Under the pieces are notes generated by a model. That model was not told where the DNA came from and did no database searches. It saw only the letters and a program-made list of their open reading frames with translations. A stretch of DNA of 64,000 bases from NCBI GenBank assembly GCA_050949565.1, contig JBMNFY010000017.1, positions 192,001 through 256,000 of the forward strand, read 5' to 3'. Numbering within the stretch: the stretch's first letter is position 1; each line of letters starts with the position of its first letter. This document shows, one piece after another, positions 1 to 64,000 of this stretch. Made by a program: the position numbers and the translations under genes. This DNA is from Kiritimatiellia bacterium. GTDB taxonomy: Bacteria > Verrucomicrobiota > Kiritimatiellia > RFP12 > UBA1067.

Positions 1-2581
1 CGTGCTGGTAACTGAGCGCCCCAGCACACTGGTTGTCGTCTCTGGTGGGATCGGAGTACACCAACGGGTCTTTAGCGGTCATCGAGAAGGGGCCGCCCCA
101 CCGGCCTGCGCCGCCGGTGCCGCTCCAACTTGTCCATTTCGAAACAAGGAACACGGTCGCGCGCGCATCGCGGTTCGTGTAGGCCGTGGTGACGAGTCCT
201 TGGCTACCGTTGAAGAAGAGCGTACCGCGGCCGTTGATGCCGTCCGCCACGTAGGTCGGCGGCATAGGCATGTAGCTACCCAGGCCCCTCACGTTGTCAA
301 ACGTACCGCCCGCCGTGCCGAGGTTCGGTACACTGCTCACCGCAGCGCCGTCCTCAAGACCAAGGCGCGAAGCATCGAACCACACGTCCGCCGTACCGCA
401 GAGGGCAGAGGCAAGATCGGTGGCATTGACAATCTGCGCCTCGTCATCCAGCACGATCTTCGCCCGAGGCGATACGTTAAGCTTCAGCTGATCGTCGAGG
501 TGTCCCTTCGGACCTAACGCCACCGTGCCGTCCTGAATATCGAACGTGCCGCGCGTGCCGACCGGACGTAGCAGCTTCAACGTGCCGCCGCCTGTCTTCA
601 CAAGCCCCGCGTAGTTGGGGTTCAGCGTGTTGGCGGACCATCCAAACTGGAGCATCGTATCCACCTCAAGCGTCGCGCCGTCCTTGACGTCGAACACCGT
701 CCTGCGCGTCCCGTGCGCGAGGTGGCATTGGTGCGCCTCAATGCGCGCGGGACGGCCGTCCACGGACGGTATCACCGTGATGGGACCGTTCAGACCGAAT
801 CCCTTCCACTTGGCTCCGCTTTCAAGCTCATGCGAATTGCTCCTGAGCTGGGCGTAATAAGCGAACATCCGTCCACCGCGCAACACCACGTTGCAGAGGG
901 GCGTGTGGGTATCCCGCTGAGAGATTTCGATTCTGCCCTCTTCATGCACTTCAAGCGTGAGCACATATTGGGCCGTGTGACCGCCGAACACATCGCCGTT
1001 ATACAGTTTGATGCGGCCTTCGTGGATCACCCAGGTCGTTCCCCTGAGATCCGCCAGCGGGGAGTAGAACTGGGTGTTCAGCCGCCACTCCCCCGCGCCC
1101 GTCTTCGTGACACGGGCACCGGCCGAGTAGAAGTAGTTGGAGTGGGTGCCGAATTGGATGCCCTCCGGCACGTTGAATGACGAAGCGTCCTTGAAGGTGA
1201 TGCGCGTGCGCCCTTGGTTGAAAGAGCCCGTGATGCCGAGCCCGGCACCGCCCAGCACCGTCACGCCTCCCGAACCGAAGCAGCTTTCCGCCGCGACGTT
1301 CACAAGGCCTTCTTGGATCGTGAGGGAATCATATCTCGTCTCGTTCCCGGTGGGCAGGACGAGCGTGCCGCTCCCCGTTTTGATGATATCCGTGTAGGGC
1401 CCCACACCCGGCGCCGCTTCCACGAGCGAGGTGATCTCCACCGTCTGGCCCGCAGCCACGTTGACCGTCACGTCGCCACCCGTCAGATAGAGAACGCCGT
1501 CGTTTAAGGGCGAACCGATCGTGCCTTGCTCGGCCACCGTCACCGTCACACCCGCCGCCACATCCGGGAACGCCGCCACGCCCGCCCCCGTTTTCGTGAT
1601 CGTGCCCGAACCCGACACCGGCGGACACGTAAACGTCACGCCCGGCATCACCTGAAGCGTCACGTTACCCGACACCACCAACGCCCCCGTCCCGAGCGCC
1701 CGCGCGTCGCCGATCACGATCGTGCCGCCTTCAATGTAGGTACCGCCCGTCCAGCCACCCGGCTTAAGGAAAACGAGTTCACCCGCCCCGCGCTTCGTGA
1801 GCCGATTCGGAACGCCTCCATTCGAAAAACCATTCGTGAGAGTGCCATCGATAATCAACCGCGCCCCCGCCTCCACGTTCATCACACAGTTCGTGCGGCC
1901 GCAGTGGCCAAGGAAGCCCCGAGTCATGAAATACATGTAACTGTCCGTCGCGCAGGCATGCGCCGTCACGCCGCCATCAAGCGAAGCGTCCGTCCACTGG
2001 TAGTCAACCATCCCATTGCGGCTCAGGAACGTCCCGCCCGTGAGTTCAACCGGACCTACCACGCCATGGGCGGTACCGTGGTCGTAGATGGCACCCTCGC
2101 GCACGTCGATCGTCACGTTCGTGTCCGCTGTGGTGTGCCCGCCCCAGAAGTCGCCGTTGTTGCACTGCCATTTGCCTTCCGCGATAATGAAGCGCGTCTG
2201 CACACCAGCCGCCCTGCCGAGCCCCTGCGCCCGGAGTGTCCCCGCGCCCTGCTTGACGAACGTGTGGCCCAAGAGGCCCTGCGCGAATTTCGCTCCGCTG
2301 CTGAAGAACACTTCCTTGCCTTCGGCCACTTCGATCACACCCGTGGCATTCAATCCGTCGCCGGCAATGGAATAGGATTTGGCACACGTCATGGAGGCAC
2401 CAAAAGCAACACCGCCGCCATTCATCATCACCACGTTCGTCACGGATCCAAGATCCGCTTCGGCCGTAACGTTCGTTACGAGTCCATCAAGCGTCAGAAT
2501 TCCATCGGTCACAGTTGCCGTACCTGCAACCAGTGCAGTGGTTGCACAAGCGGACATCATCGCGAGCAGGATTTTCTTCAT
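1..2581 (-). CDS. Secreted autotransporter-associated beta-strand repeat protein (3' end runs off the window)
   Basis: Not in the ORF track (no stop in window). Manual translation from ATG at 2581 (RBS GAGGAG) gives signal peptide MKKILLAMMSACATTALVAG, then repeated K-x-G-x-G-x-L motifs (FVKQGAGTL, LTKRGAGEL, ITKTGAGV, IIKTGSGTL) and GGTYIEGGTI. I translated about the first half by hand. Confidence 0.85.
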   Translation of the reverse strand, partial: MKKILLAMMSACATTALVAGTATVTDGILTLDGLVTNVTAEADLGSVTNVVMMNGGGVAFGASMTCAKSYSIAGDGLNATGVIEVAEGKEVFFSSGAKFAQGLLGHTFVKQGAGTLRAQGLGRAAGVQTRFIIAEGKWQCNNGDFWGGHTTADTNVTIDVREGAIYDHGTAHGVVGPVELTGGTFLSRNGMVDYQWTDASLDGGVTAHACATDSYMYFMTRGFLGHCGRTNCVMNVEAGARLIIDGTLTNGFSNGGVPNRLTKRGAGELVFLKPGGWTGGTYIEGGTIVIGDARALGTGALVVSGNVTLQVMPGVTFTCPPVSGSGTITKTGAGVAAFPDVAAGVTVTVAEQGTIGSPLNDGVLYLTGGDVTVNVAAGQTVEITSLVEAAPGVGPYTDIIKTGSGTLVLPTGNETRYDSLTIQEGLVNVAAESCFGSGGVTVLGGAGLGITGSFNQGRTRITFKDASSFNVPEGIQFGTHSNYFYSAGARVTKTGAGEWRLNTQFYSPLADLRGTTWVIHEGRIKLYNGDVFGGHTAQYVLTLEVHEEGRIEISQRDTHTPLCNVVLRGGRMFAYYAQLRSNSHELESGAKWKGFGLNGPITVIPSVDGRPARIEAHQCHLAHGTRRTVFDVKDGATLEVDTMLQFGWSANTLNPNYAGLVKTGGGTLKLLRPVGTRGTFDIQDGTVALGPKGHLDDQLKLNVSPRAKIVLDDEAQIVNATDLASALCGTADVWFDASRLGLEDGAAVSSVPNLGTAGGTFDNVRGLGSYMPMPPTYVADGINGRGTLFFNGSQGLVTTAYTNRDARATVFLVSKWTSWSGTGGAGRWGGPFSMTAKDPLVYSDPTRDDNQCAGALSYQH

Positions 2582-2736
2582 AGCAAGCACTCCTCTAAGG
2601 TCTTTCAGGGACATCTTAACATGCATCCTCTTCAACCTTCAACGAAAATACCCAAAAAAACGTGTGAATCTGCTTGCGGATACCCGTGCCACCCGATAAG
2701 ATTGTACTTTTTTTAACGGAAAGCAGAAAACATCAG

Positions 2737-3105
2737 ATGCGAACAGTAGCCTGTCCCACCAAAACGTCTTGCCATCTACACACGACACTTAAGATACGCT
2801 TGATCTTGTTGCGCGGTGTGATGCGTCGTTTTTTCCTGAACGTTTTCAACCCGCGTTATGTTCGCGAAAGCTTGGCGTTGCGGCAAGGCGAGTGCCGTCG
2901 CTGCGGCGTCTGCTGCCATCTGACCGCCAGCACCTGCGGCGCTCTGCGCTCTGATAAGGACGGGCACTCCTCATGCCGCCTTTACAAACTTTACAGGCTG
3001 CCGAACTGCTGCACCTTTCCGATCGACGCGCGCGACCTCGCCGACCGCAACCTCGTCGCGCCGGACATCCCCTGCGGTTATTTTTGGCCTTCCCTTGAAC
3101 GTTGA
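2737..3105 (+). CDS. Small Cys-rich putative Zn/Fe-S cluster protein (YkgJ-like CxxCxxCC motif)
   Basis: GECRRCGVCC...C...SCRLY..RLPNCCTFP...CGY. Start uncertain (2737 or 2821). Confidence 0.6.
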   Translation: MRTVACPTKTSCHLHTTLKIRLILLRGVMRRFFLNVFNPRYVRESLALRQGECRRCGVCCHLTASTCGALRSDKDGHSSCRLYKLYRLPNCCTFPIDARDLADRNLVAPDIPCGYFWPSLER

Positions 3106-3117
3106 GCGTTGAACGTT
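3095..3117. repeat. Heptamer tandem repeat (TTGAACG/TTGAGCG)
   Basis: ttgaacg ttgagcg ttgaacg tt between convergent genes. A related array occurs at 25825-25861. Confidence 0.6.
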
Positions 3118-3118
3118 C

Positions 3119-6112
3119 TCACATCGAGAGCGGTACGCGGAAAGTCACACAGGTTCCGCGACCGGGCGCGCTCTGGATGTCGAGCGTCCCGCCAGCTTCT
3201 TTCATGCGCCGCGCCATATTCCCGAGACCGTCATGCCCGACACCGCCCGGCTGGGAAGGGTCGAAGCCGACACCGTCATCCTCGACCCGCGCCTCCAGGA
3301 TATCGCCATCAAGGCGCAACGCGATGCGCACCTGCTTGGCTGATGCGTGCTTGAGCACATTTCCAACGGCCTCGCGTACCGCCAACAACAGGTGGTGGCG
3401 CGTCTTGGAAGCGATGGGACGTTCGACCAACTCTGCCGGACGCGTGAAATGAAAACGCAGGCCGGAATTACCTAGAAAATACTCGGTGTATTGCTCGAAA
3501 TAACTGATGAACGGCTCCCATCCGTCATTGGCCGGATTCACCGCCCAGACGGTCTCGTCCACGTTGCGCGCCAATTCATTGGCCACTTCGTAGATCTGAT
3601 CGAGCCGCTTGTGGACGGTCCCGTTTTCCACGTCGTTGTGCGCCAGTTCACTCAGCGTGGCCACGACCGAAAGACCGTTGCCCAGTTCATCATGAATGTC
3701 CCGCGAAATGCGTGCACGTTCCAACGCCAACGCCTCCTCGCGCTTGAGCAACGCCATCTGCAACTGATACCGGTGCCAGAGTATCCAGCGGGCAATCAGA
3801 AAGACCACGACCGCCAATCCGGTGGAGAGCAACAGATAGAACCACACCGTCTGCCAGAAATAGGCGCGCACCGTAAAGGGCTGAGAGATGCCGTCCAGAT
3901 TCCAGATGCCGCCAGCCTCTGCCACAACCTGCAACACATAATCGCCGGGCGGCAACCACTCGAAAACCGCTGTGCTTTCCGCCTGTACCGGCGACCAGCC
4001 TTGCCGCACGCCATCGACCCTATACCGGAAACGCACGGAGTCGGATTCGCCCGGTGCCAGTGCGGCGAATTTAAAAACAATGTTGCGCGCGCCCGGTGCC
4101 AACATCAGCGCGCGCGGATGGGACACCGCATTGTCAAAGATCGGTTGTCCGTTGACGCTCACGCCCTCCAGCGCCACGACCGGCGGCCGTCCGGAAAAAT
4201 CGATCTTGGCCGGGTCCACCACCGCAACACCATTTTCAAACGGGAACCAGATGCTGCTACGACGCGGCCCGCCGAGCGAAGCCGCACCACCCATGCAGCG
4301 CTTGCCCAGCAAGCCGTCCGAACTCCCCAGATGCAACATGCGCACTGCGATCGCCTGATCGCTCGCGGTCGTTCGCGCCAACCGCACAAGGTCTTCGAGG
4401 TACACGCAGAGCAACCCCTGGGTGGTGCCGAGCCAGAGACGGCCAAACGCATCCTCTGTGATCTGCAGCACGGCGTCATTGAAGCCACCCGCATGCCGCC
4501 CGATCGCAATCACAGCGTCACGCGCCACCAGAAACAGGCCGGCGGTGGTTCCGACCCAAAGATTGCCGGTCGTGTCGCGCATGACCACACGCGGATAACC
4601 GGCCAGCCCGGCCTCCTGACCGATCACCAGTTTGCCGCCGTCCGGAGCGATGCGCAGCAGGCCGAGCCGTTCACTGCAAAGCCAGAGCGCCCCGTCTGGA
4701 TCGCGATGCAAACCATGTACCGGCTCCGACACATGCGAACCGTAGACCACGGCTGTCTCCAACTCGCCGCTGACGGAGACGCGCATCAGCCCCTGCGGCG
4801 TGCCGGCCAGGATGCCCAGCGCGGCATCCTCAAACAGCGTGTATACCGTGTGTACCACCGGCATGCTGTAATCGCTCTGCGTGACCAGCGTCAGCGCCCC
4901 GTCGCGATACATAAAGAGTCCACCGCCCAACGTGCCCATCCAGACGCGCCCCGCCGTGTCCTGCAGTAACGCGCTCACCGGCACGTCAGCATCCAAGTAG
5001 AGTGTCTGCAACAAACGGCCTTCCTTACCGGTCAACCGTACCGCACGCCCCTTGTACCCCACCCACACGCTGTCATCCGCCATGCGGCGCAAGGCATAGG
5101 CGGTACCCGCCGTGGCGCGCCCTTCTGCGACAAGCGTACCGACGCTCTTCTTGCGGATGCGCAGCAACCCGCCGTCGCAAGCCGCCCAGATAGTGCCGTC
5201 GCGATCCTCGATCAGCGTGTTGACAGATAGGCTGCCCGGCGTGTCCTGCTCTTCGATCCGCTCCCAGCGCCCCGCCTCCCAGCGGAACATGCCAGTCGGA
5301 TTGCCGATCCACAGCCCGCCGTCCGAAACCTCCAGCATCACAGTGGCCATGCCCGCGTTTTCGGGAAAACCGATCGGCGTCCAGATGTTCTTCTCGCGGT
5401 ATGCCACCCCGTTGGGGCCGTAGACCCAGAGGCGACCCGAACGCCCCGCATGCACGCCATCGGCCGCCTCGACCAAGAAGTCGGGCAGGCGCATGCTCTG
5501 ATCGTCAAACCGTCCGTCACGGTATTCGACAAGCCCGTTCCACGCGGTCATCCAGATGCTGCCCGACTGATCCGAAGCGGCGCCGGTCACCGCGCCCAGC
5601 GTCGCGCGGTCATCCGGCGGCACCGGACAACGTTTGACGACAAACTGCGTGGTCACGTCGTCTGCTGCCGTTACCGCCTCAAGCAGACCGCGCTCAGCCA
5701 CGGCACGTATCACGCCATCCGGCGTCTCGACCATGCCCAGTATGTTTCCGACGGTTCCGGGCAGCGCCGCGGCCGACCAGACCTGCCACTCGCCAGTCAG
5801 ATAACGCGCCACGCCATTCTCGCCGTAGACCCACACGCCCTGCGCCTGTCCGCAAAAGACACCGGCCAACTCGCCCGTCTTTTCGCGCACGGCGACCGGT
5901 ACCGGCACGTCATAAAACTCAACGCCGTTGAAGCGGATCAACTGCACATGCGTCGCTAACCACAGGTAACCGTCCTCGGCCTGTGCCAGCCCCACGACCG
6001 GACTGCCCGGCAGTCGGTCCTCCACCGTCCACAGCTTGAGGGCATACGCCGTCGTCACGGCAGGCGCGGCCCGCAGAAGGCCCACCGCCAGCAACGCGGT
6101 CGCCAACACCAT
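3119..6112 (-). CDS. Sensor histidine kinase: beta-propeller (Reg_prop) + Y_Y_Y periplasmic sensor, TM helix, HisKA_3, HATPase_c
   Basis: Repeated D..G.lW.gt..GL blades, FRYRVDG, FWQTVWF TM segment, ERARISRDIHDELG, EAVGNVLKHA, DDGVGFD, GLGNM. Start moved to 6112 because the upstream ORF extension runs through repeat DNA. Confidence 0.9.
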   Translation of the reverse strand: MVLATALLAVGLLRAAPAVTTAYALKLWTVEDRLPGSPVVGLAQAEDGYLWLATHVQLIRFNGVEFYDVPVPVAVREKTGELAGVFCGQAQGVWVYGENGVARYLTGEWQVWSAAALPGTVGNILGMVETPDGVIRAVAERGLLEAVTAADDVTTQFVVKRCPVPPDDRATLGAVTGAASDQSGSIWMTAWNGLVEYRDGRFDDQSMRLPDFLVEAADGVHAGRSGRLWVYGPNGVAYREKNIWTPIGFPENAGMATVMLEVSDGGLWIGNPTGMFRWEAGRWERIEEQDTPGSLSVNTLIEDRDGTIWAACDGGLLRIRKKSVGTLVAEGRATAGTAYALRRMADDSVWVGYKGRAVRLTGKEGRLLQTLYLDADVPVSALLQDTAGRVWMGTLGGGLFMYRDGALTLVTQSDYSMPVVHTVYTLFEDAALGILAGTPQGLMRVSVSGELETAVVYGSHVSEPVHGLHRDPDGALWLCSERLGLLRIAPDGGKLVIGQEAGLAGYPRVVMRDTTGNLWVGTTAGLFLVARDAVIAIGRHAGGFNDAVLQITEDAFGRLWLGTTQGLLCVYLEDLVRLARTTASDQAIAVRMLHLGSSDGLLGKRCMGGAASLGGPRRSSIWFPFENGVAVVDPAKIDFSGRPPVVALEGVSVNGQPIFDNAVSHPRALMLAPGARNIVFKFAALAPGESDSVRFRYRVDGVRQGWSPVQAESTAVFEWLPPGDYVLQVVAEAGGIWNLDGISQPFTVRAYFWQTVWFYLLLSTGLAVVVFLIARWILWHRYQLQMALLKREEALALERARISRDIHDELGNGLSVVATLSELAHNDVENGTVHKRLDQIYEVANELARNVDETVWAVNPANDGWEPFISYFEQYTEYFLGNSGLRFHFTRPAELVERPIASKTRHHLLLAVREAVGNVLKHASAKQVRIALRLDGDILEARVEDDGVGFDPSQPGGVGHDGLGNMARRMKEAGGTLDIQSAPGRGTCVTFRVPLSM

Positions 6113-6136
6113 GCGGCGGCACCAATGCCGCCCTCC

Positions 6137-6420
6137 AATCCTGTCAATCACGTCAATCACGTCAATCCTGTCAAAAATTGGTGTGCGGTGACAAGAGCCG
6201 CACTGTGCGCGGACGGCGGCTCGTGAGGACACTCGCCCTCCAGTGCTATGTCTGGGCTCGCGGAACGCCGGGAGGGACAAGTGTCACTTGTCCGCGGACG
6301 AGCAGACGCTCGTCCCTCCCCAGCGGTGGCCACGCCGCCACCCCGTAAAAAATCTCTGCGTCTCCGCGCCTCTGCGTTAAAAAACTCTCAACTCTCAACG
6401 CTCAACTCCCAACGCTCAAC
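6137..6420. repeat. Mosaic intergenic repeat island (9-mer arrays, REP-like hairpins, 7-mer array)
   Basis: aatcctgtc/aatcacgtc x4 (6137-6172); GGAGGG-type hairpin pair (about 6270-6320); ctctgcgtctccgcgcctctgcgtt (about 6354-6378); ctctcaa/cgctcaa x5 (about 6385-6419). Confidence 0.75.
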
Positions 6421-7440
6421 TTTTTGCGGGCGGGAACGCCCACCTCCGGCTGCAACCCGCGCAACGCCTCATCCGGCACAAACCCCGGGAACGCGGCGAA
6501 CGCCGCATCCACCACGCGCCGATACTCATGCACCGTGCGGCACACGCGCACGCCCTTCCAGAGCCGCTCACCGCCGACCAGCGCTTGATGCAGATAACTC
6601 CACAGTTCCTTCATGCGCCCCAGTACCGCGGCCGGTCCGTAAAGCTCCTCCTCGCACGCGGCCAGATAGTCATCCAGAAAACCTTTGAGCCGCATCGCAT
6701 CACGCGGCGGCGGCGTGTCCGTCGTCAGACGCGCAAAGACAAAGGGATCGATCGCCGCAGCGCGTCCGACCATCCAGCGCGTGATCTGCGGGAAGCGCGC
6801 TTTAAGCTGCAGGAAATCCGCGCGCGTGCGCAGATCGCCATTGTAGACCACGGGATGGCGACATGTGGCGAGCGCTGCGGCGAACGCCTCCACATCCACC
6901 GTCCCCTCATACATCTGCCGCGCGGTGCGCGCGTGGATCGTGACCTCCCGCAACGGGAAAGCCATTGATCACCGCCATACGCGCCAACAACAAGTCAGGA
7001 CGGTCAATGCCCAGCCGCACCTTCACTGAAAAGCCCTGCGGCAGTTCCTCGCAGCCGACCTCCAGCATACGCGAAAAAGCCGCTTCATCCCGCATCAAAC
7101 CGGCACCGCGCCCTTTGCGGACAATGAACGGATACGGGCACCCGGCATTGAGATCGGCGCGGGTATATCCCATCGCCTTAAACGCCCGCAATAGCGTACG
7201 CAACTGATCGGGATCTTTACCGATGACCTGCGGCACAACCGGCACGGACTGTCCTAATTCGGGATCGACATCCTTCAGCAGCAGCGGCTTGATTTTCGCG
7301 CCCGCGAAAGTCGGAATGAACGGCGCCACCGCACAGTCAGGCGGCGTAAACCAAGACGCCTGCAGATTGCGAAACGTCCTGACCGTGACCCCGCGCAGCG
7401 GTGCCAAGCAAAAGATATCGGGCTGTACAAGGTCAGACAT
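6402..7440 (-). CDS. dus: tRNA-dihydrouridine synthase family protein, split by a +1 frameshift near 6960
   Basis: N-half: LAPLRGVT, PQVIG, DLNAGCP, KGRGAGL, SVKVRLG. C-half in another frame: TIHART..QMYEG, YNGDL, MVGRAA. Confidence 0.85.
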
Positions 7441-7510
7441 GGGGTCAGCATATCAAACCGACCGCAGGGAACCAAGGCTGCAGCGCAAACGGCCGCTGGC
7501 CGTTGCGCTG

Positions 7511-7538
7511 AGTTAGGATTTAGGATTTAGGAGTTAGG
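7511..7538. repeat. Heptamer tandem repeat (A[G/T]TTAGG)x4
   Basis: agttagg atttagg atttagg agttagg. The same array recurs at about 32701-32735. Confidence 0.7.
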
Positions 7539-7550
7539 TGCATTGTCCGG

Positions 7551-7578
7551 ACGGACGTGAACGTCCGTGGCCCGCCAC
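7551..7578 (-). repeat. REP-like hairpin downstream of the RAYT gene
   Basis: Minus strand GTGGCGGGCCACGGACG-TTCA-CGTCCGT: GTGG tetranucleotide followed by a 7-bp stem. Confidence 0.75.
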
Positions 7579-7617
7579 GCCAACGCTTGACGGAGTGGGT
7601 TGTATACAGTTCGCGTT

Positions 7618-8538
7618 TCAGTTTGAGCCGGAGGCACGCGGCGATGTTAAAGCAATGGCTTGAGCCCAGCGGTTGTTGCACAAGCAGTTCTCGCGGCGCG
7701 GTACCGCCTCCTCTGTATCGGGGAAGCCACTGAGTGCAAGCGTCAGGCCGGATGCGAGCCGTTCTGCCGCCGCGTGACCATGTGGCTTGTAACGCGACAG
7801 CCCCCACGGGTGCAGGTAGATAAGCCGACTGCGGGAGATCGCCGCTGCTTCGCGCGCCACCCGACGCTCGCCCGGCGAAATGAAACCGCCGATCAGCACT
7901 GCGCCCTCGCGAGCCAGCTCAAGAAACCGCGCAACCACCGCCTCCAGTTCTTCGCCTTCCAGCCGTCGGGAGATGATGACCGGCTCCAGCCAAGGGTAGT
8001 CTAACAGGGTGCGGTCGCCGTAGGCCGTCCACCGTGTTTCAGGTGGCAGACGCGGATGGACGACATCCGTTTGCTTGGCGAACCACTGCGGATTATCTTG
8101 CCGGAGTTGCCAGCGGCGCGGATTGTCACGCACGTAGTCGGCAAAGACGTTGAATGTCGCGGAAGTGAAGGCGACAAAGTCATGAAAGCCGGCCTCCCAT
8201 ACGCTGAGTGCCGGTGCGTTTTTCAGTCGCCGGATGGCCTGGCGGGAGCGGGCCTTCATCCGTTCGACGATCTGCGAAAGCGAGTAACGGGCACCGCCTT
8301 TGCAAACCAAGATGCCGTGAAAGTGGTCGGGCATCACCACGTTTATACGGAGGCTATAAGCTGGATCGTCAGCGGGTATGCGCTGCCACGCCTCTACCAC
8401 CGCCCGGCCTTCTGGGAAAAGCTGGATACGCCCATCTCGAATTTCTGACAGCAGCGCACGGCGCGGCGCAGTGGCAAACGTGATAAAGTAGTAGCCTTCA
8501 CCACGGTAGCCATGGGTTTTGAGGCGGGCAAAGTGCAT
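7618..8538 (-). CDS. REP-associated tyrosine transposase (RAYT, Y1 HUH family) with C-terminal DprA/SLOG-like Rossmann domain
   Basis: YYFITFAT, HUH motif VMPDHFHGIL, WEAGFHD, catalytic Tyr in DYVRDNP. C-terminal ~130 aa contains GDRTLL, ISRR, AVLIGGFISPGER and R.NC...N, which resemble DprA-like domains. Confidence 0.8.
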   Translation of the reverse strand: MHFARLKTHGYRGEGYYFITFATAPRRALLSEIRDGRIQLFPEGRAVVEAWQRIPADDPAYSLRINVVMPDHFHGILVCKGGARYSLSQIVERMKARSRQAIRRLKNAPALSVWEAGFHDFVAFTSATFNVFADYVRDNPRRWQLRQDNPQWFAKQTDVVHPRLPPETRWTAYGDRTLLDYPWLEPVIISRRLEGEELEAVVARFLELAREGAVLIGGFISPGERRVAREAAAISRSRLIYLHPWGLSRYKPHGHAAAERLASGLTLALSGFPDTEEAVPRRENCLCNNRWAQAIALTSPRASGSN

Positions 8539-8554
8539 GGTTTCGGCTCCTGTT

Positions 8555-8581
8555 CAGACGTGAACGTCTGTGTTCCGCTAC
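8555..8581 (-). repeat. REP-like hairpin upstream of the RAYT gene
   Basis: Minus strand GTAGCGGAACACAGACG-TTCA-CGTCTG: GTAG plus the same loop as the 7551 copy, with a compensatory stem change. Confidence 0.75.
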
Positions 8582-8633
8582 ATAAAGGGCTCAGTTTGGC
8601 GTCGCGGATCGTGGCGGCTCACCGCCGCCATCT

Positions 8634-9746
8634 CTACAGCCCGCCCATGATCAGGCTGGCGAAGGCGCTGATCGGCGTCGTGTCGCGGAAATTGTCGACG
8701 GTCTGGCGAACGTCCTTGATCAGCCCTTGGACATCGGTGTAAAGCTCATCCTCTTTCGAGAGCTTGCCGAGCGTGCCCTCGCCTTGGACCAGCCGGTCGG
8801 TCACCTCTTTCAGGTTGGCGACCGTCGCCTGCAAGTCGTTGTAAACCGCGTTGTCGTCTTTAAGTAGCTTGGCCAGCGAACCTTCGCCGCTCTCCAGACG
8901 CTCCGAGACCTTTTTCAGATTTTCTACAGCCACCTGAAGGTCGGCATAGATCGTATCGTCTGAGGAGAGCAACCGACCGAGCGTGCCTTCGCCTTTTTCA
9001 AGCCGATCGGAGATGGATTTCAAATTCGCGATCGAGGCGCTAAGATTGGTGTAAACGTTGCCGTCGTCGTTAAGCAGACGCCCCAGCGAATTTTCGCCGG
9101 TGTCGACCTTGACCGCCACGGAACGCAGGCTTGCGACCGCGTTTGACAGATCGTTGTAAAGCGTCATGTCGTCGGAAAACAGTTTTCCAAGCGTACCTTC
9201 ACCCCGCTCGACACGCTCGACCGCAACCTTGATCGAAACGACCGCCGCATCCAGATTGGTCAAAATGTTTTTAATGTGGTTCCCTTCGGTCGCATCACGC
9301 AGGTTGGCCACGATCTCGCCCAGGTCGCGCATCCAGTCGGTCGGAGTCTCGCCTCGCAGGTCGGTTCCGGGCGGCACCTCGTCGCCCGTGCCCTCTTCGA
9401 TCAGCAGATAGTTGCCGCCCAGCAACGAGCCGCTGTTCACCGTGATACGGTAGCCTTCCCTAAAGCGTACATCGCCCTGGATCATCATCGTGACCCGTAC
9501 GCCGCTGTTTTCCAGGTCTAGTTCACTCACCGATCCGATCGTCATACCGCGCAAGACCACCGAGTCGCGCACCTTCAGTCCACCGACATCATGAAACAGC
9601 ACGGTGACCGGCACCTTGCTCTTACCGCCCAGAACATCGATCCCCGAAATGATGATCGTGAAATAGACCAGCAAGCCCAGCACAGCGACCATGAACAGGC
9701 CGACGATTACTTCGGAAAAAACCTCTCTATTCTTCTTCAGACTCAT
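8634..9746 (-). CDS. mlaD: MCE/MlaD family lipid-transport protein with long helical repeat tail
   Basis: N-terminal TM, F.DVGGLKVRDSVVLRGMTIGSV, SLLGGNYL; five GEG[T/S]LG[K/R]L..DD..Y.DL-like repeats. Confidence 0.85.
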   Translation of the reverse strand: MSLKKNREVFSEVIVGLFMVAVLGLLVYFTIIISGIDVLGGKSKVPVTVLFHDVGGLKVRDSVVLRGMTIGSVSELDLENSGVRVTMMIQGDVRFREGYRITVNSGSLLGGNYLLIEEGTGDEVPPGTDLRGETPTDWMRDLGEIVANLRDATEGNHIKNILTNLDAAVVSIKVAVERVERGEGTLGKLFSDDMTLYNDLSNAVASLRSVAVKVDTGENSLGRLLNDDGNVYTNLSASIANLKSISDRLEKGEGTLGRLLSSDDTIYADLQVAVENLKKVSERLESGEGSLAKLLKDDNAVYNDLQATVANLKEVTDRLVQGEGTLGKLSKEDELYTDVQGLIKDVRQTVDNFRDTTPISAFASLIMGGL

Positions 9747-9795
9747 ACGTCTCCCCTCTTCCATTCACTAGCCGCGATATGCATTAACTCCGCGT

Positions 9796-10548
9796 TCAAA
9801 ATCCCTCTAATCCCTTTTTTGAAATGAACTGGGCGTCCAAAAACTTACGGACATCCGGTTGATCCGTGGCGACAAACGTTTTAGGCGGGCTGACCTCCAC
9901 GAATCGTCCGCCCGTCAACATCGCGATGCGATCGGCGATCAGCAACGCCCCTTGCAGGTCGTGCGTCACCACCACGCTGGTGATGCCCAATTCTTCGTTT
10001 AGGCGGCGAATCAACTGGTCGATCGTGCGCGCGGTGACGGGATCAAGGCCCGAGGTCGGTTCATCATAGAGCACGATCTCCGGCTCACGAATAATCGCGC
10101 GCGCCAGCCCGGCTCGCTTTTGCATACCGCCGGAAATCTCGCTGGGATACTTGTCGCCGTCTTGCTCCATGCCCACCGCGCTCAACACCTGCATCACGCG
10201 CTCTTCGATCTCATCCTCGGTCATACGCGTCCGTTCGCGTAGCGGCAAGGCGATGTTCTCCGCGACCGTCATCCAGCCCAGTAGCGCGCCGCCTTGGAAC
10301 AGGTAGCCGAAGCGTTCGCGCGCACGCGCCAGTTCGTCGCCGTTCACCGCGCTCATCTCGACATCGCCGACCCACACCGCGCCGCTCGTGGGCGTGAGCA
10401 ACCGCACCATGTGCTTGAGCGTCACGCTCTTACCGGTTCCGGATGGACCGACAATCGCGAAGATCTCGCCCTTATTGATGTCGCAGGAGAGATCATCTAG
10501 GACGTTACGTCCGCCCAATTGCTTGGTGACATGGTCAAAACGAATCAT
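9796..10548 (-). CDS. mlaF: MlaF/Ttg2A-type ABC transporter ATP-binding protein
   Basis: Walker A GPSGTGKS, FQGGAL, ISGGMQKRAGLARA, YDEPTSGLDP, VTHD. Confidence 0.9.
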   Translation of the reverse strand: MIRFDHVTKQLGGRNVLDDLSCDINKGEIFAIVGPSGTGKSVTLKHMVRLLTPTSGAVWVGDVEMSAVNGDELARARERFGYLFQGGALLGWMTVAENIALPLRERTRMTEDEIEERVMQVLSAVGMEQDGDKYPSEISGGMQKRAGLARAIIREPEIVLYDEPTSGLDPVTARTIDQLIRRLNEELGITSVVVTHDLQGALLIADRIAMLTGGRFVEVSPPKTFVATDQPDVRKFLDAQFISKKGLEGF

Positions 10549-11363
10549 AGGTCATAAAACATACGCGTAATAATATACCCGACAACCAAAACCAACAGGA
10601 AGGAGGTGATAACCGAACGCCGCGTAGCCTGGCCCACCCCTACCGCGCCCTGCCGCGTGGTGAACCCCTCGTAACAGGAGACGCCCGTGATGATGATCCC
10701 GAAAACCATGGCTTTGAACAGCCCGACATAGAGATCGCGCATCCGCGCAAAGTCCATGGCCATCGTCATGTACTTATCCCACGCCACATTAAGCTGGGTC
10801 AGCCCGACGATCCCGCCGCCAATCACGCCCAGGACGCAGGTATAAAAAGAGAGCAATGGTGTCATGACAACCATCGCCGCCATACGCGGCGTCATCAGAA
10901 AACGCACTGGATCGATCGACATGATCTCCAGCGCCGCGATCTCGTCATTGACCGTCATGGTGCCGATCTGCGCGGCCATCGAAGAGCCGACACAAGCGGC
11001 AAGGATCAGCGCCGACATGAACGGCCCCATTTCGCGCAGCATCGAGACCATGACCGCCGGGCCGATATAAATCTCTTGATTGAACCGACGCAGTTCCAGC
11101 CCCACCTGCAACCCGAGGATCATACCGGTAAACATGCCCACTACCGAGATGATAGGCAGACTCTTGATACCCATCTGGTACATCTGGCGCACCCACTCGC
11201 GACGTTGGCGACGGGAAAAGAGCATGGCCGGTATGCCCGCCAGCGCCTGCATCGTGAGCACACCCAAGCGGCCGACGTCCGCCAGACCCATCAACACCAT
11301 GCGCCACAGGCCCTCCCACGCCGTCGCCGGTGCATCCGTATAGACCGGTTCACGTGTGATCAC
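10545..11363 (-). CDS. mlaE: MlaE family ABC permease
   Basis: GIKSLPI, REMGP, GSSMAAQIGTM...EIAALEIMSIDPVRFL..PR, GAVGVGQAT. Start placed at GTG 11363 (uncertain). Confidence 0.9.
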   Translation of the reverse strand: MITREPVYTDAPATAWEGLWRMVLMGLADVGRLGVLTMQALAGIPAMLFSRRQRREWVRQMYQMGIKSLPIISVVGMFTGMILGLQVGLELRRFNQEIYIGPAVMVSMLREMGPFMSALILAACVGSSMAAQIGTMTVNDEIAALEIMSIDPVRFLMTPRMAAMVVMTPLLSFYTCVLGVIGGGIVGLTQLNVAWDKYMTMAMDFARMRDLYVGLFKAMVFGIIITGVSCYEGFTTRQGAVGVGQATRRSVITSFLLVLVVGYIITRMFYDL

Positions 11364-11464
11364 CGCTCGCCCCCTATGTGATTCTCTATTGTCATGAAAC
11401 CCTGCGCAGGCCCTTTTTGTGGAGTGAAATATAACAGAGATCGCGGGGGGGAGCAAGACGGGCT

Positions 11465-11632
11465 GGTTTCTGGTTCCAAGGTTTCAAGGTTCCATGGTTT
11501 CATGGTTTCATCCAAATCGGCATCGTATCGGGATCGAAATCGACCGTCGTACCCACGCAGTGGCTCGTAACGGCGAGTGTAAAGGCGGGGCGGTGATTCC
11601 GATCCCGATCCTGATGGCGATAGCGATGGCAC
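11465..11632. repeat. Mosaic repeat island (8-mer and 6-mer arrays plus partial CCACGCAGTGG module)
   Basis: ggttccaa/ggtttcaa/ggttccat/ggtttcat octamers; atcggc atcgt atcggg atcgaa; ccacgcagtggctcgtaacggcgagtgtaaa; gattcc gatccc gatcct gatggc gatagc gatggc. Confidence 0.7.
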
Positions 11633-11734
11633 CGCAACGGAACCCTGAAACGCATGATCCTCGCCCATCCCTGTCACTAACCGATTACCTGTGCTACAAT
11701 ACCGACCATCAGTCATCAGTAAAGGAGGTCCCAT

Positions 11735-12568
11735 ATGCCTGAGTTGCCTGAAGTCGAGACGGTTGTGCGCGATCTGCGCGCGCATGGTCTGCCGGGTTCC
11801 GTAATCCGGAGCGTCGCCGTGCGCTGGCCGCGCACCATCGCCGAGTTGCCGCCCGACGCTTTTTGCCGCGCGCTGGCCGGAAAAACTATCACCGATGTCT
11901 CGCGCCGCGCTAAATTCATCGTCGTGAATCTTGATTCCGGCGACCGCCTGTTGATCCACCTGCGCATGACCGGCAAACTGCGATTCGCGGCGCCCGGCGA
12001 ACGCCCGGGACCGCACGACCATGTGAGCCTCCATCTGACCGACGGACGGGAACTCATCTTCAATGACACGCGGAAATTCGGGCGCTTCCGGCTGACGCAA
12101 CCCGGCGACGATCCGTTCGCCGCGCTCGGTCCGGAACCGCTGGAAGCGGACTTCACGCCGACGCTATTCAAGCAGCGCCTGAAAGGCAAGACGCGCCAGA
12201 TCAAGCCGCTGCTACTCGATCAGACCACGGTGGCGGGGCTGGGCAATATCTACGTGGACGAAGCACTATGGCAGGCGCGCATCCATCCAGAACGCCGCGC
12301 CGACACCCTCACCGCCGCCGAAATCCGTCGCCTGCACGCGGCGATACGCACGGTCTTGCAACGCGCGATCGACAACGCCGGCACCACGCTCGGCAGCGGC
12401 GAGGCGAACTTCTACAGCGTCGCCGGACGTCGCGGTCGCAACGCCGACGCGCTCAAGGTCTTTCGCCGCGACGGCATGCCCTGTCCGCGCTGCGGCACCG
12501 TGATCGACCGCATTGTCGTTGCCCAGCGCGGCACACATTTCTGTCCGCGCTGTCAAAAGTGCCCCTAG
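11735..12568 (+). CDS. mutM: Formamidopyrimidine-DNA glycosylase / AP lyase
   Basis: MPELPEVETV, HLRMTG, DTRKFG, GLGNIYVDEAL, C-terminal zinc finger CPRC...FCPRCQ. RBS AGGAGG. Confidence 0.97.
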   Translation: MPELPEVETVVRDLRAHGLPGSVIRSVAVRWPRTIAELPPDAFCRALAGKTITDVSRRAKFIVVNLDSGDRLLIHLRMTGKLRFAAPGERPGPHDHVSLHLTDGRELIFNDTRKFGRFRLTQPGDDPFAALGPEPLEADFTPTLFKQRLKGKTRQIKPLLLDQTTVAGLGNIYVDEALWQARIHPERRADTLTAAEIRRLHAAIRTVLQRAIDNAGTTLGSGEANFYSVAGRRGRNADALKVFRRDGMPCPRCGTVIDRIVVAQRGTHFCPRCQKCP

Positions 12569-14214
12569 TGGATCACAAAAGGCACGCACTGCGTGACAGC
12601 CAGCGGTTTTCGCTTGGCATCGTCTTGCTTGATGCAACCCAACACGAGCACCCCGGTGGCACCGGGCTTCAACACGGCGGGATCGCATTTCAAAAGAACG
12701 GCGGCACGCTCCTGCTTGTTGGTGCGCTGCACGCCCTCCACGGTAAAACCGCGCGGCGGATAGATCACTACCGGCTCGTAAAGTCCACCCAGATGCGTGG
12801 CCAGGCTGGAACTGAACAGCGTCAAGCGGAGCGCTTCCGCAGACGGCACGACCAGCGGCTTTTTCGGTGCTATGTTGATCCGCAACGGATTCAGTCCGGC
12901 ATTTGACCGCGCCATCGGTTCGGCAAAGACCTGTTCATGCTCGGCATCCGTAACGCGGTACCGGCGGACCGGCAACACCGCCCTTTTCACCGTTTGTCCG
13001 CCCACCTCGGCCGTGGCCGTCAGCGCCAGCCCAAAGACAACACGCGGAAAGCGCACCCCATCGGTAGAGACCGTGAGCACACCCTCGGTCGCATCGGCAG
13101 GAATCACACCGCCTTCACTCGCGATGCTGAGCGGCGGAAAATCGAGCGCGACACGGACCTCGCCCGCAAACCCATTGATTCTCTGCACATGCAGTTTTAC
13201 CAGCGTGCTACCGTCCGCCGGGATATTCAGCGAAGCGGGTGTCATCGTCACCCTGAAATCAGGCGCGGCGGACTCGGCATCCAGCGCGAACCGAAGGCCC
13301 GGCACAACGCAGGCGCCCTCAGTGATCGTTTGCAGACAGAGCGCGCTATTCTTACCGCCGGTGAAGAGGCGGACTCTTTTGCGTGGCAGATTGACTCCCT
13401 CCAAACGGACATTCAGGCTCTCACCCTCAGCCGCGCGCACCGGCGTAAAGCTCGTAATCAGCGGCAACTCCCCTACCCGAATCCGGTAGACACAGTCGTC
13501 GCCCGACCGCGTCGGCACGGCGGAACTCACCGCCAGCGTATACGTGCCGTCTTGCGGCACCTCGAACACGGCAACCGGCGCACGGTCAGCCGCATACACG
13601 GAAACACCTTCGCAAGGCTTGCCTGCCGCATCGCAAAACGTCAGGGACGGCAAGAAGCCCGTCGGCGGCAATGTCTCCGGCTGCGTCACAGCAACGATCA
13701 CCATGCCTTGCCGCGCTTCAAACCGATACCGGTCCGCCGCTTCGTGTGCCACCCGGCCATTCACACAGACCGGAAAAGACGACAATGTGTACTCACCGGC
13801 TTCTGTCCGATTCGTGGTCGGCTCGCTCACCTCCGGCAGTTCCGCCTGAATCTCGAACCCGACCGGCTCACTCAACCGATAGGGCGCACTGGCGCACAGG
13901 GCGCGCACACCCAGCGCGGCGTCCTTGTCAACCACCACCCTAAAGCGCAAACGGTTCGGCACCACGGTTGAAACGGGACGCCCCTTCTTGTTCAGCGTCT
14001 CCGTTCTGACCGGGCCGAGAAAAGTCAGTTTGACTCCTTCACCACTGGCGACCGCTTGATTGACATTCGCCAACGAACTGCCGCCGATCTCGATCTCGCA
14101 TTCGCTCCCCCGCGCAACGCCCGCCGGATAGACATATTCAAGCGTCGGAGCCCCGAACGAGCACCAGACCATGCACCCGATCATCCCTCCGACCAGCCTC
14201 TGCCATCGCATCAT
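12565..14214 (-). CDS. Secreted protein with PPC (pre-peptidase C-terminal)-like beta domains, Planctomycete-type
   Basis: Signal peptide, YVYPAGVARG, LPEVSEP, PVCVNGRV...DRYRF, YRIRVGELP, PDFRV...P.SLNIP. No catalytic motif recognised. Confidence 0.6.
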   Translation of the reverse strand: MMRWQRLVGGMIGCMVWCSFGAPTLEYVYPAGVARGSECEIEIGGSSLANVNQAVASGEGVKLTFLGPVRTETLNKKGRPVSTVVPNRLRFRVVVDKDAALGVRALCASAPYRLSEPVGFEIQAELPEVSEPTTNRTEAGEYTLSSFPVCVNGRVAHEAADRYRFEARQGMVIVAVTQPETLPPTGFLPSLTFCDAAGKPCEGVSVYAADRAPVAVFEVPQDGTYTLAVSSAVPTRSGDDCVYRIRVGELPLITSFTPVRAAEGESLNVRLEGVNLPRKRVRLFTGGKNSALCLQTITEGACVVPGLRFALDAESAAPDFRVTMTPASLNIPADGSTLVKLHVQRINGFAGEVRVALDFPPLSIASEGGVIPADATEGVLTVSTDGVRFPRVVFGLALTATAEVGGQTVKRAVLPVRRYRVTDAEHEQVFAEPMARSNAGLNPLRINIAPKKPLVVPSAEALRLTLFSSSLATHLGGLYEPVVIYPPRGFTVEGVQRTNKQERAAVLLKCDPAVLKPGATGVLVLGCIKQDDAKRKPLAVTQCVPFVIH

Positions 14215-14265
14215 GCGAAATCCCCCTATCACGGGCAAAACACGCAACCCAAGTTAACGCACGAA

Positions 14266-17136
14266 TTAACTGCCAATCTTACCACTCCACGTGAACTTGC
14301 CGGAAGCCTGCTCGCGCGTCTCCCCATTCGGCAGGATGACGGTCGCGGAGGTGTTCGCGGGTATTTCCGCCCGGAAGTGCCAAGTGCCGTTTTTGTTGAA
14401 CTCCCAAGAACTTTTGATCGCCCCGTACGGTGACTCGTAGGTTGCGTTTACGTTGCCGATACGCTTGTCCGGGATCGGTGCCAGAATGAAGTGCTTCCAA
14501 CCGGGGGACTTCGGATCGAGCCGGATTCCGGCCATAGTGCCGTACATCCAATCGAGCACAGCCCCGTAGGCGTAGTGGTTGAAGCTGTTCATGCCCGCCC
14601 GGCCGAAACCATCCGCCTTCGTGTAGGAGTTCCAGCGCTCCCAGATCGTGGTGGCACCCTGCTCGACCGAGTAGAGCCAGCTCGGATTCTTGCGCTGGAG
14701 CATGAGCGTGTACGCCGTTTCTGGCGATACGGCATCGTAGGTCAAGGTGTCCATGATGATGGAAGTGCCCAAGAAACCGGTCTGCAGGCAGCCCCCGTGA
14801 TCCGCGATGTTCTTCAGCAGCCCCGCGCGCGTCTTGTCGGCGGCCGCGCCTTCTACGAGTCCGAACTTGAGCGCGAACAGCGCCGGTGTCTGCATGTCGC
14901 GGAAGCACTGTTTGATCATGCCGTCCTTCTCAAAGAAGTCGCTCTTGAGATACGCGACGGTGTCTTTCACGATCGCGCGGTACTTCGTCGCAGCTTCGGT
15001 CTTGCCCAAAGCTTCGGACATCGCGGCCATCATCTGCGCGTCCCAAAGCAGATAGCAACCGCCCAGATAGTGCCAATAGTCCAACGCTTCCTTGCGCGGC
15101 GCTCTCTTGCCGTCCGCGCCCGTCTCGTAAGCGGGTATCTGGTTCGGGTTGGCGCCGCCGCCGGCGGATTCATAGTTTTCGTACGAAAGCCAATCCGCCC
15201 ACTGGTGGCCATTGGCGACCGGCGAGTTGAACCGGTTCTTCGCCGTCAACGCCATGTACTTCTCCATCGACTCGAAGTTGTCCGCGACAATGGAGAGGTC
15301 GCCGTAGCGCTGCCACATGGTGTACGGGATGATGATACCGGCATCGGCCCAACCGAGCTGCTCCGCCAGATCACCGTATTGCGCTGTCGGCGCGACACCA
15401 GTGAAGGAACCGTTATCGTGCTGCGAGTCGCGCATGTCGCGCATGAACTTGTACAGGAAGCCGTAGACATCCGCGCTGCGGCTGGCCGCCGCACAGAACA
15501 CCTGCGTGTCCGCCGTCCAGCCGAGACGTTCGTCGCGTTGCGGGCAATCCGTCGGCACGGAAAGATAGTTCGAATACTGTCCCCAGAGGACATTCAAAAC
15601 CAGCCTGTTTACGTCCGCCACGTCGGTCTCAATCGAACCGCACTCCGACCACTTCGGGATCGAGGTCACCGGCACGGAGGCAATCGCCTTGAACACGACA
15701 TCGCCACTTGCGGTCACGGAAATGTAGCGATAGCCGAAGAACGTGAACTCTGGACGATAGGACTCCTCGCCATTACCGGCGAACGTGTATTTGACCTCTG
15801 CGCCGTGCTCCTGCAATTTACGGAGATTGCGACGGTAGACGCTTCCCTCCGGACCGTCGTTACCGCGCTTCTTGAGCCCGTTTTCGTCATTGAGCATCTC
15901 TGCAGGTTTCACGCTGAGTTCCGTCCCTGCTGCCGCCGAGAAGGTGAACTCTGGCACCGCAGCGGCGTTCTGACCGAAGTCGACGACAAGTGTTTCGCCC
16001 GCAGCGAGTTTCACTGTAGCGTTCGGCTCGTAACGGCGGAGAACCTTCACCTTGCCGTAAGCATCCTCCCCTGCGCCTTCGACCCCGCTCCACACGTAAG
16101 TCTCTTTGGGTGCCAGCCGGAGATCCTCGCGCAAGCCAATCGGCGCGCCTTCCATCGGCACGATCACGCCCCTGAATTCGTTGATGGTCTTGACCGGCTT
16201 GAACGCCGTGTCCACACCGGTCATCATCCAAGGCGTCTTCACCCGCGCGTCGTACGTTTCGCCGTCAAAGATGCCGGCGGCCTTCACCGGCCCCGCCACC
16301 GCGCCAGACCAGCTTGCATCTGTGCCGAAACGCGCCTTGGAACCGTCCGCGTAGCGCATGATCAACTGCGCACGGAACGCGGACTCCTTGCCGCGATAGT
16401 GGACAATCTTGTCGCGCCACCAGCCGGCAGAGACCATCGCCGAAAAGACGTTCACGCCATCCGCGCCCTTATCAAGCATGTCGGTGATGTCATAGGTGAA
16501 CGAGTGGCGCGTCTTGAAGACGTGGGTGAAGCCCGGCTTGAGCACGTCGGGCAACGGCTTGCCATTCACATACGCCTGGAACGCGCCCTGTCCCGTGACG
16601 GTCCAGTAGGCCTCCTTCACGGTCTTGCCGTTCGCGATTTTCTTGAAGAAGCACGAGGTCCCAGGCGCAGCGAAATGCGTCTTAGGCACGTTGTTGGAAG
16701 TAATGATCTCGCAACCCGGCACAGCGATCCAGTCCGAGCCGTTCCAGTCGTCCGCACGGATCAATCCCGTGATGAACGTCGCCGGTTTCGCTGTGTACGT
16801 CCGCCCTTTTTCATCCGTCACCTTAACCGTCCAGCGGTATTTCGTGGCGCTGTCCAGTGCGGGGCCGGAATAAGTAGCTGCGTGGGAATCGCCGGTTTCG
16901 ATCGTACCGGAATTCCAGACCTCGTTGCCGTCAGCCGTGCGGAGCGTGATCGCATACGCCTTCTGGCTGGCGCCCGCACGGCTGCTCTTCATTTGCCAAG
17001 AGAACACCGGCTTCACAATGTTCGACGGTTCGTGAAGCCGACATGTCCGCAACCCTTCCACCTGCACAGCGGGGCTCCAGAACCATCCCGCCGCCAGCAA
17101 CGCCACAGGAACAATCAACAGGTTTATTTTTTTCAT
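14266..17136 (-). CDS. Alpha-L-rhamnosidase, GH78
   Basis: DFGQN, FTFFGYRY, SVPTDCPQRDERLGWTAD, TGFLGT, GATTIWERWN, MNSFNHYAYG. Signal peptide present. Confidence 0.95.
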   Translation of the reverse strand: MKKINLLIVPVALLAAGWFWSPAVQVEGLRTCRLHEPSNIVKPVFSWQMKSSRAGASQKAYAITLRTADGNEVWNSGTIETGDSHAATYSGPALDSATKYRWTVKVTDEKGRTYTAKPATFITGLIRADDWNGSDWIAVPGCEIITSNNVPKTHFAAPGTSCFFKKIANGKTVKEAYWTVTGQGAFQAYVNGKPLPDVLKPGFTHVFKTRHSFTYDITDMLDKGADGVNVFSAMVSAGWWRDKIVHYRGKESAFRAQLIMRYADGSKARFGTDASWSGAVAGPVKAAGIFDGETYDARVKTPWMMTGVDTAFKPVKTINEFRGVIVPMEGAPIGLREDLRLAPKETYVWSGVEGAGEDAYGKVKVLRRYEPNATVKLAAGETLVVDFGQNAAAVPEFTFSAAAGTELSVKPAEMLNDENGLKKRGNDGPEGSVYRRNLRKLQEHGAEVKYTFAGNGEESYRPEFTFFGYRYISVTASGDVVFKAIASVPVTSIPKWSECGSIETDVADVNRLVLNVLWGQYSNYLSVPTDCPQRDERLGWTADTQVFCAAASRSADVYGFLYKFMRDMRDSQHDNGSFTGVAPTAQYGDLAEQLGWADAGIIIPYTMWQRYGDLSIVADNFESMEKYMALTAKNRFNSPVANGHQWADWLSYENYESAGGGANPNQIPAYETGADGKRAPRKEALDYWHYLGGCYLLWDAQMMAAMSEALGKTEAATKYRAIVKDTVAYLKSDFFEKDGMIKQCFRDMQTPALFALKFGLVEGAAADKTRAGLLKNIADHGGCLQTGFLGTSIIMDTLTYDAVSPETAYTLMLQRKNPSWLYSVEQGATTIWERWNSYTKADGFGRAGMNSFNHYAYGAVLDWMYGTMAGIRLDPKSPGWKHFILAPIPDKRIGNVNATYESPYGAIKSSWEFNKNGTWHFRAEIPANTSATVILPNGETREQASGKFTWSGKIGS

Positions 17137-17160
17137 TGTCCAATCCCTTTCTTTATCGAC

Positions 17161-18390
17161 TTACTTGACACGACCGGTGTAGGCATCGGCGCCGGATCTA
17201 TCGATCGCGTACTTGAAAAATTTCTCTTCCGCCGCTGCGCGCTCTTTGTCCCAAGGACGCGGCGAGCCGCAAAGCTGAACGGCCCACAGCTTCAGTTCCT
17301 TGCGATGCCAATTGACCATGCAGTTCGTGCCCCACGCGCCGCCATGCCCGAACCAAGAGTCCTCCTTGTCCTCCTCCGGCGCGGAGAGTCCGAGCGAATA
17401 GCCACCCATGCCCTGCGGACGCGTTGTCTTCGCGAGAATCTCCTTCACGGTCTCCTCCTTGAGGATCCGCACGCCGTTCTCGCCCACGCCGAGATTCATA
17501 AGCATCTTGTAGAACTTGAGCTGGTCGTTCGCGGTCGTCCAGAGTCCCGCGCCAGCCGACGCAAAGACGTTATCGCCGTTGTAGGGGCGCTGCTGCATAT
17601 CATTCTGCAGACGGTATTTCGCGGGGGCGTCCTTCACGCAGTCATACATCTCCACCTGCGTCTTAAGTTGCTTGTCGGTCGGCTTGATCGAGGTTGACGC
17701 CATGCCGAGCGGACCAAGAACGCGCTCCTTGAGGAAATCTTCCCAGCGCTGCTCGGTGATGACCTCAATGATCGCCGCGCCGATGTCGATACCGGTATTG
17801 GAATACTGCACCTTCGTGCCGGGCTCGAAGAGCAGCGGGCACGCCGCCGCAATCGCCGCAGTCTGACGCAACGGCGCACCGCCGGCCCAGCCGCCGCCTT
17901 TGATGTTGCCCTGTTTCGCGCAAATCTCGAACGGGAAGCCGCCGGTGTGGTTCATAACCATGCGCACGGTAAGCGCATTTTTCGCTTTGACCAACTTCTT
18001 AACGCCGTTGGTGTTGGATTCGAGAACCCAAAGCTCCTTAAATTCCGGCAGATATTTTGAAACGGGATCATCCAGCGAGAGCTTACCCTCCTCGACGAGG
18101 ATCGCGATCGTCACGCCGCAGAAGCCCTTCGTCTGCGAACACTGCATAAAAACGTCGTCCATCGTGATCAGCCGTTTCGCCGCGACATCCGCGTAGCCGA
18201 TACAGGTGGTTTCCTGCACGCCGTCCTTGTAAAAGACATTGATCGCGCCCGGGAGTTGTCCATTCTCAACAAAGGGAGCAAGCGCATCCCTCGCAAAAGT
18301 CGTCCCCGAATCTTTCGGCCCGTCACAGACCGTACAGCACCCCGAAATGATCGCCGCCCCGGCGATGAAAACCATCATCAATTTCTTCAT
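17161..18390 (-). CDS. Serine hydrolase, beta-lactamase class C/esterase family (probable lipoprotein)
   Basis: SxxK (CSQTK), LDDPVSKYLPEF, HTGG, YSN, FGHGGAWGT. Lipobox ISGC. Confidence 0.9.
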   Translation of the reverse strand: MKKLMMVFIAGAAIISGCCTVCDGPKDSGTTFARDALAPFVENGQLPGAINVFYKDGVQETTCIGYADVAAKRLITMDDVFMQCSQTKGFCGVTIAILVEEGKLSLDDPVSKYLPEFKELWVLESNTNGVKKLVKAKNALTVRMVMNHTGGFPFEICAKQGNIKGGGWAGGAPLRQTAAIAAACPLLFEPGTKVQYSNTGIDIGAAIIEVITEQRWEDFLKERVLGPLGMASTSIKPTDKQLKTQVEMYDCVKDAPAKYRLQNDMQQRPYNGDNVFASAGAGLWTTANDQLKFYKMLMNLGVGENGVRILKEETVKEILAKTTRPQGMGGYSLGLSAPEEDKEDSWFGHGGAWGTNCMVNWHRKELKLWAVQLCGSPRPWDKERAAAEEKFFKYAIDRSGADAYTGRVK

Positions 18391-18724
18391 ATTCAGCTAA
18401 CGCCTCCTTCTTCCACGAATGTGGATTGGGTTATGGTATGCTTTTTGGGAGAGAAATCAAGCGTAACCCTTCCTCCAGGAGCCCAATGACCAACGCCGCA
18501 GTAATCCATCGTTTTGTCTTGATAGTCTTCATTCTGCGTTTCTAGCGCGTAACAATTATAAACTTCCTGCCTCGAAACTCAAGACTAGGCGCGAATGAAC
18601 TTCATTCGCGCTTTACTCAAATCCCCCGCTCGGATATACTGCCCTTTGTACTCTGTTCCGTGTGTGGTTCAGGTTGCGAAGTGTACATGTGGTGTCCCGC
18701 TTTCAACGCAAAGGAGTCTCAATT

Positions 18725-21700
18725 ATGAAAATTAGGCGTCTCGAAGTGGTTGCGTGGGTATTAATCGGAACGGCGACGACACTGCTGGCCGCAGACGGCA
18801 CGTGGATCGCGCCGGGAGGCGGCGCATGGAGTGACACGTCGAAATGGCAGAATCAGACGGTAGCCGAAGGCAGCGGAGCAACCGCCACCTTCGACGCGGC
18901 CGGCAGCGGCACGGTGAACAATGACATGACCGCGCTCGCGTTGCGCGGCGTGCTGCTCGGCGGCGCGGGTTACACCCTGGCCGGCAACACGCTGGCGCTC
19001 GACGCGGCGGGGTTCATTACGGTGCTAGGAGGCAGCCACACCGTCGGGCTGCCGCTGACGCTGGGCGGCGACACGACCGTCACGGCGGCGTCGGGTGCCG
19101 CGCTCGCGCTGGATGGCGACATCGATGGCGCAGGAGGCCTCACCCTCTCAGTCGGCAATGTGGCGCTCGGTGGAGCCAACACCTTTTCCGGTCCCTTCAA
19201 CCATGTCCGAGGCATCATTTCGTTCGCAGACCCTGCCGCGCTCGGCGCGAGCACCGCGCCTGCCATCCTCGGCGAGGGTGCCTACCGCTACACCGGTCCC
19301 TCCGCCACCTTTGCCCGCGGCCTCACACTGCGCGCTGGCGTGCAGGCCGCTACGAATCGTGCTGCGGTCATAGACATTACCGATCCCGATACCACGCTCA
19401 CCGTCTCCGGCCGGGTCCGCACGGAAGGAGGCGCGTTCGTCAAGACCGGTCCCGGCACCGTCGCCTTCACATATCCCGGCGCGCAGACCATCGGCCTGAA
19501 CAGCTATGGCACGGCTAACGGTGTCCTTGCTTTTGATGAAGACGGCATCCTCACGAATGGCAACAACCGTTTCACCATTGAACGCGGTACCATGCGCCTT
19601 GGAGCACCCGGCCAGACCAACGTCATCCAGGCCGGCTGGGTCGGTTGCCGCAGTCTCTACTCACCGACGCTCGAAATCAACGGCGGCTACCACCGCTTCG
19701 TCAACGACTACTTCACCATCGCCCGTGGCACCGGCACCATCGCATCGCCACAGTCGCCCGGCATGATCGTGGACGGCGGAGCGACGGTCGTCATGGAAGG
19801 TTCGGGGTTTGTCATGGACAATGCGCATGGGCAATCGAATCATCGCGGACGCCCCCTGGCTGCGTGTCGACGGCGGTTCCACCTTTAAAGTCAACGGGCA
19901 CGTCTTTCTCGGCGAGAACGACAGAGCCACCGGCACCGTCGATATCGTCAACGGCTCCACCTTCATCTCTGACAATCAGACTCACAACCGCGGCATGATC
20001 GTCTCGCCCGCGACCGGTGCGGACATGACGATCACATTTGATTCAGTTTCCACCAACCAGACCTATTTGATGCGCGTAGGGCGCGGCGGTAAAGTCACCT
20101 ACAAAGGCGGCAGCGTGCTTGAACTTGACGGTTCGCCAACCACCGCCACCGCAGGGGGCAACACCGAAGGTTCCGTAACCTTCGACAATGCGACGCTCAG
20201 ACAGCGTACCCCCTCACGCTCATCCGATTGGTTTCCCGGAAGCCACGATCTATCCGTTGGTCCCGGCGGACTGACTGTCGATGTCAGTAAATACGCTTGG
20301 ATCGGTCCGGCTTTAAAAGCGGCGGGGACAGGCGGCGCGATCACCAAAACCGGACCGGGCATGCTGGCCATTTCGTCACCGCAGGTTCCGGTCACGGTCG
20401 CCGAGGGTACGCTCGCGCTCGTGGCCGATGCCGTGAATGTCGCGCCGGCATCCTCCGCGTCGGTCACCGCGCTGCCCGGCGCAGCCGTCGAAGTTTCCGG
20501 CGCCAACGCACTCGCCGTCACGCCCGTCACGACGGATGCGCTTTTGCTGAAGGCACCGTCGCTTACAGCCTATCCCGATGAGTGGGTCTTCCAAAAAGCC
20601 GCCCAAGCCGGACGAAACGACGGCCATCTGCGTCTTACGCCAGACCACAGCGCAGGCAACGGCTACGCCTGGCTGGCACGCAAACGCGCCGTCACCGGCC
20701 CCTGGACCGCCCGCTTCACGTACCGGGTCTTTGCTCAGATGACCCAGCCTGCCGACGGTGTGGCGCTCATCATCCAGAACGACGCGCGCGGCACATCTGT
20801 ATCTGAAGGCGGCGCCCAGAACGTAGGCTATCAAGCCGATACCGGTGTGCCGGGCATCACCAATTCCGTCGCCATCGGTCTGCTCGGCTACGCCGGCTAC
20901 CGCTGGCTCACTCTCGGGCAAGCCGGACTCTGGACGGTGACCAACACCGTGCTACCCGTTTTGGACAACAGCGGTGCCCCATGGCATGTCACGGTCCGAT
21001 ACGACGGAGCCGGAACACTCGGCGTTGAGGTCGAGCGTCCCGACCGCCTGTTCCGGCACGCGCAAACCTATGCCGTGAACCTCGCCGATGAGGTCGGCGC
21101 TGACGAGGCGTATGTCGGGTTCGCCGCCGGAACCGGCGGATCCTGGGGTGCACACACCATCACCGATTTCACGTTCGAGAGCGACGTAGACAGCCCGCGT
21201 TCCGCCGCCATTCCGTATCGTCTCGGCGGTGCCTTCACCCTCGGCGCGGACGAGACGCTAGCGGTCTCGCTACGTCTCTCTACCATGCACTCTGCCTTCG
21301 CGCTTGGCTCGCTGACCTATTCGGCCGGTGCCGCGCTCGACATCTCGACCACCGCCGCCGACGCCATTCCCGTGCCTGCGCCCCTACCCGCGATTACGTT
21401 GGCCGACCAGCCCCTGTGGTCCCTCTCGGGATCGGCACGCTGGCTCCCGGACGGCACACTCGCCCATACCATCGCCGCCTCCGGTCAACCCGGGGGCGGG
21501 TCGCTGACCACCAACCGATATCCCGTCGCCGGTTCGTGGACCGCACAGATCGGTTACGCGTTCGGCGAGGCGAGCCCCTGGCCGGCTGATTACATCCAGT
21601 TCCGTTTCGTGAACGGCAGCAGAAATTTCGCCGTTCAATGGCGCTACTACGACGGCAACATCCGCTCCACCCGCCTCAAGATTGTCAAAAACAACGACAC

Positions 21701-23411
21701 ACAGGTCATCACCGATGACATCGCGCCGGTCACCCTGACCAACCGCATCCCTGCGACCTTCATCGTGAACTACGATTCACCCGCGAAGGTGCTGACCGTC
21801 ACCTCCGTTCAGGACGGCGTCGGCACGAATGTCACCGCTATTTCCGACATCGACATCGCTGCCGTCCTCGGCACCACCGAAGCCCAGATCGGCTTCGACG
21901 GCGCGACCGGAGGACAGTGGACCGAGAACATCATCACCGACTTCTCGTTCACGCCCCTATCGCTACCCGATCTCGCGCCGACGCCATCATCAAGCGCCCC
22001 CGCATCTCTTGCCTTCGACAGTTACAGCGGCACAGGGCCTCTCACCGTACGCGGCGGCACGCTCAACCTGCCGGGTAATATCGACCGTCCGACCGCAAAC
22101 CTCGCCATTAAACTGGAGGATGGCGCGGGCCTGCTGCTCGGCAAGACCTCCCTCGCCCCGCTCGACTCCACGCTGAACCCGCGTTCGGACTGGCTGTTCA
22201 GCGCCATCGGCTCCTGGGCATCCGGCGGCGCCATGCAGTTCTGCGCGGCCGTCAACAGTACCAACGGCACGGTCACATCGACACGCCGCGTCCGCGTTTC
22301 AGATGCCTGGACATGTTCATTCGACTACACCTGGGGCAAGGGCATGAACAGCCCCGCCGACGCCTTCTGCATGTTCCTGCACAATGACCCACGTGGACCA
22401 GGTTACTCCAGAGGCAACACCACAGGAGCCGGCTTCGAGGGGATGCAGAACAGTGTCGGTGTGCGTTGGTACTTCTATCCCTATAACACCACCGGATACA
22501 AGAACCGCGTAACGATCGGCTATGGCGGTGTATTCCCCGTGGCCTCTATGCAACTGCATGAACCTGTCATCTTTTACAGCAATGCCGTCACGCGCGTCAC
22601 CGTGCAATACGACCCCATCGCCAAGACACTCACGAGTATCATCGGCAACGACGGCCCCCGTTCCGACACGCTCAATCCGTCGCGTGAGTTCCGCGCCGTT
22701 ACCAACGTTTTCACCGACGTGGACATTGCCCAGCGCGTTGGCGGCGATTATGCGTATGTCGGTTTCGGCGGGGGCACCGGCGGCGTGAACGCCGAAATGC
22801 GCGCCTGCGGTGTACACTTTGCCTCTGACACACCGTACGACGCCATGTCCGACGTCGACTCGCTCGCGTCACTGGAACTGCCCGCCGGAGCGACCGGCCA
22901 TGTCACGCTCGACTCTCCCGTGCCGGACGCCACGTTCAACATTCCGGCGCTCACGCTGGGTGACGGCGCGACATTCGCGCTCGCTGCTTGCGACACCTCC
23001 ATCCCAACCCTCGCGCTCAGCGCGGTGACACTCAACGGCGATGGGACCCTCGACGTGGCAGCCACCGCCCGTTGCGAAGCGGGGACCGTCACCGGGACGG
23101 GATCGCTCGCTAAGCGCGGTGCAGGCACGTTGGCGCTCGCCGACATAGCCGCCTACACCGGCGACACACAACTCGAAGCCGGCACGCTGGCACTCGACGC
23201 GGCGCGGCTGCCGCGTACCGACCTGCACGTCACCTCCGGCGCGACGCTCAACCTGGCCTTTACCGGCAAGCAGCATGTGCACGCGCTCTTTGTGGACGGT
23301 GCGCCGATGCCCGGCGGGCGCTACACGGCAGCGAACGCCGCATGGATCACCGGCCCTGGTACGCTAATCGTAACCTATCCACCAAGCGGCTCGATTCTCT
23401 TCCTGAGGTAG
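18725..23411 (+). CDS. Large secreted beta-strand-repeat protein with three legume-lectin-like domains; +1 frameshift at C5 run 19852-19856
   Basis: Signal peptide, GANTFSG, FVKTGPGT, ITKTGPG, LAKRGAGTL..YTGDT. Lectin-like motifs PADG..IIQND...AYVGF.AGTGG repeated three times. The two ORFs join as ...NHRGR|PWLRVDGG. Confidence 0.8.
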
Positions 23412-23420
23412 AGGCGGTGC

Positions 23421-25136
23421 CTACTCGGCCCACGTGAACGTCAGTCCGCCGAACTGGAAGGGCGAGGCCTCGAACATGACGCGCAGCACATGACGTCCGG
23501 CGGTGAGAAAAACCGTTTTTTCGGGCAGGGGCTTGAAGTCGGCCCACCAGTTCTTGCCTGTCGTGAAGTCCGTGCCGAAGATAAAGTCCGCCAGCGGTTT
23601 GCCGTCGCACTCGATAATGATTTTGTCTTTTTTGTCGGACGGGAAGGCCTGATCGGCAACACGGGCAAGACAGGGCGCAACCCGGTAGCGGCCTGTTTTT
23701 TCAACGTCCACCGTATAGATGACCCACATGCTGCGGAACGCGCCGATCCCGTTTTCATTCGGCGCATTGATGCCTTCGTCCGTGCGGAAGGTGAGATCCC
23801 ACGCGGGCTTACGGAATATGTTCTGCTTCAGATAGGTGAAATACGCCACGCCCTGGCCGCCTTCGTCATAGTATCCGGGCGTGATATGGCCGGGAATGAC
23901 TTGCGCTTTGTTCCTATACGGGCGGTGGTTGTCAGCCTCGGAACTTTTGACCTCCAGCATCACGGGTGCCGACTGTCCGATCAGCCCCTTGGAATCGCAG
24001 GCCATAGCAATGAGAATGTTCTCGCCGGTATAGAGCCGCTTAGCCGGCAACGTAAACAACGCCGACGGCGCGGCTTTTTCGGCGCGGATACGTCCATTGC
24101 TGAACAGGCAGAGGTTGGTCACTGCCGCACCGTCTGCCGAGGCTGTCACGCGGAAGGTCACATCGTCGTCCGGACGAACCACGCGCACAGACGGCTCCAG
24201 TTGCAGGGTGACGCTCGGTCTGGCCCTCCCATCCGTGTCCTCCTCGTAAACGCGGACATAATCCACCATCAATGAGTCGGGCCATTGCCCGTCGGCATAG
24301 TCACCCATCCAGTCCTTGGAGCGGTTCGGATCGCGGAAACAGCCGGAGATCCAGATGCACATCGGCTGCGTCGTTACGGGGACCTCTCGGTAGTTCAGCC
24401 GCAAGGTCTCTTTGCCGTCGCAGTAGAAAACATACTCCAGCGGCGTCCACTCCACGCCGATGACGTGAAAGGCATTCCAGTCGTCCACCGCGACGTGCTT
24501 GCCGCGTGAGATGCTGTGAAGGCTGTTGCCTTCCAGTTCGCCGACGCGCTTGTCGTTCTCACTGGCATAACCCAACTGCGAGTCGAAATGGATGTTGTGC
24601 GTGAATTCGGGGCTTTTCTTTGGCTTGGGGTAGTCTTCGAACATATCGATTTCCTGTCCCATGACGAAAGGGTTCGGTCCGACCTCAACGCCGTAAAGCC
24701 AAACGGCACCCCACCAGCCCGGTTCGCGGGTGAACCGGGCGCGCGTTTCAAAGTAACCGTACGTGCGCTGGAATTTCCCTTTGGTTCGGGCACCTGCATG
24801 ATAGCGGTAGGCACCGTCCGCATCGCAGGTGACCTTGACGACGAAGTGGCCGTTCCCGTCCACTCCGGCATGGTCATTGTCCCAGATGCCCTTCGCACCG
24901 TTCCAACAGAACGCCATGCCGGGCCGAGGGGGGCAGAACGACCACTTCGTCGTATCCAGCGTTTTCCCGTCGAACTCGTCTTGGAAGACCAGCTTCCATT
25001 TCTTATGCGGCGGCAGCAGCGACTCGGCCGCAGCGACAGACTGAGGACAAGTGGAAAACAATGTCCCCGAGAACAGCACAAGCGTTGTACAGAGAACCGG
25101 TAAGCGACTGCCCGCCCATTTCGATATACCTTCCAT
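23421..25136 (-). CDS. GH16 glycoside hydrolase with Ig-like and CBM6-like C-terminal domains
   Basis: WKLVFQDEFDG, YGYFETR, catalytic EIDMFE, FHVIGVEW, VDYVRVYE; C-terminal IPG.I....YDEGGQGVAY. Confidence 0.88.
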   Translation of the reverse strand: MEGISKWAGSRLPVLCTTLVLFSGTLFSTCPQSVAAAESLLPPHKKWKLVFQDEFDGKTLDTTKWSFCPPRPGMAFCWNGAKGIWDNDHAGVDGNGHFVVKVTCDADGAYRYHAGARTKGKFQRTYGYFETRARFTREPGWWGAVWLYGVEVGPNPFVMGQEIDMFEDYPKPKKSPEFTHNIHFDSQLGYASENDKRVGELEGNSLHSISRGKHVAVDDWNAFHVIGVEWTPLEYVFYCDGKETLRLNYREVPVTTQPMCIWISGCFRDPNRSKDWMGDYADGQWPDSLMVDYVRVYEEDTDGRARPSVTLQLEPSVRVVRPDDDVTFRVTASADGAAVTNLCLFSNGRIRAEKAAPSALFTLPAKRLYTGENILIAMACDSKGLIGQSAPVMLEVKSSEADNHRPYRNKAQVIPGHITPGYYDEGGQGVAYFTYLKQNIFRKPAWDLTFRTDEGINAPNENGIGAFRSMWVIYTVDVEKTGRYRVAPCLARVADQAFPSDKKDKIIIECDGKPLADFIFGTDFTTGKNWWADFKPLPEKTVFLTAGRHVLRVMFEASPFQFGGLTFTWAE

Positions 25137-25431
25137 CACGGCAACACCTCCCATTGTCCGCCTTCAGCTAGACCAACACATCCATGTTTTGAAACTTATC
25201 ACAACAGAGAGTTGAACGCCAGAGGAACAACTGGATGAGAAAAAGCCATCTGGCAGAAATCAGAAACATGGCCGCACAGCCGGGATCGCGTTGAGGCCAG
25301 AGCAAAAACAACGCAGTGCTTTTCGTTTATTTCGTGCCGTTCGTGGTTCAAGAAAAACCAAAAACCATCGTGATCTTTGCGCCTTTGTGTGAGAAATAAT
25401 TCCGTAACGGCTAAAAACCAAAAAATTACGG

Positions 25432-25459
25432 TTGAAAAGCCGCCCGGTTTTGCTATCTT
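25432..25459 (+). promoter_or_regulatory. Putative sigma70 promoter for the small basic protein operon
   Basis: TTGAAA-16 nt-TATCTT with extended -10 TG. Confidence 0.45.
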
Positions 25460-25513
25460 GGCGGTTCTACATCGGACAGACCGGAGCGGTTACGAAGAGG
25501 AGAAGAAGGTCAC

Positions 25514-25669
25514 ATGAGTCAGCATAGCAGTTTGAAGGGTTCGGGTAAAATCACGGCGAAGCGCAATGTGTTGAAGCGTTTCGAGCGTGTCAACCTGTTG
25601 AAAAAGCGCGGCCAGTGGAAAGACGGCGATCGCGGCCTGGGCCTGCCCAAGACCAAGCCGGAAGAATAA
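25514..25669 (+). CDS. PVC superphylum signature small basic protein
   Basis: Manual translation MSQHSSLKGSGKITAKRNVLKRFERVNLLKKRGQWKDGDRGLGLPKTKPEE (51 aa) matches the family pattern S.H.SL...RNVL.R.ER...L...G.W......GLPK. Absent from the ORF track. Confidence 0.92.
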   Translation: MSQHSSLKGSGKITAKRNVLKRFERVNLLKKRGQWKDGDRGLGLPKTKPEE

Positions 25670-25702
25670 TCGTCCCGGCGGACTACGCGTTTTTACATCG
25701 TC

Positions 25703-25753
25703 AACCGCTTGTGTAACGGTATCCCGCACGGGGTTCGTATGCAGGCGGTTTTT
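25703..25753 (+). terminator. Probable intrinsic terminator / stem-loop after the small basic protein gene
   Basis: aaccgcttgtgta...tatgcaggcggtt followed by a T-rich tail. Confidence 0.5.
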
Positions 25754-25852
25754 CTGTTTCGACCGCAATCGGTTAATGACAGGGATACGCGAGTCCAGCG
25801 CGTGTTTTGTGCGTACGCATTTTCTTGAACGTTGAACGTTGGGTGTTGAAAG

Positions 25853-26818
25853 TTGAGCGTTTTCGCAAGCCAGGCGAACGGATTTGCAAGCCTACACCTG
25901 CTGGCGCTTCTATTGGCGTTGGCAGGCGGAACGGTCTGTGCCGAAACGGACGGTGGCGGCAGCGTACGTGGCATCCAAGGGCGTTTCGCGCTCTATGCCA
26001 CGACCAATCCTCCGCTCGAAGCGATCACTTGGCTGCCCGCCGAGACCGTGCTCGCCGTCGTGGGCGAATTGACCGACGCCCCTTGGACGCCGGTCAGGGC
26101 ACCTGACACGCTCTCGGTGTGGATCTATCGCGACCTCGTCCGTGACGGCAAAGTGCTGGCCGACAAGAGTTTGGTACGGGCTGGCGCAGGCACAGCCTTC
26201 CGTCCGCTCGCCAGCCTCGACCGCGGCACGCCCGTTGAGGTACGCGGCCCGTACGGTGACTGGCTCAAGATCGCCCCGCCGCCCAGCATGACGTTCTGGG
26301 TGTTGCGCGATCAGGTCGAGCCGCTCGCCGAACAGCCCCGCGAGATCGACGCGGCACAGGCACGGGCCGACTTGTACAGCGCACTGCTCGACGCATTCTC
26401 CGGTCCGTCGTCTGCGCAACCGCCTGATCCGGACGCATCGCCCGACCTGAACGCATTACCTGATCCGGCTGTGCCTGTCCCCGATCTCCCCTCCCCGCCC
26501 AAACCGCCCCGTGCGGTGCCGCGCCCGCCGGAGTTGGCCGATTATGCCTTGGATGAGACTGCCATCCAAGGCGAACGTGTCACGCTGCGCGGCACGCTGG
26601 ACTGGGGCGGCGTGGATCCGATATCCGCTCCCTTCTGCCTCGTCGCCCGTGAACCGGACGGTGATGCCGTGCCGCTTTGCAACCTGCTGGCCCCGGAAAT
26701 CACATACGGTCCGCACATCGGCGCCGAGGCCACCGTTGAGGGCACACGCTGGTTTGTCAAGGGTGCCCGCCTGCCCTTTGTCATTCCGTTGGCTGTGCGG
26801 ATTTCCCCGCGAAAATGA
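25853..26818 (+). CDS. Secreted tandem SH3b-domain protein with Pro-rich linker
   Basis: Hydrophobic signal; two SH3b-like units (second: VRAGAG..FRPLASLDRG.PV....GDWLKIAPP...FWV). Start uncertain. Confidence 0.65.
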   Translation: MSVFASQANGFASLHLLALLLALAGGTVCAETDGGGSVRGIQGRFALYATTNPPLEAITWLPAETVLAVVGELTDAPWTPVRAPDTLSVWIYRDLVRDGKVLADKSLVRAGAGTAFRPLASLDRGTPVEVRGPYGDWLKIAPPPSMTFWVLRDQVEPLAEQPREIDAAQARADLYSALLDAFSGPSSAQPPDPDASPDLNALPDPAVPVPDLPSPPKPPRAVPRPPELADYALDETAIQGERVTLRGTLDWGGVDPISAPFCLVAREPDGDAVPLCNLLAPEITYGPHIGAEATVEGTRWFVKGARLPFVIPLAVRISPRK

Positions 26819-26866
26819 GATTGGCGTCTCGCCAACCGACACCCCATTTATTATACTGGTCGGCTT

Positions 26867-28009
26867 ATGGAAGGAAAATTATATCTTATCTGCGGTGATG
26901 ACGATTATCTCGTCGATACGGCTGCGCGCGAGCGGATCAATCAGCTCGTGCCGGAGGCGGATCGGGAGTTCGGCGTTGAAATCGTGGACGGTCAGCGAGA
27001 CACCGCAGATGAGATCACCGAGGCCGTAAACGCCTGCATGGAATCGGTGCAGACTCCCGGCTTTTTCGGCGCCACCAAAGTCACTTGGTTTCGCGACGTC
27101 ACCTTCCTCACCGGCGGCGGTCGCAGTGCCGGAACGATAGCCGCCAAAGAGGCGGTCCAGAAGCTCACAACGTGGCTTAAAGGCGGCTTGCTCAGCGGTC
27201 AAACCTTGATCATCACGACGACCAAGGTGTTGCGCAACTCCACATTTTTCAAAACCTGCCAGCAACAGGGCGAGGTTCAAGACTTCGGGAGCGGACACAA
27301 GGCTTGGGAGCTTGAGAAGTTGGCCGGCGAACGTGTGGATGCCCTGTTCAAGCAAGCAGGACTCACCGTCGACGCGAAAGCACGCGACGAGTTTCTCAAA
27401 CGCGTCGGTCACGACACGCGGCTCTTGGTGAGCGAGGTTGAAAAGTTGCGTCTCTACGTAGGTGTCGGCAAACGTGTGACCGTTGAAGACGTGCGCGAGA
27501 TCACCTCCATCGGCCGCGAGGCTGAAGCGTGGGACCTTCTTGATGCCTTCGGCGAACGTAACGCACTAGGCGTCCTGACCACTCTCAACCGCTTGAGCGG
27601 CCAGCGCGGTATCGGCGTCATGCTTGCCACGATGCTGGAAAGAACCGTGCGCGACCTGTTGATCCTGCGTGAGGCCCATGACCGCAAATGGGTCTACGGC
27701 GGCACGGGCGGTGCCTGCGGCTGGAATAAGAATCTGCCGCCAGAAACCGCCGCGCTACTCAGCACACTGCCAGTCAACCCGACTGCGACAGGCACATGGA
27801 TGCTGAAAAAAAAGCTGCCCCATGCCCTCAACTTTACGCTGATGGAGCTTCGTGTAGCGCGCCACCGCATCTTGGACTTGCGCGAAAAGCTCGTGTCGTG
27901 CGCACTGCCCGAAATGTTTCTGCTGGAAACCACCCTGTTGCGGATTATCGGTAACCCCCGTCGGACAGCGGCTGGCCCCAAGCGCCCGGCCGCAGCAGGA
28001 GCGCGATGA
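26867..28009 (+). CDS. holA: DNA polymerase III delta subunit
   Basis: LYLICGDDDYL, TPGFFG..K, VGHDTR.L.SEVEKLRLY, VTVEDV, WDLLDA. Confidence 0.85.
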   Translation: MEGKLYLICGDDDYLVDTAARERINQLVPEADREFGVEIVDGQRDTADEITEAVNACMESVQTPGFFGATKVTWFRDVTFLTGGGRSAGTIAAKEAVQKLTTWLKGGLLSGQTLIITTTKVLRNSTFFKTCQQQGEVQDFGSGHKAWELEKLAGERVDALFKQAGLTVDAKARDEFLKRVGHDTRLLVSEVEKLRLYVGVGKRVTVEDVREITSIGREAEAWDLLDAFGERNALGVLTTLNRLSGQRGIGVMLATMLERTVRDLLILREAHDRKWVYGGTGGACGWNKNLPPETAALLSTLPVNPTATGTWMLKKKLPHALNFTLMELRVARHRILDLREKLVSCALPEMFLLETTLLRIIGNPRRTAAGPKRPAAAGAR

Positions 28010-30456
28010 CTCTGAGGCGGTGGATACAGATCGGATGGCTGGCCGCTCTAGCGGTCATAGCCATGCCGCGCCCAGCGCAGGCGTCGGTGTCTGACCTCGA
28101 CCACAATGACGACGGTGTCATCCGCATTGCCTGGCTCTCTACGCCGCAACAAGCTGGTGATATCGACGCCGCCGAAATCTGCTCGGATCTCGAGAGCATG
28201 CTTAAAGCCGCAAAACCCGGCAAGCCGGTGCGGGTCGCCCTCGTTCCGATCACACTCACCCGCACACTGATGGGCTGGTGGTACCATCCAGACGCCCAAA
28301 CCGAGCGCACGCAGCTTTTCAGCGGCGGATATGATGTGCTCGTGCTCGCGGAGCACGACGCGTGCGTCAGTGACTATCCCGAGTTTTTCTTTGAAGGCGT
28401 CCGCGCGATCAACGCGCAGGCGCGTACAGCCGGGCTGCGCACGGTGCTGGCCGTCATGAGCAAACCCGGTCTCTCATTTCGCGACAAGCGCCTGTCCGCC
28501 ATCGCTGAAACGGTCTACCGCGTGGGCGACGGTTGCAACGTGGAGGTGATCCCCGCTGCCTTTGCCTGGCACGAGACTCTGGCGCGCAACCGCCTGCCCG
28601 GCACCTCGCCAATACGCGCCCGTGCCTGCGCCTACCTGACCGCCGCCGCCGTCTATGTTCAACTCGCCAACGAGCGCGTCCCCAAGGGCGCGTTCGATAC
28701 CTACTGGACCACGCGGCGCACGACCGAGGTGCTGGCGCGCTCCGCACGCGATGCCGTCGCCAACGCGCGCACGACCCGCCACTACCGCGGCCCCTTCTCA
28801 GGTGTCGTGCGCATTGAGCCGCGCATCAAACAGCAGCTCAAGATCTACGTGCCCAACACCTTCTCCGATGATCCGCTGCGCCAGAATCTCCAATTCATTC
28901 TGGACGCCGCTTTTCAAGAGTGGTTTTGGAAGACCCCCTCCGAATGGTACACCGACGGCTTCGACCGCTATGCGTCGGCTTTTGATCTGGTGTACGGCGA
29001 TGTGCAGCAGATGAGCCTCTACGCCGACCCACAGCTTTACACATCGCTGAGTCTGCCCCCGACGAATCAGCCGCCGCCTTGTACGGCCGTCTTCAGTCGC
29101 ACACCGACAGAAGACCCCGACGGGCTCGCCACACTGCGCCGCCTTGAGACCATCTTGATCGAGGGCTACGATTTCGCCAAATCGCGCGGCATGGTCTATG
29201 TCCCCTACCCGCTCGCCTGGGCACGCGCGTACCGGGCCGACGCCGCGCTCGTCCGCCCGCCCCAGCCCGGACGCGTCAACGACTGGCTGACCTACATGCT
29301 CGCCAACATGCTGTACACCACGGTAACCGACCGCTTCCTGCCGCCTCCCGAAAAGGTGAAGCCGCAACACGCCAACACGGACCACCCGCGAGGCTGGCAC
29401 GACCTCTGTGCCCGCATCGGCTTCGACACCCTGCGCCAGCTCTCCACGCTACACGAACCGGTCAACGCCCTGCTCCTGAGCAGCGGCACCTATCGGATCG
29501 ACACCGACCGGCCCGGCTTTGTCAGTATCCGCCTGCTCGATCGCCCCGAGCGCGAGACCCGCGTCTTCTGCGCCACCGACCTCCCGGGCGTCGCCCAGCT
29601 CTCGCGCGAGTCGCTGGTCTTCACGCCGGACAACTACGACATCGAGCAGACCATCCGCATCCTGCCCGCCACCAACGCGCCTTCGCTTTTCTTCCACATC
29701 ATGGCCAGCGCCCAGTCCGAGGACAAGAGCATTGACGGCGCCAACGACCTGCGCCCCTTCCTGCTCAATCTCGACGATGATTCGCCGGGGTCGCTCGTCT
29801 TCGACCGAACGGTGGTCTCGCCCCGTACCGGCTACACCGTAATGCTGCGACCGACCACGCGCCCGTGTGAAATTGTGCGCGCACGCATCGCGCAAAACGG
29901 ACGCTTCACGCAAGAGGTCTATTTCTCGCCCGACCATGACAGTGGCAGTCCCGTGCAACTCGCGCCAACGGCCGACGACTATGCCAAAGGCACGTTGTCG
30001 GTCACCGTGACCACCACCTCGGACGATCGCCGGTTCCATGACAAGAGTGTGGCCGTCACGTTTCGTGTTTCAGCCGATGGCATCCGGCTCCCGAACGTGC
30101 GTGTCACCGCGCCCGTGACGAACAGCGTGATCGAAGGCCCCGCCTTCGTGACCGCGCGGGCCGAGGCCGATGCCTCTGTCGACATCGGTACCCTCGCGCT
30201 GTTTCTCGACCACAAACGCCTCGGCCTTTCCGCGACGCCTGTCTGCACGGCTGCCGTCGAAAAAGGCCCGCCGCAGTCGCGCCTCAGTGCTGGCAGCTAC
30301 ACGCTCTGGGCCGCCGCCACCACGACGAACGGCCTCGTGGTAGGATCCGCGCCCGTGACCTTCTCGGTGCGTGAACCCCTGACTCACGACACCCCCGCTG
30401 CCCGCGTCGCCGGCCCCGTGCCATCAACCCCCAACGATAACAAGGTGAATCCATGA
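28006..30456 (+). CDS. Secreted hypothetical protein (SGNH-like N-terminal lobes, Ig-like C-terminal domains)
   Basis: Signal peptide, YDVLVL.E, IPAAFAW, AYLTAAAVY, LVFTPDNY...Q.I, C-terminal Big-like P.V..TAP...G.YTLWA.AT. ATGA overlaps with both neighbours. Confidence 0.55.
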   Translation: MTLRRWIQIGWLAALAVIAMPRPAQASVSDLDHNDDGVIRIAWLSTPQQAGDIDAAEICSDLESMLKAAKPGKPVRVALVPITLTRTLMGWWYHPDAQTERTQLFSGGYDVLVLAEHDACVSDYPEFFFEGVRAINAQARTAGLRTVLAVMSKPGLSFRDKRLSAIAETVYRVGDGCNVEVIPAAFAWHETLARNRLPGTSPIRARACAYLTAAAVYVQLANERVPKGAFDTYWTTRRTTEVLARSARDAVANARTTRHYRGPFSGVVRIEPRIKQQLKIYVPNTFSDDPLRQNLQFILDAAFQEWFWKTPSEWYTDGFDRYASAFDLVYGDVQQMSLYADPQLYTSLSLPPTNQPPPCTAVFSRTPTEDPDGLATLRRLETILIEGYDFAKSRGMVYVPYPLAWARAYRADAALVRPPQPGRVNDWLTYMLANMLYTTVTDRFLPPPEKVKPQHANTDHPRGWHDLCARIGFDTLRQLSTLHEPVNALLLSSGTYRIDTDRPGFVSIRLLDRPERETRVFCATDLPGVAQLSRESLVFTPDNYDIEQTIRILPATNAPSLFFHIMASAQSEDKSIDGANDLRPFLLNLDDDSPGSLVFDRTVVSPRTGYTVMLRPTTRPCEIVRARIAQNGRFTQEVYFSPDHDSGSPVQLAPTADDYAKGTLSVTVTTTSDDRRFHDKSVAVTFRVSADGIRLPNVRVTAPVTNSVIEGPAFVTARAEADASVDIGTLALFLDHKRLGLSATPVCTAAVEKGPPQSRLSAGSYTLWAAATTTNGLVVGSAPVTFSVREPLTHDTPAARVAGPVPSTPNDNKVNP

Positions 30457-31640
30457 TCGGTATTTCCAAGCTCTACATGGGACAAGTGGAAGCGTCGGAC
30501 CCGTTGCGCTACGGCCGCCACTCCGCCAAACTGCCCAGCCATCTGCTGCAATTTTCCGCCGACAAGAAGCCGGTGGTGGTCTGGAATGTCACCTCCGCCT
30601 GCAATCTGGCCTGCACCCATTGCTACGCCGCGACCAAGGGTACGCCTGATGAACTCGACACCAGCGAGGCGCTCGCCCTGATCGACGACCTCGCCGACTT
30701 CGGCTGCCCCGTCCTGCTCTTCTCGGGCGGCGAGCCTTTTATGCGTCCCGGCATTCTGGACCTCGCGCACCACGCCGTCAGCAAAGGCCTGCGCGTCGTC
30801 TTCTCGACGAACGGCACCTTGATCGATGACGCGCTCACCGAGCAGATCAAGGAGATCGGCGTCTCCTATGTCGGGATCAGCATCGACGGCAGCGAAGCCA
30901 CGCACGACCGTTTCCGCGCCTCTCCCGGCGCATACCGCCGCTCGCTGGCTGGCATCCGCGCCTGCCGCGAGGCCGGCATCAAGGTCGGCTTGCGCGTGAC
31001 CATGACCCGCGACAACATCGCCGACATCCCGGCGATCTTCGACCTGATGGAGGCCGAACACATCCCGCGCATCTGCCTCTACCACTTGGTCTACTGCGGT
31101 CGCGGCGCCGATATCACCTCGCGCGACCTTACGCCCGAGCAGCGCCGCGCCACGCTGGACCTGATCATCGACCGCACCGCGCAACTGCACGCGAACGGCT
31201 TCCCAGCGGAAGTGCTCACCGTGGACAACCACTGCGACGGCCCCTACCTCTATCTGCGCATGCAGCGCGAAGGCAATCCCCGCGCCGACGAAGTAATGGC
31301 GCTGCTGCGCATGAACGGCGGCAACAGCACCGGCCACGGCATCGGTTGCGTCAGTTGGGACGGCACCGTTTACCCCGATCAGTTCTGGCGCAACCAGCCG
31401 GTCGGCAACGTGCGGCAAACCCCCTTCAGCAAAATCTGGGGCGAGCCCGCGCCCGGCAGCCTGCTTGCGCAGTTACGCACCAAAAAAGAGCGCGTCACCG
31501 GACGCTGCGAGAACTGCCGCTTTCTCGATGTCTGCGGCGGCAACTTCCGCGCGCGCGCCGAAGCCGCCACCGGCGACATCTGGGGCGTCGATCCGGCCTG
31601 CTACTTGACCGACGAAGAAATCGCGCCGACCCGCTCATGA
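30453..31640 (+). CDS. ahbC: Radical SAM/SPASM 12,18-didecarboxysiroheme deacetylase
   Basis: Characteristic N-terminus MIGISKLY...DPLRYGRHS..LPSHLLQFS.DKKPVVVWN, CNLACTHCY, YHLVY.GRG, LTVDNHCDG, YPDQFW, C..C....CGG.FRARA. Confidence 0.9.
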   Translation: MIGISKLYMGQVEASDPLRYGRHSAKLPSHLLQFSADKKPVVVWNVTSACNLACTHCYAATKGTPDELDTSEALALIDDLADFGCPVLLFSGGEPFMRPGILDLAHHAVSKGLRVVFSTNGTLIDDALTEQIKEIGVSYVGISIDGSEATHDRFRASPGAYRRSLAGIRACREAGIKVGLRVTMTRDNIADIPAIFDLMEAEHIPRICLYHLVYCGRGADITSRDLTPEQRRATLDLIIDRTAQLHANGFPAEVLTVDNHCDGPYLYLRMQREGNPRADEVMALLRMNGGNSTGHGIGCVSWDGTVYPDQFWRNQPVGNVRQTPFSKIWGEPAPGSLLAQLRTKKERVTGRCENCRFLDVCGGNFRARAEAATGDIWGVDPACYLTDEEIAPTRS

Positions 31641-32713
31641 ACGCGCATCCCGCCCACCGTCCCGACACCGCCGACGCGTCCGCCGCCACGCCCCGGGTGA
31701 TCGCGTGGGAGGTCACGCGCCGCTGCCCGCTGGCCTGCCGCCACTGCCGCGCCGGTGCCCAAGACCGTGCCTACGACCACGAACTGACGACCGACGAGTG
31801 CCTGCGCGTACTGGACTCCCTCGCCGCGTTCGGTCGGCCGATGATCATCTGGACCGGCGGGGAACCGATGGCGCGACCCGACATCCTCGACCTCGTCCGC
31901 GCCGCCACAGCACACGGTCTGCGTTCGGTCATGGCGCCGTGCGGCACGCTGGTCACCCGCGACCGGCTGCTGGCGCTCCAAGACGCCGGTGTCATGGCGT
32001 GTAGCTTCAGCCTCGACGGCGCCAACGCCGCCGACCACGATGCCTTTCGTGGCATCGCCGGCGCCTTCGACAACGTGACGCGCGCCATGCGCATCGCGCA
32101 AGAGATCGGCATGCCCTTTCAAGTGAACACCACCGTCTCGCGACTCACACGCGACGCGCTGCCGGCCATCCGCGAACAGGCCATCGCGCACGGCGCGCGT
32201 ACGCTCGACCTCTTCTTTCTGGTGCCGGTCGGACGCGGGGTCGGGCTGCGCGACCTCGCGCTCTCCCCCGATGAAACCGAAGCCGTCCTGCGCTGGGCCT
32301 TCGAGATGGATCGCGCAGGCCCGATCCGCGTGCGCGAAACCTGCGCACCGCAAGCCGTGCGCATCTGGCACGCGCTGGGCAAGCCCGGCCAGCATCCGGC
32401 AGGCTGCATGGGCGGACGCGGCTTCGTCTTCATCTCCCACACCGGCATCCTGCAACCGTGCGGCTTCCTTGACGTGCCCAGCGGCGACCTGCGTCAGCAC
32501 GGATTTGACTTCCGCCGCGCCTACGAGACCTCGCCGGTCTTCAACGACCTGCGCCAGCCCGACCGCTACGGCGGCGCGTGCGGCACCTGCGGTTTCCGCC
32601 AAACGTGCGGCGGCTGCCGCGCACGCGCCTACGCCGCCACCGGCGACTACATGGCCGCTGAAACGAGCTGCCCGCTCGCCGCGCCGTGCGCGGCAAGCGG
32701 AGTTAAAATTTAG
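31637..32713 (+). CDS. ahbD: Radical SAM/SPASM heme b synthase (AhbD/NirJ2-like)
   Basis: IAWEVTRRCPLACRHCRA, FFLVPVGRG, TCAPQ, GCMGG.GF.FISH.G..QPCG, CGGCRARAY. ATGA-coupled to ahbC. Confidence 0.85.
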   Translation: MNAHPAHRPDTADASAATPRVIAWEVTRRCPLACRHCRAGAQDRAYDHELTTDECLRVLDSLAAFGRPMIIWTGGEPMARPDILDLVRAATAHGLRSVMAPCGTLVTRDRLLALQDAGVMACSFSLDGANAADHDAFRGIAGAFDNVTRAMRIAQEIGMPFQVNTTVSRLTRDALPAIREQAIAHGARTLDLFFLVPVGRGVGLRDLALSPDETEAVLRWAFEMDRAGPIRVRETCAPQAVRIWHALGKPGQHPAGCMGGRGFVFISHTGILQPCGFLDVPSGDLRQHGFDFRRAYETSPVFNDLRQPDRYGGACGTCGFRQTCGGCRARAYAATGDYMAAETSCPLAAPCAASGVKI

Positions 32714-32778
32714 GATTTAGGAGTTAGGAGTTTCGGAGTTCTGCGTTGGGCGTTCTGCGTTCTGCGTTCGGCGTTCCT
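32701..32778. repeat. Heptamer tandem array (A[G/T]TTAGG grading into GCGTTCT)
   Basis: atttagg atttagg agttagg agtttcgg agttctg cgttggg cgttctg cgttctg cgttcgg. Confidence 0.7.
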
Positions 32779-32785
32779 CTCCTTG

Positions 32786-32995
32786 TTGCGACCACGCAGT
32801 GGCTCGCAATGGTGAGTGTAAAAACGGACGGAGGATGGGCACCGAGCGCGCATAGGGCATGCAATAAAGGGGGCGCGGAAAGACAGCCCGGTAAAGAGCC
32901 CGTAATGCTGCGAACGGTCACGGGCGGGGCGCGGCTGTGTGTGTGGTGCAAGGTTTTAACCTCATCTTTGTGACCACTGGGTGGTCACAAAAAAG
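32786..32995 (+). mobile_element. ~210-bp non-autonomous REPIN/MITE-like element, copy 1
   Basis: Bounded by TTG[C/T]GACCAC-N3-GTGG(C)TC[G/A]CAA palindromes. Homologous over its whole length to the reverse complement of 42195-42400. Confidence 0.7.
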
Positions 32996-33083
32996 TCGTC
33001 TAAATTCCTGTCCCTTGTTTACATCGGCTCCGGCATTATGCTACATTCTTACTGGTAAGACAAAAAGAAAGGGATGAAACATC

Positions 33084-33347
33084 ATGGAAAGAGTTGCAAC
33101 CACACGAATGTCATCCAAGGGTCAGGTCGTGATCCCAGAGGAGGTACGTAATCGCTTGTGCCTTGAACCCGGCACACAGTTCATTGTGATGGGTGAAAAC
33201 GATGTCGTGATCCTGAAGACCATCACCCCCCCATCGATGTCGGAGTTCGATACCGTTGTGGCCCGTGCCCGTCGGCAGGCCAAGGCGGCTGGCATGAAGC
33301 CCTCTGACATCACCCGTGCCGTTGCCAAGGTGCGGGGGCGAGCGTGA
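33084..33347 (+). CDS. AbrB/MazE/SpoVT family DNA-binding antitoxin
   Basis: TTRMSSKGQVVIPEEVRNRL.L..G..F.V......IL. Confidence 0.9.
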   Translation: MERVATTRMSSKGQVVIPEEVRNRLCLEPGTQFIVMGENDVVILKTITPPSMSEFDTVVARARRQAKAAGMKPSDITRAVAKVRGRA

Positions 33348-33375
33348 AAGTCGTTGCTACGCACATCTGGTTACC
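33344..33375 (+). pseudogene. Possible 5' stub of a deleted PIN-domain (VapC-like) toxin
   Basis: GTGA overlap with the antitoxin stop. MKVVATHI resembles the MKVVxDTN start of PIN toxins, and the sequence then passes into repeat DNA. Confidence 0.4.
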
Positions 33376-33506
33376 GAGGGATAAATGTGGTCACACCTCG
33401 TGCTTTCTTGAGCGACTTGTAAGCCGTCCAAACACCAGCCGTCTAAATGCCTGTCCCTTAGTTGCTATGTACGGCAAAGTAGGGCGGGACGTCTCGGACC
33501 GCTCAT

Positions 33507-33714
33507 CGGCCCAAAGGGCCGGATGCACCATAGCCCGGGGCAAGCGGAGCGCAGCCCCGGGTAGCGTCACCCCCATCCATGTGCCCTGAAAGGGCACTTC
33601 TATCCACGTCCTGTCATTTTTGAGGTGGCCCTTCAGGTCACAGAACTTCGGTTTTCTTGACCCAGGGCTGCGCTCCGCTTGCCCTGGGCTAAGGTGAGGC
33701 CGCCCCTTCAGGGC
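33507..33714. mobile_element. ~200-bp multi-hairpin element with 31-bp internal inverted repeats (IS200/RAYT-type non-autonomous repeat)
   Basis: agcccggggcaagcggagcgcagccccgggt (33532-33562) is inverted against acccagggctgcgctccgcttgccctgggct (33660-33690); also gccctgaaagggc / gcccttcag hairpins. Confidence 0.65.
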
Positions 33715-34242
33715 TTGGGCCGTCTAAATACCTGTCCCTTAGTTGCTGAAGTTATAGGCAAGGAGTTGCATCCCTTCTGCGTTGGGCGTTCTGCGTTCAG
33801 AGTTCGGCGTTCTTCTCCTTGTTGCGACCACGCAGTGGCTCGCAACCGTGAGAGTAAAAACGTTGCTCTGTGTTTTCTCGCGAAGAGGGCGGCGTGACCG
33901 CCGCCGGTCAAGCAGACGCTTGACCCTCCCGGTGCTTCGCAAAAAACTTATTACATCTTACCTATTACTTCTCACCTCCGCCTGTCGCGACTCGCGCTTT
34001 GCGTTCGGTGTTGGGTGTGTTTTTTTCCTGCATGTCCAGCACCGAACTGAGCTGTTTTTCGAGAATTTTAAGTTGTTCTTTCCTGATTCTCACGACATCC
34101 TGAAGCAGCCCGATGATCGCTTCCTCCGGGGGCTTGCCCTTGAAATCCGAGAGAACGACCTTTGCACTTGGAACCTCCTTTTTTGCAACGTCAGCAACCG
34201 CCGTCCCGTAAGCCGAAGGCTGACGAGGGATGGTGTGTCGCC

Positions 34243-34974
34243 TTATTCACCTGTCTTTTTCTTCAGAATAATTAGCGTTGAGGGCTGTTGGTATCGGACG
34301 TTGACACGGAGTGGTTCAAAACCATCGGCTTCAACCCCGATGATGGACGTTCCGGTTTGATAGGCAATCCACTCCCCATCTTTATGCGCTTTCTCAAACG
34401 CTTTCATCTGAAAGTTATACCGAGCTTTTTGATAGGCGGTGCTGTCTTTACCAAAATCACTTTCACGGGGTTCCGGCACGTCCATGGTAAAAGAGCCTTT
34501 CTTACAACCGTAAGCGGCAAAGACATTGATAATGGCGTTAAAGTTGCCGTTCGTGTCTGTTGTGAAAGGCAGAACATTCTTTAATTTTTCGCCAAGCAAC
34601 ATGTCATCGTTTAGCTTAAAGAAGCGGGCTAAAGGAACCGGAACGATCTCACCTTCTTTTGCGATGTGGACAATTTTCCCCATAAACAAGACTTCTGTCC
34701 CACCATCCCCATGCCCCAGCTCCGGGTCGAGATTCAATTCGTCAAACTGCGCCTTCGGATGGGTGGTCGGATGAGTGTACGGATCAGGGGATGACTCACT
34801 AACGACGACAATAGGAGCTGCATTGGTCATAACGTACAGCTTTGGCTTCGAGCACAATTCTCCTTCGCAGGCCACCTCGGATTTTGAGCATCCGGAAACG
34901 AGCAAAAGAAGCAGTAACGTCGCGAACAATCTCATTTTGTTATCGTTCTTACCTTTTTGTGTTTCATGCTTCAT
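34243..34974 (-). CDS. AT-rich hypothetical lipoprotein
   Basis: MRLFATLLLLLLVSG-C lipobox (likely start 34935). Base composition visibly lower in GC than neighbouring genes. Confidence 0.7.
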   Translation of the reverse strand: MKHETQKGKNDNKMRLFATLLLLLLVSGCSKSEVACEGELCSKPKLYVMTNAAPIVVVSESSPDPYTHPTTHPKAQFDELNLDPELGHGDGGTEVLFMGKIVHIAKEGEIVPVPLARFFKLNDDMLLGEKLKNVLPFTTDTNGNFNAIINVFAAYGCKKGSFTMDVPEPRESDFGKDSTAYQKARYNFQMKAFEKAHKDGEWIAYQTGTSIIGVEADGFEPLRVNVRYQQPSTLIILKKKTGE

Positions 34975-35194
34975 GGTCAGAAGTTGGCTCCAGCCGTCTA
35001 AACACCTGTCCCTTGGTTGCGCAAGGCTGCTGCCGGACCGTGTGGCACGGGCATCTTGCCCGTGTGGCGGCGTGACCGCCGCCGGTCAAGCAGACGCTTG
35101 ATCCTCGTTAGATGCTCTCTTCAAAATAATCGGCATCAACTCTCTTAACCGGATATAGCGAAACCGTGGATACACCAACATCATGATCAATCAT

Positions 35195-36645
35195 CAAGGA
35201 CTTTCCCCAAAAAATCGGGGGCAATTATATCTAAGTCCTTGAAAACAAAGGGGATGCGTCTCTGACGGGCGTGCCTGAAAGTGAAAAAGTGGTTTTCCTC
35301 CGCCGGTTCTGCCAAAATGGCGGTTCAACCAAAAACCAAAAACCGGAAAGGAAAACCGACGTGAATCATAGCGCAACGGCGTTCAAAGCGCGAGAGCAAC
35401 TCAAGAATTTTTTGGGGGAACTTTCCCCCCGGTTTTCCAAGCCGCTCGGCAAGTTCGTGGGCGACATGGTCTACGGGATACAGGCGTCGCAGGACGTGAA
35501 GCTCAGCCGGATCGCCCGCGCGCTCGACGAGCCGATATCGATGAAGAAACTGGAGGACAGGCTGAGCCGGATGCTCGGGAGCGAGGGCATCGAGCAGGGG
35601 ATTTCCGACGCTGTCGCCCGTCTGGGCTCGCGTCACGTCCATCAGGACACGCTGATCGTCATCGACCCGACCGACATCCGTAAGCTGTACGCGAAGAAGA
35701 TGGAATATCTCGCCCGCGTCCGGGACGGGAGCACGGGGGAGATCGGCAACGGATACAGCGCCTGCCTGGCGGTCGCCTGCGAGAGCGGCGGCCGCCGGAT
35801 CACGCCGTTGCACATGCGGCTGTGGTCGAGCGAGGCGGAGGGCTTCATCGGCCAGAACGACGAGGTGCTCGGCGTCATCGACCAGATCAGCTCCCGCGCG
35901 AAGAAGCGCGGCATCTACGTCATCGGCCGCGGAGGCGACGGAGACTGGCTGTTCGACGGCCTGGACCGGCGCAAACTGGACTACATCGTGCGCCTCGTGG
36001 GCAACCGCAACCTGCTCCACGGCCGGCGGACCGCGCTGGCCGAAGAACTGGCGGCATCCTGCCCCATGAAGCACATCGAGATCGTCACGAGGGAGACGGG
36101 GGACGGGGTGAAAAGCTATAAGCTGGAGTTCGGCGCCATGACCGTCGCCCTGCCGCAGAGGCCCGACAAGCCCCTGCGCATGGTCGTGGTGAAGGGGTTC
36201 GGCGAGCGGCCGATGCTCCTGCTGACCACGCTGGCCGGGACGACGTCGCGCAAGTCCCTGTGGCAGGTCGTCGAGGGCTATCTGACGCGGTGGCGCGTCG
36301 AGGACGCGATCCGCTTCGTCAAGCAGAGCTACAACCTCGAGGACGTCCGGGTCCTGACGTACCGGCGCCTGAAAAACATGGTCGCTCTGCTGCTGGCCGT
36401 CATCTACTTCAACTGCGTCTGGCTGGCCGGACGGCTGCGCTGCGAGATCCTGACGACCAACATCACCCACGCCGCCAAGCGCATCTACGGCGTGGCCGAG
36501 TTCCTCCACTACGCCGTCGCCGACGGCCTCGGGAGGCTCTTCACGCGCCACGGGAAATGGTACGGCTACAAGCCGCCAGACCCCGAATCAAACCCGCTCG
36601 GACTGGTCTTTCTGGAATGACCAGATTTTTTGGGGAAACTCCTTA
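35195..36645 (+). mobile_element. IS4-family insertion sequence
   Basis: 22-bp terminal IRs, 20/22 identical: CAAGGACTTTCCCCAAAAAATC (35195-35216) and GATTTTTTGGGGAAACTCCTTA (36624-36645). They enclose a DDE transposase. No target duplication visible. Confidence 0.88.
35361..36620 (+). CDS. IS4-family DDE transposase (second catalytic Asp apparently Gly)
   Basis: IVIDPTD, IYVIGRGGD, YREK signature YLTRWRVEDAIRFVK. Probable GTG start at 35361. Confidence 0.88.
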   Translation: MNHSATAFKAREQLKNFLGELSPRFSKPLGKFVGDMVYGIQASQDVKLSRIARALDEPISMKKLEDRLSRMLGSEGIEQGISDAVARLGSRHVHQDTLIVIDPTDIRKLYAKKMEYLARVRDGSTGEIGNGYSACLAVACESGGRRITPLHMRLWSSEAEGFIGQNDEVLGVIDQISSRAKKRGIYVIGRGGDGDWLFDGLDRRKLDYIVRLVGNRNLLHGRRTALAEELAASCPMKHIEIVTRETGDGVKSYKLEFGAMTVALPQRPDKPLRMVVVKGFGERPMLLLTTLAGTTSRKSLWQVVEGYLTRWRVEDAIRFVKQSYNLEDVRVLTYRRLKNMVALLLAVIYFNCVWLAGRLRCEILTTNITHAAKRIYGVAEFLHYAVADGLGRLFTRHGKWYGYKPPDPESNPLGLVFLE

Positions 36646-36656
36646 ACTGTGTACGG

Positions 36657-36685
36657 TTGCATCATTGCCTGATGTACCGTATAAT
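36657..36685 (+). promoter_or_regulatory. Putative sigma70 promoter of rtcB
   Basis: TTGCAT-17 nt-TATAAT, ending 9 nt before GTG 36695. Confidence 0.55.
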
Positions 36686-36694
36686 CCCCATAAA

Positions 36695-38089
36695 GTGAAG
36701 GCGAAAGACATACAGAAGGCCGGAGTGCAATCGGGGCCGTTGGTGAAGCTGGCCTTGAGTTTGATGGGGCCAGCGACGAAGGCAGGATTGAAGAAGAAGC
36801 AGATCACAGGACGTTTGCAGAACCTCGTCGCGGCGCCGGATGCGTTTCTTGATGATCCGCACTTCGGTGCTCTGGCGAAAGCGCTATTGGAACAGCGCGC
36901 CGCAGAATCATCCCCGGCGTTCGCCCCGTATGGCGAGCTGGAGTCAGACGCGCCGTGGCGCATGTGGGGCAGCGATATCGACCCGGCTGCGATTGAGCAG
37001 ATGCAGAACGCGTGCCGGTTGCCCGTGGCGGTTCAGGGGGCGCTGATGCCGGATGCGCATGTCGGCTATGGCCTCCCGATCGGCGGGGTGCTGGCCGTGG
37101 ACAATGCGGTCATCCCCTATGCCGTGGGTGTGGATATCGCCTGCCGCATGATGCTCACGGTGATCGATATGCCGGTCAATAGTCTTGAACGGCACCGGGA
37201 TGAGTTGATCCGCGTTCTGGAGTCCCAGACGCTCTTCGGTGCCGGCCGTGAATTCGCCAAGCCGCACGACCATCCGGTGATGCATGAGGATTGGGATTTC
37301 TGTCAGGCGGTCGCCAAAGCCAAGAGCAAAGCCCGAGGACAACTTGGAACCAGCGGCTCGGGCAATCACTTTGTGGACTACGGAACGCTGACGTTGCCGG
37401 AGGCTATGGACGATCTTCCGGCGGGCACCTATCTGGCGATTCTGTCGCACAGCGGCAGCCGTGGTGCCGGTTCGACCATCGCCGACCACTTCTCGAAGGT
37501 GGCGCGGGATTTACACAAGGGACTCCCGCGACAAATGCAGCATTTGGGCTGGCTCCCGTTGGATTGCGATGCCGGACGGGAGTATTGGCGCGCCATGCAC
37601 CTCATGGGCATGTACGCCGCAGCCAATCACGAGATCATCCACCGCAAACTCACACGGGCGTTGAAGAGTGAAGTGCTGTTTCAGATGGAGAACCACCACA
37701 ACTTTGCATGGCGGGAGACCCACGGCGGACGCGATGTGATCGTACACCGCAAGGGTGCCACACCGGCGGGTATCGGCGTCTTGGGCATGATCCCCGGATC
37801 GATGGCCAGCCCCGGCTTTTTGGTACGCGGCAAGGGCGAGGCGGCATCGCTGAACAGCGCGGCCCACGGCGCGGGACGGTTGATGTCGCGCAGCGAGGCG
37901 AAAAACCGGTTTGCATGGTCAAATGTGAAGCGCGAACTCGATGCGGCCGGCATCACGGTTCTCAGCGCAGGCACCGACGAAGTTCCGGGCGCCTACAAGG
38001 ACATCCACAAAGTCATGCGTGAGCAAGTTGATCTCGTGGAGATCATCGCCCGGTTTGATCCGAAGATCGTGAAGATGGCGCGGGATTAG
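36695..38089 (+). CDS. rtcB: RtcB family RNA ligase
   Basis: MPDAHVGYGLPIGG, GVDIAC, GSGNHF, HSGSRG, NHHNFAW, HRKGATPA, HGAGR. Confidence 0.95.
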   Translation: MKAKDIQKAGVQSGPLVKLALSLMGPATKAGLKKKQITGRLQNLVAAPDAFLDDPHFGALAKALLEQRAAESSPAFAPYGELESDAPWRMWGSDIDPAAIEQMQNACRLPVAVQGALMPDAHVGYGLPIGGVLAVDNAVIPYAVGVDIACRMMLTVIDMPVNSLERHRDELIRVLESQTLFGAGREFAKPHDHPVMHEDWDFCQAVAKAKSKARGQLGTSGSGNHFVDYGTLTLPEAMDDLPAGTYLAILSHSGSRGAGSTIADHFSKVARDLHKGLPRQMQHLGWLPLDCDAGREYWRAMHLMGMYAAANHEIIHRKLTRALKSEVLFQMENHHNFAWRETHGGRDVIVHRKGATPAGIGVLGMIPGSMASPGFLVRGKGEAASLNSAAHGAGRLMSRSEAKNRFAWSNVKRELDAAGITVLSAGTDEVPGAYKDIHKVMREQVDLVEIIARFDPKIVKMARD

Positions 38090-40466
38090 CGGCTCTCTCC
38101 GGCAGTCCCCCCTCTTTCAGACGTCGCTTGAGCCCCATGCCCTCCATCACCCGGCCTGCATCCATGTAGAGATTGGCGAGACCGTACGCAAACTCGCGGT
38201 TTTGCCATCCCGTCTCGCGGCAAGCCCGCTCAGCCAGCGTCAGCGCCCGCGCCATATTCCGGTCGGTTCGTTCCTTGGTCGCCAGGCAGGTGGCATAGCG
38301 GTAGAGGGCTTCCGCGTGATCGGGCTTCCGTCGCAGAATCTCCTCGTACTGCCGGTCGGCCTCCGCGTATTCACCGACCGTCACCGCCACCTGCGCCAAC
38401 TCCATCCGGTAGCCGATCTGCTCGGGTGCCGCCGCCACCGCGCGCGCGAAGTGCAGATAGGCGGTTTCCGGCTCGCCGCTCGCCCGCAGACAGAAGCCCA
38501 TACCGTAGTGCGAGTGCGCAGAGCCCGGCGAGAAAGAGAGCAGGTTTTCATAGCACTTGAGTCCGCCCTTAAATTCACCGATCGCGATGCGCCGCCGCCC
38601 CTCTAGCTCCAAGCTCTCGGCAAGGCGCGTCAACAGCGGATCACGCACATTGAGCTTGGCCGCCGCGCGCGCGTCGGCCAGACCGGCATCGCCCTGACCC
38701 GCCGTTGTCTGCGCCAAAGCGCGGGCGGCCAGCGTACGCGCATCGGCACAGACGAGGGTTCGGTCGCGGATCGTTTGATAGACGCCCACATCCATCTCAC
38801 CCGGCACCAGCCACTCCAACGTCTTCTGCCGCATCGGCTCAAGCGCATGCGGCGTCAGCAACTCCTCCGATGCTTCCTGACTGCTGAACACGATCTGCGG
38901 CACGCGCCGCGCGTTGACGCGCCAGCTTTCAAAACCGGTACGCTCCAGCCACGGCACCACGCCCGCGCCATCGCAGACCATGCAGGCCAGCGCTTCCGGC
39001 AAGGCGAGCACGCGTGCCCTGACAAAATCGCGCATGACCGCCTGCCGCTCGAAACAGGCCAGCATCTGATCGGCCGGGCTCTGAATCATGCCGTTGGACC
39101 CCACCAGCAGCCAGTCGTACGCACCGGTACACCAGAGCTGCATGTGGGGAAAAACACACGCAAAGTCACGGACGACCGTTGCGAAGCGCCGGGCCGACAG
39201 TGCACGTCCGTCCACATGCAGCGCCACCAGCCCACCGGACGCAAGCGCGGAGCGACACCGAGCGAACAATCGAGAACTGTACGCCTTGCGCGTGCCACGC
39301 ATCCACATCGGTTCGCCGGCCAATACGATCAGATCGTAGTTTTGACGCGGCGTGAGCCGTGCGCGGCGCGGCACAGGCGCTGTCTCCGCCTGCGTGCCGG
39401 TGATGTGGTCATCTGCGGCAAGCGTCAGTTTCAGCAGTGCCGTGTCGCATCCGCCGACCGCAAGGTCCTCCACGCCAGCACGCGCCAAGAACGGCAGATA
39501 GCGCCCCGCCTCGGGACCGAACACAGCCGCCCGCGCACACGACGGACGCAGCAGCAGCGGCACGTAAGCCGTCAACGTACGCGCCGTGTGGAAGCGGTTA
39601 CCGAACAGCAACGGCCGACCATCCTGCGCAAAGACAAACCCGTAGTCCGGATCCTCATAGGCCGCGACGCCATGGTGCCGCGTTTGGTGCGTAAACACCG
39701 GATGACCGTACGCGAATCCGCTGTCACGGTGTACCAGACGGCTGAAGACCCCGGCGGACAGTCCCGCGTCCGTCGTTGTCGGACCGGCCAAGATCAAGAC
39801 AAGGCAGACCGCCAGCGGCGGCAGCAACGACCATGCACCACGCGCCAACGCCAGACCGGCAAGCACGCCGAACCACAGCGCCGCCACACGCAACACCCCA
39901 AAGCCCAACCATGGGATCAATACACGCGAACCGACACCCGCCCCGATACTGACCGGCAACAGAACCAGCAACACGCCCAACGTGAGCAACGCCCCCGCAC
40001 TGCTTTCGCGCACGTCTTGACGGACCATCTGCAACGCGACCCGTACAGCCGCCCCCATCACTAGCGCCGGTAGCGCTGCAAAGAGCAGGCCGGTACGGAA
40101 CAACAGCGATAGATACTGCGTCTCGCGCCGCGTCAGCGCATTCAGCACCGCCTGCCAGGCCATGGCTAGTCGAGGTGCGCAGACCCCCTGCACGATCACG
40201 CTGGCGGCCAGCATCAACAAAAGCAGGCTCATCAATACCGCGCCGCTACGCAGCAGACTCCGGCGGAAGGCGAGCATCACCGCCACATAGCCCAGCGTGA
40301 GCCCACCGCCTACACAGCCCCAAAACATCAGTCCCGTGTGAAGTGTCCGGCCAGCCACCGCATCCATCATGCGCAGCCCCGCCGCCAGCAAAACTCCCAT
40401 CATCAGACCGGCCGCCACACAGATGGCCACACGCCAGCTAGCCTGATCCACCCGGATTCCTCTCAT
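38043..40466 (-). CDS. Multi-TM membrane protein fused to a spermidine-synthase-like domain and C-terminal TPRs
   Basis: Several N-terminal TM helices, YDLIVL.GEP.W, LASGGLVA, FPH.QLW, and TPR-like AHSHYGMG...A...F.RAV...P. The SAM-binding Gly motif looks degenerate (FGPEAGR). Confidence 0.7.
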   Translation of the reverse strand: MRGIRVDQASWRVAICVAAGLMMGVLLAAGLRMMDAVAGRTLHTGLMFWGCVGGGLTLGYVAVMLAFRRSLLRSGAVLMSLLLLMLAASVIVQGVCAPRLAMAWQAVLNALTRRETQYLSLLFRTGLLFAALPALVMGAAVRVALQMVRQDVRESSAGALLTLGVLLVLLPVSIGAGVGSRVLIPWLGFGVLRVAALWFGVLAGLALARGAWSLLPPLAVCLVLILAGPTTTDAGLSAGVFSRLVHRDSGFAYGHPVFTHQTRHHGVAAYEDPDYGFVFAQDGRPLLFGNRFHTARTLTAYVPLLLRPSCARAAVFGPEAGRYLPFLARAGVEDLAVGGCDTALLKLTLAADDHITGTQAETAPVPRRARLTPRQNYDLIVLAGEPMWMRGTRKAYSSRLFARCRSALASGGLVALHVDGRALSARRFATVVRDFACVFPHMQLWCTGAYDWLLVGSNGMIQSPADQMLACFERQAVMRDFVRARVLALPEALACMVCDGAGVVPWLERTGFESWRVNARRVPQIVFSSQEASEELLTPHALEPMRQKTLEWLVPGEMDVGVYQTIRDRTLVCADARTLAARALAQTTAGQGDAGLADARAAAKLNVRDPLLTRLAESLELEGRRRIAIGEFKGGLKCYENLLSFSPGSAHSHYGMGFCLRASGEPETAYLHFARAVAAAPEQIGYRMELAQVAVTVGEYAEADRQYEEILRRKPDHAEALYRYATCLATKERTDRNMARALTLAERACRETGWQNREFAYGLANLYMDAGRVMEGMGLKRRLKEGGLPERAANPAPSSRSSDQTGR

Positions 40467-40482
40467 GAACGCCCTCATTCCT

Positions 40483-41304
40483 TCACAGATCCCTATGCAC
40501 TGCGTCCGCACGCTGCGCCACTGCGACACGTCCATACGGCAAGGCGATGCCCTCTTGATCAAACCGCACCTTGATGTCCCGCAACAGCGATGTGCGCGTC
40601 GCGAAAAATTCTTGGTTATCGGCCCAGACCCCCACCAGAAAATCCAGTGACGTCTCATCCAGACCTCGCAAGGCAATCACCGGCTCTGGATCGTTGAAAC
40701 ACGCCGGATTCGCGATAATCACCTCGCGCAGCACCGTCATCACGCGCTCTGGGTTCTCCCTGCACGCCACACGGAGATCCAGATCAATACGCCGGATCGG
40801 ATAACGGGTCAGGTTAATCAGCTTGGATTTGGCGAGCATCTCATTCGGAAAACGGATGACCCGGTTATCGTAGGCACGGATATACGTGGAGAGCATTTCA
40901 ATGCTATGGACATAGCCCCTCGACCCGTCGACCTCGATCAAGTCGCCGATCTTAAACGGGCGCTCCACCACCAGAAAGAGGCCGCTGATCAGATTTGACA
41001 GGCCGGTCTGCGAAGCAAAGCCGATAGCCACACCGGCGAGCCCCGCCGCGCCCAACAGTGCCGTGATGTCCACCCCGGTACTGTGGATCAGCGCAAGCAC
41101 AAACGGCAGGATCACGAGGAATTTGACCCCTTTGGAAAACGCGCGCGCCTTGTCCGCGCCCAGTTTGCGTAAAAGTCCGGCATAGGTCAGGCGTGCCAGC
41201 AGCGAAGAGATCCAATATCCGAGAATCAACCAGGCGCAGGCACCCAGAAAGGGCAGCGCATAATCGCTCAACACCGTACTCAGTTTGGAGTTTTTCACAG
41301 TCAC
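40483..41304 (-). CDS. mscS: Small-conductance mechanosensitive channel
   Basis: GAAGLAGVAIGFASQ..LSNLISG...ERPFKIGD.I, G.V..I, IRFPN. Confidence 0.92.
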   Translation of the reverse strand: MTVKNSKLSTVLSDYALPFLGACAWLILGYWISSLLARLTYAGLLRKLGADKARAFSKGVKFLVILPFVLALIHSTGVDITALLGAAGLAGVAIGFASQTGLSNLISGLFLVVERPFKIGDLIEVDGSRGYVHSIEMLSTYIRAYDNRVIRFPNEMLAKSKLINLTRYPIRRIDLDLRVACRENPERVMTVLREVIIANPACFNDPEPVIALRGLDETSLDFLVGVWADNQEFFATRTSLLRDIKVRFDQEGIALPYGRVAVAQRADAVHRDL

Positions 41305-41319
41305 GGCTCCGTCGTCCTG

Positions 41320-42105
41320 TTAATAGGGTTGTTTAAAAATAGTGCCAGCGATCACACGCGCCGTGAGGCGGCCCGAAGGCACCACGCGCGGCCCGGAGAG
41401 GAGCTTCGCCCCTCTGGCCTGCTTGGGTGCCTTGCGTCCGAACGTGACCGACGCCGGAAAGACGCTACCGGTATAACCTAGGTTGCATTCATTGGTCCAC
41501 AGTTTGCCATCGGCGGTCTGGTACACGCTCATGTGGCGCACGCTCAGCAGAAGCTGCGCAAAGACCAAGGCTTCGTCAGTATGGTTTTCGATCAACACCG
41601 GGCAGATGGCGCGTCCTTCTATATCGGTCAACGCCGCCATTTCCTGCCGCGCCCGCGTGGTCAGCGCATAGCCGATCTCGCCCTCCTCCGACGGATGGCC
41701 GAACCAAGTTTTGGAGAGCAGGACTGTCGGATAGTCGCCCAACGCAACACTGGGGGATGCTCCAGTCTGCACGCGCATCCACACGGGAATCGTCACCAAA
41801 AAGAGACCTTGGTGGCGCGGCGCGATCTCGATGCGACCCTCCGGGCGGCTCACCACCGAGCGATCCGGCAACACCGGCACCAAGCGCACGGCGGCGGTAT
41901 TGAGCGGCGTGACAAAACGTTGCCACTCAAGGTCAGGCGGCACCTCGTTACATACCTGCAGCGGCGTAAATCCCTCCTGCGCCTCGTGGCGGAACGCCGT
42001 TTGCCACCCCTGCGATGTCCGCTGTAACCACAACCGCAACTGCGCCATCTCGCAGGCGTAAGTCACGCCCATCTCGCACGTATACTGCTCCCATCCCGCT
42101 TTCAT
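41320..42105 (-). CDS. DUF432-like conserved hypothetical protein
   Basis: L.PVLPDRSVVSRP, IPVW, LSKTWFG....GEIGYAL.T. Adjacent to mscS. Confidence 0.55.
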   Translation of the reverse strand: MKAGWEQYTCEMGVTYACEMAQLRLWLQRTSQGWQTAFRHEAQEGFTPLQVCNEVPPDLEWQRFVTPLNTAAVRLVPVLPDRSVVSRPEGRIEIAPRHQGLFLVTIPVWMRVQTGASPSVALGDYPTVLLSKTWFGHPSEEGEIGYALTTRARQEMAALTDIEGRAICPVLIENHTDEALVFAQLLLSVRHMSVYQTADGKLWTNECNLGYTGSVFPASVTFGRKAPKQARGAKLLSGPRVVPSGRLTARVIAGTIFKQPY

Positions 42106-42194
42106 GCCGCAAGTATAGCAAGAGAGGACGAAGAGTGAATAGCGAATAACGAACACGGGCGGAGCCCCAAGTTGGTTAGTTAATTAGTGAGCCA

Positions 42195-42400
42195 CTTTTT
42201 GCGACCACCCAGTGGTCGCAAAGATGAGGTTAAAACCTTACACCATGCAGCCGCGCCCCGCCCGTGACCATTCACAGCATTTTGGGCACTTTTCTGGGCT
42301 GTCTCCCCGCACGCCCTTCATTGCATGCTCTTCGTGCGCCCGGCACCCATCCTCCCGACCATTTTTACACTCATCATTGTGACCACCCAGTGGTCACAAT
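42195..42400 (-). mobile_element. ~205-bp REPIN/MITE-like element, copy 2
   Basis: Palindromic ends ttgcgaccacccagtggtcgcaa and ttgtgaccacccagtggtcacaa. Internal sequence aligns with 32786-32995. Confidence 0.7.
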
Positions 42401-42535
42401 AACTTGCGGCCAGCCCTGCCCTCCTAAAAAAACTCTGCGTCTCTGCGCCTCTGCGTTAAAAAACCCGAGCAATGCCCAAAAAAATCTGCGTAATCTTGCA
42501 ATCTGTGGATGTAAAAAACCGCAGCCCTGCCCCCA

Positions 42536-43579
42536 TCAGGTGCGCACACATCGATACGCGTCAGCCAGGGAGATTGATTCGGTGGGCGAGATCAGAAAAC
42601 GTTCAAAGCCCGCCTCGTAAAGCAACATCCGACAGGCGTTGACGTCCCGCCCGCGGCGTCCCAGAGTCTCTTTTTCCAAGTCGCGCGGGTTTGCCCCGCT
42701 CTCGGCGCAGATCGCGTTCGCCCCGGCCGTGAGACCGAGCAGATTCGGCTCATGTACCGCGATGGTTTTTGTCTCGGGACAGGTCAGCGTCGCCAGCGTG
42801 ACCACGGCGGTCACCTGCGCAAGCCGAAGTTCTGAAATCTGGCCGCGAGGAGCCAATGGCGTCGACGGCACGTACACGCGCCGCATGGCGGCATGCTGAA
42901 AGCATCCGTACTCGACCCCGATGAAAATCTGGTCCGCCAGCTCCTCCGCGCTATGCTCTGGCCCGATGGGTTCGCAACAATAGTACCAGTCCAGCCCGGC
43001 CTCCTTGATGATGCGGATCGTCGCCTTGCGCTGCTCGGGATCGAGTGCGGTATCGCTCCCCTCTCTGAGCCGACAGACGTGGTAAGCGCCGCTGACGCCC
43101 GCCGCCTTCAAGTCCCGCACTTGCGCCGCGTCTAAATCCCCGATGTTGACGACAAGCTGAGTGTGCCGCGGTATCCGCTCCAACGCCTTTTGTACGATGC
43201 GCGTCAACCGCTCGAAGTCGAACGTGTGCATGGTCATGAGAAAGAGGGCGTAAAGCTCCCCCGTGTTCGTAAAGTCGTCAACGCCGTGCAGAATCTCCTC
43301 GTCGCTCATCACGCTCGGCTCGAACGTCGTATGTCCTTCTCCGAAAGCACAGAACTTGCATTTGCCCGGACAGGCCGCGATATCGACGCCGATCTGCCCG
43401 AAGAGAATTCCGCTGTTGTTGAAGCGTCGCCTGGTGCTCGCGTCCGCAACAGCGCGCAGAAGCGCGGCCTCCAGAGATGTCTCAGGAAACTGCAGCAGAA
43501 AAACACACTCGTCACGATTGGGGGCGACACCCTCCTGCGCCGCCTCAAGAATCCCCAGCACTCTCTTATCAACGTTCAT
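42536..43579 (-). CDS. Radical SAM protein, biotin-synthase/HydE/PylB-related
   Basis: CPGKCKFC, additional YYCCEPIG, AGANAI.AE. Start at MNVDKR with RBS GGAGG; the longer ORF extension crosses repeat DNA. Confidence 0.8.
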   Translation of the reverse strand: MNVDKRVLGILEAAQEGVAPNRDECVFLLQFPETSLEAALLRAVADASTRRRFNNSGILFGQIGVDIAACPGKCKFCAFGEGHTTFEPSVMSDEEILHGVDDFTNTGELYALFLMTMHTFDFERLTRIVQKALERIPRHTQLVVNIGDLDAAQVRDLKAAGVSGAYHVCRLREGSDTALDPEQRKATIRIIKEAGLDWYYCCEPIGPEHSAEELADQIFIGVEYGCFQHAAMRRVYVPSTPLAPRGQISELRLAQVTAVVTLATLTCPETKTIAVHEPNLLGLTAGANAICAESGANPRDLEKETLGRRGRDVNACRMLLYEAGFERFLISPTESISLADAYRCVRT

Positions 43580-43684
43580 CTTAGCCCTCCATCCATTGCC
43601 GTTACTATGGTTGCCAGCATAGCAAAAAAGCGCCCCCGCGTCATCGGCAAGTGATCTACCCGTAATTCGGTAACGGGAACCCTC

Positions 43685-43731
43685 GTGGCATGGGCGTTCC
43701 CCGTGGGACACGGGCAAGATGCCCGTGCCAC
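43685..43731. repeat. Inverted pair of GTGG-REP hairpins
   Basis: gtggcatgggcgttccccgtg...cacgggcaagatgcccgtgccac. Family members at 35042-35064, 48333-48357, 49508-49525 and 53326-53374. Confidence 0.75.
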
Positions 43732-43840
43732 ACCTGCAAGCAAAAGAGTTGGCAAGCGCCTTCAACGAAAAAGCAGCACTGTGCCTTTTTAATATTTTGT
43801 GTTTTCGTGGCAAGAACCTGGGTTGTGGGCTCCGCCCGCG

Positions 43841-44599
43841 TTAGAATGAAGCGCGCAAAGCAACCCCTCCGTAGAACATGCTGCGTAGCCCCTCATCGTC
43901 AGCGTATTTGTCGGCATTATCATTGATCGCAAACGAATAGGCGATGTTCCCTGACAGTTCGAGCCCCGTCTTGAGCGGTACCGCCGCCTCCAGCACCAGC
44001 GCAAAGTGGTTCGCGCCGTCGTGGCCGTCGGCCATGTAGCCCGCGTTCCAACCCATCACCGCTGCCGGTGTGAGGGTGAGCCAATCCGCAACCTCGCACT
44101 CCCTGTTGATGTATGTTTCAAAAAATGCGCCTTCGGCATCGAAGGAGTAGTAGCCGTCAACTCCGGCGGCGAACCCGGCTGGCAGTCCCGAATACGAGAG
44201 GCCAGCGCCGATTTCATTGTCGTTCTCTTTGTCGCTCAAAAAACGCAGGAACGTGTACGAGACGTAAGCCTCCCAGTCGTTCCATTCGAGGGTGTAGGCT
44301 GTGCCGACGTTCACCTCGCGGTAGTCCGTATCGGGGCTTGATGCGTACCACACGTTGACCGAAAGCCCCTCATAGGTGGCCTCGATCGTCGTGCCCGCCA
44401 GACTGTCACCGGCAAGGTTGTCGCGGCCTTCGCTGACGTAGCGGCTGTCCCATGCGGCACTGATGTCGAAGTCGAGAACATCTAAAAGACCCGCCTCTTC
44501 CTCGGCAAGCACGCCCGTTGCGGTCGTTGAAGCGACCGCCATGAGAAGTGCCAATGTGATGTTCCGCCTACGTCCATTTGTTTTGCTCACGACCTGCAT
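43841..44599 (-). CDS. Outer-membrane beta-barrel protein (putative porin) at the end of the feo operon
   Basis: Signal peptide, WDSRYVSEGRD, alternating aromatic strands, C-terminal ...GVALRASF beta-signal. Confidence 0.7.
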   Translation of the reverse strand: MQVVSKTNGRRRNITLALLMAVASTTATGVLAEEEAGLLDVLDFDISAAWDSRYVSEGRDNLAGDSLAGTTIEATYEGLSVNVWYASSPDTDYREVNVGTAYTLEWNDWEAYVSYTFLRFLSDKENDNEIGAGLSYSGLPAGFAAGVDGYYSFDAEGAFFETYINRECEVADWLTLTPAAVMGWNAGYMADGHDGANHFALVLEAAVPLKTGLELSGNIAYSFAINDNADKYADDEGLRSMFYGGVALRASF

Positions 44600-44784
44600 G
44601 TCATTTTCCTTTCCCGTTGTTTTTCTTTCTTACCTCCGGCAGTCGCCAGACACACAGATGCCTGACAACATCCGGCACATCCTTCGCAATATCCATCCTT
44701 CGACATCATGAACCGCACGAGCGGGCGCACTGTGAAGAACAGCGCCGCACCGACGATGACGACAATGACCACACTCTCCCACAT
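44587..44784 (-). CDS. FeoB-associated Cys-rich membrane protein
   Basis: One TM helix then C.GCAGCC...C, directly downstream of feoB with RBS GAGGAGG. Confidence 0.75.
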   Translation of the reverse strand: MWESVVIVVIVGAALFFTVRPLVRFMMSKDGYCEGCAGCCQASVCLATAGGKKEKQRERKMTCRS

Positions 44785-44799
44785 AGCATCCTCCTCGAC

Positions 44800-46866
44800 T
44801 TACGCCCCGATCCCGAGGGCCGATCCCACCTGATACACGACCAGCGTCACCCCGTAGGCCAGCAGCGTCAGACCGACCAACTGAAACAAGGCCCACTTCC
44901 ACGAGTTGCTTTCGCGCTTGGTGACCGCGATCGTCGCCATGCACGGCGCGGAGATCAGCATGAAGAGCATGATGCAGAAGCCCGCCAGCGGCGAGTAGTT
45001 GGCTCTCAGCTTGTCGCGCAGCGGCTCCGACTCCTCGTCGGCCTCGCCCACGGAGTAGACGATGCCCATCTGCGCCACGAAGACTTCTTTCGCCGCGAAC
45101 GCGCCGATCATGGCCGTACCGATACGCCAGTCGAAGCCCATCGGCTTGATGAGCGGCTCCATGGCGTGGCCGATCCGCCCGGCGATGGAGTACGAAAGTT
45201 CGGCGGCCTGCTGATCCTCGGCGGAGAGATTGGGGTCCACATCCTTCGGCTTCGGGAAGCTGGTCATCACCCACAAGAGAACTGAAATGGCCAGAATCAA
45301 CGTACCGGCCTTCTTGAGATAAACACCGCCGCGCTCCCACATGTGGATCAAGACGCTCTTGAGTGTGGGCACGCGGTAAGGCGGCAGCTCCATGACGAAC
45401 GGCACCGACTCCCCCTTGAAGATCGTCGAGCGCAGCAACTTGGCGCAGACGATGGCCAGCACAATGCCGATCATGTAGATGATCCACAGCATGGGCGCAT
45501 GCCAGGCTTCCGGGAAGAAAGCCGGAATGATCAACGCGTAGATCGGCAGCCGCGCGCCGCAGCTCATCAGCGGCAGCACCAGCATCGTGGTCAGCCGGTC
45601 GCGCCGGCTCTCCAGTGTGCGCGTGGCCATGATGCCGGGGATCGAACAGCCGAAGCCCGTCAGCATGGGAATGAAGCTCTTGCCGTGAAGACCGATCTTG
45701 TTCATGAGCCGGTCCATCATGAAGGCCGCCCGCGCCATGTAGCCGGAGTCCTCCAGCACGGCAATCGCCAGAAACAGCAGCAGGATATTCGGCAGGAACA
45801 CGAGCACCCCGCCGACGCCGCCGATGATGCCGTCCACCAGCAGCGACTTGAGCAGGCTCTCCGATCCCTCCGGCCACCAGCCACCAACAAACTCGCCCAG
45901 CCACCCGAAGAATCCTTCGATCCAGTCCATGGGCGGGGTGCCCACGGTAAAGGTGAGCCAAAAGACCAGATACATCAACCCCAGAAAGATCGGCAGTCCC
46001 CAAAAGCGGTGGATAACAATCTCGTCAATGCGATCCGAGCGCGTGCGTCGCGCTTCGACCGTCGAACGTACGGCTTGGCGGCACACGCCGGAGATGAAGC
46101 CGTAGCGGCGGTCGGCGATGATCATCTCCGCCGTGTCGCCCAAAAGTTTCTCGATCCGCGCCTGTTCGGCTCCGACCGTCTCCAGTACCTCCGGTGCAAA
46201 AAACTGCTTGGCCACTTCCGGGTCGTTTTCGAGGAGCTTTACGGCTGTCCAGCGGGCTTCCGCGTCGTTGACGAAGTCGGTGTGGTGCTGCACCTGCTGT
46301 CGGACAGCGGCAATAGCACGCTCAATGTCGGTGCCGTAGTTGATTTCGAGTGCGTCAACGGGCTGACCCGCATCAGCGACGCGGACCGCCGCATCCAGCA
46401 ATTCCCGCATGCCGATGTTCTTGTTACCGACCGTCGGGATAATCGGTGCCCCGAGCAACAAGGCGAGTGTGTCGAGATCGAAGTCCAGTCCCCGCGACTT
46501 GGCCACATCGCTCATGTTGAAGGCAAAGACGACGGGAACGCCGAGTTCCAAAAGCTGGACTCCGAGATACAGGTTGCGCTCAAGGTTCGAGGCGTCTACA
46601 ACATCGATGACCACGTCCGGCTTCTCATCGATGATGGAGTTGCGCGCCACCAGCTCCTCAACGGAGTATGCGGTCAGGCTGTAGGTGCCCGGCAGATCCA
46701 CAACCTTCAGTTCCCGCTCTCCATGGCGGCAGGTGCCCTCCTTCTTCTCGACCGTCACGCCGGGATAGTTTCCGACGTGTTGGCGGGAGCCCGTGATATT
46801 ATTGAACAATGTTGTCTTGCCGGAGTTCGGATTGCCGGCCAGTGCAACCATGATCGGTTTTTTCAT
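44800..46866 (-). CDS. feoB: Ferrous iron transporter B
   Basis: GNPNSGKT, VGNYPGVTVE, DLPGTYSL, LEDSGYMARAA, GFGCS.P, MSCGARLP, MELPPY. Confidence 0.97.
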   Translation of the reverse strand: MKKPIMVALAGNPNSGKTTLFNNITGSRQHVGNYPGVTVEKKEGTCRHGERELKVVDLPGTYSLTAYSVEELVARNSIIDEKPDVVIDVVDASNLERNLYLGVQLLELGVPVVFAFNMSDVAKSRGLDFDLDTLALLLGAPIIPTVGNKNIGMRELLDAAVRVADAGQPVDALEINYGTDIERAIAAVRQQVQHHTDFVNDAEARWTAVKLLENDPEVAKQFFAPEVLETVGAEQARIEKLLGDTAEMIIADRRYGFISGVCRQAVRSTVEARRTRSDRIDEIVIHRFWGLPIFLGLMYLVFWLTFTVGTPPMDWIEGFFGWLGEFVGGWWPEGSESLLKSLLVDGIIGGVGGVLVFLPNILLLFLAIAVLEDSGYMARAAFMMDRLMNKIGLHGKSFIPMLTGFGCSIPGIMATRTLESRRDRLTTMLVLPLMSCGARLPIYALIIPAFFPEAWHAPMLWIIYMIGIVLAIVCAKLLRSTIFKGESVPFVMELPPYRVPTLKSVLIHMWERGGVYLKKAGTLILAISVLLWVMTSFPKPKDVDPNLSAEDQQAAELSYSIAGRIGHAMEPLIKPMGFDWRIGTAMIGAFAAKEVFVAQMGIVYSVGEADEESEPLRDKLRANYSPLAGFCIMLFMLISAPCMATIAVTKRESNSWKWALFQLVGLTLLAYGVTLVVYQVGSALGIGA

Positions 46867-46972
46867 TCAGTTCCTTTCCCGCGTCGTGCGCCCCAAAGTG
46901 CGGCGACGCAATGAATGTTCGTCTTGCCAAACTTTTATTGCAAAAAAAGAGAAGGTGCCGGTTTTCCGAGGA

Positions 46973-47242
46973 TTACGACCGGGTTTCCCCATCATCCTCT
47001 ACCGACACCTTCTCCGCCATCCCGCGCCCCAACATCAGCCGACTGCCGTTGATCCCGAGAATCACCGGGCCGTCATGATCGTTATGGTACACCTGCACCT
47101 GCGCCCCGGGCAACAGCCCCATCGCAGTCAACCGCGCGGCCAGACCTTCACCAGCCTGCACGCGGCGCAGCCGCACCGAGCGTCCTTCCGGAACCAGACT
47201 CAAAGGCATCCACATTGCCGGGTTCATGGTTGCGCACCTCAC
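46973..47242 (-). CDS. feoA: FeoA family protein
   Basis: PLS.V..G..V......G.....RL.AMGLLPG..V, G.RL.LGRGMA.KV.V. Confidence 0.88.
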   Translation of the reverse strand: MRCATMNPAMWMPLSLVPEGRSVRLRRVQAGEGLAARLTAMGLLPGAQVQVYHNDHDGPVILGINGSRLMLGRGMAEKVSVEDDGETRS

Positions 47243-47997
47243 GCTTTGACCCTTTTCACGCTGATGTCCGCCGCTTCCTCTTTGCGGAGCGACAGGTGGT
47301 AACCCTTGATCTTCACGTCGATTGGATCTCCAAGAGGAGCCACGCGCACCACCTCGACCAGGCTCCCCGTAGTCACCCCCATGTCGCGGATACGCCGCTT
47401 CACGGCGCCCTCGCCGGCGACCTTCTCAATCTGCGCCTTCTCGCCGGGCTTTAGCTCACTGAGTGGAATACTCATCTCGCCGTCTGTTCCTTTCTTTGGT
47501 TTTTTTCTGACATCTTCGAGACACAGTTCAATGCACCGCTCGCAGTTCTGCGGCTCGACCGCCGCCTCTTCGCAGCGGTACCCGAAACCGCGTACCCACT
47601 TCGCGCCCGCTCTGGGACAGGTCTTGACGAAATCCGCAAACTCGGTAAAGCGCTCCACAATGTGCGACGACACGCCGTGCTCCATGTGGCAGGCAGCCTT
47701 ATCAGCCTCGGCCTCGTCGATAGAGAGCACATGCACCATGAAATCGCGCAACGCCTCATGCCGCCGCACGACGCGGCTGGCGACCTTCTCCCCCTCATCA
47801 GTCAGCGTGACAAAACCGTAGCGCTCATAATTCACCAGCCCGCGGTCGCGCAAGGCTTGCAACATCCCGGTGACAGACGACCGGTTCACCTTGAGGCGTT
47901 CCGCGATATCCTTCGACCGGGCGACCGTATTCTCGCGGACGAGGTGAAAGATCGCCTCCAAATAATCCTCGATGCTGACACTCAGCGCTTCTGTCAT
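47239..47997 (-). CDS. DtxR/MntR family metal-dependent regulator with C-terminal FeoA domain
   Basis: EDYLEAI, DIAERLKV.RSSVT.ML, RRHE, ACHMEH, Cys-rich linker, FeoA domain DMGVT.G...APLGDP....GYHLSLR.EEA. Confidence 0.9.
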   Translation of the reverse strand: MTEALSVSIEDYLEAIFHLVRENTVARSKDIAERLKVNRSSVTGMLQALRDRGLVNYERYGFVTLTDEGEKVASRVVRRHEALRDFMVHVLSIDEAEADKAACHMEHGVSSHIVERFTEFADFVKTCPRAGAKWVRGFGYRCEEAAVEPQNCERCIELCLEDVRKKPKKGTDGEMSIPLSELKPGEKAQIEKVAGEGAVKRRIRDMGVTTGSLVEVVRVAPLGDPIDVKIKGYHLSLRKEEAADISVKRVKA

Positions 47998-48030
47998 GAC
48001 TATGGCCTCTCCAAATCCTTTTCCTCTCAA

Positions 48031-48073
48031 AGTTCGGAGTGCCGAATATACTACGCCAAACCGTACATATCAA
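48031..48073 (-). promoter_or_regulatory. Putative sigma70 promoter with overlapping palindromic operator for the feo operon
   Basis: Minus strand TTGATA-17 nt-TATATT. Palindrome TTCGG-N4-CCGAA at 48033-48046 overlaps the -10/+1 region. Confidence 0.55.
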
Positions 48074-48120
48074 CGGGGAAGATTCGTTTTTTCGTCATTT
48101 TTTTTCGTAATTCCGTTTTC

Positions 48121-48272
48121 CACTTAGTCCCCCACACTTAGTCGCCACACCTAGTCGAGTACACTTAGTCCCCTACACTTAGTCGATTGCGCCGGAGACG
48201 AAGTGTGTGGATTAAGTGTGAGTGACGAAGTGTAAACGACGAAGTGTTGGGATCAAGTGTAGGGACTAAGTG
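48121..48272. repeat. Head-to-head tandem array of 13-14-bp units forming a ~150-bp imperfect palindrome
   Basis: Five ACACTTAGTC-type units followed by six GAC[T/G]AAGTGT-type units. Confidence 0.8.
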
Positions 48273-48655
48273 CGGCTCGCGGGGACGCTCGCCCCCCGCC
48301 GGCCTAAAGGGCCGGATGCCCAAGCCACAGGGGCACGGACATTCCTGTCCGTGCCACGGGTTGGAAAACCCGTGCTCCTTTCGCCGCGCGTAGAGCGGCC
48401 GGTCAAGCGGAAATCCACTGGACGATCTGACGCAGGGTGGTGTATGCTGTTTTTGCTGGCCTCGTGGTTGTGCGGTCACGCGCCTTGGTCGATCTTTTTT
48501 TCATAATGCCTGTAGGTTACAGGCAGACGGCCACGAGGCCAACGTTTTTTAAGTTGTCAGCGAACCCTATGGGATGCTAGTGAACAAGGATAGCATTTCG
48601 CGATTTTTAGGCAGAAATTTTACACGCTTGAATAGTAGTCAAGGAGTGCGTTATT

Positions 48656-49258
48656 ATGGAAAAAAAATGTTTCTTACTGTTTTTCTTTCTTTTATGCAGG
48701 ACATTGGACGCGCAAGCTCAAACCAACACATGTTTTGTGGATATTTTTGAACAAACGTATTGGACGCCGTCCGTTCCTGACAACGTTAGGACAAATTTTA
48801 TCACATGGCTTTCTGATATCCCTAAGAGCGAAGCCGAGGCATTCCACAGAATTAAAGGGAAGTATGAATCACTCATTAAGCGGTGGAGCGCACTCTATCT
48901 TGTAGAATTGGGACTAACCGCACCGAGAACGCTTTACATCGGGTCATTTACTGAAAAATCGGCAAACGTCCTGATTTACGATCAAACGGGGCAATCATTC
49001 TGGACGGTTGGAAACGTCTCATCGTTTGAGAAGCCCCATGAAATCCAGCCTGCACTCGTAACCAGAATCGAGTCATTTGATTTTCTTCTTGGACAAACAG
49101 AAGGGCTAAATGCACGGGCATACCAGCTTTTTTTAATCAAATGGCGGATCGCCAACTGTGTCATGGATGGGATACGTATTGATGTTTCAGAAGAGGATAT
49201 CATGGGCGCGAGAGCATGTTTGAACTCATGCCGGGGTGCGCAAGAAAAGGGATCGTAA
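48656..49258 (+). CDS. AT-rich secreted hypothetical protein
   Basis: RBS AAGGAG, signal peptide MEKKCFLLFFFLLCRTLDAQA, low-GC sequence. No family recognised. Confidence 0.65.
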   Translation: MEKKCFLLFFFLLCRTLDAQAQTNTCFVDIFEQTYWTPSVPDNVRTNFITWLSDIPKSEAEAFHRIKGKYESLIKRWSALYLVELGLTAPRTLYIGSFTEKSANVLIYDQTGQSFWTVGNVSSFEKPHEIQPALVTRIESFDFLLGQTEGLNARAYQLFLIKWRIANCVMDGIRIDVSEEDIMGARACLNSCRGAQEKGS

Positions 49259-49397
49259 TTTGACATTGGACACAGTGGCAACTAAGAGACAGGTGTTTTG
49301 ACGACTGTGTGTAAACGACGAAGTGTTGGGATCAAGTGTCGAGAGGAGTGCGGCTCGCGGGGACACTCGCCCTTCAGCCTTCGCGTGAAACAACCGG

Positions 49398-49525
49398 GCA
49401 GCGCTTTTACTCTCAAGATTGCGAGCCACTGCGTGGTCGCAATAAGAGAGGTTGACTCGCGACCCGCGACTTGCGACTTGCGGCCAGCCCTGCCCCCAAA
49501 AAACCTCGTGGCATGGGCGTCCCGC
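49398..49525. repeat. ~125-bp composite repeat, direct copy of 53221-53343
   Basis: gcagcgcttttactctcaag.ttgcgagccactgcgtggtcgcaataagagaggttga...gcggccagccc...gtggcatgggcgtcccgc present in both copies. Confidence 0.8.
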
Positions 49526-49759
49526 ATCGTCAACAACTGCCGGGAACCGGCCCGCGAAACTGACTATCTGAATGAGGCCAAAGGAGCCGCTCACGTCGAT
49601 CACGCCGCCCAGCGGATCTCGGTTATGTCGGGTTCGCGAAGATCCACCGCATAGCCGACGCGGCGCAGCGAGTCGGCGACGACCCACAGCGTGGGGAGAT
49701 CGGCATTAACGCCCAGATCGATGCGGAACCATGCAACACTCAACTTTCAGTTGCGTTCT

Positions 49760-52700
49760 TCATTGTAGCGTGAACAGGATGCCGCGCGCTGTATCGCGGA
49801 TGTAGCCGTCTGCGGTCTGCCAGGCGCACCGTCCGGAGGGCGTGACAAAGCAACCGAGTTGCGTGGACGTGAGCTGCTGCTGGAAGCGCAGGGTGTCGGT
49901 CTCAAGATTGCCGGTCAGCGTGACGGTCGCGTCGGGGTCGAAGAGTGCCGGGCCGATGGCCAGCGGGGTCTCGCCGAAATCGAGCACTGACGTACCGGTG
50001 AAGAGCGTCTCTCCAGCAAGATTGAGTACGGCGGGCATTTGCGGACGGACGATGGCACTGTCGAGCGTGAGTGCGATATCACCCGTGAAGGCGTCGGCTG
50101 TAGCAAGCGTCAGCACGGCGTTGGTCGAGAGGCTCACCGTGAGCGGCACGTTCTGCGTGGCGGTGATGCGCAGCTCGGCACCTGACAGAACGGCGAGCGT
50201 GTTTGTGCCGGCGAGGGCGTTCGGCGCTTCGAGGCACAGCGCGCCACCGCGCACGGTGATCGGTCCGCCGAACGTACTGCCGGAAGCGGCGAGGATCATG
50301 GACGCCGGGCCGGCCTTGACCAGCGGCTGGTCGTAAAGTCCGATCTGCGGGTAATCGCGCATGGATGCGGTGACAGCGAAGTCAACATGGCACTCGACAG
50401 TAAAGGGGGCTTTTTGCGCATTATTGACGAGGGTGAAGCCTGCGGCGTTTGTGGAAGCCGCTGGCCCGAGAATCAGCCAGTGGGCGGCGCCCGCATTGCC
50501 GACGCGCACACGGTTGCCGACGAGGCGGGCTCCGTTCTGCAGCGTCATGTTGTTGGCGTATTGACCAGAATCGCCGATGTCGAAGGAATAGAGCCGACAC
50601 TCGGAGGCATTGAGCGTGATCGGGCGGGACATGCCGAGCGTGAAGAGACCGTTCGGGTACAGGATCGAGTCGCCAGAGAGCACAAGCGGACAGCCATTCC
50701 CGAGGCCCCCGGCATCGGGTGAACGGTGGAGCGCGGTAACGAGAGTAGCACCGTCTCGTACTTGGATAGAGGTGGGCGCGGGACTGGAAATGATGGGGGC
50801 GCTGATGTAGGCCGTGCGCCGCTCCACGGTAATCGGCCCGGCAAAGGCAGTGCCGCCGGAGAGCGTGGCCGGCAGCGGCGTGCCGCCTTGGATTAGGGCG
50901 AGCGACATCACGCCATAGCCTTCCGCTGTATTGTTGGTAGCGATAGAGGTGGTCGTCGCGCCGGGGTTAGTATCGAAATCAAAACCGGTCAGAAAGCGAC
51001 TGAGGACGTAGCTCGCATACTCGCAGGAGGCGACAATGTCAGAGCCCTGCTGCGCGAGGCGGACTTTCACGCACTTGGTGTGAACGTCGTCAAAAACTTG
51101 CGCTTGGAAGGCGACGGTACCATCCTCGGCGACACGCCAGTGATAGACGTTGGCTGGAACAGGGCTGCCCCGTCCGTCGCTGATCCACAACCCTCCCAAT
51201 GTGACGACCGCATCGGTGATCTCGGAAAGGTTCACGCCGGTCAGGACGGTGTCGGCGGCCGGCGCTTTCGGCAGAGGCACATTGTGAACCGGATTAGTGA
51301 CCGCCGACTGCGGGGCACCGGCGGGAGCAGCGATGCGCAGGGCGCCTCTGCCGACCGGCGCGACGGGGAGTGTGACGGGATCGAGCGTGTCCAAGGCGAG
51401 CAGCGATGCGACACCGGAGAGTGCGACACGCGCGGGGAACTGCTGTACGGGAGAGAAGGCGGCATTGCCCAGCGTGACGCGTCCCGGCAGATCGACAGGC
51501 TGTCGCGCGGTCAAGCCAACGGTTGTCAGGCTAGCCTGTAGACGGACGATATTGACGCCGTTGGCCGTGTCGGAACCGGTGGCCAGCGGCAACTCATCGC
51601 CTGCAAGGTCGAAGTCGATGCCGCGGCGATCTTGATGCGGGCTTTCGGGCAATACCAAGGACTTGGCGTAAAGCGCACGGGCGGAGAGTCCTGCCGCGTC
51701 CTCAGTGAGTTCGACCTTGACGCAATAGGTGGCGTTGGCCTCGGCAGCCTGAAACTGGACCGTGGCGGTCGTGGGCGAGGTGCGCTGCCAATGGAAGGGC
51801 TGAGCGGGCAGAAGATCCCGGTTGTTGACACCGCTGCCACCGATATACGCCTCAAAGTCGGTGACTCGATCAAGTTTCGCGTTGTCACCGGTCGCCAGTG
51901 TCGCAGCGGGTGTTTCGGTCGGCAGATAAGAACTGGTTGCGTGAGCCGGAAGAAGCATGAAGGCAGGGCAGCCGTACCCGCCTGCGGTGAGATTGGGAGC
52001 GATCGAACCCATGTCCCCGCCTGAGTCGAAATCGAAGCCGACCTGATATGCATCGCGGTGGTATTTCGCATACACGGCACGGCCATAAATGCCGTCCGGC
52101 TGCTGCGTCAGTTCGATCTTGAGGCATTTCGTGTGTATGCCCCTGTCGCGGCGCTGGAGTTGGAAGGATGCGGTGGCGCCGTCGTTCACAAAGTAGAAGA
52201 TGTGCGCGTCCGCATAATCGTCATCGAACGACCCACCGGCCATCAGAGCGGCGGCGGAGTGATAGTTCGCGAGCGTGGCTCCGGGGAAGAGCAACGTGGA
52301 CGAGGCTGTTATGAAGCTCGTGTGGATGAGCGGCTGCGGCGCGGGCGTATCCGCCACGCTCAGTTCTGGTGCGCGGAAGAGCATCAGGCTGGAAGCAAAA
52401 TAGTTGGTGCCGTTATCCGTGCCGGTAGTATCAAAATCGATGCGTCCGGCCATGTCATAGAACGTTTGGGCGTAACGAGCATAGACGGCGCGACCGTAAA
52501 TGCCGTCCGGCTGCTGTGCCAGCGCAACCTTCACGCACTTGACGAATTTTCCTTCGCGTGCACCGTTCTCGAAGAATTGCAGTTGGAAGGTGGCGTTCGC
52601 GCCATCGTTAGTGAAAAACAGGGCACGCGAATAGCTGTCTCTGTAAGCCAGTGCCACGCTCGACCCGGCGACGGTCCCCTCGGCACCAGTCACATCCGCC

Positions 52701-53083
52701 AGCGCGGCATCGGGGAAGAGCAGTACGCTATTGGTAGGAATTGCGCCGCCCTTCCAAGTGAGTGTCGGCAGAGACGCTTCAGACGCTGCCATGCCGCCCT
52801 CGACGGCGATATCCCGCGCACTGGGGCGGATCATGGTTTCGGCGGAGAGCCTGATCGCCGCCGCGATATCCTGCGACACGGTGATGACGGAGGGGTTGGT
52901 GACGGATGCGGTGTCGCCTACACCGGGCACGGCAGCCGGCGACCAGGCGGCGGGATCGTGGAAATCACCTGTACCGGCAGTGAAGACATTCGTCTCTCCG
53001 GCAGCGCAGACGGCCAACGGCACGACGAGCGCGAGAACTTGCAACATGACGGCATACGAGAAGATTCTGATTTTCATAGTCAT
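49760..53083 (-). CDS. Large secreted protein with four copies of an unrecognised ~130-aa domain plus beta-strand repeats
   Basis: Signal peptide, W.P..VP..GD, four FQ.Q...[K/Y]C[V/L]K[V/I].L......YA......DFD units, LVKAGP..TFGG...V.GG.L. Confidence 0.8.
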   Translation of the reverse strand: MTMKIRIFSYAVMLQVLALVVPLAVCAAGETNVFTAGTGDFHDPAAWSPAAVPGVGDTASVTNPSVITVSQDIAAAIRLSAETMIRPSARDIAVEGGMAASEASLPTLTWKGGAIPTNSVLLFPDAALADVTGAEGTVAGSSVALAYRDSYSRALFFTNDGANATFQLQFFENGAREGKFVKCVKVALAQQPDGIYGRAVYARYAQTFYDMAGRIDFDTTGTDNGTNYFASSLMLFRAPELSVADTPAPQPLIHTSFITASSTLLFPGATLANYHSAAALMAGGSFDDDYADAHIFYFVNDGATASFQLQRRDRGIHTKCLKIELTQQPDGIYGRAVYAKYHRDAYQVGFDFDSGGDMGSIAPNLTAGGYGCPAFMLLPAHATSSYLPTETPAATLATGDNAKLDRVTDFEAYIGGSGVNNRDLLPAQPFHWQRTSPTTATVQFQAAEANATYCVKVELTEDAAGLSARALYAKSLVLPESPHQDRRGIDFDLAGDELPLATGSDTANGVNIVRLQASLTTVGLTARQPVDLPGRVTLGNAAFSPVQQFPARVALSGVASLLALDTLDPVTLPVAPVGRGALRIAAPAGAPQSAVTNPVHNVPLPKAPAADTVLTGVNLSEITDAVVTLGGLWISDGRGSPVPANVYHWRVAEDGTVAFQAQVFDDVHTKCVKVRLAQQGSDIVASCEYASYVLSRFLTGFDFDTNPGATTTSIATNNTAEGYGVMSLALIQGGTPLPATLSGGTAFAGPITVERRTAYISAPIISSPAPTSIQVRDGATLVTALHRSPDAGGLGNGCPLVLSGDSILYPNGLFTLGMSRPITLNASECRLYSFDIGDSGQYANNMTLQNGARLVGNRVRVGNAGAAHWLILGPAASTNAAGFTLVNNAQKAPFTVECHVDFAVTASMRDYPQIGLYDQPLVKAGPASMILAASGSTFGGPITVRGGALCLEAPNALAGTNTLAVLSGAELRITATQNVPLTVSLSTNAVLTLATADAFTGDIALTLDSAIVRPQMPAVLNLAGETLFTGTSVLDFGETPLAIGPALFDPDATVTLTGNLETDTLRFQQQLTSTQLGCFVTPSGRCAWQTADGYIRDTARGILFTLQ

Positions 53084-53220
53084 CCCTTCTTCTGAGGCCT
53101 TTACAACGCAGGTTATCACTCCATCACGGTTGGTTTACAGTGCCGAAATCTGGGGAAAAAGTCAAGCCCATGGCGCGTTATTTTGTGGCCGGATTTGCCG
53201 CTTCGCGGCGAAAGGGCAGA

Positions 53221-53399
53221 GCAGCGCTTTTACTCTCAAGGTTGCGAGCCACTGCGTGGTCGCAATAAGAGAGGTTGATCCGCGACTCGCGACTTGCGGC
53301 CAGCCCAGCCCCCCAAAAAAACCTTGTGGCATGGGCGTCCCGCCCATGAAACACGGGCAAGATGCCCGTGCCACACCTCTGCGTTGAAAAAACCCGAGC
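53221..53399. repeat. Composite repeat island (direct copy of 49398-49525 plus GTGG-REP pair)
   Basis: See 49398. gtggcatgggcgtcccgcccatg-aaa-cacgggcaagatgcccgtgccac at 53326-53374. Tail ctctgcgtt..aaaaaacccgagc is shared with about 42449-42470. Confidence 0.8.
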
Positions 53400-53430
53400 T
53401 GTGCCATCCCCCAAGTCGAGCCGTAAGGCA

Positions 53431-54697
53431 CTAGTGAATAAAAGTCACGCGATCCAGTGTCAGCCGCCGTAGGCCCTTGATGTTGAAGGCACCTTTGCCG
53501 CCCGGCTGCATTTCAAACCGCACGTTGCTCAAGAGGATGTCGCTGACATCATCGTCCGGGCGCAGCGTGAACGAGGGATACTCCGGTGAGCGGATCGTCA
53601 TGTTTGAAAAGGTCAGGTTGCGGATGCGGCTGACCTTGGTGTCTTCTGAGAACCTGACGCGGATCGGTGCATTGCGGCATTCGAGATTGATGTCGCTGAA
53701 ATGCACATTCTCGACCCCGAAGGGATGCACGGTTTCCGGCAGGGGCGGCACCCCTTCTCCGCGCGGCGGGTCGTTCGGCACATGCTTCATATCCGGCATA
53801 TCGATGTTGATGCCGGTATGAGACTCGCGGATCACCAGATTGCTAATACGGCAATCCTTGATCAGATAGTCGTGGGTCCAGCCGATGCGGATGGCCGCAG
53901 AGTTGCTCTGCAAAACGCAGTTCGCCACCACCACCCGCTCGCACGCTACAGGTCCGTGCAACTGATGCTGGTAAGCGCGCAGGATCAGCGCGTCATCGCC
54001 GCTGCGCACGATGCAGTCGCTGACCGTCACGTCGCGGCACGACCCGATGTGAATGCCGTCGCCGTTCGGAAAGCGCAGATCCATTTCGATTTTCAGGCCG
54101 CGGACCTGCACGAACTCGCAATCCAGCAGCCACATGCTCCAGCCCGACGGGTTCAGGATCGTGACATCATCCAAGCCGGACGTTCTTGCACCCGACCAGA
54201 AAGATGTTGCGCCCGGTGATCAACTGATCGTGCTTGCGACGCCACCAATGCGTCCCTTCGGTCTTTTCATGAAACAGCTCCGCGCGCCCGTTGATCGTGC
54301 CCCGGCCGCAGATCGCGATATTGGTCTGCGCCACGGCGTAGAACATCGCACGCTTGTTGCGGCGCAGGCTGTACTCGACCCGCCAGTGCGGCGAGGGTTC
54401 AAATTCCGGATAGAGGAGCGGATCGGGACCGCCTTCCAGCGAGGCACCGGCCTCGATTTCCAAGCGCGTGTTCGAGCGCGGGTAGAGCGTGTAGGTCATA
54501 AAGGCCCCGCCCGCGACCCGCACCGTGCCGCCGCCGGCCGCCGCCGCTGCGTCGATCGCCTTCTGGATCGCCGCCGTGTTGTCAGTTTTGCCGTCCGGCA
54601 CCGCACCGAAATCCGTGACACAGAACACTCCGTCCTTGCCCGCGCCCTGCGCAACCGCCGCCGCTACCACCAGCAACCACCCGACCATCCTTCTCAT
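53431..54697 (-). CDS. GH28/pectin-lyase-fold glycoside hydrolase, split by a +1 frameshift near 54172
   Basis: VTDFGAVPDG.TDNT.AIQ.AID, NIAICGRGTING in the first frame; NGDGIH, SGDDAL, AIRIG in the second. Confidence 0.85.
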
Positions 54698-54940
54698 TGT
54701 TTTCTCCTTTCGCCGTATGCTCGCACACGGGCAACCCGCACGCCCTTATCACGTCACCGGTATAGTACCCACATTCCCCTCATTCCCGCAATCTTCATTT
54801 GATGTGGTGCGCGCATCAATGCCCTCCTGCTTGACGGGGACGTGGCGGAAGGATACGATAAAAACACTGGCGATTATCATGAGTTGCAGGTTACACGGCT
54901 GGGCTGTTGCGGTTTCAGCCGCTTGATAGGAGAGTCCCAC

Positions 54941-57900
54941 ATGAACGTACGGCTTCTGGGTATGAGTTCTTTCACTGCGGCGTCACTGCGTGTCGGCACC
55001 GTTCTTCTCACTTGCTTGCTTCTTGAGGCCTCAGCCGCTCCAACCGGTGCGGGCTATCGCGAAACGGTCATTGCCCCCGTACCGGCCGGCGAGACATCGA
55101 ATCTCGTGGACCGCCTTTTTATCTCGGAGGGGACATACAACAAGACCGAGGCCGGGACGCTTGCCCTGGCGGCCTCCAATTTGGTGCAACAGGGAGAAGG
55201 GCGCCTCGTTGTCCGAGAAGGGGCGCTGCGCATTCAAGGCGATACGCGTACGCTCGCCGCACCGGCACCCTGTCCATACGAGATTCTCGCCAGTGCCGCC
55301 TTTTGGGTCGACGCCACGACCAACCTCGTCACCGTTTCCTCCAACGACAACACCTATGTCGACGCCTGGCTCGACGTGCGCGAACCCGACACCGGAGCCC
55401 CCTTCCTGTATCCGCGCGCTGTCGCCAACTGGACATACACCAACATCTCCCCCCAATGTATTTTGAATGCCGGCACCGACGGCACCATGCCCTCCGTCTG
55501 GTTCGGCCGCTACGGCTCGTTGCGCACCATGACGTGGACCACGCCGGAAAACACGGTCGCTAACTTCACCAAGATCTACCACGTCTTTGCCGTCCACGGC
55601 GTTTTCCAGTCTTATGGCTACGTTTTCGGTAGCATGTCTGACGGCATGCCCGACTTCCACATCACTGATTTTACCACCGGATCACCCACCGCAATGATCT
55701 GGCATCCAAATGAATGGTCGACCACAGCCGTCCGTCAAGGGCGCACCTATCTGGACGGCGTGCGTATCGACGGCACCGCACTCCCGCCGAAGCGAGGCTG
55801 GCAATTGCTGGAAGTGGCCATGGCCGGCAAGCTGTCACAGGCCGCCAATTTTTTCAATGACCGCGGCATCATGTCTTCCGGCAAGCGGGCCGGTGGCGAC
55901 AACCTGTGCGAGGTGGCCGTCTTCACCAACCGCCTCAGTGAAACCGAGCGCATGCTGGTCCAGTCTTACCTGATGCAGAAGTGGCTTGGGACGAAAGCCC
56001 AGATTCCCCCGATCGTCCATGCCAGCGCTTCTGGAACCGTGATTGCCGACGCGGCCGAAAACAACACCCTGGCCCTCCGTCTGAACGGCGACGGCACCAT
56101 CCAGAAGCAGGGGGCGGGACTTGCGGTCCTTGAAGCCACGCCTGCATCCTCCAGCATCTTTCGTTCCGCCGTCGTGCAATCCGGCACGCTTGACGCGCGG
56201 CTCCCCGTTCCGCTGTCTTTGACAGCGGGGGACCGAGTGACCACGTCAAACACCGCGATCAGCGTGACCCAAGACGCCGGCGCTGGACAACTCGCCAAGG
56301 ACGGCCCCGGCACTGTGACGCTGTCATCTGTGCCCGACGGCGTCACGCAGGTCAATGTGAACGGCGGCACCGTGGTCCTTGCAACGCCCGCGAACTCCGT
56401 TTCCGTCACGGCGGTCATCACCGGCAGTGTCCCCAACGCCACGTTCGAATCGGAGCAACTTACCTCCGACAACCGCCGCATCGCCGACGGCGAGACCTAT
56501 CACGGCTGGACAGCCTACGTTCCTCCCCCGTACCCGGGTGCTGACAACGCGGTTTTCATTTTCAACCGCCAGCGCGCGGCCGAAGCCTCCAAGTGGCCCT
56601 GTGACTACGATGCGCCCGAGGGCCTGCAAGTCCTCGCGCTCAAGCAAGATGCCTCTGTGTCCACGTCGCTCTCATTGCCTGTCGCAGGTCTTTACGACGT
56701 GTCTTTTTACACCTCCGCGCGCTCGTTCCGCACGGGAAGACACGAAATCGACCTTTGTCTTGTCGAAGGCGCAACAACCAACGCGGTCACGACCGTCCAA
56801 ACGGTCAACCAAGCCTATGCCCGACAATCCTTCCGCCTGCCGTGGCTGGAGGCCGGTACCCACACGCTGCTCTTCCACCGCAACGTCGCCGCCGTCGACA
56901 CGCTGGGTACGATTGATGACATCAAGGTGACGCTGGTCTCGACGGTCAACCCCAACACTGTCAAAATTCCGAACGGGGACTTTGAACTGACCGACTATCC
57001 GCGCGACCCGACAACTTTCACGACCTCCAACGTGGCCCGTGGCTGGACGTTTACTGCAGTCACGAACGGGGAAATCTCCGCCGGGATTACGATGCCGGCA
57101 TCGTCTGTTTACGCCTACACGCCCTCCACGCCGTACGGTGTGGTCATGCTCTGCCTGGCCAGCAACGGGTGCGCACGAAGCGCGTCGTTCGCGTTGCCGG
57201 CCGGCACCTATGCCCTGCAGGGAGCTGTTTGCAAGTGGCCCTGCCGGATCGGCAACAAATATCTCCAGGCAACCCAATCGATCAAAGCCACTGTCGCACG
57301 CGCGACGGGGGACAGCATCGAACTGGGCACTCTGGAAACTTCCGGAAGCATCCTCACGACGAGACGCTGGCCCACCGCCTTCACCGTGACCGACAACGAA
57401 ACCATCACGCTGACGCTGGCGGGCACGGGCACATCAGGCGTCGGACTGATCGACAACCTCGAGTTGATCCCGCAGACAAGTAGCATCATCCAGAACGGCG
57501 GCTTCGAGAGCGCCGCAGGCTGGTCGTTTTTCGCTGACAAAGTGAGCCAGCCGAAGGCGGCGGCGTGGTACAACGAACTGTCGTCGTCGAACCACTACGG
57601 AACGGCGATTTATGACGGTGTGCGGCGTCTGCTTCTAGTTCAAACCGGTGCAGCCTTCCAAGACATTCAAATTCCCGCACCGGGCCTCTACCGGCTGGTA
57701 TTCCACGCCGCCCAGCGGTGTCCGCTGACCTACGGCAATGTCTACGGACACAACCCCGTGCGGGCGTGGCTGGCCCGTGACGGTGCGACCAACGTGATCG
57801 GCTGGACGCGTGTTGACGACAATGCCATCGTCCGACGGGAGTTCCTGTTCAACGTGGCGGTGGCAGGAACGTATCGCTTCGGTCTGCAAGGCATGAGCGA

Positions 57901-58195
57901 CAACTCACCCCAGTATCCGGGAACCGACCAGAATGCTTTGATCGACGGCGTCTCAATCGAGCCCGCATCCGATCTCGCGCCGGCCGACATCCCGCTACCC
58001 AAAAACCTGTCGATCAATGTCGCCGAAGGCGCATATCTTCAGCTTTCCTTCGCGAGTACGCAAAAGGTCGAGCGCGTCAAGCTAGGTGGACATTTCGCCG
58101 TGGGTGTCATCAGTCAGGAGACATATCCCGACGCGATCATTGGCCCCGGTGCCTTGTATACCACGCCTAAAGGATCGCTCATGATGCTTCGTTGA
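54941..58195 (+). CDS. Large secreted protein: beta-strand repeats, LamG-like domain, repeated NGxFE carbohydrate-binding-like modules
   Basis: RBS AGGAGA, signal peptide, FWVDA, EVAVFTNRLSE.ER..VQ.YLMQKW, KQGAG, KDGPGT, three N..FE modules. Confidence 0.8.
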   Translation: MNVRLLGMSSFTAASLRVGTVLLTCLLLEASAAPTGAGYRETVIAPVPAGETSNLVDRLFISEGTYNKTEAGTLALAASNLVQQGEGRLVVREGALRIQGDTRTLAAPAPCPYEILASAAFWVDATTNLVTVSSNDNTYVDAWLDVREPDTGAPFLYPRAVANWTYTNISPQCILNAGTDGTMPSVWFGRYGSLRTMTWTTPENTVANFTKIYHVFAVHGVFQSYGYVFGSMSDGMPDFHITDFTTGSPTAMIWHPNEWSTTAVRQGRTYLDGVRIDGTALPPKRGWQLLEVAMAGKLSQAANFFNDRGIMSSGKRAGGDNLCEVAVFTNRLSETERMLVQSYLMQKWLGTKAQIPPIVHASASGTVIADAAENNTLALRLNGDGTIQKQGAGLAVLEATPASSSIFRSAVVQSGTLDARLPVPLSLTAGDRVTTSNTAISVTQDAGAGQLAKDGPGTVTLSSVPDGVTQVNVNGGTVVLATPANSVSVTAVITGSVPNATFESEQLTSDNRRIADGETYHGWTAYVPPPYPGADNAVFIFNRQRAAEASKWPCDYDAPEGLQVLALKQDASVSTSLSLPVAGLYDVSFYTSARSFRTGRHEIDLCLVEGATTNAVTTVQTVNQAYARQSFRLPWLEAGTHTLLFHRNVAAVDTLGTIDDIKVTLVSTVNPNTVKIPNGDFELTDYPRDPTTFTTSNVARGWTFTAVTNGEISAGITMPASSVYAYTPSTPYGVVMLCLASNGCARSASFALPAGTYALQGAVCKWPCRIGNKYLQATQSIKATVARATGDSIELGTLETSGSILTTRRWPTAFTVTDNETITLTLAGTGTSGVGLIDNLELIPQTSSIIQNGGFESAAGWSFFADKVSQPKAAAWYNELSSSNHYGTAIYDGVRRLLLVQTGAAFQDIQIPAPGLYRLVFHAAQRCPLTYGNVYGHNPVRAWLARDGATNVIGWTRVDDNAIVRREFLFNVAVAGTYRFGLQGMSDNSPQYPGTDQNALIDGVSIEPASDLAPADIPLPKNLSINVAEGAYLQLSFASTQKVERVKLGGHFAVGVISQETYPDAIIGPGALYTTPKGSLMMLR

Positions 58196-58209
58196 CGCGT
58201 GTTCGGGTA

Positions 58210-60930
58210 TTATGGACGCAGCACCTGCTCAAGGAAGCGGTAGATCTGCTCGTTGGATTCGGCGTTGGGTGCGTGTTTCGGGCGGTTGGTCATGGCCACG
58301 CGATTCGTCGCACCGAGCAGCGTGTTGACTTGGATTGCATGGCGCAGCGCGTTCCAGCGCTCGGGCGGATCCTCCGCGCCGCCGGAAACCAAGAAAGGCC
58401 GGGGCGCCATCAAGGCGTGCAGGTCGGTCAGGTCGAGCCCCTCTTCGCGCAATTTGAGATAGAGACCGCGCCCGGGGTTTTCCGGCGTCATCATGCCGCG
58501 CTTGCGCCACGGCTTCGGATGGTAGCCCAGATACCACGGTTCCCAATAGTTGATCGAGGGGCGGTCCTCCCTGAAGACAATACCCGGATCGGACCAGACG
58601 CCGCAAGCGAAACGGTCGTACAGGCACGAGGCGAACATCGCCCACTTGCCGCCGAATGAGTGCCCGACGATCCCGACGCGCGCGGGATCGACACACGCCT
58701 CTTTCACCAGCGCTTGATACGCATTGGCCGCTGCATAGGCCAGCATTGAGAGCGGCTGCACCGTCGCCTCTTGCAGCGAAGGCCAGTAGAGCGCGAACTC
58801 GTTGCGCTTGGAAGCTTCGCGCGTACCGATCGAGAGCGTCACGAAACCGCGCCGCGCAAGCTGGATCGCAAAATCGCGATAGGGCTTGCCGTCGATCCCC
58901 ACCGCCGTCTCAGGCTCATAAAACACCGTCACAACCGCCGCGCGCGGTCCCTCGCCATCGGGCACCAGCAGATACCCGTCCGTGCTCTCTTGCGGCAGCC
59001 AGTTGAAGCGCACGGCGTGCCGTACAAAACCCTCGCAACGCTCGCTCCCCTGCACGCGCAACGTCTGATTGGTGATCAGCGACGGCCACACACCCATGCG
59101 CCCATGCCACGTACGCAGAATTTCTTCACGGCGACGCGACCACGCCGCCGCATCGCGTACCGGCGTGCCATCGTCGAAGCGCAGCGGCGAGCGATAGGCG
59201 TCTGACGCATCGACTAAATCCGGCGGCGGCGCAAAGGCCGATGGCGGCAAGCCCGGCCCGTGCAACGCGGCGAAGGCCAAGTCAAGCGCCTCAAACCCCT
59301 GCGTATCGAGATCCAGAGCCAGCGGCACGAGCGACGGTTTTTCGTTGGTCCAGAGATACGGATAGACGGCATAGGTCGGCAGATACGCGACAGTCGGCGC
59401 GGCCTTGGGCCACGCGGCGCCGACCACATGCGCCGTCTCTTGATCGTAGAGCGTAACCAGCGGCGCGATCCACTCCACAGCTTCGGGCGTGAAGAGGGTC
59501 GTATTACTGGGAATGTGCCACCCCGCTTCAAAGCAGGGGTCGCGCGCCAGACGCCGGCGCGGCCACGCTCCGGCCTGCAACGAAAGCGTTGCATATGCGT
59601 TGGTGGCGACGGGCAGGCGTGTCCATGAGTACCAGAGCTTGCCGGGATCGTAACGCTTCACCGCCTGCGCCGGGAAGTCGCAGAGACGGCGGTCGGGCGG
59701 CGCACCGCCCACCCAAACGATCTTGCCGCCGGCCTTGCGGTACGCTACCAACTGATCCGTCAGCACCGACGGTTTCAGTGTGAAATAGGTGGCGGTCCGT
59801 TTCGCGAAAACAATCACCTGCGGGATACGCGCCGCGTCGATCCCTTCCGCCATCACCATGCGTACGTCAACCAATGCGGCGTTCTTGAACTGACGGCGCA
59901 AATGATGGACCGTCTGTGCCGCCAACACGCGATCGTTGAAGCCGAACATCCCCTCGTCCATGCGCCACGTGGGCTCGACAACCACGCCGATAAACGGACG
60001 GTCTTGGTGCTGCGGCTCCATCAAGCCCTCTGTCAGCGAGTCATCCTGCAGACGGCGTGTGACCGTGAAAGCCGAACAGGCGTCGCGGTAGCGTTGCCGG
60101 ATCGCATCCGTGACATCGGGGAGTTCTCCGTCGGCCGCGGCCAAGCGTTGCGCCGCCATGAAATCGCCCAGTATGCGCTCCACCGCCCAGCAACCGAGCA
60201 CGGCAAACTGCGCGGCGAGCGCATCGCGGCTGGCAGTATCTTTTTTTTCGATCCACGTGCACGCATGTTGCAGGATCGGCACACCGCGCGGCGCGCACAC
60301 CTCAACCCCGTGAATCCCCGACAGCATGACCTCCAGCACTGCGTCGGCTGCGGAACGCCCAGCATCGGCCACGGTCACCTTGTCAAGATGCGCCTGCCAG
60401 ATGGCGCGTGTCTCGGGCGTCGAGTCAACCCAGCTCAAATCCAGACCGCCGATGGGCTTGCCGTTCGGCAGGCGGAACGCCCAGTCGCGGTCGCTCCAGC
60501 CGTAGGTGGCCAGATGCACAATGGGATCGTGGTTGCAGGCGACCATGTCGGCGGTGGAGTGCGCCAGCGCACCCAGCCAGAGAGAGACGCTGTCGGCGCG
60601 ATTTTCGCGCAACGCCCGCGTCAGCAGCACGAAAGCCACAGCACGGCCCTCGTCCGCGTGGAACGCCCCGCTGTCCCGCATGTTGTGCGCCGCGAGGAAC
60701 GTCAGCTCTTCGGGCGTCACACGCGGGTTCTCCGCAAAGGCCGTGCGCACGTCCGGATAAAAGTTGTCGCGACAGAACTGCTCCAGCCGCTCGCCCTGCA
60801 AGGTCGTGCGCCACGGCTCGGGCAGACGCGCCGCGACCGCGCGGGCCACAACATTGTGACCCGCGCCCCAGCCGCAAGCGAGCCACGGCAACGTCAGCCA
60901 GCCGGCTGCAATCCACCACAGACTCTTCAT
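58210..60930 (-). CDS. Fusion of Zn-dependent phospholipase C/S1-P1-like N-terminal domain and alpha/beta hydrolase
   Basis: Signal peptide then WGAGH, H at FHAD, LAHSTADMVACNH; C-terminal GIVGHSFGGK, LHALMAPRPFLVSGG.ED, His in PKHAP. Confidence 0.7.
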   Translation of the reverse strand: MKSLWWIAAGWLTLPWLACGWGAGHNVVARAVAARLPEPWRTTLQGERLEQFCRDNFYPDVRTAFAENPRVTPEELTFLAAHNMRDSGAFHADEGRAVAFVLLTRALRENRADSVSLWLGALAHSTADMVACNHDPIVHLATYGWSDRDWAFRLPNGKPIGGLDLSWVDSTPETRAIWQAHLDKVTVADAGRSAADAVLEVMLSGIHGVEVCAPRGVPILQHACTWIEKKDTASRDALAAQFAVLGCWAVERILGDFMAAQRLAAADGELPDVTDAIRQRYRDACSAFTVTRRLQDDSLTEGLMEPQHQDRPFIGVVVEPTWRMDEGMFGFNDRVLAAQTVHHLRRQFKNAALVDVRMVMAEGIDAARIPQVIVFAKRTATYFTLKPSVLTDQLVAYRKAGGKIVWVGGAPPDRRLCDFPAQAVKRYDPGKLWYSWTRLPVATNAYATLSLQAGAWPRRRLARDPCFEAGWHIPSNTTLFTPEAVEWIAPLVTLYDQETAHVVGAAWPKAAPTVAYLPTYAVYPYLWTNEKPSLVPLALDLDTQGFEALDLAFAALHGPGLPPSAFAPPPDLVDASDAYRSPLRFDDGTPVRDAAAWSRRREEILRTWHGRMGVWPSLITNQTLRVQGSERCEGFVRHAVRFNWLPQESTDGYLLVPDGEGPRAAVVTVFYEPETAVGIDGKPYRDFAIQLARRGFVTLSIGTREASKRNEFALYWPSLQEATVQPLSMLAYAAANAYQALVKEACVDPARVGIVGHSFGGKWAMFASCLYDRFACGVWSDPGIVFREDRPSINYWEPWYLGYHPKPWRKRGMMTPENPGRGLYLKLREEGLDLTDLHALMAPRPFLVSGGAEDPPERWNALRHAIQVNTLLGATNRVAMTNRPKHAPNAESNEQIYRFLEQVLRP

Positions 60931-60960
60931 TCCGTACTCCGTCGCAGCAACGCTACGCGG

Positions 60961-63219
60961 TTACTTTCCAAACAGCACGCGCGTCAGTTCCGCCAGTTGC
61001 TCGGCCGGGATTTTGATCTTTTTCCGGTCGTAGGTTATGAGGCCGTTGATTTCGCCCTCGACATCGGTGGTCTGCGTGTAGACGCCGCCGGCGATACCTT
61101 GAGTGCGCAATTCATTCAGCATACGGATCGAGGTGGCCACGCGCTCCTTGTACTCCTCCTCGCTCTTCGGCAGACCGCCGTACCCCCAGTTATCCCGGTC
61201 GGCATCCCACAGATGCCCCTTCACCGGATAACCGTGCCCGCCGAACTCGCCGACGACCTTGATGAACCCATCGAAGCGTCCGCCCTGCCCCTGATCAAAG
61301 GGGAAGCCCGGATGCGGATAGCGATGGGCGTCCACAACGTCTCCCACCGGCCAGAAGTTACCGCCGCTGGCGATATTGACGAGACGCGTCGGGTCGCGCT
61401 GCACCACCCACTTGCCCACTTCGAGCGTGCGGTGCTGTCCCCACGCCTCGTTAAAGGGCACCCAGCAGACGATCGACGGATGACTTTCCAAGGTGTTAAT
61501 CATGCGCGCCAACTCCAGCATGAACTGGACGTGGTGCTCATCCGGCCACTCTGCATCTACCGGATCGGGCTTGAGGAAGGTCCATTTCGCGCCCTTGCCA
61601 CCGCTCACGTGATCCTGCCAGACCATGATCCCCAACCGGTCGCAGTGGTAATAGTAGAGGCGCGGCTCGACCTTGATGTGCTTGCGGATCATGTTGAAGC
61701 CCGCGCGTTTCAGCCAGTCGATCTCAAACACCATCGCCTCTTCAGAAGGCGGCGTGAGCAATCCGTCCGGCCACCATCCTTGATCCAGCGGCCCCCAGTG
61801 GAACAGCGTCTCGCCATTCAGCGTAAAGCGCAGGTGGCCTTGAGCATCCTTGGCCTTGCCGACCGTGCGGATGCCGGCATACGACGCGACGCTATCCACC
61901 ACCCGGCCGCCATCGTCCAGCAAGTCCAACTCAAGCGCATAGAGGTGCGGAGAACGCGGCGACCACAGCTTGGCGTTCGCGACGGTCAGCAACACTTCCT
62001 GACCGGCGCGCCCCACGCTGTTCGCCACTTGGCGATCACCATCCTTGACGCGCACGGCAAGTGCCTGAGCGCCGCCCTCCACGGCGGCAGTGATCTTGAT
62101 CGCGCCGGTGGCCGCATCGGTGCGGATCAACAGATTCCGGATGTAGCTGGCACCGACCTGTTCCAGCCACACGGTCTGCCAGATACCGGAAACCTGAGTG
62201 TACCAGATGCCGCGCGGGTCCAGCGTCTGCTTGCCGCGCAGTTGGAATCCTTCCTGCTCGTCCTCCACGCGCACCACCACCTCATTCTCGCCGACCCGCA
62301 CCCTGTCCGTGATGTCCAGCGTGAACGGCGTGTTGCCGCCGCGGTGTCCGCCGGCCTGTTTGCCGTTGACCATCACTTGGCACCGATAATCAACCGCCTC
62401 GAAATTCAGCAGCGTGCGCTCGGCCGCCGCCACGGTGAACGTGCGCCGGTACCAGAGCGCCTGATCCTTGCGCAACGCCTTCTGAACACCGCCCAGCTTG
62501 GACTCCAGACAGAACGGCACGCGGATACGTCCCTGCCACTGCTTGGGCGGCTCGCGTTGCGCGACCGGCGTGATGGCATACTCCCACAATCCATTTAGAT
62601 TCTGCCACTGCTTACGTTGCAGTTGCGGGCGCGGATAGCTCTGCCAGGCATTCTGATCGGTCACCTTCTCACCCCACGGCGTGATCAGGTCGCTGCGAAA
62701 AACCTCGCGTTCCGGCGTCGGCAGGACTGGCACCTGATCGGCCTCGATCAGATGCACGTCGATGAACTGACCACCTACCTCTTGTTTGCAAAAGACCGCC
62801 AGCAAATTCTCGCCCTGCTTAACGAGCGCCCGGTGCTCATCTGCCAGCGGAAACACGCCGTAGTCCGTGCGATAGCCTGTGAGCGCCATCACACGTTGAC
62901 CGTTGAGATAAATCTCGGCATCTTCGTCGTGATGAACCAGCAGCGCGGGCTTTTTCAGAGCAGCGGCCAGAGGCACGCGCTTGCGCAGCCAAATCGTCTT
63001 CGTGCGCCACACCGTGCCCACGCGCGCGCCCGGCGTGCCGACCGTACCAAATCCACCATTGCCCTTCTTCCAGGAGGCGTCATCATACGCGGCGGTCTGC
63101 CACGGCCCCTGGGGCGCCTCAAGCGTATAGCGCCACTGATCCACGATCTGCGCCGAAAGCGCGACCGGCAACGCTACACAGAGCGCCAACCCGATACCAC
63201 GACCCTTTTGTAAACACAT
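60961..63219 (-). CDS. GH2 glycoside hydrolase with N-terminal galactose-binding-like domain
   Basis: YPRPQL.R..W.NLNGLW, GKQ....GIWYT..SGIWQTVWLE, LDQGWWPDG, RKHIKVEP, WVPFNEAWGQ, GEFGG, YTQTTDVE.E.NG. Confidence 0.92.
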   Translation of the reverse strand: MCLQKGRGIGLALCVALPVALSAQIVDQWRYTLEAPQGPWQTAAYDDASWKKGNGGFGTVGTPGARVGTVWRTKTIWLRKRVPLAAALKKPALLVHHDEDAEIYLNGQRVMALTGYRTDYGVFPLADEHRALVKQGENLLAVFCKQEVGGQFIDVHLIEADQVPVLPTPEREVFRSDLITPWGEKVTDQNAWQSYPRPQLQRKQWQNLNGLWEYAITPVAQREPPKQWQGRIRVPFCLESKLGGVQKALRKDQALWYRRTFTVAAAERTLLNFEAVDYRCQVMVNGKQAGGHRGGNTPFTLDITDRVRVGENEVVVRVEDEQEGFQLRGKQTLDPRGIWYTQVSGIWQTVWLEQVGASYIRNLLIRTDAATGAIKITAAVEGGAQALAVRVKDGDRQVANSVGRAGQEVLLTVANAKLWSPRSPHLYALELDLLDDGGRVVDSVASYAGIRTVGKAKDAQGHLRFTLNGETLFHWGPLDQGWWPDGLLTPPSEEAMVFEIDWLKRAGFNMIRKHIKVEPRLYYYHCDRLGIMVWQDHVSGGKGAKWTFLKPDPVDAEWPDEHHVQFMLELARMINTLESHPSIVCWVPFNEAWGQHRTLEVGKWVVQRDPTRLVNIASGGNFWPVGDVVDAHRYPHPGFPFDQGQGGRFDGFIKVVGEFGGHGYPVKGHLWDADRDNWGYGGLPKSEEEYKERVATSIRMLNELRTQGIAGGVYTQTTDVEGEINGLITYDRKKIKIPAEQLAELTRVLFGK

Positions 63220-63340
63220 ATATGCCCCTTTCCTGCGCGGCACCTTGCCCGTGTCTCCATACGCCAACAGACAAAATGTCCACGTGTTTTTAGTGTGTGT
63301 TTGGACGTTAACACATTCCGCGTGTCAGATCAACTGGCGA

Positions 63341-64000
63341 CTATTCCCCAAACTTCGGCATCAGCGCACGCGATACCGCCACCGGCGACCCGTGCTCATC
63401 CAGCAACTCGTCGAGCACCGGGCGTGTGTCGCCCCAGAACGCGTCGTAATCATCCGCGAGCGCTTGGCGCACCGACTCCGGCTGATCTAGCCCGTGGTGC
63501 AGTGCAAAGGCCTGCGCCAGCAACAACACAGCCTGTTCGAGCGGTTCACGTGCGGCATCGAAGGCGAGCGCCGCGATCAACTGGCGCGCCCGACGGTAGG
63601 CCAGCAACGCCTCGCGCCGCAACACTTGGGCCTGCGCCTTGTCGCTTCCCAGTTCGAGCCGGGGTTGCGCCAGCCCTCCGGCGCGGGAGAAGAGCGTGCG
63701 CCTCTCGCCGCCCGCATGCTCCAGCACACCATGCGTCAACAACCGCTTGAGCGCTTCGTAGGCGGCGCGTCCGGCCACCTCCACCACCGGCACGTGGTGC
63801 GCATCCACATTGCCGAACCAGTCTGCGCGCACCCGTTCGACGTAGGCCGTGACTGCGCGCAAATCGCCTTCCGCAACGACCCACAGCACGGGGCGCGGCT
63901 GCGACGCCGGACAGACGCGCTCACAAAGCCAAAGCGCGTCTCCCAGCCGTTCCACAAGCATCGCCGCAAAGCCCAGTTCGGGATCAACCGCGCGTAACGC
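63341..64000 (-). CDS. C-terminal part of a larger protein, probably a SNF2-family helicase tail with a HEPN-like helical end (5' end outside the window)
   Basis: Frame is open to the window edge (ALRAVDPELGFAAMLVERLG...). VEV..RA.YEAL.RL...G pattern recalled from SNF2 helicase tails; no helicase motif lies inside the window. Confidence 0.45.
   Translation of the reverse strand, partial: ALRAVDPELGFAAMLVERLGDALWLCERVCPASQPRPVLWVVAEGDLRAVTAYVERVRADWFGNVDAHHVPVVEVAGRAAYEALKRLLTHGVLEHAGGERRTLFSRAGGLAQPRLELGSDKAQAQVLRREALLAYRRARQLIAALAFDAAREPLEQAVLLLAQAFALHHGLDQPESVRQALADDYDAFWGDTRPVLDELLDEHGSPVAVSRALMPKFGE

Follow-up and report, generated by a model that had tools for sequence, protein, structure and literature searches.

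The window, by which we mean the whole 64,000-nucleotide stretch analysed here, lies in the Kiritimatiellia genome G000. A preliminary description had placed nine intergenic islands in it that reuse a common set of repeat modules, and all nine islands were recovered together with the modules assigned to them (Table 1). The core of module (a) matches at 10 positions in the window against 0.04 expected from shuffled sequences, that of (f) at 5 (0.00 expected) and that of (b) at 7 (0.23 expected). The inventory drawn up at that time proved correct in what it listed, but overlooked a number of modules as well as the RAYT-like gene at 7618-8538. The worry that the repeats could be assembly chimeras was not borne out. 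Contigs from four studies tile most junctions between 32780 and 34976 with practically no mismatches, each contig piece spanning only part of that stretch, and the island at 11465 is crossed end to end by single contigs in two runs. In run X2, the main contigs diverge from the window at 11462 and rejoin it at 11728, with different letters in between.

Table 1. Repeat islands, genes and mobile-element ends in the window (feature, positions, strand, remarks).
Feature	Positions	Strand	Remarks
Island 1: 9-mer array, truncated H hairpin, c1, c2 doublet, c3, 8-mer and 7-mer arrays, I hairpin	6143-6448		
7-mer array and hairpin, 3' of RAYT-like gene	7513-7572		related hairpin upstream at 8551-8575
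RAYT-like Y1 HUH gene, 306 aa	7618-8538	-	HuH and Tyr intact; C-terminal extension
Island 2: 8-mer array, 6-mer array, degenerate module (a)	11464-11586		
Module M, IS66-family terminal inverted repeat	11660-11688	-	second copy at 25765-25793, +
7-mer arrays, then ~210-bp module-(a) doublet (REPIN-like)	32699-32993		
Module f, TIRYT-associated repeat	32994-33022	-	left crossover point; 1998-bp block absent from G004
AbrB/MazE-type antitoxin gene	33084-33347	+	within f-bounded block; short broken ORF next, possibly a PIN toxin remnant
f, P hairpin, module (d) long inverted doublet, f, 7-mer array, (a), U, c3, c2, 14-mer array	33437-33977		
Low-GC (46.6%) ORF	34243-34974	-	no family hit; within f-bounded block
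f, b, c3, c2	34992-35110		f is the right crossover point
Inverted module-(a) doublet, T, 8-mer array, distal 9-mer-type array	42198-42511		
Module-(b) doublet	43685-43760		resembles decayed 101-bp IS5/IS1182-type MITE, judged by eye
Inverted 13/14-mer arrays, c1, d-type hairpin, K and J hairpins, c2 remnant	48121-48420		
Low-GC (44.1%) ORF	48656-49258	+	no family hit; end meets G-type repeat 49250-49272
f, 13-mer remnant, then recurrent chain c1-U-(a)-7-mer-T-(b)	49278-49525		
Chain (a)-7-mer-T-(b) doublet-8-mer stub	53221-53399		

The modules are not confined to the window; they occur in tens to hundreds of copies across the genome, mostly between genes. PWM searches of G000 returned 150 matches to (a), 481 to (b), 178 to (c1), 314 to (c2), 44 to (d) and 85 to (f), of which 7, 59, 1, 17, 8 and 5, respectively, fall in coding sequence. 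At least three hairpin families share a spacer in 123 of 2213 cases, compared with null means of 28.3 (maximum 40) under uniform and 57.9 (maximum 70) under length-weighted placement (200 simulations each). A BIME is a cluster of one REP family with set linkers. That layout is not seen here, as a spacer holds up to nine hairpin families and 301 of the 321 multi-family spacers have distinct module orders; the islands hold more families than a BIME, as had been suggested. The order of modules is only partly free, however: of 285 oriented neighbour pairs, 29 are commoner than in any of 300 label permutations. Together these 29, some of which are parts of one element, account for 610 of the 1392 heterologous adjacencies. 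A broader repeat listing gives 901 repeat islands, a figure that includes CRISPR-like repeats and IS copies and is not an island count.

Modules (a), (b), (c1), (c2) and (f) each flank a RAYT- or TIRYT-like Y1 HUH gene of their own, supporting the suspected link to RAYT transposases; G000 holds about a dozen such genes or fragments. The partner of (a) is the RAYT at C20:21986, in which the palindrome itself encodes the C-terminus. The core of (a) lies beside 8/8 orthologs in other genera when judged by eye, with 2/8 passing the G000 PWM cut-off. For (b), the RAYT domain sits within a methyltransferase ORF (C10:220531), while the Y1 genes of (c1), (c2) and (f) are found at C7:218920, C18:1819-2703 and C17:1660627. 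Neither G000 nor 30 loci drawn from four genomes yielded a cognate Y1 gene for (d). As to the 5' hairpin foot GT[AG]G of REPtrons, the consensus of (b) begins with GTGG, and those of (a), (c1) and (c2) lack the foot. HuH is invariant across nine aligned proteins and Tyr is present in all eight whose aligned part reaches its position. All nine RAYT-like proteins score 32-62 bits against NF047646, below the cut-off of 80, and an alignment HMM was used in place of PF01797, which misses the window RAYT and several paralogs in a genome search. The best fold match of the module-(a) protein is 4er8. Its model also matches DprA structures (E about 1e-4) and aligns to a PF02481 protein with a probability of 87%; a DprA-like domain is predicted on five RAYT paralogs, and the C-terminal extension of the window protein aligns to the domain predicted for a paralog. 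The window gene is absent from the orthologous site in G001, G003 and G006. Repeats of the G type are inverted around the Y1 gene C8:242526, as in TIRtrons. Among f-family orthologs, 14 of 23 loci are bracketed by inverted repeats with common 11-mers, and 4 of the 23 by direct ones; next to the f gene of G000, the closest f copies have direct orientation. A DUF559 nuclease was considered as the source of GGAGGG hairpins and dropped, with no match in G000, and the single-copy ORF6N gene showed no tie to module (a).

The short tandem arrays accompany other genes. Arrays of 7-, 8- and 14-mers flank four-helix-bundle genes, and 8- and 9-mer arrays flank GxxExxY genes. Arrays adjoin 19 of 27 four-helix genes, compared with 2 of 26 distant windows, and common inverted 9-mers surround 61 of 78 GxxExxY genes from many phyla, compared with 5 of 67 controls. 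Among the papers listed, titles and abstract openings yielded no report of flanking arrays for PDDEXK_3, PF13366, TIGR04256, GxxExxY or four helix bundle genes.

Modules also lie inside MITEs of the DDE type, in three families whose ends are like those of IS5/IS1182, IS66 and IS1380. The 101-bp b-doublet MITE belongs to the IS5/IS1182-like family, whose cognate transposase is present in G000, and shows a perfect 4-bp target duplication in 28 of 49 copies (null 0.7%). The corresponding IS carries a b doublet in its right end in all 11 copies among the matches listed. A 283-bp MITE has perfect 5-bp duplications in 14 of 28 copies and one orthologous site that is empty in G004. Its first 98 bp are ~90% alike to a 1.7-kb element in G023, which reads as IS1380-like from its sequence; no full-length copy was seen among the TIR pairs of G000, an assembly 92% complete. 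Module M is the terminus of 2-kb IS66 elements. M-bounded elements of 267-997 bp are present or absent between genomes, with 9-bp duplications in the cleanest cases, and 28 M-bounded pairs in G000 enclose 24 different interiors. Perfect 9-bp duplications accompany 1 of these 28 pairs and 8 of 31 metagenome loci, where one 8-bp case was also seen. An IS66 transposase was not found in seven genomes of the genus. One IS481-like element was considered as targeting M and discarded, as only 1 of 7 listed full copies lies in it. The right ~245 bp of island 1 recur as a chain in three further islands at 84-88% identity, and one of these copies (C4:23926) sits within an M-bounded element. MITE-type sites at C6:48416, C20:89267 and C17:992283 are filled in G000 and empty in G004, and the reverse holds for G004 inserts at C4:92802, C10:35273 and C17:1899414. 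Because intact MITEs contain only 361 of 3429 intergenic modules (~10%), such carriers explain a minority of the present copies.

Comparison with relatives bears out the proposed active accretion and adds turnover to it, since the islands are not fixed and orthologous sites differ. Relative to the sister genome G004, a fragmented assembly of which 1.06 of ~3.5 Mb was compared and in which repeats bias the islands that assemble, 22 of 27 multi-family spacers differ versus 10 of 127 module-free ones (11 of 15 versus 1 of 20 after length matching). Syntenic arrays with variable content, as in NIME arrays, are seen in relatives. The site of island 1 is empty in G001, G003 and G006 and holds another mosaic in G002 and G004. 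At 42198-42511, the left part is common to G000 and G004, but ~60 bp on the right are missing from G004; at 53221-53399 the G004 version is nearly identical, while in G002 the right end of the island is missing and the contig stops before the left flank. In the 257 kb sampled from the congeners G001, G003 and G006, the modules are nearly absent.

That the islands might also move passenger genes is supported by one 2-kb block bounded by f; genes beside most modules, in contrast, are not low-GC cargo. G004 has a hybrid f copy in place of the block and lacks 1998 bp, the exchange falling within an 8-bp core of f. From the sequences, this gene block was likely gained or lost by crossover inside f, with microhomology deletion or the Y1 enzyme specific to f as the likely means. 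Where f copies neighbour each other, their orientation is direct in 26 of 30 cases. GC-poor genes make up 4.5% of those adjoining f versus 6.2% genome-wide, whereas 24% of genes adjoining the G repeat are below 55% GC, compared with 6% genome-wide.

We consider it probable that about twenty small repeat families, unrelated to one another, form the islands as nested pile-ups, having inserted into each other and spread partly as composites in DDE-type MITEs. Y1 enzymes would seed single hairpins and doublets, and spacers tolerant of one insert would take further ones. MITEs with acquired island DNA may then copy module chains to new sites, while deletion, array slippage and occasional recombination would trim and remix these chains. 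The earlier suspicion of a single undescribed system is not supported, as at least three unrelated enzyme classes, besides DDE-type MITE carriers, stand behind the modules. A more elaborate version is tentative and would surprise us somewhat if correct: a relay of unrelated mobile systems, in which GxxExxY nucleases and four-helix-bundle genes mobilise their own inverted array ends as an undescribed REPIN-like class, RAYT-DprA fusions anneal cut hairpins into other islands, and composites, at times with genes, are exported by IS-derived MITEs and the Y1 enzyme specific to f, even from one genus to another where they live together.

The islands could instead be shuffled mainly by gene conversion or ectopic homologous recombination among themselves, with modules as homology arms and perhaps with aid from the predicted DprA-like ssDNA-annealing domain on the five RAYT paralogs. 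Islands do tile from a median of four tracts of other islands, the flanks of the 283-bp MITE are non-matching in half of its copies, and the DprA resemblance and PF02481 alignment fit such a role; the accessible text of Bentley 2007 (PMC1797815) proposes this route for NIME arrays. Overlap at tract junctions exceeds 10 bp in 240 of 958 cases but is at most 5 bp in 673. Replacement breakpoints fall in modules in 28 of 94 cases against a module coverage of 31%, that is, without enrichment, although this test is coarse, the module library being incomplete and the genomes 3.5% apart; moreover, for only 5 of the 47 replaced islands does a G000 donor extend across the two junctions. We regard recombination as the main shuffler as unlikely. 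More improbable still is one dedicated, undescribed cassette system of integron-like type that builds arrays and captures genes with f or M as its recombination site. The direct orientation of f neighbours, the gene block exchanged in the f core, the variable interiors of M-bounded elements and the GC-poor neighbours of the G repeat would all suit it. The modules, however, are spread over unrelated enzyme families, f-family orthologs lie mostly in inverted brackets, f-adjacent genes are not GC-poor overall, and both f and M are missing from most islands. Least credible, in our judgement very much so, are islands as host-selected regulatory structures (terminators, RNA stabilisers or nucleoid sites), with selection adjusting their variety. 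Modules are enriched in convergent spacers (141 of 275, versus 351 of 1567 tandem and 86 of 371 divergent), but this bias also fits simple tolerance of inserts. Contents are swapped or missing at orthologous sites, congeners nearly lack the modules in the 257 kb sampled, and an Rfam scan of the whole window gave 0 matches.

Nested pile-ups of this kind are mosaics of the BIME/NIME-like type. As far as the accessible texts of Quentin 2018 (PMC6006769) and Bertels and Rainey (bioRxiv 10.1101/2021.07.10.451892) describe REP/REPIN-RAYT systems and BIMEs, the likeness lies in single-copy Y1 HUH genes each flanked by their own palindrome family, in dispersed inverted doublets and in several families per genome. 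Here, in contrast, the families are interleaved with non-RAYT arrays, modules reside inside DDE-type MITEs and are patchy among congeners, and a DprA-like C-terminal domain is predicted; DprA is unmentioned in the main text of Quentin 2018. Like the TIRtrons/TIRYT in the accessible part of Di Nocera 2013 (PMC3733652), modules f and G are end repeats of Y1 genes that form no hairpin, come close in sequence to the GGGGWSAS motif and are dispersed as dimers and clusters, but the f copies in G000 are mostly direct and one f pair bounds a present/absent gene block. NIME arrays, which the same portion of Bentley 2007 states to be unseen outside Neisseria, are likewise intergenic mosaics that take up MITEs and IS and vary in content at syntenic sites; our islands involve many enzyme families, and no dRS3-like 20-bp inverted repeat that could be a single scaffold was seen among the 90 top 16-mer families. 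With MITEs of IS5/IS1182, IS66 and IS1380 they share terminal inverted repeats common to the IS, fixed-length duplications and empty sites, yet what fills the interiors here are REP-like hairpins and tandem arrays captured from other families, and one full-length IS bears a REP doublet in its own end. The heptamer repeats of Beggiatoaceae, Cyanobacteria and Bacteroidetes (MacGregor 2015, PMC4679880, main text) are also abundant intergenic 7-mer arrays of uncertain origin and possibly mobile, whereas here arrays are inverted flanks of four-helix-bundle and GxxExxY genes; that main text uses none of the terms 'four helix', '23S' and 'PDDEXK'. Neither MITE carriers of modules nor a predicted RAYT-DprA fusion was found in the openly accessible papers searched.

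These observations extend NIME-like dynamic mosaic arrays to a bacterium of the PVC group. They provide sequence evidence that REP-type repeats hitchhike in DDE-type MITEs, and even in the end of a full-length IS, which amounts to a RAYT-independent route of spread. They also supply candidate enzyme-substrate pairs, namely GxxExxY with its 9-mer arrays, the Y1 enzyme specific to f, and those RAYTs for which a DprA domain is predicted. With such pairs available, the origin of bacterial intergenic 7-9-mer arrays becomes testable.

The islands and modules of the preliminary description exist in the window far above chance (module a, 10 matches against 0.04 expected; f, 5 against 0.00; b, 7 against 0.23). 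Copies were counted throughout the source genome G000 (4.66 Mb, 60% GC, 92% complete; the window is C17:192001-256000) with weight matrices seeded at window coordinates and with tandem-repeat calls; because genes were called with our own codon model (3351 genes), the split into coding and non-coding DNA is approximate. The modules are not confined to the window: mostly intergenic copies number 150 for a, 481 for b, 178 for c1, 314 for c2, 44 for d, 85 for f and 142 for M, and periods of 7, 8, 9 and 14 form peaks among the non-coding tandem arrays. At least three hairpin families occur together in 123 of 2213 spacers, with null means of 28 and 58, and module order is distinct in 301 of the 321 multi-family spacers. 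Oriented neighbour types exceeded all 300 permutations in 29 of 285 cases (c1-U, 31 observed against 0.8 permuted; a-T, 27 against 0.6, U and T being further small modules), and module chains are therefore copied as units. Two families of about 80 copies each among the top 16-mers are presumably CRISPR-like repeats. Matching DNA was found mainly in bioreactor, digester and sludge metagenomes. Most junctions of window 32780-34976 were recovered in contigs of four studies, and the 11465 island is crossed by single contigs in two runs, which argues against assembly chimeras. The single extra base that splits a Dus gene (Table) is absent from all four runs compared and is probably an assembly error.

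Each main family flanks its own gene elsewhere in G000. When RAYTs, the Y1 HUH proteins tied to REP repeats, were matched to hairpin families, a, b, c1 and c2 each had a cognate gene; for module d none was found in G000 or in 30 loci examined. In an alignment the RAYT-like proteins keep the HuH motif and the tyrosine, and they score under the NF047646 cut-off; homologs of one of the RAYTs are labelled Kiritimatiellae, Lentisphaerae and Verrucomicrobia. A search of 200 other genomes of the class gave eight orthologs of the module a RAYT; the module core is visible beside all eight, but just two of these loci pass the weight-matrix cut-off. Of 30 ortholog loci retrieved for the f gene, 23 included both flanks, and inverted 11-mers are shared in 14 of these 23; f with its Y1 gene matches the TIRtron class as outlined in excerpts of Di Nocera (2013, PMC3733652). 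The ortholog of the window RAYT 7618-8538 in the sister genome G004 (locus L009, contig C61) has lost 449 bp that span the 3′ portion of the gene together with the hairpin downstream of it; the upstream hairpin is absent in both G002 and G004.

Coordinates of features in the source genome (G000) and the window
Feature	Location	Observation
Module a RAYT	G000:C20:21986-22891	Flanked by module; palindrome encodes last residues of protein; predicted DprA/SMF-like C-terminal region
RAYT domain flanked by module b	G000:C10:220519-222891	Inside DNA methyltransferase ORF with in-frame module b peptides; stop within RAYT domain
Gene flanked by module c1	G000:C7:218920	
Gene flanked and interrupted by module c2	G000:C18:1819-2703	
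Y1 gene flanked by module f		335 aa
RAYT-like paralog	G000:C9:27999-29189	Predicted DprA/SMF-like C-terminal region
RAYT-like paralog	G000:C17:288883-289884	Predicted DprA/SMF-like C-terminal region
RAYT-like paralog	G000:C17:1007290-1008228	Predicted DprA/SMF-like C-terminal region
Window RAYT	window 7618-8538	Predicted DprA/SMF-like C-terminal region
Stand-alone PF02481 protein	G000:C1:2307-2897	Adjoins an island
G-type TIRtron repeats	G000:C8:242459-244852	Short inverted pair around GC-poor genes (0.47-0.51)
G-type TIRtron repeats	G000:C7:150644-153146	As above
G-type TIRtron repeats	G000:C8:220588-224352	As above
143-bp composite of 9-mer arrays	G000:C17:778572-781575	Tandemly amplified, 21 copies
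Dus gene	window 6955-6961	Broken into two ORFs by one extra base
Small basic protein	window 25514-25669	51 aa; no Pfam match; we take it to resemble a PVC signature protein
IS4/IS701-like element	window 35197-36645	About 13 near-identical copies in G000; adjoins 34992 island

For the module a RAYT, the structure predicted by AlphaFold (pLDDT 89.6) matched TnpA-REP best and DprA structures as well, and the protein's C-terminal part could be aligned to a PF02481 protein. This region, predicted to be DprA/SMF-like, is common to five paralogs, one of them the window gene.

The arrays of 7- to 9-mers and 14-mers belong to genes other than RAYTs. Arrays of 7-, 8- and 14-mers flank four-helix-bundle genes in 19 of 27 located loci (of 30; controls, 2/26), and 9-mer arrays flank GxxExxY genes across many phyla, in 49 of the 78 usable loci (of 80), with inverted shared 9-mers at 61/78 against 5/67 controls. 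Inverted array pairs without a gene are also present in G000: of 388 close 8/9-mer pairs, 84 are inverted, and some pairs are tandem copies of one unit. A literature search covering openly available main texts found no published account that links arrays to GxxExxY or four-helix-bundle genes, nor one of RAYT-DprA fusions.

The islands differ between relatives. Window 6112-6445 corresponds to 89-92 bp in G001, G003 and G006, where the island is absent, and to a different mosaic, common to both and built from the same toolkit, in G002 and G004. Across 198 spacers orthologous between G000 and G004 (870 kb of G004; flanking sequence 96.5% identical), indels of at least 15 bp occurred in 22 of 27 multi-family spacers, in 12 of 44 with one or two families and in 10 of 127 without modules; after length matching the counts were 11/15, 6/18 and 1/20. 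Within the species, the 11465 island has a different sequence in metagenome run X2. Loci L017 and L018 (G004:C122 and C123) lose synteny with the window at islands 43685, 48121 and 49278, through either rearrangement or misassembly. Most modules are dense in samples of G000, G002, G004 and G274 (another genus) and nearly absent from G001, G003 and G006, for which the samples cover 257 kb; this pattern suggests a recent and patchy expansion.

Clean indels (117 events in 1.06 Mb) and empty sites against G004 revealed three DDE-type carriers. In a 101-bp element, the ends of an IS5/IS1182-like IS enclose a b doublet, and 28 of 49 copies have a perfect 4-bp duplication (null 0.7%); the IS itself has at least 11 copies, and in the 11 among the matches listed the b doublet lies inside the right end. 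The second carrier, of 283 bp, holds an inverted 9-mer pair with 6- and 8-mer arrays and shows a perfect 5-bp duplication in 14/28 copies, several of them inserted inside other modules; a module lies within 40 bp in 15/28, a count made without a null model. An element of 1.7 kb in G023, with a transposase that we read as IS1380-like, matches the end of this carrier. In the third case, IS66 elements of 2 kb (PF03050) have module M as their terminal repeat. Elements bounded by M measure 267-997 bp, and one of them contains about ten module families; they are present in one of G000 and G004 and absent in the other. The 28 M-bounded pairs in G000 enclose 24 interiors; a perfect 9-bp duplication accompanies only 1/28 of these and 8/31 in metagenome loci, and no IS66 transposase was found among seven genomes of the genus searched. 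Intact carriers contain 361 of the 3429 intergenic modules of G000.

Recombination between islands was also considered. The 287 islands tiled are covered by a median of four tracts from other islands, and the DprA-like region predicted on the module a RAYT is a further lead towards it. However, where islands had been replaced, the breakpoints were no more frequent in modules than the background predicts (28/94 against 31%), and a donor spans both junctions in only 5 of 47 replaced islands. We rank recombination as a contributor rather than as the driver.

Passenger genes, which the accretion process had been suggested to move as well, did move in at least one case. The f copies at 32994 and 34992 correspond to one hybrid copy in G004, which lacks the intervening 1998 bp with an AbrB gene and a 46.6%-GC ORF. 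The crossover lies within an 8-bp core common to both copies; because 8 bp is too short for ordinary RecA exchange, cutting by an f-specific enzyme or microhomology deletion is likely. Neighbouring f pairs are direct in 26/30. Cargo movement is nevertheless not general. Beside f there is no overall excess of GC-poor genes (4.5% under 55% GC, against 6.2% genome-wide); beside the G repeat, 24% are under 55% GC. One 1835-bp contig of run X7 matches the AbrB gene (window 33167-33355), then diverges into other sequence and may represent an intact toxin-antitoxin pair at another site.

The islands behave like BIMEs, yet fail the single-family definition, and like the Neisseria NIME arrays as outlined in excerpts of Bentley (2007, PMC1797815) and Di Nocera (2013), although no counterpart of the dRS3 scaffold occurs among the 90 top 16-mer families of G000. 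Of the proposal of an undescribed system more complex than a BIME, active accretion and a larger number of families are supported, and a single undescribed system is not. The islands are real and dynamic, and most of their components fall into established classes, namely TIRtrons, MITEs and REPtrons, the last as partly set out by Quentin (2018, PMC6006769) and Bertels and Rainey (bioRxiv 10.1101/2021.07.10.451892).
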